Below are positions 1-64,000 of a DNA stretch of 64,000 nt, piece by piece. Location: positions 150,910,001 through 150,974,000 of the forward strand of contig CM059431.1 in assembly GCA_030390025.1 (NCBI GenBank), written 5' to 3'. Every line of letters starts with the position of its first letter. Positions within the stretch are counted from its first letter, which is position 1. The translations under genes and the position numbers were made by a program. This stretch comes from Squalus acanthias. Its lineage: Eukaryota. Under the pieces are notes generated by a model. That model made no database searches. It was not told the DNA's origin and saw only the letters and a list, made by a program, of their open reading frames with translations.

Positions 1-3000
1 GTGACCCTACTCTTATATTACTGGTGGTGTCCCTACTCTAACATTACATATGATGTCTATACTTTAACAATACTGGATTGTGACTCTACTCTAACATTAC
101 TGGTGGTGACTCTACCATAATATTAATGCTGGTGACCCTACTCTAGCATTATTGGTGATAAACCTACTATAACATAACTGGTGGTGACTCTACCCTAGCA
201 TTAATGCTGGTGACGCTACTCTAACATTACTGGTGTTTGATCTACTCCTTAACAATACTGGTGGCCACCCTTCTCTAACTTAACTGCTGGTGACCTTACT
301 CTAACATTAATGGTGTTGACCCGACTCTAACATTACTGGTGATTAACCTAATTTATCATTACTGGTGGCGAACGTTCTCTAACATTACTGGTGGTGACCC
401 TACTCTAACATTACAGGTATTTGCCCTACTCTATTATTAATGGTGGTGATCCTACTCTAAGATTACTGGTGGTGACCCTACTCTTCAACATTGGTGTCGA
501 ATTTACTCAACATTATTGGTGGTGAATCTAATCTAACATTACTGGTGGCGACTCTACCCTAACATTACTGCTGGTGAATCTACTCTAACTTTAATGGTGT
601 TGACCTTACTCTAACATTACTGGTTGTGACCCTACTGTAACATTAGTGGTGAAACTAATCTAACATTACTGGTGGTGAACCTAATATAAAATTACTGGTT
701 GTGACCCTACTCTATCATTAGTGGTTAATCTAATCTAACATTACTGGTGATGAAATATCTCTCAAATTAATAGTGATCACCCTACTCTAAGATAACTGCT
801 GGTGATTCAACTCTAACATTACCTGAGATGACCCTACTCTAACATTAATTGTGGTGACCCTACCATTACTGCTGGTGATCCTACTCTAACGTTCTGGTGG
901 TGAGCCTATTCTAACATTTCTGTTGATTTCTCTGCTTTTACATTACTGCTGGTTACTCTGCTGTACCAGTACTGGTGGTTACCATTCTCTAAATATACTG
1001 GTGCTAACCTACTGTAACATTATAGGTGGTGCACTACTCTAACATTACTGGTGGTGACCCTACTCTAACATTACTGATGGCGACACCACTCCAACATTAC
1101 TGGTGGTGAGTCTTCTCTAACATTACTGATGTTGACTCTACTCTAACATTACTGATTGCGACACCACTCCAACATTACTGGTTTTGACTCTAATCTAACA
1201 TTAATGGTAGTGAGCCTATTCTTGCCTTACTGTTGATGACTCTGCTTTAACATTACTGGTGGTTACTCTGCTCTGCCTTACTGGTTGTTAACATTCTCTA
1301 ACTATACTGGTGCTCAACCTAATCTAACATTATACGTGGTGACTCTAGTCTAACATAACTGAGGTTTCGTTACTCTAACATTACTGATTATGACTCTACT
1401 CTAACATCACTGTATGCGACCGAACTCTAAATAAACTGCTGGTGACCCTACTCCAGCCTTACTCTTACCAATACTGGTGAGGACTCTACACTAACATCAC
1501 CGGTGTTGACTCTACTCCCTCATTTCTGGTTGTGAAAATAGTCTTACATTACTGATGTTGACTCTACTCTAACATTACTGGTGATGACTGAACTCTAATA
1601 TTACTGGGGGTGACACAACTATAACATTACTGGTCGTGAATCTACTGCAACGCGACTTATAATGACCCTTCTCTAACATTAATGGTGGTGATACTATCCT
1701 AACATTACTATTGGTGACCCCATTCTATCATTAAATGTTCTGCCTCTACTCTTACATTACTGGTGTTGACTCCACTCTAATATTACTAGTCGTGACCATT
1801 CACCAATATTGCTGGTTGTTACTCTGCTCTAACATAACTACTGGTGACCCGATTCTAACATTACTGATGGTGACCCTAGTCTCACATTACTGGTGTTGAC
1901 CACACCCTAAAATAACTGTTTGTGACTCTACTCTAGCATGACATGTGATCACCCGACTCTAACATTACTGTTGGTGAACCTACTTGAACATTACTGGTGA
2001 CGACCACTCTGAAAATGTTAATGGTTGTGAACCTAATCTATAATTATTGGAGATGACACTAATCTAACAAATCTGCTGGTGAGCCTACTCTAACATTACT
2101 TGGGAGGAGTCCACTTTACTATTACTGGTGATGAACCTACTCTAACCTTACTGGTGGTGACCCTACTCTAACATTACTGGTGTTGCCCTACTATAACATT
2201 AATGATTGTGACTGTTCTCTAGCATTAATGATAGTGACGCTGCACTAAGATTGTTGTTTCTGACTGTACTCTAACATTCCTGGAGTTGATTCCATTCTGA
2301 CATTACTGATGTTGGCCACACTCTAGGATTATTTGTGATGCCCATACTATATCATTACTGGTGGTGACTCCATTCTAACATTACTGAGGATGAACCTGCT
2401 ATATCATTACAGTTGGTCACCAAACTATATCTTTACTGTTGTTGACCTTAATCAAATTTACTGGTTGTCAATCTACAATGGCATTACTTGAGATGACCCT
2501 GTACTTACTTTACTGGGGGTGACTCGACTCCAAAATTACACGTGTTGATCCTACTATAATTTAAATTGGGGTGACCATACTCGAACTTCACTGGTGCTGT
2601 CCCTACATTAGAATTACTGGTGGTGACTCGACTCTAACATTAGTGGTGATGATCCTACACTAACTTTACTGGTGATGATCCTACTCTAACATTACTGGTG
2701 TTGACCCTACTCTAACATTACTGGTGGTGATCCTACTCTAACATTACTGGTGGTGACTTAACTCTAGCATTACTGGTGGTGTATCTAATCGAACATTACT
2801 GGTAGTGACGCTACTCTAACATTATTGCTGGTGCCACTACTCTAACATTACTGGTGGTGAAGCTACTCTGACATTACTGGTGGCGAATCGACCTTAACAT
2901 TACTGGTGGTGACCCTACTCTAACATTACCATTACTGGTGGTGACTCTACTCTAACATTAGTGGTGGCGACCCTACTCTAACATTACTGGTAGTGACCCC

Positions 3001-5701
3001 ACTATAACATTACTGGTGGTGAGCCAACTATAACATTACTGGTGGTGAACCTACTCTAACATTAATGGTGGTGAGCCTATTATAACGTTACTGTTGATGA
3101 CTCTGCTTTTACATGAATTGTGGTTACTCTGCTCTGCCATTACTGTTGGTTACCATTCTCTAACTCTACTGGTGCTCAACCTACTCTAACATTATAGTTG
3201 GTGACTCTACTCTAACATTACTGAGGTGACATTACTCTAACATTAATGATTGTGACTCTCCTCTAAAATTACTGTATGTGACCGCACACTAAAATAACTG
3301 ATGGGGACCCTACTCTAACATTACTTTTACCAATAGTAGTGTTGACTTTAAACTAAAATGACCGGTGTTGACTCAACTTCCTCATTACTGGTGGTGAAAA
3401 TATACTAACATTACTGGTGTTGACTCGAATCTAACATGGCTGGTGGTGACCCTACTTGAACATCACTAGTTGTGACTCTAATCTAACCGTACTGTTGGTG
3501 ACCGTTTTCTGAGATTAAGTGTGGTGCCTGTACTATATCATTAATATTTGTGACTCTTCAGTAACATTACTGACTGTGACCCTACTCTAACATTGCTGTG
3601 TATGACTCTACTCTATCTATACTTGTGGTGATCCTATTCCAACATTACTCGGCGTTGACTATACTCTAACATTACTGATGTTGACTGAACTCTAATATTA
3701 TTGGTGGAGACACCAATATAACATTACTGGTCGAGAATCTAGTGAAACATGAATTATAATGACACTACTCGAACATTACTGATGGTGACGCTACCTTAAC
3801 ATTACTATTGGTGACCCCAAGCTATCATTACATGTTGTGACTCTACTCTTACATTACTGGTGTTGACCCCACTTTAATATTACTGATGGTGACCATTCAT
3901 TAATATTTCTGGTTGTGACTCTACTTTAATATTACTGCTTGTGACCCGATTCTAACGTTACGGATGGTGACCCTAGTCTAACATTATTGGTGGTGACTCG
4001 ACTTGAACATTACTGGTAAAGAACACTCTCTAAAGTTAATGGTTCTGAAACTAATGTATATTTATTGGAGATGACACTAATCTAACAGATCTGTTGGTGA
4101 GCCTACGCTAACGTTACTAGGGAGGAGACTTCTCTACCATTACTGGTGATGAACCTACTCTAACCTTACTGCTGGTGACCCTACTCTAACATTTCTGGTG
4201 TTGCCCCTACTATAACATTAATGATTGTGACTGTTCTCCAGCATTACTGATTGTGACTCTGCACTAGGATTGTTGTTTCTGACTGTACTCTAACATGCTT
4301 GGAGTTCATTCTACTCTAACAGTACAGAGGTGGCCACACTCTAAGATTATTGGTGATGCCCATACTTTATCATTACTGGTGGTGACTCCACTGTAACATT
4401 ACAGGTGATGAACCTGCTATACCATTACTGTTGGTCAACAAACTGTTGGTCAACTTAATCTAATTTACTGGTTGTGAATCTACAATGGCATTACTTGAGA
4501 TGACCCTACTCTAACCTTACTGGTGGTGACTCTGATGTAAAATTACTCGTGTTGATCCTACTATAATTTAAATGTGGGTGACCTTACTCTAACATTACTG
4601 GTGCTGTCTCTACATGAATATTACTGGTGGTGACTCGACTCTAACATTACTAGTTTTGACTCTACTCTAACTTTACTAGTGATGATCACACTCTAACATT
4701 ACTGGTGGTGGCCCTATTTTAACATTACTGGTGGTGATCCTACTCTATGATTACTGGTGGTGACTCTACTCTAACATTACTGGTGGTGTATCTAATCGAA
4801 AATTACAGGAAGTGACTCTACTCTAACATTATTGGTGGCGACTCTACTGTAACATTACTGGTGGTGAACCTACTCTAACATTACTGGTGGTGAACCTACT
4901 CTAACATTAATGGTGTTCGGCCTATTCAAACTTTAATGTTGATGACTCTGTTTTAACATTATTTGTGTTTACTCTGCTCTGCCATTGCTGTTGGTTACCA
5001 TTTTCTAACTATCCTGGTGCTCATCCTACTCTAACAATATACTTGGTGACTCTACTCTAACATTACTGAGGTGACATTACTCTAACATTAATGATTGTGA
5101 CTCTACTCTAAAATTACTGTATGTGACCGCACACTAAATTAACTGATGGTGACCCTACTCCAACAATACTTTTACCAATTTTGGTGGTGAATATACACTA
5201 AAATTACCCGTGTTGACTCTACTCTGACATTACTAGTGATGACTGAACTCTTATATTACTGGGGGTGACACTACTATAACATTACTGGTCGTGAATCTAC
5301 AGTAACGTGAATTATAATGACCCTAATCTAACATTACTGATGGTGATTCGACCCTAACATTATTATTGGTGACCCCACGCAAGGATTACATGTTGTGACT
5401 CTAATCTTACATTACTGGTGTTGACTCCACACTATTATTACTGGTGGTAACCGTTCACTAATATTTCTGATTGTTACTCTACTTCAACGTTACAGCTGGT
5501 GATCCGATTCTAACATCACTGATGGTGACCCTAGTCTAACATTAATGGTGGTGACTCTACTGGAACATTACTGGTGACGACCAAACTCTTAAGTTAATGG
5601 TTGTGAACCTAATCTTTAATTATAGGAGATTACACTAATCTAACAATTATGCTGGTGAGCCTACTCTAACATTACTATTGAGGAGTCTACTCTACCATTA
5701 C

Positions 5702-6310
5702 CGGGGATGAGGGGATGGCCATATAAGGAGAAGTTGGGTAGATTGGGACTCTACTCATTGGAGTTCAGAAGAATGAGAGGCGATCTTATTGAAACATATA
5801 AGATTGTGAAGGGGTTAGATCGGGTGGATGCTTGGAGGATGTTCCCGATGATGGGTGAAACTAGAACTAGGGGGTATAGTCTTAGAATAAGGGGCTGCTC
5901 TTTCAAAACTGAGATGAGAAGGAACTACTTCACTCAGAGGGTGGCAGGTCCACGGAATATGCTGCCCCAAAAAGCTGTAGAAGCTACATCATTACATAAA
6001 TTTAAAACAGAAATAGACAGTTTCCTAGAAGTGAAGGGAATTAAGGATTACGGGGAGCGGGCAGGAATTTAACCATGAGTATAGGTTCGGATCGATCATG
6101 GCCCTGTGTGTAGCGTAGCGGGCCCAGTGGCCGTGTAGCCTGATCCTGCGCCTATTTCGTGTGTCCAATTCTGTTCGGTTCAGGAGATGGTTCTGTGATA
6201 GTAGATTGGCGGTTAGGATCAGATCAGCCATGATCTTATTGAATGGCAGTGCAGGCTCGAGGTGCCAATTGGCCTACTCCTGCTCCTATGTCTTATGTTC
6301 TTATCTTGTT
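5702..6310 (+). mobile_element. 5'-truncated CR1-type LINE 3' end inserted in satellite
   Basis: ORF 5707-6072 (YSLEFRRMRGDLIETYKI..., CR1 ORF2 C-terminus), 3' UTR, TTCTTATG-like tail. Probable target-site duplication (TSD) ATTAC at 5697-5701 and 6311-6315. Same family as 23881-27425 and 38272-42030. Confidence 0.92.
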
Positions 6311-6920
6311 ATTACTGGTGATGAACCTACTCTAACCTTACTGTTGGTGACCCTACTCTAAAATGACTGGTTTTCGCCCCTGCTATAAAATTAATGATTG
6401 CGACTGTACTCTAGCATTATGTTTGTGACACTGCAGTACGATTGTTGTTTCTGCCTGTACTCTAACATTCCTGGAGTTGATTCCACTCTAACATTACTGG
6501 TGTTGGCCACACTCTAAGATTATTGTTGATGCCCATTCTATAATATTACCGGTGGTGACTCCACTTTAACGTTACTGGTAATGAATCTGCAATAACATTA
6601 TCGTTGGTGACCAAACTATATCATTACTGTTGCTGTACTTAATCTAATTTACTGGTTGTGAATCTGCAATGGCATTACCTGAGATGACCCTAATCTAACC
6701 TTACTGTTGGTGACTCTAATGTAAAATTACTCGTGTTGATCCTACTATAATTTTAATGTGGCTGACCGTACTCTAACATTACTGTCGGTGTGTCTACATG
6801 AACATTACTGGTGGTGACTGGACTCTAACATTACTGATGATGACCCTACTCTAACATTACTGGCCGTGTCCCTAATCTAACATTAATCGTGTTGACCCTA
6901 CTCCATCATCAATAGTGGTC

Positions 6921-7132
6921 ATGATGCGGAGATGCCGGTGTTGGACTGGGGTGGACAAAAATGAGAAGGCGCACAACACCAGGTTATAGTCCAAAAGTTT
7001 TATTTGAAATTAAGAGATTTCGGAGCGCTGCTCCTTCGTCAGGTACAGGTACAGACGAAGGAGCAGAGCTCCGAAAGATCGAATTTCAAATAAAACTGTT
7101 GGACTATAACCTGGTGTTGTGCGACTTCTCAG
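6921..7132. mobile_element. Penelope-like element remnant (inverted pseudo-LTR hairpin)
   Basis: ~80-bp inverted arms at 6962-7041 and 7053-7131, carrying CTGACGAAGGAGCAGCGCTCCGAAA and AATAAAACTGTTGGACTATAACCTGGTGTTGTG. Flanked by CAATAGTGGT at 6910-6919 and 7133-7142. Confidence 0.75.
7018..7043 (-). ncRNA. Hammerhead ribozyme-like core within the Penelope-like remnant
   Basis: Minus strand reads C-CUGACGA-A-GGAGC-AGC-GCUCC-GAAA, i.e. the conserved core boxes around helix II. Helices I and III are not clearly intact. Confidence 0.55.
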
Positions 7133-8449
7133 CAATAGTGGTGACATTATCCTAACCTTTCTGGTGTTGTCCCTACTCTAACATTAATGGCCGTGTCCCT
7201 ACTATACCATTACACGTGTTGACCTTACTCTAACATTACTATTGGTGAGTCTACTCTAACATTACTGGTGCTGACATTACTCTATTATTACTGGTGTTGA
7301 CCCGACTCTAACGTTACTGGTGTTGATCTTACTCTAACATTACTGGTGTTCATCCTACTCTAACATTACTGATGGTGACCCTTCTCTAACGTTACTGGTG
7401 GTGAGTCTACACTAACGTTACTGGTGGTGAGTCTACTCCAACATTACTCGTGGTGACGTTACTCTAACATTACTGGTGTTGACGCTACTCTAACATTATT
7501 GTGGTGACTCTACTCAAACATTACTGGTGTTGACCCTACTCTAACATAACAAGTGGTGACCCTACTCTAATATTACTGGTGGTGACCATACTCTAACATT
7601 ACTGGTGGTGACACTATTCTAACATTACTTGTGGTGACTCTACGCCAACATTACTGTTGGTGAACCTACTCTAACATGACTTGTGGTGATCCTAATCGAA
7701 CAGCACTGGTATTGACCGACTGTAATATTAGTTTTGGTGACCTTACTCGAACATTAATGATGTTGACTCTACTCTAACATTACTGGTGGTGACTCTACTC
7801 CAACATTACTGATGGTGAACCTACGCCAACATTACTGATGGTGACCCTACTTCAACAGTGCTGGTGGTGACCGGACTCATACATTTCTGATCATGACTCA
7901 GCATTAAAACTACTGGGGCTTTAGCCTAATCTAACGTTACTGGAAGTCACCCGACTGCAACATTACTGTTTGGAACAAAACACAACAAGTTCTGATCAAT
8001 ACTCGGACCTAATATTATTAGAGGTGATCCTACTATAACATTGCTGCTGATGACTCTACTCTAACAATACTGGTGGTTATCCTACTCTGACATCACCGGT
8101 GGTGAAATTACTCTGACATTACTGGCCTTTATTCCTACTCTAGCATTATTGTTCCTGACACAAATATGACACTGTTCTTGCTTGCACTACCCTAATATTA
8201 CTATTGTTAATTGTATTCTAACATCACTGGTGGTGCCCAATTTTAACATCACCGGTGGAGATTCAACTCTAAAATTATTGATTATGGGACCCATCTAACA
8301 TAACATGTGGTGACTCCAATCTAACATTAACGATGTTGAACCTACTCGAAATTACTGTTGATGAGCCTACTCTATGATTATTGATGATGACTCCACACTA
8401 ACAATAATGGCGAGGACAAGTCACTGATATTACTGCCGGTGACCTCTCG

Positions 8450-9455
8450 TGGGTACGGCAGCATAATGGTTATGTTGCTTGACTAGTAATCCAGAGGGCG
8501 GGACTAATAATACGAAGATGTGAGTTCCAAACCCGAGCCTCCCCATGGCAGTTTGGGAATTTCAAAGCAGTTAGTTAAATAAATCTCTAATAAAAAGCAA
8601 GTATCATGAATGATGTACATGAAGCTATCGGTTTATAGTAGAAAGGCAAGTTGTTCACTAATGGAAAGTAGGGAAGGAAACCTGTCATCCTTAGCCTGCA
8701 AGGCCTATATGTGACAGTTAAATAACCTCTGAGATGGCCGAAGAAGACACTAATTTGTATCAAAGCGCTCTAAATGAGTATAATAAGAATGAAATTGGAC
8801 GGATCGGGCTCGGAAACGAGAAAGGCACAACCCACCCATTCGACCTGCAAAGTCCTCATCACTAATATCTGGGGACTTGTGCTAATATTGGCTGAGCTGC
8901 CCCACAGACTAGTCCAACAGCAGCCTGACACAGCCATACTGACAGAATCATATCTTTCAGCCAATGTCCCACTCTCTTCCATCTCCATCCCTGGATCTAT
9001 CCTGACCCACCAGATATGGCGGTACTCCAGTTTATAGTCGGGTCGGAGTGGCCCTGAGAGTCCTCATAATATATTTCGGACTCCATGAAGTTTCGTGGCA
9101 ACAGGTCAAACATGGGCAAGGGTAGCTCCGACTGACAACATACGCCCTCCCTAATCTGATGAAACAGTACGCCTCCTTGGAAGAAGCACTAAGGTTAGCG
9201 AGAGCGCAGAATGCAGTCTGGGGCGTGGACTTCAATGTCCATCACCAAGACTGGATCGGAAGCACCACTAAAGGATACAAATGCCAAATTGGGCGTGCAG
9301 GAGCCGGTGAGAAAACCCACACGGCGGAAATCCCAGTTGACTTCCTCCTGACCAATCTACCTGATGCATCTCTGCTTGGACGAATTTGTTGGAGTGATCA
9401 CTGCACAGTCCTTGAGGAGACGAGGCCCGTACTCACACAGAGGGCACCCTACCTC
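8450..9455 (+). mobile_element. 5' part of a non-LTR retrotransposon: tRNA-like/SINE-type head followed by a decayed APE endonuclease
   Basis: Head GGCAGCATAATGGTTATG...GAGTTCCAAACC has A/B-box-like motifs. ORF fragments read NIWGLV..ELPHRLVQQQPDTAILTESYL and GVDFNVHHQDWIGS...SDH (endonuclease motifs). Confidence 0.75.
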
Positions 9456-11490
9456 CAGTAATGTTAGAATAGGTCATCACCAGTAATGTTCGTGTCGTGT
9501 CACTATCAGAAATGTTAGACAAGAGCCACCACCAGTAATGTTAGAGTAGAATTACCAACGGTGCTGTTAGAGTAGGATCATCACGGTTAATTCTAGAATA
9601 ATGTCACCACCAGTAATTTAGAGTAGGATCACTTCCAGTAATGTTAGAGTAGAGTCACCACCAGTAATGTTAGAGACGAGTCGCCTCCAGCAATGCTAAA
9701 GTCGAGTCACAACCAATAGTATTAGACGAGGGTCTCTACCAGTTATATTCGAGTTCAGTCGCCTCCAGTAATGTTGGAGTAGTGTCATCCCCAGTATTGT
9801 TAGTGTAGAGTCTGCACCAGCAACGTTCGAGTAGGGTCAAGAGCAATAAGATTGGAGTAGAGACCCAATCATTAATGTTAGACAAGTGTCATCAGCAGTA
9901 ATATTAGTGTAGATTCAGCACCAGTAATGTTAGAATGGGGTCTACACCAGTACTGCTGGACTTGGATTACCACTAGTAATGTTAATGTAGATTCAGCACC
10001 AGCAATAACATAGTAGAATCACCACCAGCAATGTTCGAGTAGGGTCAACTTCAGTAATTTTAGAGTAGAGTCACCACCTGTAATGTTAGAGTAGGGTCTC
10101 CACCAGTAATGTTAAACTATGTTCATCACCAGTAATATTAGAGTGGGGTCAGGACCAGTAATTATATTGTAGAGCCACAGGCCAGTAAAGTTAGAGAAGT
10201 GTCATCATCAGTAATGTAAGAGTGGGATCTCCAGCAGTAATGTTATAGTAGGGTCACCACCAGTTTTGTCAATGCAGGATCACCACCAGTAATGTTAGAA
10301 TAGGGTCACCACCAGTAATGTTATAATAGGGTCACCACCAGTAATGTTAGAATAGGTTCACCACCAGTAATGTTTGAGTACAGTCACTACCAGTAACGAT
10401 AGCTTAGATTCAGCAGAGGTAATGTTAGAATAGGTTCACCACCAGTAATGTTAGAGTAGGCTAAACTCCAGTAACGTGAGACTAATGAACAGTAATGTTC
10501 GAGTGCAGTCACGACCAATAATGTTAGAGTATTGTCACAAGCAGTAATCTTGGACTAGTGTCAACACCAGCAATGTTATTGTACAGTCACCGCAATTAAC
10601 GTTAGAATAGGGTCCCCACCACATATATTAGAGTAGAGTCAATACCAGCAATGTTACAGTAGAGTCACCACCAGTAATGTTAGAGTTGGGTCAATACCAG
10701 CAATGTTATAGTAGAGTCACCGTCAGTAATAATTCATTAGAGTCACCATCAGCAATGTTAGATTAGCGTCAGTACCAGTAATGTTAGAATAGGGTCACCA
10801 CCAAAAATTTTAGAGTAGAGTCCCCAGCAGCAATGTTAGAGTAGAGGCAGCACCAGTAATGTAACAGTGCGGTCACCACCAGTAATATTGGAGTGCGGTC
10901 ACCAGCAGTAATGTTACTGTAGAGTCACCACCAGTAATGTTAGAGTAGAGGCACAACCAGTAATGTTCGGTTAGAGTCCCCACCAGTAATGTTAGAGTAG
11001 ATTCACTACCAGTAATGTTAGAGTGCGGTCACCAGCAGTAATGTTAGAGTAGAGTCACCACCAGTAATGTTAGAATAGCGTCACTTCCAGTAATGTTAGA
11101 GGAGGTTCTTCACAATTAATGTTAGTGTAGGGTCTCCATCAATAATCTTCGGTTCAGTCATGACCAATAATGTTAGAGTAGGTTCACCACCAGTAATTGT
11201 CGAGTTGATACATCACCAATAATGTTAGATTAGGGTCATCACCAGTAATCTTACTGTATGATCACCACCAGTAATATTAGAGTAGAGTCATCACAATTAA
11301 TGATAGATGATGGCCACTACAAGTAATATTAGTGTAGGATCACCACCAGTAATATTGGAGTAGAATCATCACCATTAATGTTAGGTGATGGCTACCACCA
11401 GTAATTTTATTTTAGGATCACCACCAGTAATATTAGAGAAGTGTGTCGGCCAGTAATGTTAGGGCAGGATCGTCAACAGTAACGTTAAAG
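9456..11490 (-). repeat. 26-bp satellite array B, reverse orientation, directly upstream of GPCR gene 1
   Basis: Tandem CCAGTAATGTTAGAGTAGGGTCACCA monomers. Confidence 0.96.
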
Positions 11491-11868
11491 CGTTACTTAT
11501 GGAATGGATGAGAGAATATTTCACCAAATTATGTGAGGCCCTTAGAAGCTAACACAGGGACTTGGAGAGATGTTCCCTTCAGGTTTCACATGGCGGGTGC
11601 AGAGCGCATTCCCTCTGGAATTAACTCCCTTTCATTGTTTTTAATGGACGGAGTTTCATGGACTCAGATGTACAATTTCCCCATTGGGCGCACTGAAGCG
11701 GAAAATCGCCCCTTGTTTGTTAAGTGGCTGTAACTATGTTCAATTATTGTGTAACCTCGCTTTCTCACCAGGTCACGGATTGTTCTATAAAGGGGGAGCA
11801 TTTACGGATCTCAGATAAACGCCAGTCGGAACTGTAAAGCAGGACAGTATTCACACAGTCTTCTGAAA
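11491..11868 (+). promoter_or_regulatory. Proximal promoter/5' UTR of GPCR gene 1, TATAAA at 11786-11791
   Basis: Alignable to 18876-19270 and to the reverse complement of 60005-60400 (AATGGATGA..ATTTCAC, GCGGAAAAT, TTCTCAC, CTATAAA). TATA lies 83 nt before the ATG. Confidence 0.7.
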
Positions 11869-14414
11869 ATGGCACGGCCAATAATTCTACAGATAAAGGA
11901 CATATACTATCATTTTCTCGCAGACTTTGGTATTCTCGGTAAGTCAATGCATCTTGTTGTTTAATAGTTGTTAACGAACTCACTGTTAATGATTATGTTA
12001 CAGATTCCGTGAAGATCATTTATCTACCGGGATAATTTGGTGAATATCAGCGGGAATCCGACCAGTTTGCCCGGCCGGTTAGGCGCTATTCTGGCCGGCG
12101 GATCTTGGGCACGGGGCACTCAACTTCACTCTCTATACTGAGGGAGGGCGAGGCTGATTCCCCGGCCCCTCCAACAGTATTAAAGAATGTGTTGCTTAGT
12201 GTCCATAGCATTTATTTCATTTGTCCCGTGGTTCCCTGTCTATTTTATGCTGATAATTGCTCGGACTGCAGCTACCTCCACCCAACAGCTGAATCTTTTA
12301 TTGAATCCATATATTTCCAGTAATTGCTGCGAAATTATATTTAACCGCTGTCTGAAGTATGGTGGAAGGGAGTCGGAATTTGAGTCCCTCTATATTGAAT
12401 ATTCAGTGTTTCATTCCTTTTAAATCAATTTTTTAAGATATATATAATGACCTGGATATTGGAATACAGGGTAGAATTTTTAATTTGCCCCATGACACCA
12501 AACTGGGGGCATGGCAAACGTAGCTGCAACAGGACATAGAAAGGCTAGCAGAATGGGAAGACAAGTGGCAGATGGAATTTAATACAGAGAAGTGTGAGGT
12601 GATGCATTTTGGCAGAAGGAACAGGGAGAGGCAATATACACTCAGTGGCACAGTTTTAAGATTGTGCAGGGACAGATGGACCTGGAGTTAATGTGCATAG
12701 GTCCTGATGGTGGCGGGACATATTGAGAGAGTGGTTAACAAGAATATGGATCTTGGGCTGCATAAATAGAGGTATTGAGTACAACAGCAGAGAAGTTATG
12801 CTGAACCTTTATAAAACGCTAGTTAGGCCACAACTGGAGTATTGCTTCCAGTTCTGATCACCACACTTTAGGAAGGATGTGAAGGCCCTTGAGAGGATGC
12901 AGAGGAGAATTCCCAGAATGTTTCCGGGGATGGGGGTTCTGGCTAAAAGGACAGGTTGGAGAAGCTGGATTTTGTTTAATTAGAGCAAAGGAGGTGAGCG
13001 GTGATTTGATTATGGCGGGTATGGATAGGCTAAACGGGGAAGGCTGTTCCCAGTAGTTGATGGTAAAAAGACTAGGGGACACAAATTTAAGGTTTTGGGT
13101 AAGAGATACAGGGGGGGTGGTGAAGAAAAACTTTTTTACGCAGTGAGTGGTGAACACCTGGAATTCACTACCGACGGAAGTGGTGGAAGCGGAGACAGTC
13201 AATGTATTCAAGAGCTCACTGGATAGGCACTTGAGGGAAATAATCTTGTAGGGCTACGGGGATAGCGGCGGGTGGATGAGACTGACTGGAGTGCTCTACA
13301 GAGAGCCGGAACGCACTCGATGGGCCGAATGCCCTCCCTCTCTGCAGTAATGTCTGTATGGCTCTTTGACTCCTCAACGCTCGCCTATATGGCAAAAAAT
13401 CAATTTCGGTAACGCTAAATAGGCACACATCTGAGCATTCCCCACAATAAGCTGTGATATTTATCCTGGTGACCCTGTTACTAAACTCTTCTCCCTCTTC
13501 CTTACAGCGAACCTACTGACAATCCTGATTCTCTCCGGAGGAAATTGCGGCTTTTCCAAATGTATCTCGATTTATATGTTGGTCATGGCGACAGCAGATC
13601 TACTGGTCATCATCTTCCATATACTGGTGTTTCAGATTTTCAGTTACCACTTTCCGCATTGATTCCTGTCCTACACTGCCGTGTGTAAGGCCATTCATTA
13701 CTTCAATACCGTCACCCTGGAAATGTCGGTGTGGTTTACAGTCTTGTTTACTTTTGACCGATTTGTAACTATATGTTGTCAGAAGTTTAATACAAAGTAT
13801 TGCACAGAGAGAACTGCGGCAACTGTTTTAACAACTGTCCTTGTGCTGGCCTGTATAGAGAATATCCCCTTTGCTTTCTCCTATCAATCTCAACGAATCA
13901 TTAACAATGTTTCCTGGGGATGCCGCCCCAATGAAGCCTTTTATTCATCGCCTGCAGGCATAGCCTATTTCCGCATTCAAAGTATTTTAGTTCCATGGTT
14001 TGCTGTTGCTTCGATATTACTGTTTAATTGTTTGACAGTCAGACGCATTGTATTAAGCAGTCGGGCCCGCAGGTCACTCCGGGTCACTGCAGTGAGAATC
14101 AGAGCGATCCAGAGATGGAGAGCCGGAGGAAATCCATCATTTTACTGTTCACTGTATCGGGCAGTTTTATACTGTTGTGGTTGACATCTGTCGTGAGTAA
14201 CTTGAAGAACAGCCTGGCCGTTTACTACAAAGGTGAATATGAAACCCCTGCATACATCCTGTCTGAAAGCGGATATATGCTCATGTATTTGAGTTCCTGT
14301 ACAAACACCTGCATTTATGCAGCGACACAAACCAAATTCAGGCAAGAGTTGGTGAAGGTGGTGAAATCTCCCTGGACATTGATTCTCATATTGGTTAATA
14401 AAATGAAGAATTAA
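11869..14414 (+). pseudogene. GPR139/GPR142-like class A GPCR, gene 1, pseudogene. Exon 1 11869-11938, exon 2 13508-14414
   Basis: Exon 1 MARPIILQIKDIYYHFLADFGIL, then G/gtaagt. Acceptor cttacag/CG AAC CTA (ANLLTILILS). TM motifs MATADLL, FDRF, WGC, SSCTNTCIYAATQTKFR. In-frame TGA at 13660-13662 (Ser in gene 3) and a 1-nt deletion at ~14081-14083. Confidence 0.88.
12445..13367 (+). mobile_element. CR1 LINE 3' fragment in the intron of gene 1
   Basis: Decayed RT C-terminus (KWQMEFNTEKCEVMHFG, LYKTLVRPQLEYC) and a CR1-type terminal hairpin. Absent from the introns of genes 2 and 3. Confidence 0.88.
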
Positions 14415-15449
14415 AGCATAGCTTCCTGTCCTAACTAGAGCTCAATTAAAGCCCGTGTTCCGTTTTAGAATGGCAATCTTTACCTTGGGACAAAAGACGA
14501 TTGTTCTTGTGAAAATGAACAGGTATCAGGAAATATTATTCCCACTTTGTGCCGTGTGTTTGATGTCTGCTGCTTTCCCGGTGTGAACATAATCGATTCC
14601 CGCTAAAACAGCGCCCTTCCCGCTCAAGATTCAAGGAGAACAGTCATGACTGAGCTTCAGCAGTGAGTAGAACATGTGTGCGTCAGCGTTAACTACCTCA
14701 CACAGCAGCTACTGGAATCAGAAGCTCAGTTTATTTAACAGATAAACATTCCTTTAGTGTAGAAACAATGTGTTACAATGGTGTTTTTTTGTAATTCTGT
14801 AATCTTGGTATGAATGTTGCCAGCGCTGGACTCCCCATCAGACTCCGCCCCCCATTGTCACCTGGACCAATAGAACGGGGCTGTGTCTCCTGATCAGTGT
14901 CCAATGATGGAGACAGTAGGAACTTGACTCGTCAATGTGACATTAGACATCTTTGTTCACAGATATTTACTGAAAGTCTCAAATGGTCATCAGTTTGTTG
15001 GAATGTTATAAGAGGGGAAAAGACTGTTTAACCCAATTAGTCCTTCTCAGCGTTTACCCTCCAGCCGAGTAAATAGTTCCAATCACGTTATCCGCCCGGT
15101 CTCAACATCAATTCAACCTACTCTTGTTCACACAAATTATTCTCCAATTTTGACATAATTTCTGCCTCTATTAATTTCACAGCTTCACCACTCTCCATAT
15201 AAAGAGGAGTCTCTGACCACCCGTTTTAAATCTCTTCAATCCATTCGTTAATCCATAGCCGTTAGTCCCAGAACCTTCAAATATTGGCAGCAGTCTGCTT
15301 CTTTCTATTCTGTACCGTACCATCTTAACCTAAAGCACCTGCGCACAACTCGCCAAAACATCTCATCCTGGTAACAATTCACAATCTAGTGCAAGTCAGG
15401 TAAGTGTAGTTAAGATAGTTAATTGATTGCTTTCTCTTAGAGATGAAAG

Positions 15450-17995
15450 CGGTTTACATAGGATATACAGCACAGAAACAGACCATTCTGCCCAACCAGT
15501 CCATGTCGGCGTTTAAGCTCCATTCGAGCCTCCTTTCATCTTTCCTGATCTAACTCTATCAGCACAAACCTATATTCCCTCCTCCCTCCTATTCTTATCC
15601 AGCCTCCCTTCAAATGTGTCTATACTGTTTGTTGGAACCACTCCCTGTGGTAGCGAGGTTTACATCCTCACATTCTATTTGTAAGAACTTTCTTATCAAT
15701 TCCGTATTTGATTTATTGGTGACTATCTTACATTGATGGCCTTTAGTTTTGCTCTTCCCCACCTGAGGAAACCTTCTCTCTGAGTCTACTCTATCAAAAC
15801 CTTTTCATATTTTAAACACCTCTATTAGGTCACCTCTCAGCCTTCTCTTTTCAATAGAAAAGAGACCCAGCCTGTTCATACCTTCCTGATAGGTATATCC
15901 TCGCAGTTCTTGTATCATCCTTGTAAATATGTTTTGCACCCTCTCCAGTGCCTCTATATCTTTTTTTATAATGTGGCGACCAGAACTGTCCGCAGTTCTC
16001 CAAGGGTGGTATGATTAAGTTTCGATACAAGTTTCGCATAATTCACAACTTTTCAATTCTACCCTCTTGAAAAAAGAACAAGTGCTAGTTTTGGTTTTTT
16101 AATCCTGCGTCGCTGGTTTTAGTGATTTATGTATTTGTAATCCAAGATCGCTTTGCTTTTCTGTCCCATTTAGATTCTTATTTTCCAAATAATATGTGAC
16201 TTCCTTATTTTTCTTACCAAAATGTAATACCTCCCATTTATCTGTGTTCAAATGCATTTGCCCATTCTACAAGTTTATTAATGTCTTCTTGTAATTTGTT
16301 GCAGCCCTCCTCAGTATTGACTATCACAGCCGCACCCTTCCCCCAATTTGGTGACATCCGCCAATTTAGAAATAGTGTTTTTGATTCCAAAGTCTAAATT
16401 GTTAACATAAATTGTGAACAAATATGGTCCCAGTACTGAACATTGTGGGACCCCACTTTTTATAATCTGCCGCTCCGTATAGCTAACCTTTACCCCGACT
16501 CTCTGCTTTCTGTCTTGAAGCCAGGTAACTATCCATTCTGCTATTTGTTGCATCACTCCGCATTCTCTGATCGTTTTCATTAGTCTGTTATGTCGTACTT
16601 TATCGAAGGCTTTTTTGAAATCTCGATAAATTACGACTATTACTTTACCCTTGTCAACGCTGTCTGTTACCTTTTCAAAAAATTCAATGAGTATGATCAA
16701 ACAATACTTTCTCTTTTGAAATGCATGCTGATTAATCATTATTATATTTTTGGCTTCCAGATATTCTTCTATTTTTTCCTTCAGTAGGGATTCCTTTATT
16801 TATCCTAACAACGATGTTAAGATGACTGCTCTACAGTCCCATGGACATGTTCCATTTCCCTTCTTAAATATAAGTATTACGTTAGCTATCCACCAGTCCT
16901 TTTGAACTAAACCGTTTCCTAACGAATTATTAAACATGTGTAATAGTTTCTCTTCTGTCGCTTCCCTAGATTCCTTTCAAATGAACGAATGTAATCCGTC
17001 TGGAGCAGGGCATTTATCCTGCTTGAGTTCGATTAGTTTATTTAATAGTTCTCCTTTTTAATTTAAATGCGGTTAAATCATTTCTAATCTCATTTTCCGA
17101 TGTCACGTCCACCCTCCCTGGTAAATACTGAAGTAAAGTAATTATATAATATTTCTGGCATTTCGCTATCGCTGCCATTGATTTTATCCTGACCGTTCCT
17201 TAATGGCCGTATTCCCATCCCAAATTTTACTTTTTATTTTTGTGCCTGTAGAATATTGTATTACGTTGTTTTATGTTCTTTGCTAATTTAATCGCAAGTT
17301 CCCCTTTGCCTTCCTATTGTTTTTTTGACTTCTCTATTATCTTCGTATTCTCCCTTGCCATGATCTCCCCTGTTTTCCATTTTCTTAGTGTATGCCTCTT
17401 TCCTTATCCTCAATGTTTCCCTTATGTCTTTATTCATCCATGGCGTCTCATTAGTGTTTAGTTTGTTCATGAATTTTAGTGGAATATATTTTCATGGTCC
17501 TGCTGAATAAATGTTGCCCATTGTTGTTCTACATCATTGCTTGCCAATATTGTTGTACATTTTATTTTCCCAAGTTCTATTCTCTGCCCCTCAAAATCGC
17601 ATTTTCTCCAATCTATTACCCTGTTCGTCGTCATACTTATGTCCTTCTCAATTATTACCTGAAATCGTATTATATTATGGTCACTATTATCTAGATGCTG
17701 CCCCACTTTTACTTCTCTTATCTGCTCTGGTTCATTCCCCATTACTCGACCAAGCAGCTAATTCTCCCTTTTCGACTTCTTACCTATTGGTTTCGAAAGG
17801 AGTCCTTTACACATAGTAGGAACTCCATTCCCTTATCCCCTTTAGCTAGCTCTTCTGCCCAATTAATTTCGGGGCAGTTAAATCTCCACATGTTTTTTTT
17901 TACTAATTTCTCTCATTTATTTCCAAATGTCTTCCTTCATCTCTTCTTCCACCATTAGTAGTCTGTAGACTATCTCTAGGAGTGTGATTCATCCT
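15450..17995 (-). mobile_element. CR1 LINE, decayed ORF2 (endonuclease end, linker, RT) plus 3' tail
   Basis: ORFs 16311-16739 (DFKKAFDKV, SGVPQCSVLGP) and 17476-17742 (SDHNII). Tail at ~15455 is of the same subfamily as 31680-32250. Confidence 0.9.
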
Positions 17996-18000
17996 TCATT

Positions 18001-18875
18001 ATCCACCAGTAATGTTACAGAAGGGAGACCACAAATAATGTTAAATGAAATTCACCACCAGTAATGTTAAAGTATGATCACCACCAATAACATTAGAGTA
18101 ATGTCTGCACCACTAATGTTAGAGTATGGTCACCACCAGTAATGTTACAGTCGGGTGACCAACACTAATGTTACAGTAGGCTCACAACTAGTAATTTTAG
18201 AGTAGGGTCACTACCAGTAATGTTACATTACGATCAGCACCAGTAATGTTAGTATAGGTTCACTACCATTAATGTTAGAGTAGGCTCACCACCAGTAATT
18301 TTAGAGTAGGGTCTCCACCAGTAATGTTAGAGCCGAGTCACGACAAGTAATGTTGAAGATGATTCACCGCTAGCAGTGGTAGAGCAGCGTCACCAGCAGT
18401 AATGATAGAGAAGAGTAACCACAATAATGTTAGAGTACGGTCAGCACCAGAGATATTAGTATAGAGTCACCACCAGTAATGTTAGAGTAGGGTCACCGCC
18501 AGTAATGTTAGATTAGGATCACCACCATTAATGTTAGAGTAGAGTCAACACCACTAATGCTAGAGTAGCGTCACCAGCAGTAATGTTAGAGTAGATTCAC
18601 CGTCAGTAATGTTAGAGTAGAGTCACCACCAGTAACGTTAGAGTAGGGTCATCATCAGTAATGATAGAGTAGGGTCACCACCAGTATTGTTAGAGTAGAG
18701 TCACCACCAATAATGTTAGAACCTTTTCACCACCAGTAATTTTAGAGTAGGGTCACCAACAGTAATGTTAGAGTAGAGTCACCACCAGTAATGTTAGAGT
18801 AGAGTCACCACCAGTAATGTTACAGTACAGTCACAAGCAATAATGTTAGAACCTTTTCACCACCAGCAGTGTTAG
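18001..18875 (-). repeat. 26-bp satellite array C, reverse orientation, directly upstream of GPCR gene 2
   Basis: Tandem CCAGTAATGTTAGAGTAG(G/A)GTCACCA. About 33 monomers by length. Confidence 0.96.
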
Positions 18876-19270
18876 TGCCGATTTTTTCATCACAATGTAA
18901 AACCAATTTTAAATATGTAATGGATGAGAGAAGATTTCACCCGATTATTATCGGTCCCCAAGAACCTAACGCCTTGACCGGGAGTGGTGCTCCCTTCAGA
19001 AATCCCATCTCGGGCGCAAAGCTTACTTTCCGGTCATTAATTTTAAAGTGCGTATTTTCATGTACTGAGGGAGACAATTTCCCCATTGGCATCCCCGGTG
19101 CACTGTAGCGGAAAATATTTTGTTACGTGATTGTAAGAAACGTCAGTTATTGTGGAAGCTGATTTTCTCACGGGGCACCGAGTGTTCTATAAAGGGGGAG
19201 CATTTACGGATCTCAGATACACTCCAGTCAGAAACCTAAACCGGACAGAATTCACGCAATATTCTATAAA
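18876..19270 (+). promoter_or_regulatory. Proximal promoter/5' UTR of GPCR gene 2, TATAAA at 19188-19193
   Basis: Homologous to the gene 1 and gene 3 upstream regions. TATA lies 83 nt before the ATG. Confidence 0.7.
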
Positions 19271-21055
19271 ATGGCACGGCCAATAATTCTACAGGTAAAG
19301 GAAATTTACTGTCCTGTTCTCGCAGCCTTTGGTATTCCTGGTAAGTCAGATTATTCTGTTGCTAAATAGCTGTTGACTATCTCACTGCTAATGATTATGT
19401 AACAGATTCCGAGAATACTCTCATTGCAGAGTCACTTCTCCAGCGAGCTGAATTGCGGAATATCAGCGGGAATTCGACCAGTCAGCGCATTCTCGACCGG
19501 GCGCTCAGGATTCCTTCCTGTACTGTGGGAGGGCGAAGCTGATTCCGAGGCCCTTCCAGCAGTATATCGTTCACTACAGAATGTGTTGCTTATTGTCCAT
19601 GGTCATCATCTCATTTGTGGATTTGTTCCCTCTCTATTCTACGTTGTTCATTGCTCGGACTGCAGCCACCTCCACCCAACAGGGGGCGTTGAAAGGTATT
19701 TTAAACAAACACTGCCGCACAGGGAGCTACTCACCTCCGTTCGGCTGCAAAGAACCTCTGCGGTTCCTCCAGCTCCCGTTCTTTTCCCGAGTATTTCGGC
19801 CCGGGATGATTATAAATAGGACAATTCCAGTTTATCGATATAAATAGAATGTTTGCATTTCAGCTGATTTTTTTATTTAAGTTCATATTTTTCCAGTAAA
19901 CGCTGTGAAATTATGTTAAATATTTTTCGAGGACTGAATGACCCATGCTGGAAGAATGCTAGATTTTCAAACCCTCTAGTGTTTTTAAACAGGATGCCGT
20001 CAACGCGCGCCGATATATAAAAAAGTATAAATGTGTTTAACCCTAAGTAGGGAGACATTAGCATTCCCCCACAATATACTGTGAGATTTATCTGAGTGTC
20101 CCCGTTACTGACCACTTCTCCCTCTGTCTTACAGCGAACCTACTGAAAATCGTGATTCTCTCTGGCGGAAATTGCGGCCTTTCCAAATGTATCTCTGTCT
20201 ACATGGTGGCCATGGCAACAGCAGATCTACTGATCATGCTCACCAATGTGATAGTGTATCACACTTTTACATATCACTTTCCAGGTTGTTTCCTGTCCTA
20301 CACTGCCGTTTGTAAGTTAAATGTGTACATGAATTCTCTCACGCTAGATATGTCGGTGTGGCTTACAGTCTTGTTCACATTTGACCGATTTGTAACTGTA
20401 TGTTGTGAGAACATTAAAACAAATTATTGCAAAGTGAGAACGGCTGCCTCAGTTGTAACAGCCGGCACACTACTCTTCAATTTAAAGAACATCCCCTTTT
20501 GGTTTGCATATGAAGCTGAGCGAATAACTAACAATGTTCCGTGGGGATGTCGCTCCAGAGTGGAGTTTTTTCTATCAGCTGCAGGTACAGCGTTCTCCTG
20601 GTTACAAAGTATTTTAATTCCATGGCTTCCTTTTGCTTTGATATTACTGTTTAATTGTTTGACAGTCAGACGTATTTTAGTGGCCAGTAGAGCCCGCAGG
20701 AGTCTCCGAGGTCACAGCAGTGAGACTCAGAGCGATCCAGAGATGGAGAATCGAAGGAAATCCATTATTTTACTGTTCAGTGTATCAGTTAGTTTTATAG
20801 TGTTGTGGCTGACAGCTGCCGTGAGTTTTTTTAACTACCAGACTGAGAAACATCGAGCATTATCGAGGCGATTATGCAGCCACTGCATATGTCGCCACAG
20901 AAACCGGATATCTACTCATGTATTTGAGCTCCTGTACAAACACCTGCATTTATGCAGCGACCCAAACTAAATTCAGGGAAGAGCTGAAGAAGGTGGTGAA
21001 ATCTCCTTGGGCATTGATTCTGATTTTGGTTAAATTAAATGTAAAATCAAACTGA
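19271..21055 (+). pseudogene. GPR139/GPR142-like GPCR, gene 2. Exon 1 19271-19340, exon 2 20135-21055. A single +1 frameshift in a T7 run, so either a recent pseudogene or a sequencing error in an intact 329-aa gene
   Basis: Exon 1 MARPIILQVKEIYCPVLAAFGIP, then G/gtaagt. Acceptor cttacag/CG. Removing one T from 20826-20832 gives ...VSFLTTRLRNIEHYRGDYAATAYVATETGYLLMYLSSCTNTCIYAATQTKFREELKKVVKSPWALILILVKLNVKSN, stop TGA at 21053-21055. Confidence 0.85.
19676..19690 (+). promoter_or_regulatory. Putative CTCF core motif in the gene 2 intron
   Basis: CCAACAGGGGGCGTT against the CTCF consensus CCASYAGRKGGCRS. TGCAG lies upstream at 19661-19665. Confidence 0.45.
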
Positions 21056-21634
21056 AACTTCCTGCCCTAACTAAAGCTCAATTGCAGCCCGTGCTCCACT
21101 TTAGAATGGCCCTCGTTCGGCTCCCATGACAATGGATTGTTCGGTTTAAATAAACAGTTCCCAGGAAACATTTTCTCCACTTTCTGCCGTGTGTTTGATG
21201 TTTTCTGCTTTCCCCGCGTGAACATAATCGATTTCTCCTAAAACAGCGCCCTTCCCGCTCATGATTCAAAGGGAACAGTCATGATTGAGCTTCAGTAGTG
21301 GAGTGGAATATGTGGACGTCAGCGTTAACTGCCTCACACGGCAGGTACTGGAATGACACGCTCAGTTGAATTAACAGATAAAGCTTTATCTAGTGTAGAA
21401 ACAGTGAAGGGTTTTACAATCCTGGTTTTTTTAAGTCTTCTGTAATCTTGCGGGCGCTGATCTCCCCATCAGACTCCGATCCCATTGTCTCCTGGACCAA
21501 TAGAACGGGGCCCTGTATTCTGATCAGTGACGAATGATGGAGACAGTCGGAACCTGACACGTCAATGAGACATTAGACATCTTTGTTCACAGATACTAAC
21601 ATAAAATCTCAACTGGTCATCAATATTTTGGAAT

Positions 21635-21960
21635 GTTATAACTGGGGAATTGGCCATTCGACCCAACCAGTCGTTGCCGCCGTTCAGCCTCCACCTGAGC
21701 AAAAGGTTCGAATCACGTTCTCGACTCTGCCTCGACATGTCTTCAATCTATTTTTATTCCTGGATCTACACAATTTAATCTTGAATATTGGTATAATTTC
21801 TGCCGATGTGAATTCCACAGCCGGACGACACTCCGTGCATGGAGATATTTCTCTTACCCTCAGTTCTAAATCCCTTACATTTATTCTTTAATCTGTGGCC
21901 GTTAGTTTTTGATCCCTCAATTAATGGGAGCAGTCTGCTTGTGTCGATCCTATCCCGAAA
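21635..21960 (-). mobile_element. Old CR1 3' fragment shared with the gene 1 flank (15005-15290)
   Basis: ORF 21775-21993 (RIDTSRLLPLIEGSKTNGHRL) resembles the CR1 ORF2 end. Same position downstream of both genes. Confidence 0.6.
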
Positions 21961-23249
21961 CATAGGGACCAGGCAGGGAGCGATTCTAATCATAAGGCCC
22001 CGATCATTTGCTAGATGTCCAGAAGTGTCAGGGATGGTATTTTATGAAATGTTTCTTGCTGTAAGTTCTTGGGATATCACTTTGTGTGCAGAAGTGCCTT
22101 GTTGCATATGAAGCATCCAGCATGCGATATGCATCATGAATATGCCCTGAAGAACGGGTGCAGGACTGGGTCGGTAACGCTGACAACATGGCTACAGGAA
22201 ACGATTAATGTAACTCTGGAGAGTGAGGATATCGGTAAAAGCAATGGGTAGAGATCTGGGTCGAAGAATAGACCGAGATAGATGTATGATGCTGATGAGA
22301 TATAGTTTAATATTGGCCGTTAATACACTTACACACAAAAAGGGTTAATGTAAGCAAAATATTCAACAGACTGTCCTGACGTCTGCTAATGTTGTACTCT
22401 ATTGGTTACTCTTCACATGTCAGGACTGGTTACGACAACTTGTGGGTAAAAAGAACAAAATAACAACTCATTTTAAACTTTTTAGCCTTCATAAGGAGGT
22501 TTCCAAATCCAAGATTTGCCAGTACAACCAAGATGGTTAAAAAAGCAGAATCATCTCAAATGTCCTAAAATTCCAATTCAAATCATTAGCGTTCTAAAAA
22601 TTCAAATTGCCAATTTTAATAGATGGATGTCTCACGTCCGGAATTAGAAACCTTCCCACAATTTAAAATAATAAGCAGAATTTCAATGTGGCCAAAATGA
22701 ATGTCGGATTTTCACAATTTAATAGGTTAGTTAACCTCAATGGCTCCAGTGTAATTCAGCTCAATATTTTATTAACTAACAACAATACAGAACAGATAAA
22801 ATAATCAAAAAAGCCCATGCTTACAAATTCCCAGAAAATTACGTCATCTGTTTTCTTTTCTTCCTCAGGCGCCTTTCCAAATAACTGTAACATAACTGAA
22901 GAAAAACGTGGCTTTCACAGTTAAAGAAAACCTTTAACATTTGTATACAAAAGGGAAAGAGGGCGGAACCACATCCAGGAGCACCGAAACATTGACACAG
23001 GCTTTATAAAGAGACAGTACACTGAAATCTTGCAGCCTTTCGCGGTAGAAAAGGGACAGAATCTTTCCCTTTCACCTTCTATATTCCATCATAGAATACT
23101 TTATCCTTTTTCTCTCCAACCAGTTTTGAATTTCTGCTGTTTGCTACTTAACCGCATTTCGAATAACAGTCAATTATAACCAAGACGAACTGGTTACCTT
23201 TCCGAGTCCTGTGAAACGGACCAAAGTCATCAATCTGCAACTTGCTCTC

Positions 23250-23750
23250 TATCTACCCCATCAGTTCCCCTTAATACCTTGAAAGCTTCGATGAAATCAC
23301 CCCTTGCCGTCTAAATTCCAGGGAATACCACCGTCGTTTATTTAATCTCTCCTCGTATTTTAAACAATAGATACTGATAAATCTACGCTGCAATCCATCC
23401 AAGGCCAATATATCCTGCCTAAGGTATGGTCTAACCAGGGATTTGTATCGCTGCAGTGTAAGTTCTACCCTATTGTATTCTAGTCCTCCAGTTATAAAGG
23501 CCAGCATTCCATTAGCCTGTTTGATAATTTCTGTATCTATCCATGACATTTTAGTGACCTTTGTACAAAGACACTCAAGTCTCTTTGGACCGCAGCTGTT
23601 TCTAGCTTTTCTCCATTTAGAAAGTACTCTGTTCTATCCTTTTATGTACAAAGTGGATGAACACACGTTTGCCTCTATTGAAATCCAATTGCCACAGTTT
23701 TTGCCCATTTACTTAAACTATTAATATCTCTTTGTAATTGTGTGCTTCCA
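23250..23750 (-). mobile_element. CR1 RT C-terminal fragment
   Basis: ORF 23271-23549 (ANGMLAFI..YKSLVRPYL..YSLEFRR). Confidence 0.82.
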
Positions 23751-23880
23751 TTGATTTAAAATAAAAGTTAACTGAGGAAATCACCTAAAAAGTAATCTCA
23801 TTGTGATGAGAACAAAGCACACCCTGGCACTTGAGTGGGATCAATGTTATTTGCCACTTATCAATCCAGGCCTGAATGTC

Positions 23881-26800
23881 TAAGAACATAAGAACATAAG
23901 AAATAGGAGCAGGAGTAGGCCAATTGGCCTCTCGAGCCTGCTCCGCCATTCAATAAGATCATGGCTAATCTGATCCTAACCGCCAATCTACTATCACAGA
24001 ACCATCTCCTGAACCTAACAGAATTGGACACACGAAATAGGAGCAGGATCCGGCTACACGGCCCCTGGGCCCGCTACGCTACCCACAGGGCCATGACCGA
24101 TCCGAACCTAGACTCATGTCCAAATTCCTGCCCGCTCGCCGTAACCCTTAATTCCCTTTACTTCTAGGAATCTGTCTATTACTGTTTTAAATTTATGTAA
24201 TGATGTAGCTTCTACAGCTTTTTGGGGCAGCATATTCCATGGACCTACCAACCGCTTAGTGAAGTAGTTCCTTCTCATCTCAGTTTTGAAAGAGCAGCCC
24301 CTTATTCTAAGACTATGCCCCCTAGTTCTAGTTTCACCCATCATCGGGAACATCCTCCCCGCATCCACCCGATCCAACCCCTTCACAATGTTATATGTTT
24401 CAATAAGATCGCCTCTCATTCTTCTGAACTCCAATGAGTAGAGTCCCAATCTACCCAACCTCTCCTCATATGTTCGTCTCCTCTTCCCCGGGATTGACCG
24501 AGTGAACGTTCTTTGTACTGACTCGAGAGCAAGTATGTATTTTCTTAAGTATGGACACCAAAACTGTATGCAGTATTCCAGGTGCGGTCTCACCAATACC
24601 TTGTACAACTGAAGCAATACATCCCAATTTTTATATTCTATCCCCTTAGCAATGAAAGCCAACATTCCATTTTCCTTCTTAATCACTTGCTGCACCTGCA
24701 TACTAACCTTTTGAGTTTCGTGCACCAGGACCCCCAGATCCATTTGTACTTCAGTACTTTCCAGTTTCTTGCCATTTAGATAATAACTTGCTCTACTATT
24801 TTTCCTGCCAAAGTGCATAACCTCACACTTTTCAGTATTGTATTCCATCTTCCAAATCTCTGACCACTTACTTAGCCTGTCTATGTCCCCTTGCAGATTT
24901 TTTATGTCCTCCTCACTCACTACTTTCCCTCCCATCTTAGCATCATCTGAAAACTTTGATATGTTACACTCGGTCCCCTCCTCCAAAACGTTAATAAAGA
25001 TTGTAAAGAGTTGGGGACCCAGCACTGACCCCAGCGGAACACCACTAGTTACTGATTGCCAGTCTGAGAATGAACCATCTATCCCAACTCTCTGCCTTCT
25101 GTTAGCTAGCCAATCCTCTATCCATGCCAGAATATTACCCCCAATCCCGTGATTTTTATCTTAAGCAATAATCTTTTGTGTGGCACCTTGTCAAATGCCT
25201 TTTGGAAGTCTAAATGCACCACTTCCACTGGTTCCCCTTTATCCACCCTTTCTGTTACTTCCACAAAGAACTCCAGCAAATTTGTCAAACATGACTTCCC
25301 CCTCATAAAACCATGCTGACTTTGTCCTATTAAATTATGATTATCCAAATGTCCCGTTACTGTCGCCTTAATAATGGACTCCAAAATTTTACCTACCACA
25401 GATTTTAGGCTATAGTTTCCAGCCTTCCGTCTACTGCCCTTTTTAAATAAGGGTGTTACATTAGCAGTTTTCCAGTCTGCTGGGATCTTTGCTGAGTCCA
25501 GGGAGTTTTGGAAAATTATTACCAATGCATCCACAGTCCCCACCGCCACTTGCCTCAAGACGCTAGGATGTTAGCCATCAGGTCCAGGTGATTTATCCAC
25601 CTTGAGTTCCATTATTTTACCGAGTACCACTTCCTTAGTGATTTTGATCGTGTTTAGCTCCTCCCCCCCCTATAGCCCCCTGTTTGTCCAGTGTTGGGAT
25701 ATTCTTAGTGTCCTCTACTGTAAAGATTGATACAAAATATTCATTCAGTGTATTTGCCATCTCCATATATCCCACCATTAATTTCCCGGTCGCATCCTCT
25801 AAGGGACCAACATTTGCTTTAGCCACCCTTTTTCATTTTATATAACTATAAAAACTCTTACGATCTGTTTTTATATTTTTTGCTAATTTACTTTCATAAT
25901 CTATCTTCCCTTACTTAATCTATCATTTTGTTATTTTTTGCTGTCTTTTAAATTTTCCAAATCCTCTATCCTCCCACTACATTTGGCTACCTTATAAATC
26001 CTTGTTTTTAGTTAAATACTATCCTTAATTTCTTTACTTAGCCACCGATGACTGTCTTTTCTTTTACACCCTTTTCTTCTCAGTGGAATATATATTTTTT
26101 GGAAGTTGTAAAATAACTCCTTAAATGTACACCACTGATCATGTGTCGTCTTACCCTTTAATCTATTTTCCCAATGCACTCTCCTAAATTCCGCTCGCAT
26201 ATCTTCATAGTCTCCTTTATTCAAGCTTAGCACCCTTGTTTGAGATAAAACCTTCTCACCCTCTAATTGAATATGGAATTCAACCATGTTATGGTCACTC
26301 ATTCCAAGGGTATCCTTTACTAGGACATTTTTAATTAATCCTGTCTCGTTACACAGGAGCAGATCTAAGGTTGCATGCCCAACTGATCAGTTCAGTTACA
26401 CAGTGCTCAAGAAACCGGTCCCTAACACACTCAATGAACTCATCCTCAAGGCAGCCCTGCCCAATTTGATTTGTCCAATTAATATGATAGTTAAAATCCC
26501 CATAATTATAGATGTTCCCTTATTACAAGCCTCAACTATTTCCTGATTGATACTCCGTCCAACAGAGTTGCAACTATTTGGAGGCCTATAGACTATGCCC
26601 ACTAGTGTTTTTTCCCCTTATTATTCCTTATCTCCACCCAAACTGTTTCATTATCTTGATCTTTTGACCCAATATCATTTCTCTGTATTACAGTGATTCC
26701 TTCCTTTATTAACTTGGCCACCCACCTCCCCTTCCTTCCTGCCTGTCCTTCCTGATCGTTAAATAACCTGGTATGTTTAATTCCCAGGCATTGTCACCCT

Positions 26801-27425
26801 GCAGCCATGTTTCTGTAATGGCCACAAGATCATACCCATATGTAGTTATTTGTGCCATTTACTCGTCTATTTTGTTACGAATGCTACGTGCATTCAGATA
26901 GAGAACTTTCAAATATGTTTTGTGATCACTTAGTTCCTGCTTTTGCCCTTTTTATTACTTTTCCGTTTACTCCATACCTTCTGCCCCTGCGTGACACACT
27001 CTGGTTTTTAATTTCCCCACTGCTACCTAAGTCTATGACCTTCTCTGTTGTCATTTTTATTATTTGCACTCTAGGAACCTGCCCCTCACTAGTTAGTGTA
27101 AAGCCCTCTCTACAGCCCTAGTTATATGATCCGCCAGGACTCTAGTCCCAGCACTGGCCAAGTGAAGCCCATCCCAACGGAACAGCTCTCTCCTGCCCCA
27201 GTACTGGTGCCAGTGTCCCAGGAAGCAAAACCAATTTCTAACACACCAGTCTTTGAGCCACTCATTTAACTCTCTAATTTTATTTGTCCTAGCCAAATTC
27301 GCTCGTGGCTCAGGTAATAATCCAGAGATTATTACCCTTGAGGTTCTGTTTTTTAATTTGACCCCTAGCTGCTCATAATCCTTTTACAGAACCGGCTTCC
27401 TTGTCCTATCTACGTTGTTTGTACC
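23881..27425 (-). mobile_element. CR1 LINE, relatively young copy: ORF1 esterase C-terminus, disrupted ORF2 (APE endonuclease and RT), 3' UTR, (TTCTTATG)n tail
   Basis: ORFs 27093-27296 (DGLHL), 26396-26602 (VYRPPNS), 25118-25558 (DFQKAFDKVPH) and 24114-25025 (LGPQLF..FSDDAK). Tail appears as AAGAACAT repeats at 23881-23900. Confidence 0.95.
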
Positions 27426-27760
27426 AAAATCTGTGTTGTCTAGAAGAGATTGAGCTCTACGTGTTGAGCACAATGGCTCCTCCACTGCTACGTCAGAGCT
27501 CCACAAACTTTTGCACCTGTTCTACTACCACTATAAAATACAGAATGTATACAGCAAGTACTTGCAGATGTTATTCATCCTGTACCGTGCAGCATAGTTT
27601 TTCCCGTAAGATGCAGACGGCGGTAATACTTTACCTCCTCTCCCAGAGCTCGCTCGCAATTGTGTTCATGATGCAGGAAGTTTCTTCTATACGATGTCTA
27701 TGAACCCCTAGTGTTCAAAATAAAAAGCTGAACGTTGAGGCGCTGGTGACTCGCCAAAAA

Positions 27761-28425
27761 TGTTGGTTAAAAGACATATATTGCCTTTTTGCATGAGTGG
27801 TAATGAATTTAGTCGTTGCTTCAGGTTCAATCCCTTTATTTCTTCAGTCAGCATGCAAAGCACGTTAGAAGCAAAGTGGATTATACAGATACGAATACAG
27901 GAATGTAGAAATGCATTTACAAGCAAAAAAATGTGCTTTTTATTTGATTTTTGTTCCCCTAGTAAAAGTGAATCTGCTTCTTCTCCCTTGATTGGATTCC
28001 TTGTGTCACCTGACTTAACATGACTCTCCCTTCAGTAACTTTCCTTTGTCACCAGACTGATTCAAGGCCTAGGTTATCCTGCAGGTAGCATTCCCTTATC
28101 TCATCTGTCCGAATTCTTTCATCTGTCTGCTTTCTGTGTGAAAAGCAGCTGCATTTTAAGAACACAGTTTCTTTCAAAAGTTTACAGCCGAAAGGCTTTC
28201 TTCTGGTAGGCTTCCAGGATCCATGTACAATGCTTTATTTCAATTAATTACTACACGCACAGTCTCTCGCAATAATGTTTCATATTCTCTATGCTAAACT
28301 AGTTTAAATTCCCACCTATTTTTTCTGCCAAGCTATTTTTTAACATCTCAGTTACCTGATGCTTTTATTGTATCTGCTCAGCTAACTGTTAGTTTCGCAT
28401 CAAGCTCTCTGCCTCTTCCTTCTCC
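27761..28425 (-). mobile_element. LTR remnant (ERV or LTR retrotransposon) followed by a primer-binding-site (PBS)-like sequence
   Basis: Minus strand has CCAAT, AATAAA about 75 nt before the terminal ...CCAACA, then TTTT-TGGCGAGTCACC (27756 downwards). Confidence 0.5.
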
Positions 28426-28429
28426 GTGT

Positions 28430-28945
28430 TTCAAGAAGGAGCGCAGCGAAGGTTTACCAGACTGATTCCTGGGATTGCAGGACTGTCGTATGAGGAGAGA
28501 TTGGGTCGACTAGGCCTGTATTCACGAGAGTTTAGAAGAATGAGAGGGGATCTCATTGAAATGTATAAAGTTCTGTCAGGGCTAGAGAGACTGGATGCAG
28601 GGAGGATGTTTCCCCTGGCTGGGGGGTCTAGAACGAGGGGTCACAGACTCAGGATACGGGGTAGAACATTTAGAACTGAGATGAGGAGAAATTTCTTCAC
28701 TCAGAGGGTGGTGAACCTATGGAATTCTCGACCACAGAAGGCTGTGGAGGCCAAGTCACTGAATATATTTACGAAGGATATAGATAGATTTCTAGACACA
28801 AAAGGCATCAAGGGGTCTGGGGAGAGGGCGGGAATATGGTATTGAGTTAGAGGATCAGCTATGATCATATTGAATGACGGAGCAGCTGGAAGGGCAGAAT
28901 GGCCTACTGCTGCTCCTATTTTTCTATGTTTCTATGTTTCTATGT
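28430..28945 (+). mobile_element. CR1 LINE 3' end
   Basis: ORF 28426-28845 is an ORF2 C-terminus. (TTTCTATG)n tail. Confidence 0.9.
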
Positions 28946-29502
28946 CCCGTGTACGAACACAGCTCCCCTACTCTTCTTGCAATATTACAATTGGGTTCGA
29001 TACAACTTTTCCTCTGAGTGTCAGTATGGAATGTGTGTTCGGTCTCTGGAGCGAGCTTCAACCCGAGACATTATGACTCAGAGGGGATAGAGTTCCACCA
29101 CAGGGTTCACCTGAAAGACCCAACATGTTCGTTTCCCATCGATCTGCACATCCAACCTCAGCCCGCACTCATTCCAACAGTCCCACAAGAAGCCAAATAT
29201 CTTTTTCTTCTGCTCTTTTTATATTGCCTCTTTGAACCCAAATGATGGAATCATAAAATGACACAGCACAGAAGGGACCATGCGGCACATCATGCCTCAA
29301 CTGGCTCTTTGAAAGAACTAACCAAGTCGTCCAAATCTCCTGCTCTTTCTCCATAGCCCGATTTTCCCCCTTCAATTATTTATCCAATTCCCTTTCGAAA
29401 GTTACTGTTAACTCTGTTCAAAACAAACGTATTTGCCGCACTGCGAGCGTGTGAATATTGGGATTTTGCAGGTTTTTGTATTTAGATGTTATTGTACATA
29501 AT

Positions 29503-30139
29503 GGCCCGTAATTTCCGATTGGAGGCATCCTGCGTGCGGGAAAAAAAACATCTGAGCCCTTACCTGAGGTCTCCCGAGGTCCGGACTCTTCCGCTCCTGG
29601 GCCTCTCCTGGTGTGCGCGCAAAGGCCCAGGTATCCCAGGGGCGCAGGCGGTTCGCAAGCATCCCTGGGATCACGTGGGCCAGGCGAGCCAATGGGAGAA
29701 TGGGAGAAGGGAATCCGCTTCATACATTTGATAGATAGACCTGTCAAAAGTATGAATGGGGATTACTGAAAAAGATACAACATTAAATACATTTTTAAAA
29801 ATCACGGTTTTTAAATGCGTCAAAATTACATTAAATTAAATATGTTAAACAAAAATGTATTTACGGGGCTAAAAATAAACTTAGCATTTTTAAACGAATT
29901 TTTACATTATAAATTATTGGAATTTTTTTTTAACTTTTTTAATCCTTATGCTTTTACCAGGTGTAATATTTTTAAGGCATTTCAGCGGGCGGAGATTCTG
30001 CAGAAAGCGGAACACTCCACCCGCAAAAGCCGTTCTTCAGTGCAAGCGTGCGATCTGTCAAGAGAATTATTGACAGATCGGAAGCGCCGGTTTTCAGCAC
30101 ACAGCTCGTACACACCCGTAGGCAACGGAAATTACGGCC
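29503..30139. mobile_element. Non-autonomous DNA transposon (MITE), PIF/Harbinger-like
   Basis: Terminal inverted repeats (TIRs) GGCCCGTAATTTCCG and CGGAAATTACGGCC. 3-bp TSD AAT at 29500-29502 and 30140-30142. Confidence 0.75.
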
Positions 30140-30214
30140 AATGTATTCTTCCTTGTTATCTATGTTTATGGGTGCTAATACGGACTGGCGAGCGAATTTT
30201 ATTCCTTGTGATGT

Positions 30215-30600
30215 GCATTAAGTATATGTACTCGAATTGGAGGGAAGTGAATCGTGGTGTCCCACCAGGAACTGTGCAGGTGCCTCAACTATTCACTATA
30301 TGTATTTATGATTTCGATAACACAATGGAGAGCCACAAATGCAAGTCCGCCGATGAATCACAGATTGGTGGCATAGTAAGTAGTGTAGCCGAGTGCATAC
30401 AATTACAAAGAGACATTACTAGATTAAGGCCGAGAAATTCGTCTAGGGCGGTGGCAAAAAACGTGCAGTATGGGATTCAGTTCCATCGACTGTAATAGAA
30501 CTGAATATCAGGCGCTGCGTATAACGGGCTGCCGATCCGATGCCGCCCGTTTTCACCACCGCCCGAGATGAATTGCTAGCCCTAAATGAATGGGCAAAAG
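30215..30600 (+). mobile_element. CR1 RT fragment interrupted by a MITE
   Basis: Reads WREVNRGVPPGTV..QLFTICIYDFD..SADESQIGG..LQRDITRL and resumes as NEWAK after the MITE. Confidence 0.7.
30428..30582. mobile_element. 155-bp PIF/Harbinger-type (Tourist-like) MITE
   Basis: Imperfect TIRs GGCCGAGAAATTCGTCTAGGGCGGTGG and CCACCGCCCGAGATGAATTGCTAGCCC. TSD TAA at 30425-30427 and 30583-30585. Confidence 0.78.
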
Positions 30601-30864
30601 AAAGGACTGGGAGGTTTCATGATTAGATGTCACAGCAACGGCCAAAATACTGGGGTGTTTCCAGTAACACGTTGAATACAAAGTGCAACACTCGGCCGAG
30701 TTCGATCTTACTGCAAACTTAGATTTAAACATCGCTCTGTGATGCTGTAAGCAAGCTAAATCCAGCTAAAGCTGCTGATACACTTAAGTTACGGTTATGC
30801 CTCAAATGATAGGACAATGGCTGGGGCACAAATCATGTCAACATTCAAGATTAAAAGAAATAAA

Positions 30865-31290
30865 TAATTTGGCCTTATATTGCACGTTGCAGGAACTCAG
30901 GACGTCCCAAAGCGCCTTACAGCCAATGAACTATTTGGAAGTTGTTGTAATGTAGGAAAATCGCAGCCAATATGAGCAGGACAATATCCCACAAACAATA
31001 ATGAGACGATGACCAGACAATCTGTTTTAATGAATGTTGGTAAAGGGATAAATATTGGCTGGGACACCTGCAGACCTCCCCAGCACTTCTTCCGGGAGCA
31101 CCATGGGATCTTTTACGTCGCTCAGAGAAGACAGACGGTGTCTCAATTTAAAGTCTCATCCCAAAGACAGCACTTACGGCATTTCAGCACTCCCTCTGTA
31201 CTGCACTGGAGTGTCGGCTTAGATCTTGTGTTCAGGTCTCTTGAACCCATGACCATCTGGTTCAGATGCATGAGTGCTTCCACTGAGCAA
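30865..31290 (-). mobile_element. tRNA-derived SINE, DeuSINE/SacSINE1-like
   Basis: Minus strand begins GCTCAGTGGAAGCACTC...GGTTCAAG (A/B boxes) and has a CACTCCAGTGCAGTACAGAGGGAGTGCTG body. Related pieces at 29030-29105, 32260-32525 and 50640-50780. Confidence 0.7.
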
Positions 31291-31679
31291 CATTCGACAC
31301 CTAAATTATATATGATAGGCAGATGAAGGAAAAAAGGATTGAAGGGATATGGCACCAGGGGGGTAGCTATGATTAGATGTATTTGCGGGACGGAAGGTGA
31401 CCACGGACATGGACTTTTTGGGCGCAGTCGCCTGTTTCCGTGTTCAAACTTCAATACTTCAATGTATTTCTCTGTACGATTAAGTACTTACTGTGACTCT
31501 GAAAATGTAACCTTTCTTATAGAACTAAAAAGGTAATTGCATCTTATAGCGTTTTACTTCCTCGGGGCGCAAAATGTGTTTCACAGCCTATCATTTGTGT
31601 TTCAAGAGCGGCTACTCTTGTAAGGAAGAAATATACAGCAACCAATGAGGCACACAGCAAGGCACCAAAATCAAATTAC

Positions 31680-32250
31680 ATATTACATAGGATCACATAG
31701 GATATACAGCATAGAAACAGGCCATTCGGCCCAACCAGTCCATGTCAGCGTTTATGCTCCACTCGAGTCTCTTCCCGTCTTTCCTCATCTAACTCTATCA
31801 GCATAACCCTCTACTCCCTTCTCCCTCATATGCTTATCTAGCGTCCCCTTAAACACATCTATACTATTTCCCTCAACCACTCCCTGTGGTAGCGAGTTCC
31901 ACATTCTCACCACTCTCTGGGTAAAAAAGTTCTTTCTGATTTCCCTATTTGAATTCTTGGTGACTATCTTATATGGATAATGTCTAGTTTTGCTCTTCCC
32001 AACAAGTGGAAACACTCTCTCTGTATCTACTCTATCAAAACTTTTCATCATTTTAAAGACCTTTAATAGTTCACCCCTCAGCCCTCTCTTTTCAAGAGAA
32101 AAAAGACCCAGCCTGTTCATCCTTTTCTGATAGGTATACACTCGCATTTCTGGTATCATCCTTGTGAATCTATTTTGCACCCTCTCCTGTGCCTCTATGT
32201 CCTTTTTATAATACGGCGAGCAGAATTCTATGCAGTACTCCAAGTATTCC
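31680..32250 (-). mobile_element. CR1 LINE 3' end
   Basis: ORF 31785-32327 (LEYCIEFCSPYYKKDI..NFFTQRVVRMWNSLP). Confidence 0.9.
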
Positions 32251-32259
32251 GCAACATTA

Positions 32260-32525
32260 CAGGGTATTTGACGTTCGATATTCAAATGACCCAGTATTTC
32301 GAAGTAGAGCAGGAGAGTCCTGGTCAATATTTACCCCTCAACCGACATCATTAAAACAGATAATCTGGTCATTATGACATTTACTGTTTGTAGGTCCTTG
32401 CTCTGTGCAAATTGACTGCGGCGTTTCCCACATTACAACAGTGATTAGACATCAAAAATCGTGTACAGCGCTTTGGGGCGTCCTGATGTCGTGAAATGTG
32501 CTATATAAACGCAAGTCTATCTTTC
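32260..32525 (+). mobile_element. DeuSINE-like SINE, 3' half
   Basis: Reverse-complement similarity to 30865-31120. Ends GCTATATAAACGCAAGTCTATCTTTCT. Confidence 0.65.
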
Positions 32526-34109
32526 TATATATTCTTTACTTTACTTAATGCTTCGAAAGTTACCTGATTAGAATTTTGCTGTGCAGGTCTCTTAACATCC
32601 TTCATTTAAACATTACAGAAGCTTAACCTGGAAAGCCTAAACTATATCAGGCTCATTGATTCATCTAAAAACAATAGGACTACCTTACGATGCTTCTGTG
32701 TACGTACACGTTATTTAGCAGGTTTTTCCTTCCTTGCCTTTACAGGACGGGGAATTCTCAAAGGGACACAAACTGCTGTAAAATTAAGACAACGCTGTCT
32801 CCCCGGAACTTCCGAACTCTCTCGCTGGAGATTGGAGAGCAGAATTCCTGTTGTGCGTCAACTTGGAGTTACTAGTCTTTCGCATTATATACTGAAGGCA
32901 ATATAATGTGGCTATCTCTCGCTGGACTCATGTAGTGATAATGTTTACTGGTCTTGTTAAACGTTATCTTCCTATTGAGAGCTGAATTAAAATGTACGTT
33001 GGTGACAGTTGGTAAACCGGATACTTTCCGCTGTAGAGGGGTCTGGGTCATTCAGTGGGATTGCTCTCTCATTAACGAGTGAAATTTGTGCACATCACGC
33101 CTAGAATGATGGAGCGTAGGGGCTTCTCTCTGTTGGCTGGAGTGGTCCTCACTGAGATAAGTTTGCACATTTCCCACCCAGCCTTTTAGAGGACTGAGTG
33201 CACAAGGTAACTGCAGCAAATCAGGCAAAAATTCGCACTGAATCAGCAGAACCGGTTCGAACATCGACAGAAGATCCAACACGGAAACTGGTCATTTCAC
33301 ACTAATGCAACAGAGTGGTTCTGATCATTGATTTGATTTGATTTGATACTTGATTTGTTTTGACATCCTTATATTGCTATGCGACTCTCCACTGATCTCC
33401 ATCTTGTTTTTGGTGCATATTACTGGAACAAATTCTTGCAGTTAATGTTACAATCTGCAGATGTGCTTTTTTTGAGATTCATCTTTGTCCGTCTGTCCAA
33501 CGCGTATCTGACAGTTTCCGTATTTACCGTGTGTCTCCCTCACTATCCTTCTCTGTAAAGGTACTTACTCTTTTCACTTCTGATTGCTTCGTGAATCTGT
33601 TTAGAGCTGCGAGACTTACAGTGCATTTAGTGACACTAAGTATATATACACTCCACATGTTCTGCAGGGTGAATTTGCATGTACTCCATTTCTTTCAAAA
33701 TTGAGCTTTAATTACACAATCTCCTACAAATACATTTACCATTCAATCTAGTTTCCTTTAAGTTGATTTAGTTTTAAGTTGTACCCCATGGTATTCGACG
33801 GGGAATTTCAGTCGAACTTCATCAACCTGTGATCGCTATAGTCCAGATACGGTATCTCCCATTCTCCTCGCCATTTCGCGGCGCCACTCATCTTCACCAA
33901 ACTGAATTAATGGTCCCTCTGCTCTTGCTGCCACACGCAAAAGGGTCTTAGAGGAAACGTGCATTAAAAGTTAACCTGTTTTAATTCTTCCCAATTTATA
34001 ATAAGTTCATTAATGTCTTCACTGAAGTAATGTTCTTATTTTCCTTCTGGACCCTCAACAGAGTAAACTGTCTGACTTCATATCTGAGTAACTTCGTTGA
34101 ACCTCTGCG

Positions 34110-34490
34110 TTTTCTTCATTCTTGGGGTCTGGGCGTCGTTGGCAAGGCCGGCTTTATTGTCCATCCCAAGTGGTAACTGAATGGCTTCTCAGGCCAAATT
34201 ATCGGGCAGTTCACATTCAATCAAATTGCTGTGGGACTGGAGTCACATATAGACAAGAGTAGGCAAGGACGGAAGGTTCCTTTCCTGTAGGTTTTCAGTA
34301 AACCGCTTGAGTTCTGCGACAGTCTGACAGTTTCATGTTCACTTTTACTAAAAAGCAGCGTCTTATTTCCAGAATATTTAAAAGTAAATTCAAATTATCA
34401 AACTGGATTTGAACTCAGACTCTCCAGATTATTGGTGTACGCCTCCAGGATTGTTATTCTTGTAACACACCCCTTATATTACGCTACAAT
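34110..34490 (-). mobile_element. tRNA-headed SINE related to the 8450-8760 head and to the 42840-43340 LINE tail
   Basis: Shares GGAA..CTT/CCGTCCTT..CTATATGTGAC with 8695-8715, and GATGG.CAATAAA..GGCCTTGCCA.CGACGCC with the LINE 3' ends. Confidence 0.62.
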
Positions 34491-34559
34491 ATCCGGTTTC
34501 ATAGGAAAACAGGAACATTAAGAACAGGGATACATATTTGATAGAACACTACACCTGTG

Positions 34560-35640
34560 CATACCTGTATGGGGCAAGAAGCATAGAAGATAGTAGCAGG
34601 AGTAGGCCATTCGGACCCTCGAGCCTGCTCCGCCATTTAGTGAGATCATGGCTGATTATTCAAATTCAGTACCCTGTCCCTGCTTTCTCCCCATATCCCT
34701 TGATCCCTTTACCCTTAAGAAATCTATCTATCTCCTTCTTGAATATATTTTTAGATTTGGCCTCAACTGCTTTCTCTGGTACAGAATTCCACAGGTTCAC
34801 CACTCTCTGGGTGAAGAAATTCCTCCTCATCTAAGTCCTAAATAGATTACGCCTTATCCTTAGATTGTGACCTCTGGTTCCGGACTCCCCCGCCATCGGG
34901 AACATCCATCCTGCATCTAGTCTGTCTAGTCCTGTTAGAATTTTATAAGTTTCAATGAGATCCCCTCTCATTCTTCGAAACTCCAGCGAAAATAAGTCTA
35001 ATCGACCCAATTTCTCTTCATACGTCATTCCTGCCATCCCAGGTATCAGTCTAGGTAAATCTTCGCTGCACTCCCTCCATGGCAAGAACATCCTTCCTCA
35101 GATAAGGCGAGAAAACTCTACACAATACTCAAGATGTGGTCTCACCAAGGCCTTGTACAACTGCAGCAAGACATCCTTTACTCCTGTACTGGAATCCTCT
35201 CCCTATGAAGGCTAACATACTATTTGCCTTCTTAACCGTCTGCTGCACCTGCTTGCTTACCTTCAGCGACTGGTGCACAAGGACTCCCAGATCACGTTGC
35301 ACTTCCCCTTTTCCCAATCTATTGCCGTTCAGATATTAATCTGTCTTCCTGTTTTTGCCACCAAAGTGGATAACCTCGCATTTATCCACATTATACAGCA
35401 TCTGCCATGCATCTGCCCAATCACCCAACCTGTCCAAATCATACTGGTGTTTCTCTGCATCCTCCTCACAGCACACACGCCCACCCAGCTTTTTGTCGTC
35501 TGCAAACTTAGAGATATTACATCTAGTTCCCTCGTCTAGATCATTAATATATATTGTGAATAGCTGGGGTCCTAGCACCGATCCCTGCGGTACTCCACTA
35601 GTCACTGCCTGCCAATCGGAAAAAGACCCGTTTATTCAAT
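34560..35640 (-). mobile_element. CR1 LINE RT plus 3' end (same subfamily as 46755-48975)
   Basis: ORF 35336-35605 TSGVPQGSVLGPQLFTIYINDLDEGTRCNISKFADD. Confidence 0.92.
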
Positions 35641-37255
35641 AAGATCATGGCCGATTTTCGTCCTCTACTCCACTTTCCTGCCCGATCCCCATCTCCTCTG
35701 ATTCCCTTAGTTACCAAAAATCTATCGATCTCATCCTTGATTATAATCAATGACTAAGCATCCACAGCCCTCTGGAGTACAGAATTCAAAATATTCACAA
35801 CCCACTGAGAGAAGAAATGTCTCCTAATCTCATTCCTAAGTGCTTGAAACGTTATCCTTAGCATATGACCCCTAGCTGTAGACCCTGCAGCCAGGAGAAG
35901 CAGCTTCTCAGCATCTACCCTCTCAATCTCTCAAAGAATTTTATACATTTCAATGAGATCACCTTAGATTCATCTAAACTCCACAGAATATAGGCCCATT
36001 CTACTCAATCTCTCCTCATTGGACAGCCCTCTCATCCCAGGAATCAATCTAGTGAACCTTCGTTGCCCCCTCTCTAAGGAAAGTATATCCTTCCTTAGGT
36101 AAGGTGACCATAACTGTACACAGCACTACATGTGTGTTCTCACCAAAATCCTATCTAATTGCAGCAAAACTTGCTTACTCTTATACACCAACCGTCTTGC
36201 AATAAAGGCTAACATACCATTTGTCTTCCTAATTGCTTGCTGCACCTGTGTGTTCACTCTCTGTGATTCATTTACATAAACACCCAAATCTCTCTGAATA
36301 CCAACATTTACTGTCCTCTCACCTTTAAAAAAGAATGCTTTTCGATTCTTCCTACCCAAGTGGATAATTTTCATATTTCCCTCATTATACTCCATACACC
36401 ACCTTCCAGCCCAATCATGTAACTGGTCTATGTCCCTTTGCAGGCTCTTTGTGCCCTCGTCAGAGCTTACTTTCCCACCTATCTTTCTATCGTCAGCAAA
36501 CCTGGATATATTACACTCGGTCCCCTCATTTAAGTCATTGACATAGATTTAAATAGCTGAGGCCAAGCACTGATCCTTGCGGCATTCCACTATTTACATC
36601 TTGCCATTCCAAAAATGACCCGTTTATTCTTACTCTCTGTTCAATGTCCGTTAACCAATCCTCAATCCAAGGCAATAGCGAACCTCCAATCCCATGGGCC
36701 CTAATCTTGTGTAACAGCTCTTGTTTGGTATCTTATCGAATGCCTTCTGAAAATCCAAATATACTAAATTCACTGTTTCTCCCTTATCTACTCTATCAGT
36801 TACATCCTGAAAATACTCCAATAGATTTGTCAAACACAATGTCCTTGTCATCAAACCGTGTTGACTCTGCCTAAACATTTTATGATTTTTTTTAGGTTCC
36901 CTGTTACTATTTCCCGAATAATAGATTCTAGCATTCTCCCTACTTCTGATGTTCGGCGAACTGGTTTTTAGATCCCTGTTTTCGCCGTCCCTCCTTTCTT
37001 GAACAGCGGGGTTACATTTGCTGCCTTCCAATCCACGGGGATTGTTGTAGTATGTCTGGAATTCTGGAAGGTCCAAACCATTGCATCCACTACCTCTGCA
37101 GCACCTCTAAGGAAACCCTAGTTTGTATGCCATCAGGTCCAGGGTATTTTTCGGCTTTTAGTCCCATTCATTTCTCCAGTAATTTTTATTTACTTACATT
37201 AACCACTTTAAGTTCCTCACTCTGGTTTGTCTTGCCCCTTCCACAACTATTATGA
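35641..37255 (-). mobile_element. Older CR1 LINE RT region plus 3' UTR
   Basis: ORFs 36651-37076 (SQHGL..LDFQKAFDKIP) and 36126-36395. Confidence 0.88.
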
Positions 37256-37289
37256 GAGAATATCCTGCATGATTTGTAAAAGTTAAGTA

Positions 37290-40200
37290 ATGTCTAACGA
37301 AGCTAATTGATTTTCTTTGAGGAGATAACTAACGTTGTCGTTAATCATGTTGCTATGGATGCTATTTACATGAATTACAGAAAGCATTGCCAAGGTTGCA
37401 CATAATAGACTGTTAACTAAGATGAGTTTGCATGGAATTGGAGGCAAACTTTTGGCTTGGATAGGGTATTGGTCAGGAGATCGAAGACAGAGAGTATGCT
37501 CAAATTGGCAGGATGTGACGAGTGGTGTCTACCTGGGATCGCTACGTAGCCTCAGCTTTTCAATATATTTATACATGACTTGGACGAAGGATAGAGAGCA
37601 ATATATCTAAGTTTGCTGACGATGCTAACTTAGGTCCCACAATAAATAATGCAGATGGAGGAGAAATTTGCAAGGGGTCATTGATAAATTAAGTGAGTGG
37701 GCAAAACTGTGGTAGATAGAGTATAACGTGGGAAAATGCGAAGTCATCCACTTTAGATCAAACAAAGGCAGATCAGAGTGTTTTCTAAATGGTGAGATGT
37801 TAGCAAGATAGCATCTGCAGATGATCAGATAGATTTAGTGGTCCAAATACCGAAATCACTAAAAGCTAGTGGACAGGTACAAAAAATAATTAAAAAGGCT
37901 AACGTAATGTTGGTTTTACCTCAAGAGGGCTGTAATACAAAGGGTGGTGGTTATGTTACAGCTGTAGAGAACTCCGGTAAACCCCATCTGGAGCACTGTG
38001 CGCAGTTCTGGGCACCGCACCTCAGGAAGGATATATTGGCCTTGGAGGGGGTGCAGCGCAGACTCACCAGAATGATACCAGGGCTAAAAGAATTAAGTTG
38101 CATTTAATGCAGAAGATTAAGGGTAGTTCTAAGTGAGGTGTTTAAGATGATCAACGAGTTGATAGGGTAACTAGAGAGATACTCTTCCCTCTGGTGGAGG
38201 GAGTCTAGAAGAAGGGGGTATAATCTTTAAATTAGAGCTAGGCCGTTCAGAGGTGATGTCAGGAAGCGGTTATAAGAACATAAGAACATAAGAAATAGGA
38301 GCAGGAGTAGGCCAATTGGCCCCTCGAGCCTGTTCCGCCATTCAATAAGATCATGGCTGATCTGATCCTAACCGCCAATTTACTATCACAGAACCATCTC
38401 CTGAATCTAACCGAATTGGACACACGAAATAGGAGCAGGATCAGGCTACACGGCCCCTGGGCCCGCTCCGCTACACACAGGGCCATGACCGATTCGAACC
38501 TAGACTCATGTCCAAATTCCTGCCCGCTCCCCGCAAAACTTAATTCCCTTTACTTCTAGGAAACTGTCTATTTCGGTTTTAAATTTATGCAATGATGTAG
38601 CTTCTACAGCTTTTTGGGGCAGCATATTCCATGGACCTACCACCCTCTGAGTGAAGTAGTTCCTCCTCATCTCAGTTTTGAAAGAGCAGCCCCTTATTCT
38701 AAGACTTTGCCCCCTAGTTCTAGTTTCACCCATCATCGGGAACATCCTCCCCGCATCCATCCGAACCAACCCCTTCACAATCTTATATGTTTCAATATGA
38801 TAGCCTCTCAATCTTCTGAACTCCAATGAGTAGAGTCCCAATCTACACAACCTCTCCTCATATGTCCATCAACTAAACCCGGGATTAACCGAGTGAATCT
38901 TCTTTGTAATGACTCGAGAGCAAGTATGTCTTTTATTAAGTATGGACACCAAAACTGTATGCAGTAATCCAGGTGCGTTCTCACTGATACCTTGTACAAC
39001 TGAAGCAATACCTCCCTATTATTATATTCTATCCCCCTAGCAATGAAAGCCGACATTCCATTGGCCGTCTTAATCACTTGCTGCACCTGCATACTAACCT
39101 TTTGAGTTTCGTGCACCAGGACCCCCAGATCCCGTTGTACTTCAGTACTTTCCAGTTTCTTTCCATTTAGATAATAACTTGCTCTACTATTTTTCCTGCC
39201 AAAGTGCATAACCTCACACTTTCCAGTATTGTATTCCATCTGCCAAATCTCTGCCAACTTGCTTAGCCTGTCTAAGTCCCCTTGCAGATTCTTTATGTCC
39301 TCCTCACTCAATGCTTTCCCTCCCATCTTAGTATCATCTGCAAACTTTGATATGTTACACTCGGTCCCCTCCACCAAATCGTTAATACAGATTGTAAAGA
39401 GTTGGGGACCCAGCACTGACCCCTGCGGAACAGCACTAGTTTCTGATTGCCAGTCTGAGAATGAACCATTTATCCCAACTCTCTGGTTTCTGTTAGATAG
39501 CCAATCCTCTATCCATGCCAGAATATTACCCCCAATCCCGTGATTTTTTTATTTTAATCAATAATCTTTTGAGTTGCACCTTGTCAAATGCCTTTTGGAA
39601 CTCTAAATACACCACACCACTGGTTGCCCTTTATCCACTCTGTATGTTACTTCCTCAAAGACCTCCAGCAAATTTGTCAAATATGACTTCCCCTTCGTAA
39701 AACCATGCTGACTTTGTCCTATTAAATTATGATTATCCAAATGTCCCGTTACTGTCTCCTTAATAAAGGACTCCAAAATTTTACCTACCAAAGATGTTAG
39801 GCTAACCGGTCTATAGTTTCCCGCCTTCTGTCTACTGCCCTTTTAAAATAAGGGTGTTTCATTAGCAGTTTTCCTGTCTGCCAGGATCTTTGCTGAGTCC
39901 AGGGAGTTTTGGAAGATTATCACCAATGCATCCACAATCCCTACCGCCACTTCCCTCAAGAACCTAGGATGTAAGCCATCAGGTCCAGGTGATTTATCCG
40001 CCTTGAGCCCATTATTTTACCGAGTACCACTTCCTTAGTGATTTTGATCGTGTTTAGCTCATCCCCCCCCCTATAGCCCCCTGTTTGTCCAGTGTTGGGA
40101 TATTCTTAGTGTCCTCTACTGTAAAGACTGATACAAAATATTCATTCAGTGTTTTTGCCATCTCCATATTTCCCTCCATTAATTACCCGGTCTCATCCTC

Positions 40201-42270
40201 TAAGGGAACAACATTTACTTTAGCCACCCTTTTTCTTTTTATATAACTATAAAAACTCTTACTATCTGTTTTTATATTTTTTGCTAATTTACATTCATAA
40301 TCTATCTTCCCTTTCTTAATCAATCTTTTTGTTATGTTTTGTTGTCTTTTAAAGTTTTCCCAATCCTCTATCCTCCCACTAGATTTGGCTACCTTATATG
40401 TCCTTGTTTTTAGTCGAATACTATCCTTAATTTCTTTACTTAGCCACGGATGATTTTCTTTTCTTTTACACCCTTTTCTTCTCACTGGAATTTTTTTTTT
40501 TGGAAGTTGTATAAAACATCCTTAAATGTACACCACTGATCATGTATCGTCTTACCCTTTAATCTATTTTCCCAATCTACTCCACTCAATTCCGCTCGCA
40601 TACCTTCCAAGTCTCCTTTATTCAAGCTTAGCACCCTTGTTTGAGATCCAAACTTCTCACCCTCTAATTGAATATGGAGTTCAACCATGTTATGGTCACT
40701 CATTCCAAGGGGATCCTTTATTATGACATTTTTAATTAATCCTGTCTCGTTACACAGGACCAGATCTTTGGTTGCTTGCCTTGGTCGGTTCAGTTACATA
40801 CTTCTCAAGAATCCCAACCCTAACACACTCAGTTAACTCATCCTCAAGGCAGCCCTGCCCAATTTGATTTGTCCATTTAATATGATAGTTAAAATCCCCC
40901 TTAATTATAGATGTTCCCTTATTACAAGCCTCAACTATTTCCTGATTGATACTCCGTCTAACAGAGTTCCAACTGTTCGGAGGCCTATAGACTACACCCA
41001 CTAGTGTTGTTGTGCCCTTATTATTCCTTATCTCCACCCAAACTGTTTCATTATCCTGATCTTTTCACCCAATATCATTTCTCTGTATTACAGTGATTCC
41101 TTCCTTTATTAACATAGCCACCCCACCTCCCCTTCCTTCCTGCCACTCCTTCCTGATCGTTAAATAATCTGGTATGTTTAATTCCCAGGCATTGTCACCC
41201 TGCAGCCATGTTTCTGTAATGGCCACAAGGTCATACCCATATGTAGTTATTTGTGCCATTAACTCGTCTATTTTGTTACGAATGCTACGTGCAGTCAGAT
41301 AGAGAACTTCCAAATATGTTTTGTGACACTTAGTTCCTGCTTTTGCCCTTTTTATTACTTTAAATTTTACTCAAAACCTTCTGCCCCTTCCTGACACACT
41401 CTGGATTTTAATTTCCCCACTGCTACCTAGGTCTATGACCTTCTCTGTTGTCATTTTTATTATTTGCTCTCTGGGAACCTCCCCCGCACTAGTTCGTTTA
41501 AAGACCTCTCTACAGCCCTAGTTATATGTTCCGCCAGGACTCTAGTCCCAGCACTGGCCACGTGAAGCCCGTCCCAACGGAACAGCTCCCTCCTGCCCCA
41601 GTACTTGTGCCAGTGTCCCAGGAAGCAAAACCCATTTCTCCTACACCAGTCTTTGAGCCACTCATTTAACTCTCTAATTTTATTTGTCCTAGCCAAATTC
41701 GCTCGTGGCTCAGGTAATAACCCAGAGATTATTCCCCTTGAGGTTCTGTTTTTTAATTTGACCCCTAGCTGCTCATACTTCTTTAACAGAACCGGCATCC
41801 TTGTCCTATCTACGTCGTTTGTACCAACATGGACCACGACAGATGGATCCACCCCCTCCCACTGCAAGTTTCTTTCCAGCCCAGAGGAGATCTCCTTAAC
41901 CCTGGCACCGCGCAGGCAACACAGCCTACGGGATTCTCGCTCTCGGTTGCAGAGAACTCTATCTGTCCCCCTAATAATACTGTCCCCTACCACTACAACA
42001 TTTCTATTTGCTACCCCCTCTTGAATGGCCCAAAGGTTAGTGCAAATCTGGAACTCTCTCTCCCAATAAGTAGTTGAGGGTAGTTGAGGTGAATTGACAA
42101 TTTAAAAAAAAACTGTTATTCATAGATTTTTGTTATGCAATGTTGTTAAGGTTTATGGAACGACGATGGATTCATGGAGTTAAGATACAGATCAGCCATG
42201 ATCTAATTGAATGGTGGAACAGGCTCGAGGGGATGAATGGTCTCCTCCTGTTCCTATGCTCCTATGTCTA
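37290..42270 (+). mobile_element. CR1 LINE host copy in two pieces (37290-38270 and 42033-42270), split by a younger CR1
   Basis: RT motifs (SKFADDA, HLEHCAQFWAPHLRKDI). GATGTCAGGAAGC breaks at ~38268 and continues as CAAAGGTTAGTGCAAATCTGGAACTC at ~42031, through to the tail. Confidence 0.78.
38272..42030 (-). mobile_element. CR1 LINE, relatively young copy with ORF1 SGNH-esterase domain and disrupted ORF2
   Basis: ORF 41460-41993 (VGDSII..HVGTND..DGLH), 41065-41313 (VAITETWL), 40750-41037 (YRPP, GDFN), 38808-39416 (FADDTK). Tail at 38272-38292. Confidence 0.95.
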
Positions 42271-42490
42271 TAGAGTGAGAGAGAGAAACAGAGAGAGTTT
42301 GAAAGTGGGAGAGAGAAAAAGAGAGGGAGAGAGACAAAAACAGTGAGAGAGACAAAGAGTGAGAGAGAGAGAAAGAGTGGGAGAGCGAAAGTGGGAGAGA
42401 GAGAAACGAAAGGAGGGAAAGAGATGGAGAGATTGAAAAGGGGGGGAGAGAGAGAATGCGAGTAAGAATGAGAGAGAATGCGGAAGAGGG
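42271..42490. repeat. GA-rich purine simple repeat
   Basis: (GA)n-like low-complexity tract. Confidence 0.9.
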
Positions 42491-42494
42491 AGCC

Positions 42495-42820
42495 GTATCT
42501 TTCTTAATGAAGATTTATCCTGTCCCTCAATTTTTTTCCATAATTTTCCCAACACCGTGGTTAGGATGACTGGCGTATAATTACTCGTTCTATCCCTTTG
42601 TCCCTTTTTAAACAAGGGTACCGCATTAGCAGTCCTCCGGCACCACTCCTGAATCCAGAGAGGTTTGAAAAATGATGGTCAGGATTCTCTGCTATTTCCT
42701 CTTTTGTTTCGCTTAACAACCTGGGATAAATTTCATCCGGGCCTGGGGATTTGTCCACTTTTACAGCTGCTAAACCCTTAATAATTCCTCTCTCACTATG
42801 TTTATTTTATCTACTATATC
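42495..42820 (-). mobile_element. CR1 ORF2 internal fragment
   Basis: ORF 42561-42758 DKSPGPDEIYPRLL. Similar to 52440-52700. Confidence 0.8.
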
Positions 42821-42839
42821 GAATAAGTAAGGAGTCTGA

Positions 42840-43340
42840 TGTAATACTCTCCACTTGCCTGGATGAGTGCAGCTCCAACAACACTCAAGAAGATCGACAC
42901 CATCCAGGACAAAGCAGTCGGCTTGATTGACACCCAATCCAGCACATTAAACATTCACTCCCTCAACCGCCGGTGCAACACGGCTGCAGTGTGTACCCTC
43001 TGCAAGATGCACTGCATCACATCCCCAAGGTTTCTCCGACAGCAGCTCGCAAAGCCATGACCTCTACTAACTAGTATGCCGAGGGCAGCAGGCAAATGGG
43101 AACACCACCACCTACAATTTCCTCTCCAAGTAACACACCATCCTGCCTTGGAGAAACATCGTCGTCATCATCGCTGGGTCAAAGTGCTGGAACTCCCTCC
43201 CTAACTGCACTGTGAGAGTACCTTCACCACACAGACTGCAGCAGTTGAAGACGGCGGCTCACCACCACCTTCTCAAGAGCAATTATGGATGGGCAATAAA
43301 TGCTGGCTTTGCCAGCAACACCAAAATCCCAGGAACGAAT
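42840..43340 (+). mobile_element. 3' end of a non-LTR retrotransposon (CR1/Jockey-group, distinct family)
   Basis: ORF MSAAPTTLKKIDTIQDKA..HSLNRR..AVCTLCKMHC. 3' end GGGCAATAAATGCTGGC. Confidence 0.8.
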
Positions 43341-43573
43341 AAAGAAAATGAAACACGAGTATTCCAAGCTGATCTTTCTTGCTGTCTCAATAAAGCTCCT
43401 TAATATGTGTGACAATATTGCCACAACACCTGATTTTTGAAATATAATTTATTTTTAAATATTTGCTGAATACATTTTCAAACTTTGCAAGCAAAACTGA
43501 TTTTTGATAGGATATTTTCTAATGGCACTGTTTTCAAGTGAAAATTGGGTGTTGAGTTCATTGATAAATGCAA

Positions 43574-43645
43574 CGCCTGAACAGGGACTTGAAACCCTGA
43601 CCCTCAGTATAAAATTATGATGCGCTATTATTGGGTTTATTCAAA
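43574..43645 (-). pseudogene. tRNA-Lys(UUU) pseudogene, degenerate 5' half
   Basis: Minus strand ...TTTTATACTGAGGGTCAGGGTTTCAAGTCCCTGTTCAGGCG. Confidence 0.7.
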
Positions 43646-43664
43646 ATTAAACAGAGAATCAGGC

Positions 43665-43955
43665 TGCAGGGCTTCTCTTGCCGCTCCCTGCATCATCACC
43701 TCTGGTGTCCAATAAGGATCTATCCTTTGCCGGCTTCTTATTTCTCATCTACATGTTGTCCCTCGACGACATCATCCAAAAACACAATGTCAGTCTCCAC
43801 ATGGATGCTGACAGCACCCAGCTCTAAATCACCAGCACCTCTCTCCACCCCCTCCACGGTTTCTAAATTGTCAGCCTTCCAGTCCAGTACTGGATGAGCA
43901 GAAATTCTCTGCAAATAAATATTGGGAAGACCAAAGCCATTGTTATTGGTCCCCG
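43665..43955 (+). mobile_element. L2-type LINE RT fragment
   Basis: Decayed SGV.QGSIL..LFLIYML.L.DIIQKHNVSLHMDADSTQL (YADD region). Confidence 0.7.
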
Positions 43956-44050
43956 CCAGACGGGATGACTGCAGAATGAAATACAGAATGTGAACTATGT
44001 AATGTTCAATATCAGCCACTGAAAGTCGCTGTGCTGTGAAAAAAGCCCGA

Positions 44051-44116
44051 GCCCAGATTACTCAGTCGGTGAAACATCAGACAGTTAATGTGAGTGTTCA
44101 GGTCTTTGTTTGGGCG
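44051..44116 (+). pseudogene. tRNA-Lys(UUU) pseudogene with a T-arm deletion
   Basis: GCCCAGATTACTCAGTCGGTGAAACATCAGACAGTTAATGTGAG...TGTTTGGGCG, followed by CTGCTTTT. Confidence 0.7.
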
Positions 44117-44445
44117 CTGCTTTTAAATCAAAATTCTCAATTCCATCATTCAGGCAACCCCCTGAAACACAAACAGTTCATGCTGATCTCATTAAAGTAT
44201 TTAATAGATTTGTCACATTGGCGGTGCTGCAAGGAACATTGAACAGTAGTTTCGAGATGATCAATTTCTCCGTTCATGCAGCCCATGAAACACGAGCATT
44301 TCAAGCTTCCCGTCCCTCTTGTCTGAATAAAACTCATAAATATGTGTTGCATATTTGTTACAAGACATGAATTCTGAAATATATTACATTTCGTAGTATT
44401 TACTTAATATAGTTCAGAACCTGTTGTCTTCACTGATAAAAGCAT

Positions 44446-44518
44446 AGCCCGAACAGGGACTTGAACCCTGGACCCTCAGATTAAAATTCTGATGCTCTGC
44501 CGACTGAGCTATCCGGGC
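44446..44518 (-). tRNA. TRNAK-UUU: tRNA-Lys, anticodon UUU, near-intact variant
   Basis: GCCCGGATAGCTCAGTCGGCAGAGCATCAGAATTTTAATCTGAGGGTCCAGGGTTCAAGTCCCTGTTCGGGCT. Differs from the canonical vertebrate tRNA-Lys3 at three sites (D-loop T>C, C32>A, discriminator G73>T). TTTT terminator at 44438-44441. Confidence 0.85.
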
Positions 44519-44724
44519 TTATGTCGACAGGCAGCACAGCTTTCTGGACTCATCCCGTCTCTACAGCACATTTCTCTCACAAACTGACACTTCCCAAATA
44601 CCCTGCCCCACCACCACTATCTAGACGCTCTTTAATGTTTTGTGCTTTGTGGGGCTGCGTGAGTGAGAGTAAAAATCGTGAGCTAATTGCTACTTAAACG
44701 TTAGGGCAAATATGGGTTTTTTCT

Positions 44725-45275
44725 AACTCGTTTTATGGGATCTGGCCGTCGCTGGCAAGGCCATCATTTATTGCCCATCCATAGTTGCACTTGAGAAGGT
44801 GGTGGTGAGCCGCCTTCTTGAATCGCTGCAGTCCGTGCGGTGAAGGTTGTTCAGTAGGTTGTTCCAGTATTTTGCCCCAGCGACGATGAAGAATCGGCGA
44901 TATACTTCTAAATCAGGGTGCTGTATGACTTGGAGGGGAACTTGGAAGTGGTGGTGTTCCCATGCGTCTGCTGCCCTTGTCCTTCTAGGTGGAAGAGGTC
45001 GTGGCTTTGGGAGTTGCTGCCGAAAAAACCTTTGCGAGTGGCTGCAGTGCATCTTGTAGATGATACACACTGCTCCCACGGTGCGCCGGTGGTGGAGGGA
45101 GTGAATGTTTAACGTGATGGATGGATATGTCTATCAAACGGGCTGCTTTGTCCTGGATGGTATCGAGCTTCTTGAGTGTTGTTGGAGCTGCACTCATCCA
45201 GTCAAATGGAGAGTATTCCATTATACTCTTGACTTGTGCATAGCAGATGTTGGCAAGACTTTGGGGAGTCAGAAA
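44725..45275 (-). mobile_element. 3' end of the same LINE family as 42840-43340, inverted
   Basis: ORF 44985-45221 MEYSPFDWMSAAPTTLKKLDTIQDKAARLI. Confidence 0.8.
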
Positions 45276-45292
45276 TTGAGACTTAGAAGATA

Positions 45293-45333
45293 TTTTAATC
45301 TGAGGGTCCAGGGTTCAAGTCCCTGTTCCTGCG
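45293..45333 (+). pseudogene. tRNA-Lys(UUU) 3' half, 5' half lost next to the LINE
   Basis: TTTTAATCTGAGGGTCCAGGGTTCAAGTCCCTGTTC. Confidence 0.75.
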
Positions 45334-45693
45334 TTGTTTTAGCCAATGCAGACAACACATAAACTACACTTGAAAGCAGTGATTTTAGAAAATACCCGAT
45401 CAGAAGAATCAAGTTTGCTTGCATAGCTTTAAAATATATTAAGAAAATATTAGAATTATATGTGAAAATCAGTTGTTGTGACGAACATTCAGCAAATATT
45501 AATGAGTTCACATGAGACAGCAGGAAATAACAGATTGAAATGCTCGTTTATTGGGACTGCTTGAAGGTAAGAATTGATGATCTGGAAAATACCACTCAAT
45601 GAACCTTTAAGCACTGCAATTGTGACAAATGTTTAAAATATATTCGTGAGATCAGCATGAATGAAGGAGTAGAGAATTTTGGTTTAAAAGCTG

Positions 45694-45765
45694 CATCTAA
45701 ACAATCCTTGAACTCTGAACCGTCAGGTTAAAAGGCTGATACTTTACCGACTGAGCCATCCGGGC
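45694..45765 (-). pseudogene. tRNA-Lys(UUU) pseudogene
   Basis: GCCCGGATGGCTCAGTCGGTAAAGTATCAGCCTTTTAACCTGACGGTTCAGAGTTCAAGGATTGTTTAGATG. Acceptor stem broken. Confidence 0.72.
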
Positions 45766-45829
45766 TCTCACGTGCGTAAAGACATTAGGTCCCTATCTCT
45801 CAATGAGAAGTTTGTGTCATCCGTACAAT

Positions 45830-46750
45830 TGAGAACTCGATTGTTTCCTGGAATTAGAGACTAGTAGTTTGAGGAGAGATTGAGTGGATTGGTCCAATAG
45901 TCTCTGGAGGTTAGAAGAATGAGAGCTGATCTCATAGAAACATACAATATTCTGAGGGGGGTTGACAGGGAAGATGCTGAGGGGCTGTTTCCCCGGGTTT
46001 GAAGTCTAGAACTATGAGGCATCGTCTCAGAATCAGGGGTCGGCCATTTAAGAACATAAGAATCCAGGAACATAAGAAATAAGAGAAGAATTAGACCATA
46101 CGGCCCCTTGTGCCTGCTCCACCATTCAATAAGATCATGGCTGATCATCGACCTCAACTCCACTTTCCAGCCCGATCTCCATATCCCTTGATTCTCCAAG
46201 AGTCCAAAAGTCCATCTATCTCATCCGTAAATATACTCTAACACTCAGCATGCACAGCCCTCTGAGACAGAGAATTCCAAAGATTCAGATCCCACTGAGT
46301 GAAGAAATTCATCCTCCTCTCAGTCTTAAATGGCCTACCACTTATCCTGAGGCTACGCACCCCAGTGTTCGACACTCCAGCCGGGGCAAACAACCTCTCA
46401 CCATTTACCCTGTCGATCCCCTTCACAATCTTGTATGTTTCAATGAGATCATTCTTCTAAACTACAGGGATTAATGGCACTATCTATACAATCTCTCATC
46501 ATAGGACAGCCCTCTCATACCAGGAATCAATCTAGTGAACCTTCGTTCCCCTGCCTCCAAGGCAAGTATATCCTTCCTTAAAGGCGGACCAAAACTGTGC
46601 ACAGTACTCCAGGTGTGGTCTCACCAAGGCCCTGCACAATTGTTTTAAGACTTACTTGCTATTATACCCCAACCCCTTGTAATAAAGGCGAACATGCCAT
46701 TTGCCTACTTTATTGCTAGCTGTACCTGCATGTTAGCTTTCTGTGTTTCT
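45830..46750. mobile_element. Two abutting CR1 3' fragments (+ at ~45830-46050, - at ~46052-46750)
   Basis: ORF2 C-terminal motifs. Tail AAGAACATAAG at ~46050. ORF 46238-46426. Confidence 0.82.
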
Positions 46751-46754
46751 TGAC

Positions 46755-48975
46755 TGGTAAAGCTTCTATAGATATGTGAAGAGAAAAAAATTGGTGAAGT
46801 CAAGCATGGGTCCCTTGCAGTCAGAATCAGGGGAATATGTGGAGTTTGCACATTCTCCCCGTGTCTGCGTGGGATTCCTCCGGGTGCTCCGGTTTCCTCC
46901 CACAGTCCAAAAATGTGCGGGTTAGGTTGATTTGGCTATGATAAATTGACCCTTAGTGTTAGGGGGGGATTAAATATGTGGGGTTATGGGGATAGGATGG
47001 GATATGTTAGGGGGAATTAAATACGTGGGGTTACGTGGATAGGGTGGGATCGGTGCAGGCTCGATGTGGGGATTCTGTGTGAGAAAGCAGGGACAGGGTA
47101 CTGGAATTGGATGATCAGCCATGATCGTATTGAATGGTGGAGCAGGCTCGACGGGCCGAATGGCCTACTCCTGCTCCTAGTTTCTATGTTTCTATGTTTC
47201 CATATAATGGGGAACAAAGAAATGGCGGACCAATTAAATACATTCTTTCGTACTGTCTTCACAAAGGAGGACATAAATACACTCCCAGAGATGTCGGGGA
47301 ACATAGGGTCTAATGAGAGGGAGGAATTGAATGAAATCAGTATTTGCAGGGAAATGGTGTTAGGGAAATTAACGGGATTGAAGGCCAATAAATCCTCAGC
47401 GCCTGATAATCCACATCCTAGGGTACTTAAGGCAGTGGCCCTAGAAATAGTAGATGAATTGCTGGTCATCTTTCAAAATTCTACAGACTGTGGAATAGTT
47501 CCCATGGATTGGAGGGTAGCTAATGTAACCCCACTATTTAAAAAAGGTAGTAGAGAAAAAAACGGGGAATTATAGATCGGTAAGCCTGACATCGGTAGTG
47601 GGCAAAATGCTAGAGTCCATTATAAAAGATGCAATAGCGGAGCACTTGGAAAACTGTGACAGGATCGGACAAAATCAATATGATCTACAAAAGGGAAATC
47701 ATGCCTGATTAATCTACTGAATTTTTTGAGGATGTAACTGGTTGAATATATAAGGAAGAACCAGTGGATGTGGTGTATTTGGACTTTCAGAAGGCTTTCG
47801 ATAAGATCCTGCAGAAGAGATTAGCGTGTAAAGTTAAAGCACATGGGATTGGGGGTAAGGTACTGATTTGAATAGAGAACTAGTTGGCAGACAGGAAGCA
47901 AAGAGTTGGAATAAACGGGTCTTTTTCCGAGTGGCAGGCAGTGACTAGTGGGGTACCGCAGGGATCGGTGCTTGGATCCCAGCTATTCACAATATATATT
48001 AATGACCTAGACGAGGGAACTAGATGTAATATCTCTAAGTTTGCTGACGACACAAAGCTGGGTGGGCGTGTGTGCTGTGAGGAAGATGCAGAGAAACTCC
48101 AGTATGATTTGGACAGTTTGAGTGATTGGGCAGATGCATGGCAGATGCAGTATAATGTGGATAAATGCGAGGTTATCCACGTTGGTGGCAAAAACGGGAA
48201 GGCAGATTATTATCTGAACGGCAATAGATTGGGAAAATGGGAAGTGCAACGAGATCTGGGAGTCCTTGTGCACCAGTCGCTGAAGGTAAGCATGCAGGTG
48301 CAGCAGGCGGTTAAGAAGGCAAATGGTATGTTGGCCTTCATAGCGAGAGGTTTCGAGTACAGGAGCAGAGATGTCTTGCTGAAGTTCTACAAGGCCTTGG
48401 TGAGACCACACTTTTAGTATTGTGTGCAGTTTTGGTCGCCTTATCTGAGGAAGGATGTTCTTGCCATGGAGGGAGTGCAGCGAAGATTTACCAGACTGAT
48501 ACCTGGGATGGCAGGAGTGACGTATGAAGAGTGATGGGTTCGATTAGGCTTATATTCGCTAGAGTTTAGAAGAATGAGAGGGGATCTCATTGAAACTTAT
48601 AAAATTCTAACAGGACTAGACAGACTAGATGCAGGAAGGATGTTCCCGATAGTCGGGGGAGTCCAGAACCAGAGGTCACAGTTTAAGGATAAGGGGTAAG
48701 CCATTATTACTGAGATGAGGAGGAATTTCTTCACCCAGAGAGTGGTGAACCTATGGAATTCTTTACCACAGAAGGCAGTTAAGGCCAATTTATTAAATAT
48801 ATTCAAGAAGGAGATAGATATATTTCTTAAGGCCAAAGGGATCAAAGGAATTGGGGAGAAAGAAGGGACAGGGTACTGAATTTGGATGATCAGCCATGAT
48901 CTCATTAAATGGCAGAGCAGGCTCGAGGGGCGGAATGGCCTACTCCTCCTCCTATCTTATATGCTTCTATGCTTC
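46755..48975 (+). mobile_element. CR1 LINE ORF2 (linker, RT) plus 3' end, carrying a SINE/LINE-tail insertion at 46838-47201
   Basis: ORFs 47066-47575 and 47884-48417 (GVPQGSVLG..FADDTKLGG). Confidence 0.92.
46838..47065 (+). mobile_element. HE1/V-SINE-like element, 5'-truncated
   Basis: V-domain-type TGTGGAGTTTGCACATTCTCCCCGTGTCTGCGTGGG...CTCCGGTTTCCTCCCACAGTCCAAA. Confidence 0.85.
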
Positions 48976-49166
48976 TTTGCTTGTAGATGCTGGGGAAGGG
49001 TGGGTGAGAGTATTTATGAAGTGAAGCCTCTGGGAGGCAGTGAGAGTGGGTGTATGAGAGAAAATCCCTGGACAGAAGGGATTGCTGTAGCAGGAAATGC
49101 AGGATGTGAACGATGTAATGCTCCATGTCAGCCAGTGAAGGTTGCTGTGTTATACGAAGGGTGAGA

Positions 49167-49239
49167 TCCAAGATCGCTCAGGAGGTATAACATCAGACCT
49201 TTAATGTGAGAATCCAAGGTTCAAGTTCCTGTTTGGGCG
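49167..49239 (+). pseudogene. tRNA-Lys(UUU) pseudogene
   Basis: ..GATCGCTCAGGAGGTATAACATCAGACCTTTAATGTGAGAATCCAAGGTTCAAGTTCCTGTTTGGGCG, then ATGCTTTT. Confidence 0.7.
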
Positions 49240-50394
49240 ATGCTTTTACATCAAAATTCTTAATTTCATCTTCCATGCAACCCCTTAAAAACAAGCAATT
49301 CACGTGGATCCCATTAACACATCCTGATTATTTAAATAGAACTTATTTTCCAATAGCGGTGCTTTAAGGTACATTGAGCAGCATTTTCGAGATGATCAAT
49401 TCTTATTTTCATGCAGCCCCACGAAACAAGATTATTATAGAATCTTAGAGGGCACGGATTGAAGATGATTGCCAGTTTTTTTTACACAATGAGTTATTGT
49501 GATCTGGAATGACTGCTTGAAAGGGTAGAGGAAGTAGGTTCAATAGTAACATTCAAAAGTGAATGAAGTGCATTCCAGATCATAACAACTTACTGTGTAC
49601 AACAAGTTCTCCTCATCTCGCTGCTGGGTCTTTTGCCTATCACCTGACGTCTGTGTCCTCTGGTTACCGACCTATCGACCACTGGAAACAGTTTCTCCTT
49701 ATTTACTCTATCAAAACACCTCTTAATTTTGAACTTTGTGATTAATCATTTAACCTTCTCTGCTCGAAGGCGAGCAACCCCAATGTCTCTCGTCTCCCCA
49801 CATAGCTGAAGTGCCTCAATCCTGGTACCATTCCAGTAAATCTCCTCTGAAACCTAAATCCTTCCTAAAGTGTGGTGCCCAGAATTGGACACAATACTCC
49901 AGCTGGGGGCTAAGCAGTGTTTTTTAAAAGTTTGGCTTGTCTGCAAGATGTCTTTGCCAATAAAGACAAAGATCCCATATGCTGTTTTCTCATTTTTGCA
50001 CAGGGCTGCGTTTCAAGCTTTGCTTGCATCCTCCCCCACCCCCAAGCCCCGCCTTGTTCGTGTTTAGTCTTGCTCTCCCAGTTTCCAGTGCATGCTTTTG
50101 GAGAGATTTTCTAATGGGTCGGTTACTGACATGTTGTGCACATCTTTGCAGTTACATGAAGATTAGCAGTTAGCTCAAGAATATCAATGTTTCCTTTCAT
50201 TCACGGAGCCCCACAGAACAACACATTTTCCAGGATGTAGGTGGTGGCGGTGGTGCAGGGGCAGTCAGGGTATTTGTGAAGTGTGGGTGCGCAAGAGAAA
50301 CGCGCTGCACTGACGGGTTCAAGAGAGAAGGATGTCAACGATGTAATGTTCACTGTCGGCTTGTGAATGTCGCTGTGTTAGCTTCTATGAATGC

Positions 50395-50467
50395 GACCGG
50401 ATAGCTCAGTCTGTATAACATCAGTCTTTTAATCTGAGCGGCCAGGGCTCAAGTCCCTGTTAAGGCA
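50395..50467 (+). pseudogene. tRNA-Lys(UUU) pseudogene
   Basis: GACCGGATAGCTCAGTCTGTATAACATCAGTCTTTTAATCTGAGCGGCCAGGGCTCAAGTCCCTGTTAAGGCA. Confidence 0.75.
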
Positions 50468-50779
50468 TTGCCTTTTGCCAATGAATACAACACATAATTT
50501 ACACTTGAAAGCAGTGACTTTGGAAAATACCCTATCAGAAGAAGCAGGAATGCTTGCAAATTTTTCAAATATATTAGGAATATGTTAGAATTATATTTGA
50601 AAAATCAGGTGTTGTGACAAACAATCAACAAATATTATGTTATGTTGGTTGAGGGATAAATATTGGCCAGGACACCGGGGATAACTTCACTGCTCTTCTT
50701 CGAAATAGTAACATGGGATCATTTACGTACACCTGAGAGAGCAGACAGGGTCTCCGTTTAACGTCTCATCTGAAAGACG

Positions 50780-53700
50780 GATGGATTGGCTTACATCTTC
50801 CAAAATTGCTTTGATTCCAGAACGGTCTCAGTGATTTGGAATGTAGCAAATGTAACACCGCTATTCAAGAAAGGAGGGTGAGAGAAACCAGGGAACTACA
50901 TGACAGCTAGCCTGACATCGGTCATTGGGAAAATGCTGGAATCCATTGTTAAGGAAGTGATATCAGGGCAGTTAGAATATCATAAGATAATTGGTAGAGT
51001 CAACATGGTTTTATGAAAGGGAACTCTTGTTTGACAAATTTATTAGAGTTTTTGAGGATCATATAATCATAGAATCATTACAGTTACAGCACGGAAGGAG
51101 GCCATTTCGGCCCATCGTGGCCACGCCGGCCAACAAAGAGCTATCCAGTCTAGTCCCTCTTCCCAGCTCTTGGTCCGTAGCCCTGCAGGTTAGAGCATCC
51201 CAAGGACACATCCAAGTACTTTTTAAATGTGGTTAGGGTTCCTGCATCTAACACCCTTTCAGGCAGTGAATTCCAAACCCCCACAGTCCTCTGGCTGAAG
51301 AAATTTCCCTTAAATCCCCATTAAACCTTACACCAAATACTGTAAATCTGTGCCCCCTGGTTTTTGACCGCTCTGCTAAGGGAAATAGGTCCGTTCTATT
51401 CACTTTATCTAGGCCCCTCATAATTTTATACACCTCAGTAAGGTCTCACCTCAGCCTCCTCTCTTCCAAGGAAAACAGACCCAGCCTATGCAGTCTTTCG
51501 TCATAGCTAAGATTCTCTACTCCCGGCAACATCCTTGTAAATCTCCTCTGTACCCTCTCTAGTGCAATCACATATTTCCTGTAATGTGGTGACCAGAACT
51601 GCACGCAATACCCTAGCTGAGGCCTAACTATTGTTTTATACAGTTGAAGCATAACCCCCCTGCTCTTGTATTCTATGCCACGGCACATAAAGCTAAGCAT
51701 TCCGTATGCATTCTTAACCATATTATCTACCTTGCCTGCTAAATTCAGAGATCAGTGGACAGGCACTGCAAGTTCACTTTGTTCCTCTACACTGCTCAGT
51801 GTCCTACTATTTAATGTGTATTCACTTTCCTTGTTAGCCCTCCCCAAATGGATTACCTCACACTTCCCGGATTGAATTCCATTTGCCACTGTTCTGCCCA
51901 CCTGACCAATTTATTGATATCTTCCTACAGTCTACAGCGTCCTTCTTCAGTATCAACTACACAGCCGATTTTAGTATCATCTGCAAACTTCTTAATCATA
52001 CCCACTATACTCAAGTCAAGATCATTGATATATACCACGAAAAGCAAGGTACCTATTACTGAGCCCTGCGGAGCCCACTGGAAACAGCCTTCCAGTCACA
52101 AAAACACCCATCAACCATTACCCTCTGCTTTCTGTCTTTAAGCCAGTTTTGAATCCAACTTGACACTTTGCCCTGTATCCCATGGGCTTTTAACTTCGTG
52201 ACCAGTCTGCCATGTGGAAACTTATCAAAAGCCTTGCTAAAGTCCATATAAACTGCATCAAACACACTACCCTCATCTACCCTCCTTTTTACCTCCTCAA
52301 TAAATTCAATCAATTTTGTCAGACACGATCTTCCCTTAACAAATCCGTGCTGACTATCCTTGATTAATCCGTGTCTTCTAAATTAAAATTTATACTGTTA
52401 TTCAAATTCTTTCCAATAATGTACCCACCACCGAGGTTAGGCTGACTGGCCTGTAATTAATTGGTCTATGCTTTTCTCCCTTTTTAAACAAGGGTATCAC
52501 ATTAGCAGTCCTCCAGTCCTCCGGCACCACACCTGAAGCCAGAGAGGATTAAAAAATGATGGTCAAGGCATCTGCTATTTCCTCTTTTGCTTCGCTTAAC
52601 AGCCTGGGATACTTTCATCCGGGCCTGGGGATATATCCACTTTTAAAGCTGCTAAACCCCTTAATACCTCCTCTCTCACTATGTTTATTTCATCTAATAT
52701 TTCACACTCCTCTCCCCTGATAGAAATGTCTGCTTCGCCCCTCTCCTTTGTGAAAACAGACGCAAAGTAATCATTAAGAACCCTACCGACGTCTCCCGCC
52801 TCCACACACAGATTACCCTGTTCATTTTCGCAACAATAATGTATTTAGTTATCTTCTTACTCTTATTATATTTATACAACATCTTTGGGTTTTCCTTGAT
52901 TTTTCTTGGCAAGAACTTTTCATGCTCTCTCTTTGCTTTCCATATATCCTTTTTAATTGCACCCCTGCACTTCCTGTACTCATCTAAAGCTTCTGGAGTA
53001 TTTAGCCCTCGCTATCTGGCATAAGACACCCTTTTTTTCGTTATCCTACCCTTTATGTCCCTAGACATCCAGGGGGCTCTAGATTTGTTAGTCGCACCTT
53101 TTTTCTTTAAGGGCACATATTTTGTCTGAACCCTCCGGATCGCCTCCTTGAATGCCTCCCACTGCTCTGAAACTGATTTACCTTCAAGAAGCTGTTTCCA
53201 GTCACAATGGCTAAATCCCCTCTGAGCTTAGCAAAATTTGCTTTTCTCCAATTTAGAATTTTTATTCCTGGTCTATCCTTGTCCTTTTCCATAACTACCT
53301 TAAATCTAAAAGAATTATGGTCACTAGCACCAAAATGCTCCCCCACTGATACGCCTTCCACCTGCCCAGCTTCATTCCCTAAAACTAAGTCCAGAACCGC
53401 CCCGTCCCTTCTTGGGCTTGCAACATACTGGCTAAAAAGTTCTCCTGGATGCATTTTAAGAATTCCGCACCCTCTATAACCTTCACACTAAATTTATCCC
53501 AGTTAATATTGGTAAGTTGAAATCATCTACTATTACTGCCCTATAGTTTTTGGACTTCTCGTAAATTTGTCCACATCATCCCCCCTCACAGCTGTAATAG
53601 TGTCTTTAATCAATACCGCGAACCTCCACCCATCTTACCTCCCTCTCTATCCCGTCTGAAAATACTGTAACCAGGAATGTTGAGCTGCCATACCTGCCCC

Positions 53701-55375
53701 TCTTTTAGCCACTTCTCTGTAAAAGCTATAACATCATAGTCCCAAGTATCTGCCTGTCCCCTCAGCTCATCTGCCTTTTTCGCTATACTCCTTGCATTGA
53801 AGTATATACCATTTAGTACAGGCAACGCTCCTTGCTGACTACGATCGAGCCCTTGATTCCTCTTTCCTGCCAATTTACTTTCTAAGCTTTTGTTTTCCAA
53901 CTCCAGTTTTTCTTCCCTCCCTATTGGCTCTATACGTAGATTCCCATCCCCCTGCCAAGCTAGTTTAAACCCTCCCCAAAAGCACTCGCAAACCCTCCCG
54001 TGAGGATATTGGTCCCGTTCCCGTTGAGGTGCAACCCGTCTGGCTTGTCGAGTTCCCACCTCCCCCAGAAACGGTTCTAATTCCTCAGGAATCTAAAGCC
54101 CTCCCGCCTATACAATCCCTGCAGCCACTCATTCATCTGCGCTATCTTCCTATTTCTGTTCTCACTCGCACGTGGCACTGGTATTAAACCGGAGATTACT
54201 CACCCTGAGGTCCTGCTTTTTGACCTCTTTCCTTGCTCCCTAAACTCTGCCTGCAGGACCTCATCCCTCTTCCTACCTAATTCGTTGGTAACTTTATGGA
54301 GCAAGACCTCTGGCTGTTCACCCTCCCCCCTCAGAATGTCATGCAGCCATTCAGTGACATCGTTGACCCTGGAACCAGGGAGGCAACATACCATCCTGGA
54401 GTCACGTCTGCGGCCGCAGAAACGCCTGTCTGCTCCCCTAACTATTGATGTAACTAGTAGGGTAGATTAAGGGGAACAAGTGGATGTAGTATATTTGGAT
54501 TTCCAAAAGGCATTCGATAAGGTGCCACATAAAAGTTTATTGCACAAGACATGTTTGCATGGGTTTTGGGTAATATAGTAGCATGGAAAGAGGATTGGTT
54601 AACGGACAGAAAACAAAGAGTAGGGAAAACGGGTCTTTTTCAGGTCGGCAGGCTGTAACTAGTGGGGTAACGCAAGGTTCAGTGCTGGAGTCTCAGCTAT
54701 TTGCAATCTATGTTACTGAACAAGATGAAGGGACCGCGTGTAATGTATCCAAGTTTACTGACGATACAAAGCTAGGCGGGACAGTAAGCTGTGAGTAGAA
54801 CACAACAAGTCTGCAAAGGGATATAGATAGACTAAGTGAGTGGACAGTAAGTTGGCAGATGGAGGATAATGTAGGGAAATGTGAAGTTATTCACTTTTGT
54901 AGGAAGAATAGAAAAACATAATATTTTTTAAATGATGAGAATCTTTTAAATGTTGGTTTTCAGAGAGATTTGGGTGTTTTCATGCAAGAAACACAGAAAG
55001 CCAGCATGCAGCTACAGCAAGCAATAAGGAAGGCAAATGGCATGTTGATCTTTATTGCAAGGGGTTTGGAGTAAAGAGTAAGGAAGTCTTGCTACAATTG
55101 TACAGGTCCTTGGTGAGACCACACATGGAGTACTGTGCACAGTTTTGGTCTCCTAATCTAAGGAAGGATATACTTTCCTTGGAGGCGGTGAAACAAAAGG
55201 TTCACTAGATTGATTCCTGGGATGAGAGGGCTGTCCTATGATGATAGATTATGTAGATTGGGCGGATACTCTCTGGAATTTAGAAGAATGAGCGGTGATC
55301 GCATTGAAACATACAATATTGAGAAGGGGATTGACAGGGTAGATGTTCCCCTGACTGGAGTATCTAGAACTAGAG
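50780..55375 (+). mobile_element. CR1 LINE host copy in two pieces (50780-51059 and 54447-55375)
   Basis: GAGTTTTTGAGGAT | GATGTAACTAGTAGGGTAGAT is one continuous RT sequence (EFFEDVTSRVD). Confidence 0.82.
51060..54446 (-). mobile_element. CR1 LINE (partial ORF1 esterase, decayed ORF2, tail) nested in another CR1
   Basis: ORFs 54200-54394 (CCLPGSRV), 53610-54059 (FNARSI), 53107-53454 (SDHN), 52056-52313 and 51446-51721. GAT is duplicated at both junctions. Confidence 0.92.
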
Positions 55376-55382
55376 GAGCTTG

Positions 55383-55455
55383 TCCCGGATGGCACAGCCG
55401 GTAAAGCGCCCGACTTTTAATCTGAGGGTCCAGGATTCAAGTTCCTGTTGGGGCG
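55383..55455 (+). pseudogene. tRNA-Lys(UUU) pseudogene
   Basis: TCCCGGATGGCACAGCCGGTAAAGCGCCCGACTTTTAATCTGAGGGTCCAGGATTCAAGTTCCTGTTGGGGCG, then CTGCTTTT. Confidence 0.75.
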
Positions 55456-55854
55456 CTGCTTTTAACAGTGAAGACAACACCTAAGTTTACACTTGAAAGC
55501 AATGAAATCAGAAAATACCCCATCAAAAGAATCATACGTTTATTTACAACGGTTTAATATAGATTAAGTAAATACTAGGAAATGTAATATATTTCAAAAT
55601 GCAGGTGTTGTGACAAATATGCAACAAATATTAAGAAGTTTTATTGAGACAACAGGGAAGAACAGCTTTAAACGCTCGGGTTTCATGTAGCTGCATAAAC
55701 ATAGAAATTGACCATCTCTAAACTACCGCTCAATGTATTTAAAGCACCGCCACTGTGACAAATCTTTCAAATACGTTAATGAGATCAGCATGAACGGTTT
55801 GTGCTTCAGGGGGTTGCCTGAAAGATGGAATTGAGAATTTTGATTTAAAAGCAG

Positions 55855-55927
55855 CGTTCGTACAGGAACGTGACACCTGAAGCCTCAGATTAAAAGCCTG
55901 ATGTTTCACCGACTGAGCCATCTGGGC
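55855..55927 (-). pseudogene. tRNA-Lys(UUU) pseudogene
   Basis: GCCCAGATGGCTCAGTCGGTGAAACATCAGGCTTTTAATCTGAGGCTTCAGGTGTCACGTTCCTGTACGAACG. Confidence 0.75.
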
Positions 55928-55974
55928 TCGCGCCTTTTTTTATAACACACCGACTTTCAGTGGGTTTCACCTAA

Positions 55975-57985
55975 CTTGGCAGGGAGATGGGCACCAGCAT
56001 GTAGGAGTAGTATAGAGGAATAGGGTGCATAAAAGATTGAGTGTGTTGGAGAAGAAATTGTACGGGAGGCGGAAGTACTACCATATTAGATAGTAGCAGA
56101 ATAAGAAAGACTACAACATTTTCAAAACTGATTTTAGAATGCATGTACGTAAACGCAGAAGGTGTGATGAATAAGGTTGATGAGCAATAAGCAGAATTAG
56201 TCGTGTGGCAACTTGATGTTGTGGCAATAATGGAAACGTGGCTTAAAAACGGCGAGGACAGGCCACTTGACATTCAAGGGTACACGGTGTTCAGAAAAGA
56301 CAGGGAAAGAAAAAAGGGAGGTGGGGTAGCAGTGCTGGTGAAGGAAGACATTGTAGTGGTGGAGAGGGAGGATGTTCTTGAGGCGACAGGACAGAATCAT
56401 TTTGTTAGAATTGAGGCGAACAAGGCTGTGTTCACGCTACTGGGGGTATTCTACAGGCCCTCCAAATAGTGAGAGGGAGGTAGATGAGCAAATCTGCCCG
56501 TATATCGCTGAGATATGCATAGCTATAGAGTGATCATATTGGGCGACTTTAATTACCCACATATCGATTGGATAATGATAGGGTAAAGGGAAAGGTGGGG
56601 GAGGAATTTCTGAAATGTGTTCAGGAGATTTTCCTTGACCAGTATGTTTTTGGCCCAACTAGGGAGGAGGGATTGCTGGATCTGGTGTTGGGGAGTGAGG
56701 TGGGCCAGGTCGACCAAGTGTCTGTGGGAGAACACTTGGGTCCGATTGATTATGATATCATAAGATTTCGATTAGCAATGGAATGGAGCAAGGAACAATC
56801 TAGAGTGGAACTTCTAATCTAGAATAGGACTAACTTCAATGGGATGCGAAAAGTTCTGACCAGGGTAATACTGACAGGAAAAACTATAAGGGAACAAGGG
56901 GTTATCTTAAAGGAGGAGATGTTCCAAGTACAGGCTAGGTACATTCCAACAAGAGGGAAGGGTAAGGGAAGCAAAGCAAGGGCTCCTTGGATGACGAGGG
57001 AGATAGAGAAGATGATGGAAGCAAAAAAGAGGTTTTATGATGCATATCAGGTGAATCTTCAAGGAAGAACGAGACCAAATACAATAAGTTGAGAGGGGAA
57101 GTGAAGATGAAAATAAGATTGGCAAAGAGAGAATATGAGAATAGAATGGCGGTTAACAGGAAAGGGAACCCACAAATCTTCTCCTGGCATGTAAAGAGTA
57201 AGTGGTAGGAAGAGGCGGGGTAGGGCCTATTAGAGACAAAGAAGGCGATATATGCTTAGAGGCGCAGGACAAGGCTAGAATACTCAGTGAGTACTTTGTA
57301 TCGGTGGTTACTAAAGAGGTGGATGTTGACACAGTATCGGTAGAAGTGGTAAAGTTATAAGCAATGGAAGGGGTGCGAATTGATCAACAGAATGTACAAG
57401 AAAGGCTGGGTATATTTATAGTGGAAAAGACACCTGGTCCGGAAGGTTTGCATCCCAGGTTGATAAGGGAATTGCGGGTGGAGATAGCGGAAAGGCTTAC
57501 AATAATTTCCCAGTCTTCCCTAGATGCGGAGGATGTGCCTGAGGATTGGTGAGTGGCAAATGTGACACCATTGTTCAAGAAAGGGTGTAAGGACAATCCT
57601 AGTAACTACAGGCCGGTCAGTTTAACATCAGTGGTGGGTAAATTTTCAGAAACAATAATCAAGGAAAAATTAACAGGCACTTGGAGAGGTTTAAGCGAAT
57701 TAAGGAGAGCCAACAATAATTTGTAAAAGGATGATCGTGCTTGACTAATCTAATTGAATTATTTAATGTAGTAACAGAGAGGATTGATGAAGGGAATGCA
57801 TTGGATGTTGTCTACATAGATTTTCAGAAGTTGTTTGGCAAAGTACCAGAATGGTTCTGGGAATGGGGGATCTTATCTAGAAGGAGAGGTTGGAGAAGCC
57901 GGAATTGTTTTTATTAGTTCAAAGGAGGTTGAGGGGTGATTTGATAGTGGTGTACAAGATTATGACGGCTTGGATAGGCTAGAAA
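55975..57985 (+). mobile_element. CR1 LINE ORF2 (endonuclease, linker, start of RT) plus a short 3' fragment
   Basis: ORFs 56203-56469 (VAIMETWL..GGGVAVLVK..FYRP), 56568-56822 and 57364-57552 (PGPEGLHPR). Confidence 0.9.
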
Positions 57986-58174
57986 CGATAATGTACAGCC
58001 GGGGAAAGCAGCAGACATCAAACACACCGCACAAAATGGAAGAAATGTTTCCTGATACCTGTTCATTTTCGCAACAATAATCTCGTTTTCGTCACAACTG
58101 AAAGAAGGTCATTCTAAAACGGAACAGGATATGCAATTAATTACTAGTTAGGAAAGGAAACTCTGGTTTGATCT

Positions 58175-60004
58175 TCATATTTTGTTAACCAAGTTCCGAA
58201 TCAATGTCCAGGGAGCTTTCACTAATCTCACCAGCTCTTCCCTGAATTTGGTTTGGGTCGCTGCATAAATGCACGTGTTTGTACAGGAGCTCAAATACAT
58301 GAGCATAAATCCGCTTGCAGAGGCGATGTATGCAGCAGATGTATAATCGGGTCGTTCATAAATGACCAGGGAGTTCATTAAATAACTAACGACAGCTGTC
58401 AGCCACAACAATATAAAACTACCTGATACACTGAACAGTAAAATGATGGATTTCCTCCGGCTCGCCATCTCTGGATCGCTCTGATTCTCACTGCTGTGAC
58501 CCCGGAGTCTCCTGCGGGCTCTACTGGCCACTAAAATCCGTCTGACTGTCAAACCATTAAACAGAAATATCAAAGCAAAAGGAAGCCCTGCAGTTAAAAG
58601 AGTTTCTAACCAGACAAATGCTGTAGCTGCAGGCGAGGTGAAGAAGTCAATTTTCAAGCGGCAACCCCAGTGAATATTGTTAATGATTCGTGCAGTTTCA
58701 TATGCAAACGAATAGGGGATATTGTCCAACCAGAGCAGAACAGAGACCATTGTTATTACGGCGGCCGCAGTTCTCACTGTGCAATATTTCGTTTTAAACT
58801 TCTCACAACTTATCGCGACATAGCGGTCAAATGTGAAGGAGATGGTAAACCACACGGACATATCGAGGGCAACAGCATTCAAGTATACAAGCAACCTACA
58901 GACGGCAGTGAAGTTGAGGAATGAATGTGGAAAGTGATATGTAAAAACGCGGTACAGCAGCACATTGATGATCATGACCAGTAGATCTGCTGTTGCCATG
59001 GCCACCATGTAGACCGAGATACCTTTGGAAAGACCGCATTTGCCTCTGGAGAGAATCACGATTGTCAGTAGGTTCGCTGTGAGAAAGAGTGACAAGCGGT
59101 CAGTAACGGGCACACTCGGATAAATCTCACACCATATTGTGGGTAAATGTGCAGATGTGTCCCTGTGCAGGCGCATTTTTAATTATATAGGCTGGTTTTA
59201 ACGAAGAGGTTTTTTTTACATGAACACTCAATATACAGGGATTGAAAATCACGCGTCCTTCCCTCAGACTTCAGACAGACATCGCCAAATATAAAATGTA
59301 ATTTCACAGCAATTACTGCAAATATATGAATTCAAACGAAGCATTCAGTTGAGAGAACATCATTCAATTTAGGTCGAAACTCTGCGCTTTTTCTTTGTAC
59401 AATTGCCTTGGGGCGGGGGGTGGGGCGGTGGGGGTTGGTGGGGGCGGTGAGCTGGGAGCTGCTTGGTAACAGAGCGGGATCTGGTGGAGACGCGAATGTA
59501 CTTTGCAGCCAAGGGGAGTGGAGCAGCTCCTGAGCGGCAACTACTGCTCAAAGTATCTTTCAAAGTCCCCTGTTGGGTGGAGGTGGCTGCAGTCCGAGCA
59601 ATTATCAACGTAAATTAAACAGGGTACAAGTGTACACATGATGTGATTACTATCCACAGGAAGCAGCACATCCTGTAGTGATCTCTATACTATTGGAGGG
59701 GCCGGGGGAAGTCAGCTTCGCCCTCCCTCAGTACAGGAAGAAAGCGAGCGCCCGGCACCCACGAGCTACCGACCAGCCTCACCAGCCGCGTGGACTGGTT
59801 GGATTCCCATTGATATTCACCAACTTATCCCGATGGTTAAGTGACTCTGCAATGAGGACATTCTGAGAATCATTACATAATAATTAAAACTGAGATAGAC
59901 AACAGCCATTAGACAACAGGATTCACTGACTTACCTGGAATGCCAAAGGCTGCGAGAGCAGGATAGTAAATGATGCTGACCATTTGAATTGTTGACAGTG
60001 CCAT
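58175..60004 (-). CDS. GPR139/GPR142-like class A GPCR, gene 3, intact, 323 aa. Exon 1 60004-59935, exon 2 59076-58175
   Basis: Exon 1 MALSTIQMVSIIYYPALAAFGIP, then G/gtaagt. Acceptor ctcacag/CG AAC. 70+902 = 972 nt in frame to TGA. Seven hydrophobic segments; YY...GIPANLLT, ATADLL, FDRY, C(TM3)/WGC and NTCIY resemble GPR139 (YY..LGLPANILT, AAADIL, IDRY). Confidence 0.92.
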
Positions 60005-60400
60005 TTTTATAAAGAATATGTGACTTCTGTCCGGCACTTTGGTTAGTATCAGAGTGTACATGCGATCCATAAACAATCTCATTTTATAGCAAAGTCGGTG
60101 CCCCGGTGAGAATATTAGTCACATGACAATTGGCGTTAGTTACAGTCACTTAACCAACAAGGCAAGATTTTCCGCTTCAGTGTGCCTGGGACAACAAAGG
60201 CGACATTTTACAACTCAATTCAAATGAACGAACGGGACCTGATACTAGATGGAATGTATTGTGCACAATCACCTTGATCACCGAAGGGAACATCCCACAC
60301 GGGTACTGCGTCAGGTTACTGGTGCCTCGTAATAATTCGTGAAATCTTAAATCATCCATTAGATAGTTAAATTTAGCTTTGTACTATGATGATAAATGGA
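60005..60400 (-). promoter_or_regulatory. Proximal promoter/5' UTR of GPCR gene 3, TATAAA at 60088-60083
   Basis: Reverse complement aligns with the gene 1 and gene 2 upstream regions (GCACACTGAAGCGGAAAAT, TTCTCACCGGGGCACCG, CTATAAA). TATA lies 84 nt before the ATG. Confidence 0.7.
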
Positions 60401-63400
60401 GGTGACCCTAATCTAATTTAACTGCTGGTACCCTACTCTAATCTTACTGGTGATGATTCTACTCCAATATTACTGGTGGTGAATCAACGCAAACATTACC
60501 GGTGGTGAACCTATTCTAACATTAATGGTGGTGACCCTACTCGAACATTACTGGTGGTGACTCTACTCCAACATTACTGGTGGTGACCCTACTATAACAT
60601 TACTGGTGGTGACTCTACTCTAACATTACTGGTGGTGACTCTACTCTAACATTACTTGTGGTGACCCGACTCTAACATTGCTGGTGGTGATTCTACTCTA
60701 ACATTACTGGTGGTGACTCTACTCTAACATAACTGGTGAAGAGTCTACTCTAACATTACTGGAGGTGACCCTAATCTAACATTACTGGGGGTGAGTCTAC
60801 TCGAACATTACTGGTGGTGAGTCTACTCTAACATTACTGGGGTTGAGTCTACTCGAACATTACTGGTGGTGAGGCTACTCGAACATTACTGGGGGTGAGT
60901 CTACTCTATCATTACTGGTGGTGAGTCTACTCTAACATTACTGGGGGTGAGTCTACTCGAACATTACTGGTGGTGAGCCTACTCGAACATTACTTGCGGT
61001 CACTCTACTCTAACATTACTGGTGGTGACCCTACTCTTCCATTACTGGTGGTGAGTCGACTCTAACCTTACTGGTGTTGAGTCTACTCTAACACTACTGG
61101 TGGTGAGTCTACGCTAACATTACTGGTGGTGTGGTTATTCTAACATTACTGGTGGTGACATTACTTTAACATTACTGGTGGTGAGTCTACTCTAACATTA
61201 ATGGTGGTGACTCTACTCCAACATTACTGGTAGTCACTCTACTCTAACATTACTGATGGTGACTCTACGTTAACATTACTGGTGGTGACTGTACTCTAAC
61301 ATTACTGATGGTGACTCTACTCTGACATTACTGGTGGAGACTCCACTCTAACATTACTGTTTGTGACACTACTCTAACATTAATGGTGGTGAGTCTACTC
61401 TAACATTACTGATGGTGACTCTACTCTGACATTACTGGTGGAGACTCCACTCTAACATTACTGTTTGTGACACTACTCTAACATTAATGCTGGTGAGTCT
61501 ACTCTAACATTACTGGTGGTGAGTCTACTCTAACATTACTGGTGGTGAGTCTATTCTCACATTACTGGTGGAGACCCTACTCTAACATTACTGGTGTTGA
61601 GTCTACTCTAACATTACTGGTGGTGAGTCTAATCTGACATTACATTTGGTGAGCCTACACTAACACTAGTGGTGGTGAGTATACTCTATCATTACTGGTG
61701 TTGAGTCTACTCTAAAATTACTGGTGGTGAGAATACTCTTACATTCCTGGTGGTGAGTCTACTCTAACATTACATGTGGTGAGACTACTCTAACATTAAT
61801 GTTGGTGACTCTACTCTAAATTACTGGTGGTGAATCTACTCCTACATTACTGGTGGTGAGTCTACTCTAACATTACTGGTGGTGAGTCTACTCTAACATT
61901 ACTGGTGGTGACACTACTCTAATATTCCTGATGATGAGTCTCCTCTAACATTACTGTTGCTGAGTCTACCCTGACATTACTGCTGCTGACCCTACTCTAA
62001 CATTTTTGGTGGTGACTCTAGTCTATCATTACTGGTGGTGACGCTACTCCAACATTACTGGCGGTGATTCTACTCTAACATTAATGGTGGTGAATCTACT
62101 CTAACATTAATGTTCGTGACTCTACTCTAACATTACTGGTGATGAGTCAACTCGAACAGTACTGGTAGTGACTCTACTCTAACTTTACTGGTGTTGAGTC
62201 TACTCTAACATTACCTGTGGTGAAACTACTCTAACATTACTGGGGGTGAGTCTACACTAACATTACTGGTGGTGAGTCTACTATAATATTACTGGTGGTG
62301 CGTCTACTCCAACATTGCTGTTGGTGACACTACTCTAACATTACCAGTGGTGACCCTGCTCTATCATTACTGGTGGTGAACCTACTCGAACATTACTGAC
62401 GGTCACTCTACTCTAACATTACTGGTTTTGAGTCGACTCTAACATTACTGGTGGTGTGTCTACTCTGACATTACTGCTGCTGACCCTACTCTAACATTAC
62501 TGGTGGTGACTCTAATCTAACATTACTGGTGGTGAGTCTACACTGACATTACTGCTGCTGAACCTACTCTAACATTACTGGTTGTGAGTCGACTCTAACA
62601 TTACTGGTGGCGAGTCTACTCTAACATTACTGGTGGTGACTCTAATCTAACATTACTGGTGGTGAGTCTACACTGACATTACTGCTGCTGAACCTACTCT
62701 AACATTACTGGTTGTGAGTCGACTCTAACATTACTGGTGGTGACTCCACTCTAACATTACTGGTGATGAGTTTACACTAACATTACTGCTGGTGAGTCTA
62801 CACTAACATTACTTGTGGTGAGTCCACTCTAACATTACTGGTGATGAGTCTACTCTAACAGTACTGGTGGTGACTCTACTCTAACATTACTAGTGATGAG
62901 TCCACTCTCACATTACTGGTAGTGAGTCTACTCTATCGTTACTGGTGGTCAGTCTATTCTATCATTACTGGTGGTGACCCTACTCTAACATTACTGATGG
63001 TGACCCTGCTCTAACATTACTGGTGATGAGTCTACTCTAACATTACTGGTGGTGACCCTACTCTAACCTTACTGAGGATGAGTCTAATATAACATTACTG
63101 TTGGTGAGTCTACTCTAACATTAATGTTGGTGAGTCTACTCTAACATTACTGCTGCTGAACCTACTCTAACATTACTGGTGATGACCCTACTCTAACATT
63201 ACTGGTGGTGACTCTACGCTAACAATACTGGGGGTGAGTCTACTCTAACATTACTGGTGGGGAGTCTACTCTAACATTACTGGTGTTGTCCACTCTAACA
63301 TTACTGGTGGTGAGTCTAATCTATCATTACTGGTGTTTTGTCCACTCTAAGTTACTGGAGGTGAGTCTACTCTAACATTACTGGTTGTGACACGACTCGA

Positions 63401-64000
63401 ACATTGCTGGTGGTGAGTCTACTCTAACATTACTGGTGGTGACGCTACTCCAACATTACTGGTGGTGAATCTAATCTAACATTAATTGTCGTGACTCTAC
63501 TCTATCATTACTGGTGTTGACTTTACTCTAACATTACTGGTGGTGAGATTACTCTAACATTACTGGTGGTGACTCTATTCTCACATTAATGGGGGTGAGT
63601 CTACTCTAACATTACTGATGGTGAGTCTACTCTAACATTACTTGTGGGTGACACTACTCTAACAATAATGGTGGTGACTCTACTCCAACATTACTGGTGG
63701 TGAGTCTACTCCAACATTACTGGTGGTGACTCTACTCTAACATTACTGGTGGTGACTCGACTCTAACATTACTGGTGGTGACTCAACTCTAACATTACTG
63801 GTGATGTGTCTAATCGAACATTACTGGTGGTGACCCTGCTCTACCATTACTGGTGGTTATTCTACCCTAACATTACTGGTGGTGACACTACTATAACATT
63901 ACTGGTGGTGAGTCTACTCTAACATTACTGGTGGTGAGTCTACACTAACATTACTTGTGGTGAGTCTACTCTAACATTACTGGTGGCGAGTCTACACTAA
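60401..64000 (+). repeat. 26-bp satellite array D, directly upstream of GPCR gene 3, running off the right edge
   Basis: Tandem CTACTCTAACATTACTGGTGGTGAGT monomers. More homogeneous than arrays A and B. Confidence 0.97.

Follow-up and report, generated by a model that had tools for sequence, protein, structure and literature searches.

The window analysed, i.e. 64,000 nt of Squalus acanthias (contig CM059431.1), contains three receptor genes, with ATGs at 11869 (gene 1), 19271 (gene 2), and 60004 (gene 3, minus strand). All three (3/3) have the same cassette, which consists of an array of a 26-bp satellite in sense orientation, a conserved promoter of ~400 bp containing a CCAAT and a TATA box, an exon 1 of 70 nt with GTAAGT at its end in each gene, an intron, and exon 2, with acceptors at 13508, 20135, and 59076, respectively. 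When aligned, the three upstream regions have a column identity of 79%. The monomer matched the window 180 times at ≤3 mismatches vs. 0 times in 100 shuffles. TRF and monomer matching confirmed the original prediction that an array lies shortly before the ATG of all three genes.

Array B, upstream of gene 1, spans positions 9451..11490 of the plus strand (TRF: 9451-11462, 77.7 copies, 69% matches), and its final recognisable monomer ends 393 bp 5′ of the ATG. The gene 1 promoter (11491..11868, plus strand), delimited by alignments, comprises a junction resembling a decayed monomer, a conserved block of 35 nt with CCAAT/CAATTA, and TATAAA at 11786. Exon 1 (11869..11938, plus strand; 70 nt from the ATG to the G/GTAAGT donor) codes for the N-terminus and the first half of TM1; the N-terminus agrees with annotated elasmobranch homologues of 324 aa. 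Exon 2 with the 7tm_1 receptor body (13508..14414, plus strand) was identified by ORFs, Pfam, and spliced translation. Gene 1 is a pseudogene, the spliced translation having a stop at codon 75 and then a frameshift. Upstream of gene 2, array C is found at 18003..18875 on the plus strand (TRF: 18003-18850, 32.7 copies, 76% matches), followed on the same strand by the promoter (18876..19270; TATAAA at 19188, CAATTA ~45 nt 5′ of it), the 70-nt exon 1 (19271..19340; zero-mismatch match to the exon-1 motif at C7:150929319), and exon 2 with the 7tm_1 receptor body (20135..20970; ORFs, Pfam, and spliced translation). The frame of gene 2 is lost in TM6-7, with a premature stop at codon 302, and gene 2 is therefore probably a pseudogene.

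Gene 3 lies on the minus strand, and its two exons encode an intact class A GPCR of 323 aa. Array D (60401..64000, minus strand; TRF: 60433-64000, 137.3 copies, 82% matches) exceeds the window by 1.33 kb and is followed by an inverted block of 1.56 kb and then by at least 2 kb in minus sense (locus L051). The promoter (60005..60400, minus strand) has TATAAA from ~60088 and the conserved CCAAT/CAATTA block upstream; the 70-nt exon 1 (59935..60004, minus strand) matches the exon-1 motif without mismatch at C7:150969928, and the intact exon 2 (58175..59076, minus strand) was delimited by ORFs, Pfam, and spliced translation. An exon-2 region alignment of 22 copies revealed an element of ~75-90 nt at the 3′ end of the intron (59077..59165, minus strand) with at least 95% identity across paralogues.

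A further array complex, array A, occupies positions 1..8125 on the minus strand (TRF; 68 minus-strand monomer matches at ≤3 mismatches). It is at least 8 kb long, extends past the left end of the window, and degenerate monomers continue to ~8410. A LINE fragment interrupts it at ~5701-6311, a further interruption lies at 6903-7138, and the blocks detected at ≤5 mismatches are 25-2387, 2569-5678, 6319-6863, and 7165-8125. The orientation of array A is opposite to that of array B, and no gene was seen for it; it either belongs to a gene beyond the left end of the window or is a distal block of array B that has been inverted. Between arrays C and D, the satellite is absent from ~41 kb, as had been proposed: no monomer match was found at 18836-60451, even at ≤5 mismatches, and this gap is filled by LINE debris (RVT_1 and GDSL ORFs).

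The receptor family has at least 233-371 motif-positive copies, with open frames in most of those sampled, and dN/dS values within the family range from 0.2 to 0.9 with a median of 0.47. On the basis of the hundreds of clustered copies, the mostly open frames, and the dN/dS range, it looks like a chemoreceptor family. The closest solved structure for the window protein is human GPR139 (PDB 7VUG, 9M42), but the score is only 38.8-42.5 bits and hardly exceeds that of the prolactin-releasing-peptide receptor (37.1-37.5 bits). The designation “GPR139-like” thus holds for the best-scoring structure and for the membership in class A GPCRs, which is shared with human GPR139, but the relation is distant. 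Elasmobranch relatives carry the public annotation “probable GPR139”. GPR139 is a single-copy gene in most vertebrates, whereas the shark family consists of hundreds of fast-evolving copies.

The paralogue sample comprised the first 20 of the 60 even rows among 120 receptor matches listed, all with at least 65% identity to gene 3. A sense array was present upstream in 20/20 of these paralogues, all located outside the window in the 3.7-Gb genome, and promoter and exon 1 directly followed the array in 19/20, the exception being a truncated gene (L047). Together with the window genes and three loci with arrays reached via the satellite search (L008, L016, and L026), a set of 25 cassettes was obtained. 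The distance from the last monomer to the ATG is 393-495 bp in 25/25 cassettes, and the array-promoter junction aligns column by column across the set. In 17/25, the array register relative to the ATG differs from a common value by at most ~4 bp (modulo 26, offset 22-25, 0, or 1). A simple script search found TATAAA 82-88 bp 5′ of the ATG in 22/25 cassettes; in genes 2 and 3, which were missed by this search, it is present at the same distance, and the exact TATAAA is absent from L036. The proposed cassette of array, TATA promoter, and two-exon receptor is therefore found genome-wide, with an array ~400-500 bp before the ATG in 23/23 genes (3 in the window and 20 sampled), and the enrichment of arrays upstream of family genes with strand concordance was likewise borne out, since all 23 are sense-oriented. 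The prediction that the orientation is always the same is valid for the promoter-proximal array (25/25 cassettes), but not for distal blocks, which are inverted at array D/L051 and, as small antisense blocks, in L049. No published description of the array-receptor pairing was found in the literature searched.

Genome-wide, 31,314 monomers were found at ≤2 mismatches, compared with 0 for a reversed-pattern control. Among the matches listed, perfect monomers or dimers are located on C7 (136.9-159.7 Mb), C21, C29, and small contigs, and none on C1-C6 or C8-C20. Receptor matches were also listed on the contigs with listed perfect copies, except for C21 and a few small contigs (C306, C680, C711, and C744). 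The family genes form tandem and inverted runs across a 23-Mb domain of C7 and are also present on many poorly assembled small contigs. In a manual tally of 100 listed satellite rows against the receptor and motif match lists, a gene element follows on the same strand, no more than 10 kb downstream, in 28 of 42 array clusters. To the other 14, among them the arrays at C7:146.49 Mb, C711, and C744 with lengths of 8 to >14 kb, no gene could be tied. An abundance of the satellite at receptor-free loci, which had been named as an argument against a role of the array in the regulation or expansion of the family, was thus not observed for 28 of the 42 clusters. On average, a sampled gene has 28 monomers (≤2 mismatches) within 9 kb, with 561 in total over the 20 loci, vs. 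~84 per gene when the genome total is divided by 371 gene motifs, which implies many more genes, much longer arrays, or arrays without genes.

To characterize the repeat unit, motifs were counted in 2,544 monomers, and identities within and between arrays were calculated for 24 arrays. Of the motifs that had been proposed, TAAT is intact in 73% of the monomers and TAATG in 63%, with TAATGT as the core in 55% and TAATGA in only 4.9%. The GGGTCA motif fared less well: it is intact in only 21% and spans positions 19 and 20, the most variable of the unit. The AP-1-like variants GAGTCA and GACTCA, which fit the AP-1 consensus at 6 of 7 positions only, occur in 16% and 3% of monomers, respectively. 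The per-position conservation of 0.74-0.94 follows the base type (on average ~0.90 for A/T and ~0.84 for G/C), and the CAGTAAT part (0.83-0.94) is somewhat better conserved than AGAGTAGGG. Monomer identity has a mean of 0.753 within arrays and 0.749 between arrays. On average, monomers differ from the consensus by 2.4-4.6 mismatches in 26 positions (9-18%), for which half of the median between-subfamily dS (0.365/2; 153 pairs, 18 genes) served as the comparator. Several arrays (D with 0.83, L046 with 0.84, and L034) are unusually near the family-wide consensus and do not mainly contain private variants. This is not predicted by pure decay, and constraint or exchange between arrays would fit.

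Young duplicates allow the fate of the arrays to be followed. In the pair L040/L048, identity is 97.1% over 2,020 bp of array, 97.6% in the promoter, and 96.5% in the intron, with a dS of 0.020; in L042/L044, the array (98.3% over 859 bp), the promoter (98.2%), and the intron (95.8%) are similarly close. In colinear young duplicates, array divergence thus about equals that of introns and synonymous sites. The homology of young pairs outruns the array, reaching a total of 7.6-10 kb, and arrays therefore travel inside larger duplications. A different pattern is seen in L040/L041, in which identity is 0.90-0.95 over the promoter and into the array for ~140 bp, and 0.65-0.78, i.e. background, over the other 1.4 kb. 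Similar drops occur in gene 1/L049 and L041/L042; beyond these sharp breakpoints ~140 bp into the array, identity is at the level of random monomers, and the flanks are still 86-91% identical. The arrays of L031/L033 and L034/L038 differ by block indels, and array D inverts twice. By these comparisons, the sampled arrays evidently behave as ordinary satellite after duplication, with approximately neutral substitution, gain and loss of monomer blocks, and inversion of segments. At the sampled loci, the distal array has sometimes been replaced wholesale by unequal or ectopic exchange, the promoter-side edge remaining stable. The block indels, the inversions, and the breakpoints ~140 bp into arrays are circumstantial evidence for the predicted role as a recombination substrate.

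That an unrelated dispersed satellite or transposon-derived repeat lies near the genes by chance, or that the arrays are an assembly artefact, is extremely improbable. The 14 of 42 clusters so far without a tied gene could be taken in its favour, but the 23/23 genes with an array and the 28 clusters with a nearby gene speak against it, the chance expectation being well below 1% per cluster by a rough estimate from the listed positions. Furthermore, the contigs to which the listed perfect copies are confined are mostly receptor-bearing, and the arrays are individually distinct and colinear only among close paralogues, which would not be expected if an assembly collapse or duplication had produced them. 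Between the monomer and the rest of the window, which is rich in LINEs, there is no similarity (best blastn-short matches: 10-nt words, E 3.3); together with the genome distribution and the 20/20 sampled loci, this contradicts a chance or artefactual origin. We also consider it quite unlikely that the satellite is the cause of the expansion, i.e. that the arrays were the NAHR substrate that created the family, with duplication endpoints in the arrays. The homology shared by the older window cassettes begins within the array and stops 0.2-0.9 kb past the stop codon, soon after the 3′ UTR; breakpoints fall inside arrays, inverted array junctions exist at A/B and D/L051, and the tandem and inverted runs over the C7 domain and the many small contigs would agree with such a history. 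However, the homology of the youngest pairs passes through and beyond the array (that of L040/L048 begins 1.4 kb upstream of it, and L034/L038 are homologous over the entire 10 kb), so that recent duplications do not have their endpoints in the arrays. In old pairs, the apparent array edge is explicable by LINE insertions that eroded intergenic DNA, and some pairs with 97-98% identity may be haplotigs rather than duplications.

It is unlikely, in our estimation, that the array is a multimerised enhancer, silencer, heterochromatin nucleator, or gene-choice element acting via the TAATG homeodomain-type core. Such a function would be compatible with the fixed distance and orientation of the array to a conserved CCAAT/TATA promoter in 25/25 cassettes, but spacing and orientation are already given by descent. 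The intact TAAT in most monomers lies inside the best conserved stretch of the unit, and the CAATTA of the conserved promoter block is TAATTG on the opposite strand. Two reports (10.1101/2022.05.05.489571; 10.64898/2026.09.23.753647) name TAATGA and TAATTG as core Lhx2 motifs and describe that choice is raised by multimerising a 21-bp homeodomain site. Since the TAATTG of the promoter block is a core named there (10.1101/2022.05.05.489571), a homeodomain-type logic is conceivable, but the prevailing core of the monomer is TAATGT and not TAATGA, and the GGGTCA half-site is decayed. The arrays near the consensus and the chemoreceptor-like family would also suit a regulatory function, and redundancy could mask weak selection per monomer. 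On the other hand, divergence between young colinear duplicates proceeds at the same pace in arrays, introns, and synonymous sites, and similarity within arrays is no higher than between them. The proximal arrays of open-frame genes in the 20-locus sample range from ~0.15-0.4 kb to >7 kb, i.e. >25-fold, and the pseudogenes (gene 1, gene 2, L038, and L047) retain 0.85-2 kb. The earlier observation that the longest array precedes the only intact gene is thus an anecdote, and the proposal that the copy number tunes each receptor receives no support from sequence evolution.

Three known systems can be compared. Beta-satellite/KRAB zinc-finger gene cassettes of human 19p12 were reportedly described by Eichler et al. 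in 1998 (Genome Res 8:791). Like the shark array, this is a dedicated satellite that is interleaved and amplified with a tandemly expanded gene family, and it has been discussed both as belonging to the duplication unit and as a substrate for recombination. However, the beta-satellite blocks are said to border multi-gene duplicons tens to hundreds of kb in size, reportedly without a fixed distance or orientation to each promoter, whereas in the shark each of several hundred genes has a single array whose end is ~400-500 bp before the ATG. In Trypanosoma brucei, 70-bp repeats lie upstream of nearly every VSG gene and are used in recombination (PMC8612549, PMC4858185). They resemble the shark array in that members of a very large archive of surface receptors or antigens share homology at the 5′ end of their cassettes, but in this protist they are used for programmed gene conversion into an expression site. 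In the shark, every gene is equipped with a TATA promoter of its own, located between the array and exon 1, and somatic or programmed recombination is not indicated. In mouse, promoters and enhancers of odorant receptors contain homeodomain sites, and a multimerised 21-bp “x21” enhancer has been used (10.1101/2022.05.05.489571; 10.64898/2026.09.23.753647; see also PMC3247239). The likeness lies in repeated TAAT-type cores 5′ of a class A GPCR gene of a very large family and in a TAATTG-type site in the proximal promoter. The x21 element described there has 4-5 engineered copies with TAATGA cores, in contrast to ~10 to >300 natural copies in the shark, which have mostly TAATGT and decay nearly neutrally.

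Taken together, the satellite rather probably belongs, as a structural component, to the ancestral gene cassette of an elasmobranch-type, GPR139-like family that underwent lineage-specific expansion; it would hitch-hike with the genes and be prone to recombination. The array would have originated once, directly 5′ of the promoter of the founder gene, and would then have been copied along with the gene at every segmental duplication. Such common descent would explain why the 3′ edge of the array, its register, its distance to the ATG, and its orientation are alike at all copies. Selection for the array would equally result in its retention at the same place in all copies; a sequence-specific regulatory role would nevertheless not be needed for anything observed. 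The main mechanistic effect of the array may be to place kilobases of family-wide homology beside each promoter, which would make the cluster prone to recombination and would probably aid changes in copy number and the reshuffling of this receptor family.

The original observation, that satellite arrays precede receptor genes in the window, was confirmed and extended genome-wide. Tandem Repeats Finder placed 26-bp arrays at positions 9451-11462, 18003-18850 and 60433-64000 of the window (arrays B, C and D, upstream of genes 1, 2 and 3, respectively), along with a further 26-bp complex at 1-8125 (array A) that spans no less than 8 kb and had not been mentioned before. The period is 26, with 33 to 198 copies per window array, and arrays B and C read along the plus strand, arrays A and D along the minus strand. 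The monomer is real, with 180 matches at three or fewer mismatches in the window versus none in 100 shuffles; as a head-to-tail unit present in many copies and at many loci, it is a satellite, i.e. a tandem repeat. The reported satellite-free gap held as well, as no monomer match occurs between 18.8 and 60.4 kb. This 41-kb gap consists of LINE debris, and an AG-rich microsatellite or 18-nt repeat at 42272-42456 adjoins a LINE ORF1 (GDSL) fragment. A transposon origin of the monomer was considered and rejected: a trimer compared with the array-masked window yielded only 10-nt chance words (E 3.3).

With ~1 kb between them, the minus-sense array A (positions 1-8410, 8 kb or more) faces the plus-sense array B (from 9451). 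Array A may belong to a gene situated to the left of the window, or else be a distal block of array B in inverted orientation. It is interrupted at 5659-6311 by the insertion of a LINE 3′ fragment, the ORF of which is similar to the C-terminal portions of the RT-bearing ORFs at 24114-25160 and 38506-38868.

The three predicted two-exon receptor genes were recovered, with three ORFs matching Pfam 7tm_1 and upstream regions that align at 79%. In the spliced models, exon 1 has 70 nt, ends with G/GTAAGT and starts at 11869 (+), 19271 (+) and 60004 (−), while the exon 2 acceptor, ...YAG/CGAACCTACTG, lies at 13508 (+), 20135 (+) and 59076 (−). The two-exon protein of gene 3 has 323 aa, and its N-terminus is like those of annotated 324-aa proteins of other elasmobranchs; genes 1 and 2 are broken in spliced translation. 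A single-exon gene formed by exon 2 with an upstream in-frame start was rejected, because there is no conserved in-frame ATG and the 324-aa homologues fit the two-exon model.

The window receptors are rhodopsin-family (class A) GPCRs. Exon 2 of gene 3 scores 77.9 bits against Pfam 7tm_1 (PF00001; cut-off 30.5 bits) with profile positions 2-260 covered; the score is 53.2 bits for gene 2 and 32.9 and 21.8 bits for the two fragments of gene 1. In a PDB search, GPR139 was the nearest solved structure, but at no more than 38.8-42.5 bits and almost tied with the PrRP receptor (E 5e-10 and 42.5 bits vs. 37.1 bits; 38.8 vs. 37.5 bits for exon 2 alone). The name GPR139 of the relatives stems from automatic annotation, and in copy number the family departs from a GPR139 orthologue, for which a single copy or a handful of conserved copies in each genome would be expected. 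At E ≤ 1e-10, 2,367 public protein relatives were retrieved; the best 120 of these are all from sharks and rays and mostly labelled 'probable GPR139', with a top identity of 76%, and the Atlas clusters agree with this picture. Their source species include sawshark, sevengill, horn shark, catsharks, white shark, whale shark, rays and skates.

Within the assembly, 4,907 first-look candidates emerged for the receptor query. Scores were computed for 120 of them, all with E ≤ 8.2e-136 and an identity of 65-100%, and many of these lack a stop. Stringent motifs were counted 233 times for the end of exon 1, 248 times for the start of exon 2 and 371 times for the third intracellular loop. For divergent copies these values are lower bounds; haplotigs may also have inflated them, given that small contigs hold some pairs with 97-98% identity. 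Two such pairs of sampled paralogue loci, L040/L048 (contigs C3857/C196) and L042/L044 (contigs C2044/C1142), share this identity over 7-10 kb, differ by large indels, e.g. a 5.9-kb intron insertion in L044, and may represent alleles that ended up on separate contigs in the assembly. Frames are open in at least 17 of the 20 sampled copies. The family evolves fast, the median dN/dS among 18 copies being 0.47 (range 0.20-0.90). Variability is concentrated in the helices and extracellular parts, and the third intracellular loop shows almost no variation. Its coding DNA (...RGHSSENQSDPEME.RRKSIILLF..., e.g. 58480-58580 on the minus strand) hardly differs among paralogues with 65-90% protein identity, in contrast to helices 2-5 and 7, which vary strongly.

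For a genome-wide view of the pairing of array and gene, we sampled the 9 kb upstream of every second locus among the first 40 rows of receptor matches, i.e. 20 loci, all of them at least 65% identical to gene 3. A sense-oriented array was present at 20 of the 20 sampled paralogues as well as at all three window genes. The satellite is thus part of a gene-linked cassette, with homologous position and orientation at the family genes sampled. The promoter and exon 1 directly follow the array in 19 of the 20 loci, the exception being a truncated gene, and at one locus with a 7.8-kb intron the array nonetheless abuts the promoter. In 25 cassettes, the distance from the end of the last recognisable monomer down to the ATG is 393-495 bp.

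The monomer occurs 31,314 times in the 3.7-Gb assembly at two or fewer mismatches (reversed control: 0). For the converse comparison, 100 perfect dimers were listed of 219 in total and grouped into 42 array clusters. Among the matches listed, at least 28 of the 42 clusters have a same-strand exon 1 or exon 2 match within 10 kb downstream, and the remaining 14 have no gene tied to them among those matches. Perfect monomers and dimers, among those listed, are confined to 136.9-159.7 Mb of contig C7, which includes the window, to contigs C21 and C29 and to small contigs. The contigs with listed perfect copies also carry listed receptor matches, with the exception of a few small contigs and of C21, for which no receptor match was found among those listed. 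The terminal ~23 Mb of the 159.8-Mb contig C7 (136.9-159.7 Mb) form a single receptor-plus-satellite domain, and many further copies are situated on small unplaced contigs, which suggests that such regions are hard to assemble.

The array-promoter junction and the promoter align column by column in the 25 cassettes and comprise a decayed monomer-like element, a 35-nt CCAAT/CAATTA block and a TATA box. A simple script search found TATAAA 82-88 bp 5′ of the ATG in 22 of the 25 cassettes; a second look placed it at the same distance in genes 2 and 3, and the sampled locus L036 has no exact TATAAA. The 35-nt block, with the consensus CTTGTTTGTTAAGTGACTGTAACTAACGCCAATTA, lies ~45 nt 5′ of TATAAA at about 11741-11775, 19144-19178 and 60100-60135 (−), and most of its columns are at least 90% conserved in the 25 cassettes. 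Within this block, the CCAAT box overlaps CAATTA, which is TAATTG on the opposite strand. A promoter palindrome resembling an O/E (EBF) site was rejected, because conservation is limited to TCCCTTC(A/G)G. The last ~75-90 nt of the intron, at 13420-13507 (+), 20047-20134 (+) and 59077-59165 (−) and at the same place in the sampled loci L031-L050, are at least 95% identical in 22 paralogues and thereby better conserved than the greater part of the coding sequence. This conservation reaches far past a normal polypyrimidine tract and includes no conserved in-frame ATG, and the intron end may serve as an element for regulation or splicing.

The arrays of young duplicates are colinear, and their identity equals that of the promoter, the intron and synonymous sites. 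For L040/L048 the values are 97.1% (array), 97.6% (promoter) and 96.5% (intron), with a dS of 0.020, and for L042/L044 they are 98.3%, 98.2% and 95.8%. Constraint on the monomer sequence is therefore not detectable in these young arrays. Across 24 arrays with 2,544 monomers, monomer identity is 0.753 within and 0.749 between arrays, and monomers differ from the consensus by 9-18% on average, comparable to half the median dS between subfamilies (0.365). The arrays thus have the look of remnants of a single, homogeneous array in the ancestor. Today's arrays would have arisen from this array by being copied along with the gene, and common descent accounts for their constant position and orientation.

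The array sequence evolves neutrally, yet the arrays are recombinationally active. We profiled 11 pairs for breakpoints. In L040/L041, an identity of 0.90-0.95 over the promoter and ~140 bp of adjoining array falls abruptly to background for 1.4 kb, and in gene 1/L049 and L041/L042 an identity of ~0.9 likewise drops to background ~140 bp into the array. Block indels separate the arrays of L031/L033 and L034/L038. A separate ungapped diagonal scan of arrays against each other, sensitive to indels and used only qualitatively, gave one discordant pair, L034/L050 (array 0.875, flank 0.73); exchange was rejected for this pair, as both arrays are instead close to the consensus. Array D flips strand twice just past the window, at positions 1329-1367 and 2924-2941 of L051 (C7:150974001-150979000); the monomers abut head to head, and the inverted block is not followed by a promoter. 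The exchange breaks inside the repeat, the block indels and these inversions lend circumstantial support to the recombination substrate proposed in the original prediction. The situation resembles that of the VSG 70-bp repeats, in that exchange breakpoints lie within a repeat at the cassette border. A recombination-prone component of the cassette is the best-supported mechanism for the array, and we regard it as probable. That the arrays also caused the expansion of the family is quite improbable: in the youngest pairs, homology continues past the arrays, and recent duplication endpoints are therefore not located in them.

A role of the arrays as a regulatory or receptor-choice element appears unlikely. 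It is favoured by the TAAT core, which is intact in 73% of monomers and belongs to the half of the unit that is better conserved. The core is mostly TAATGT, however, and TAATGA accounts for only 4.9%. According to the passages available from 10.1101/2022.05.05.489571, TAATGA and TAATTG are Lhx2 cores, and multimerised 21-bp sites raise receptor choice. The likeness to such multimers is confined to the TAAT(G) core of the monomer and to CAATTA in the promoter, and the arrays of young duplicates diverge like introns. The GGGTCA half-site postulated for the monomer is intact in only 21% of monomers and spans the most variable positions. The monomer consensus has no CpG. Three small runs under the same species label (at least 85% likeness) yielded just short paralogue contigs, which contain no splice joints, leave exon 1 and the promoter uncovered and have no bearing on expression. 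Broken genes number just four or five, too few for relating array length to gene integrity.

Our literature search, mainly of papers outside the subscription journals, returned no published description of the family expansion or of the satellite pairing; the passages of PMC11979771 on the search topic contain none about this receptor family. The genome holds several hundred copies of a class A receptor that is known only by the label 'probable GPR139', assigned automatically to shark and ray proteins. Such a family is a clear candidate for a sensory repertoire specific to its lineage. The oriented satellite before every sampled copy offers a natural experiment on the coevolution of a satellite and a multigene family, in which array edges are fixed, interiors turn over and breakpoints are directly readable. 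If the arrays are bound or active in chromatin, they would be a natural counterpart of the engineered enhancer multimers that bias receptor choice. If not, they would be a clean case of a satellite that hitch-hikes on an expanding gene cluster and destabilises it, and the arrays would also explain the poor assembly of these regions.

Sharks and rays are reported to have a small number of canonical odorant receptors. A far-reaching and highly doubtful proposal is that the several hundred GPR139-like genes, which evolve fast, lie in clusters and are mostly intact, make up a chemosensory repertoire of these animals that has escaped description, and that the arrays are a choice or silencing module, with array length as an evolvable dial. 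If true, the repertoire would be a candidate answer to the scarcity of odorant receptors. The module could then consist of homeodomain-type sites multimerised by nature, or it could nucleate heterochromatin and so set how probable singular expression is. Recombination of the arrays would then drive the turnover of the repertoire.

Follow-up and report, generated by a model that had tools for sequence, protein, structure and literature searches.

In a 64,000-nucleotide stretch of the Squalus acanthias genome (the window), an intact receptor gene and two pseudogenes represent a very large family of class A G-protein coupled receptors (GPCRs). The family descends from an orphan lineage that is sister to GPR139 and GPR142, and we propose, with a probability of roughly 55%, that it serves as an extensive chemosensory repertoire with which outside chemicals are detected.

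The three genes of the window each have two exons and lie within 48 kb; gene C is intact, and genes A and B are pseudogenes. In gene C, on the minus strand, exon 1 (60004-59935, 70 nt) consists of the ATG, 23 codons in all plus one base, and a GTAAGT donor follows; it encodes a very short N-terminus and the first half of TM1. A phase 1 GT-AG intron of 858 nt (59077-59934, minus) separates it from exon 2 (59076-58175, minus, 902 nt), which runs from TM1 to helix 8 and is open up to the stop. The spliced reading frame (58175-60004, minus) is open, with 323 amino acids, and its only Pfam match is 7tm_1 (E 8e-22). Genes A and B are on the plus strand. Exon 1 of gene A (11869-11938) is followed by an exon 2 (13508-14414) with an in-frame TGA at 13660-13662 and a 1-bp deletion near 14081, and exon 1 of gene B (19271-19340) by an exon 2 (20135-21055) with a 1-bp insertion in a T run near 20826. 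Compared at the DNA level with exon 2 of gene C, that of gene A is 78% and that of gene B 80% identical. These coordinates and lesions bear out the original prediction of three paralogues, one intact, one with a single lesion and one with two, and the conserved and variable peptide stretches that it quoted are present in the translations. The 23-codon exon 1 is shared by 87 of the 89 family loci at which exon 1 was located, and the AG acceptor at gene C's TM1 codon is also found in GPR139, a GPR142-like gene and two single-copy orphan receptors of the same genome. Many broken reading frames occur elsewhere in the window (5659-6072, 16311-16799, 24114-25570, 28393-28845, 31785-32330, 36126-39548, 41460-42101, 47021-48417 and 53107-54092); they resemble pieces of LINE reverse transcriptase, endonuclease and esterase-type ORF1, and we take them to be ordinary repeats.

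Degenerate motifs can be used to count the family genome-wide. With up to two mismatches allowed, the TM7, TM6 and TM3 motifs match 1,427, 1,898 and 2,932 loci, and reversed controls match none. Forty TM3 loci were fetched from the first 100 matches listed, all of them zero-mismatch, and all 40 are family members, some as fragments. The same motif recovered 59 of 60 and 72 of 80 loci that had been chosen by other means and from which it had partly been designed. Exon 2 is open for at least 285 amino acids at 70 of 120 motif-picked loci (58%, CI 49-67%), exon 1 not being required for the call, and this fraction is biased upward because exact motif matches favour young copies; the other 50 loci are broken or partial. 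From these counts we estimate about 2,900 copies, of which roughly 700-1,900 would be intact genes, the low end being obtained by dropping all small scaffolds and assuming 40% intact. Of 4,695 candidates in a genome-wide protein search, 131 were scored, every one at least 66% identical; 54 of these 131 top matches lie on small scaffolds, and some may be haplotype duplicates. Clusters of the family are found on C1, C3, C6, C7, C12, C26, C29 and C30, several of them near contig ends. Pairwise protein identity among 135 intact copies ranges from 40 to 100% with a median of 53%, and 34 of the 135 have a neighbour at 98% identity or more. A lineage-restricted expansion with birth-and-death turnover had been predicted from the window, and the genome agrees: there are about 2,900 loci rather than a few, as against one cluster per named amphibian species, and the turnover is seen in the 50 of 120 motif-picked loci that are broken or partial.

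Outside this genome, a database search returned 2,354 clusters at E <=1e-10, a total that may include non-members. The 120 clusters among the matches listed are all from sharks and rays, mostly under the name 'probable G-protein coupled receptor 139', and the closest named relatives of gene C among the matches listed are shark proteins (70-76%) and ray proteins (about 57%). Matches in the ESM Atlas are confined to clusters that carry this automatic name and to FMRFamide/Srw-like clusters of invertebrates. A Callorhinchus protein (P0137) nests inside the family on a branch supported at 91/91, not starred. The family thus occurs in sharks, rays and a chimaera, and given this nesting the expansion probably started before chimaeras diverged. 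One basal elasmobranch subfamily (P0202, P0310-P0321) has one to two clusters per named species and is kept from sharks to rays; it is a candidate for an ancestral or co-receptor role.

The automatic name notwithstanding, the family is not made up of duplicates of GPR139. Forcing it to group with GPR139 is rejected (AU p 6.8e-34, lnL 183 lower), true GPR139 (C18) and the GPR142-like gene (C24, 57% identical to GPR139) are each single in the genome, and family identity to the genome's own GPR139 is 25%; membership in GPR139/GPR142 proper, as originally supposed, must be given up. In our trees (62 and 41 rows, LG+G4 without a mixture model, on reduced sets with 21 and 14 own-genome members), the family and the basal elasmobranch subfamily are together sister to an amphibian/sturgeon gene (support 100/99). 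That group is joined (99/97) by the types represented by two single-copy orphan GPCRs of this genome, L114 (G000:C17:37.41 Mb, 62% identical to a coelacanth protein) and L115 (G000:C9:120.53 Mb), in a clade that also includes single-copy coelacanth, teleost, bichir, sturgeon and amphibian orphans. Amphioxus proteins come next, united with the orphan clade at 99/89 in one tree and 93/80 in the other, and GPR139 and GPR142 fall outside. Judged by tree placement and the common TM1 intron position, the family belongs to a GPR139-related superclade with vertebrate orphans and amphioxus relatives.

Each named amphibian species has a single cluster of the orthologue (20 clusters), sturgeon has the gene as well, and the 25 matches to it in a word-limited search include no teleost or amniote. 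No other gene of the Squalus genome comes nearer to the sturgeon gene than the family members do (28-37%), so the family is the multiplied co-orthologue of this apparently single-copy orphan. In Xenopus tropicalis the gene (XP_031757816.1) appears to be single, whereas its sister group here has thousands of loci. The orphan group to which the family belongs is probably the 'GPR210' group of PMC6504862; that paper places these orphans of coelacanth, gar and teleosts near GPR139/142 and reports them as single genes, and the word 'shark' does not occur in it. In the present genome, by comparison, two other subtypes have separate single genes (C17 and C9). L114 and L115, together with the expanded type and a type known only from coelacanth (P0259), resemble four subtypes that descend from a single amphioxus-type ancestor, possibly a whole-genome-duplication quartet.

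For a view of the protein, we use an AlphaFold2 model of P0002, a full-length homologue 71% identical to gene C (pLDDT 84, pTM 0.82). The model has seven helices with TM1 starting from residue 5, so that the N-terminus is about 4 residues, as well as an ECL2 hairpin and helix 8. Its nearest folds are NTSR1, CCK1R and GPR139, with similar scores; what the comparison of the predicted structure shows is a peptide-receptor-like fold, no more. By sequence, human GPR139 (7VUG, 9M42) is the best PDB match, at only E 7e-9, and it is third by fold; W6.48 and the TM1 acceptor position are common to both. The class A core is well kept in the 135 intact copies (D2.50 in 135, D3.49 in 134, R3.50 in 134, C3.25 in 122, W6.48 in 131, N7.49 in 135, Y7.53 in 135), and R is found at 6.30 in all. 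P6.50 and P7.50 are present in only 7 and 6 copies, and since both are mostly replaced, canonical activation is not assured.

The original prediction had carried an amino-acid ligand over from GPR139 and GPR142, and this part is not supported. The residues of GPR139 that bind Trp and Phe are taken here from PMC7318219, with numbering that is sequence-based and good to +/-1 in TM4 and TM7. Of that site, W6.48 is present in 131 of the 135 copies, F3.33 in 22 and H5.43 in 5; position 7.38 is G in 132 (N is found at 7.39 in 5), and E3.32 and R6.51 are absent from the seven commonest residues at their positions. Thus E3.32, H5.43, R6.51 and N7.38 of GPR139 are mostly missing, and homology gives no ground for regarding the family as aromatic amino acid receptors.

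Selection was analysed in two subfamilies, with 66 and 34 copies after removal of 3 and 5 near-duplicates; 27 other intact copies fall outside the set. Codon models were fitted with our own GY94 likelihood, which reproduces the IQ-TREE M0 value, and for M8 and M8a the branch lengths were scaled rather than re-fitted and sites were assigned by empirical-Bayes posteriors. M8 is preferred over M8a in both subfamilies (2dL 45.1 for n=66, 14.6 for n=34), with a positive class of omega 1.66 on 15% of sites in the larger set and 1.48 on 13% in the smaller. Sites with P(omega>1)>0.9 are mainly extracellular: 19 of 135 extracellular positions versus 3 of 155 intracellular ones (p 9e-5) in the first subfamily, and 11 of 135 versus 2 of 155 (p 0.008) in the second. 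The 34 canonical pocket positions, numbered by sequence anchors, exceed the remaining 55 positions of the outer TM regions (p 0.010 and 0.019), and of the 40 and 36 fast sites in the two subfamilies 15 coincide (p 7e-6).

Recombination alone does not produce this signal, which persists with segment-specific trees (p 7e-9 and 0.004). In the local subfamily, such trees fit much better than the whole-gene tree; the disagreement suggests gene conversion. Synonymous rates in its exon 2 are higher in extracellular than in intracellular segments (p 0.0006), a pattern that suggests homogenisation of the signalling core by gene conversion. Relaxed constraint accounts for part of the signal, because pooled pocket omega (1.00 and 0.68) is not above 1 and few sites pass when synonymous rates are free: in a FUBAR-like grid, one subfamily retains 8 sites, 6 of them extracellular (Fisher p 0.15), and the other a single site, which lies in helix 8. 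Purifying selection acts on the signalling core, with omega about 0.3. Inner TM omega is 0.32 and 0.30 overall and equally low on terminal branches (0.31 and 0.32), so that the intact copies are still maintained by selection; the grid places 100 and 171 of 290 sites under negative selection. Diversified ligand pockets had been predicted, and the pocket and extracellular half do diversify in M8, in the site-location tests and with segment trees; far from being uniform, dN/dS is 0.7-1.0 in the pocket versus about 0.3 in the core. The near-invariance that had been ascribed to the intracellular segments is not complete, as positions 308 and 314 in helix 8 are among the fastest-changing sites. Residue 308 of gene C passes in both subfamilies and both tests, and residue 314, also intracellular, is fast as well.

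Upstream of the coding sequence, the family has a TATA box about 80 bp before the ATG. The promoter block of gene C is at 60083-60157 on the minus strand, with the TATA at 60088-60083 and a conserved upstream block at 60157-60136; those of genes A and B are on the plus strand at 11714-11791 (TATA at 11786) and 19117-19193 (TATA at 19188). In 71 of 83 promoters (shuffled 1.2) a block containing a forkhead-like core precedes the TATA by about 70 bp, though paralogues are not independent, and this core is altered in gene C's own subclade. With the same dependence among paralogues, a single subfamily accounts for all 37 of the 87 promoters that have an O/E-like site, and a homeodomain-like site lies near the TATA in 39 of 83 (shuffled 7.2) but over 330 bp in 46 of 87 versus 29. 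Odorant-receptor promoters typically carry O/E plus homeodomain sites. The promoter core recurs at much the same position in subfamilies on C3, C7, C12, C26 and C29, where the DNA further upstream is not alignable and the proteins are only about 50% identical.

Beyond the promoters of the window genes there are arrays of a 26-bp satellite, at 60433-64000 (gene C), 9451-11462 (gene A) and 18003-18850 (gene B), which form part of the duplicated cassette of the local subfamily. At loci L001-L104 the satellite is found in fixed orientation upstream of all 56 tested local-subfamily promoters and of none of 19 promoters in other subfamilies; weak matches occur at 3 of 40 further loci. It starts about 300-540 bp upstream, and 1,138 bp in one case, and is a candidate for a role in duplication or gene choice. 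As a driver of the whole expansion it can be set aside, with 0 of 19 promoters in the other, likewise expanded subfamilies. More arrays, oriented as upstream of gene C, occupy window positions 1-8125 with no adjacent family exon inside the window; their source may be a minus-strand copy that lies immediately ahead of the window start.

The prediction that the family is distinct from OR, TAAR, V1R and V2R agrees with the PDB matches, with 7tm_1 as the only Pfam match and with the GPR139-related tree placement; the trees were made without those families. The 43 PDB matches include no OR, V1R, V2R or T2R, and one TAAR at E 3e-4, far below GPR139. D3.32 is not among the seven commonest residues at its position in the 135 intact copies. 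The OR, TAAR, V1R/ORA, V2R and T2R families (PMC10869828, PMC10116579) resemble the present one in clustering, birth-and-death, compact 7TM structure, variable pocket and shared promoter. The present family differs in having arisen separately in a GPR139-related peptide-receptor clade and in being absent from published chemoreceptor inventories. Of the features of chemosensory repertoires, it has a large clustered multigene set with many pseudogenes, and a conserved signalling core with a diversifying pocket (the latter weaker with free synonymous rates). Rodent vomeronasal FPRs and the MRGPRs are non-olfactory class A lineages that were co-opted or expanded to sense outside molecules, with under ten to about fifty genes. 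Co-option would be similar here, in unrelated lineages and with far more genes. A co-opted, expanded class A receptor repertoire is thus an already known kind of system, and it is the family that is new.

As we picture it, every receptor of the repertoire would present one common G-protein interface (DR in 134 of 135 copies, Y7.53 in 135 of 135), with an orthosteric pocket and extracellular loops that vary, so that copies would bind different water-borne ligands. Peptides or peptide-sized molecules would be the likeliest ligands, given the peptide-receptor-like fold and ancestry. The common proximal promoter would confine the family to a single cell type, in which each cell would probably express one gene or a few. 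New copies would come from tandem duplication of the promoter and two-exon cassette, and gene conversion is likely to act within the local subfamily. The nose is our tentative choice of site, held at somewhat less than even odds, and there the expressing cells would be Go/TRPC2 microvillous neurons.

Two considerations favour a chemosensory role. Among vertebrate GPCRs, only chemosensory families are known to number hundreds to thousands of genes. The other is that known receptors label few cells in the catshark nose: according to PMC10116579, catshark olfactory neurons are nearly all Go/TRPC2-positive, and about 6 cells per mm are labelled with a v2r1 probe. The average count of known olfactory receptor genes in cartilaginous fishes is 43.8 (PMC10869828). 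PMC11979771 has no GPCR in the top 50 genes of a catshark brain and olfactory library, which counts weakly against a chemosensory role because single receptor genes are rare transcripts. Among four sequencing runs, two of unrecorded kind contain about 1,000 related contigs each, and two that we guess to be RNA give 14 and 11 short partial matches, some intronic, with no splice joint; these matches weigh neither for nor against expression.

Diversifying pockets are also expected of immune sensors, and the main alternative, which we consider rather unlikely, is that the receptors are innate immune or barrier sensors, FPR- or MRGPR-like and far larger in number, with which leukocytes, mast-like cells or gill, gut or skin epithelium would detect microbial or parasite peptides. 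The selection pattern (M8, extracellular sites) fits this reading too, and so does the peptide-receptor-like fold. The forkhead-like promoter core suits sensory placodes and endodermal or epithelial cells equally well. Against it, known vertebrate immune GPCR families number only in the tens of genes, and the main text of the bamboo shark immune-genome paper is without mention of GPR or GPCR.

Mostly neutral amplification of the cassette by unequal crossing-over (genomic drift), with few functional copies, is a much less probable account. It would explain the broken or partial loci (50 of 120), the 34 of 135 intact copies with a neighbour at 98% or more, the satellite flanking 56 of 56 tested local-subfamily promoters and the 54 of 131 top matches on small scaffolds, possibly haplotype duplicates. 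It is opposed by an inner TM omega of 0.3 even on terminal branches, by the 100 and 171 of 290 sites under negative selection, by subfamilies common to rays and distant sharks, and by the lack of the satellite at 19 of 19 promoters of other subfamilies, which also expanded. Equally improbable is a set of receptors for conspecific or reproductive signals outside sensory organs (e.g. in sperm, oviduct or endocrine cells), as an endogenous ligand system has no need of about a thousand pockets, even though enrichment in testis, spleen or rectal gland is seen for a number of catshark or and v2r genes (PMC11979771) and the wider clade is related to MIP/sex-peptide receptors (PMC12208981) and FMRFamide receptors.

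The family sequences are already public as automatic gene models. Literature searches and shark genome and transcriptome papers gave no description of the expansion, most subscription journals being outside this coverage, and the term GPR139 was not found in the supplements of PMC13188829 or in the part of those of PMC8455134 that was searched; we think it fairly improbable that the expansion has been described somewhere. PMC8455134 describes GPCRs as relatively scarce in cartilaginous fishes, and a Greenland shark preprint suggests non-traditional olfactory mechanisms and does not name the family.

About 44 olfactory receptor genes and a sparse GPCR complement sit oddly with the large olfactory organs of cartilaginous fishes. 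Roughly a thousand intact, diversifying GPCRs, hidden by one automatic name, would rank among the largest vertebrate receptor families. If the family is chemosensory, the repertoire would exceed the known smell receptors of sharks, taken together, many times over. It may be, at somewhat less than even odds, that sharks, rays and chimaeras smell mainly via a fifth, unrecognised olfactory family of hundreds to more than 1,000 genes that arose from one GPR139-related orphan; as the main olfactory family, it would overturn the view of cartilaginous fishes as having the smallest vertebrate olfactory repertoire. If it is immune, it would be an innate receptor repertoire of a size unprecedented for GPCRs. 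Either way, an orphan gene that is single in amphibians has been turned into a repertoire, and the family makes the question of shark odour discrimination directly testable.
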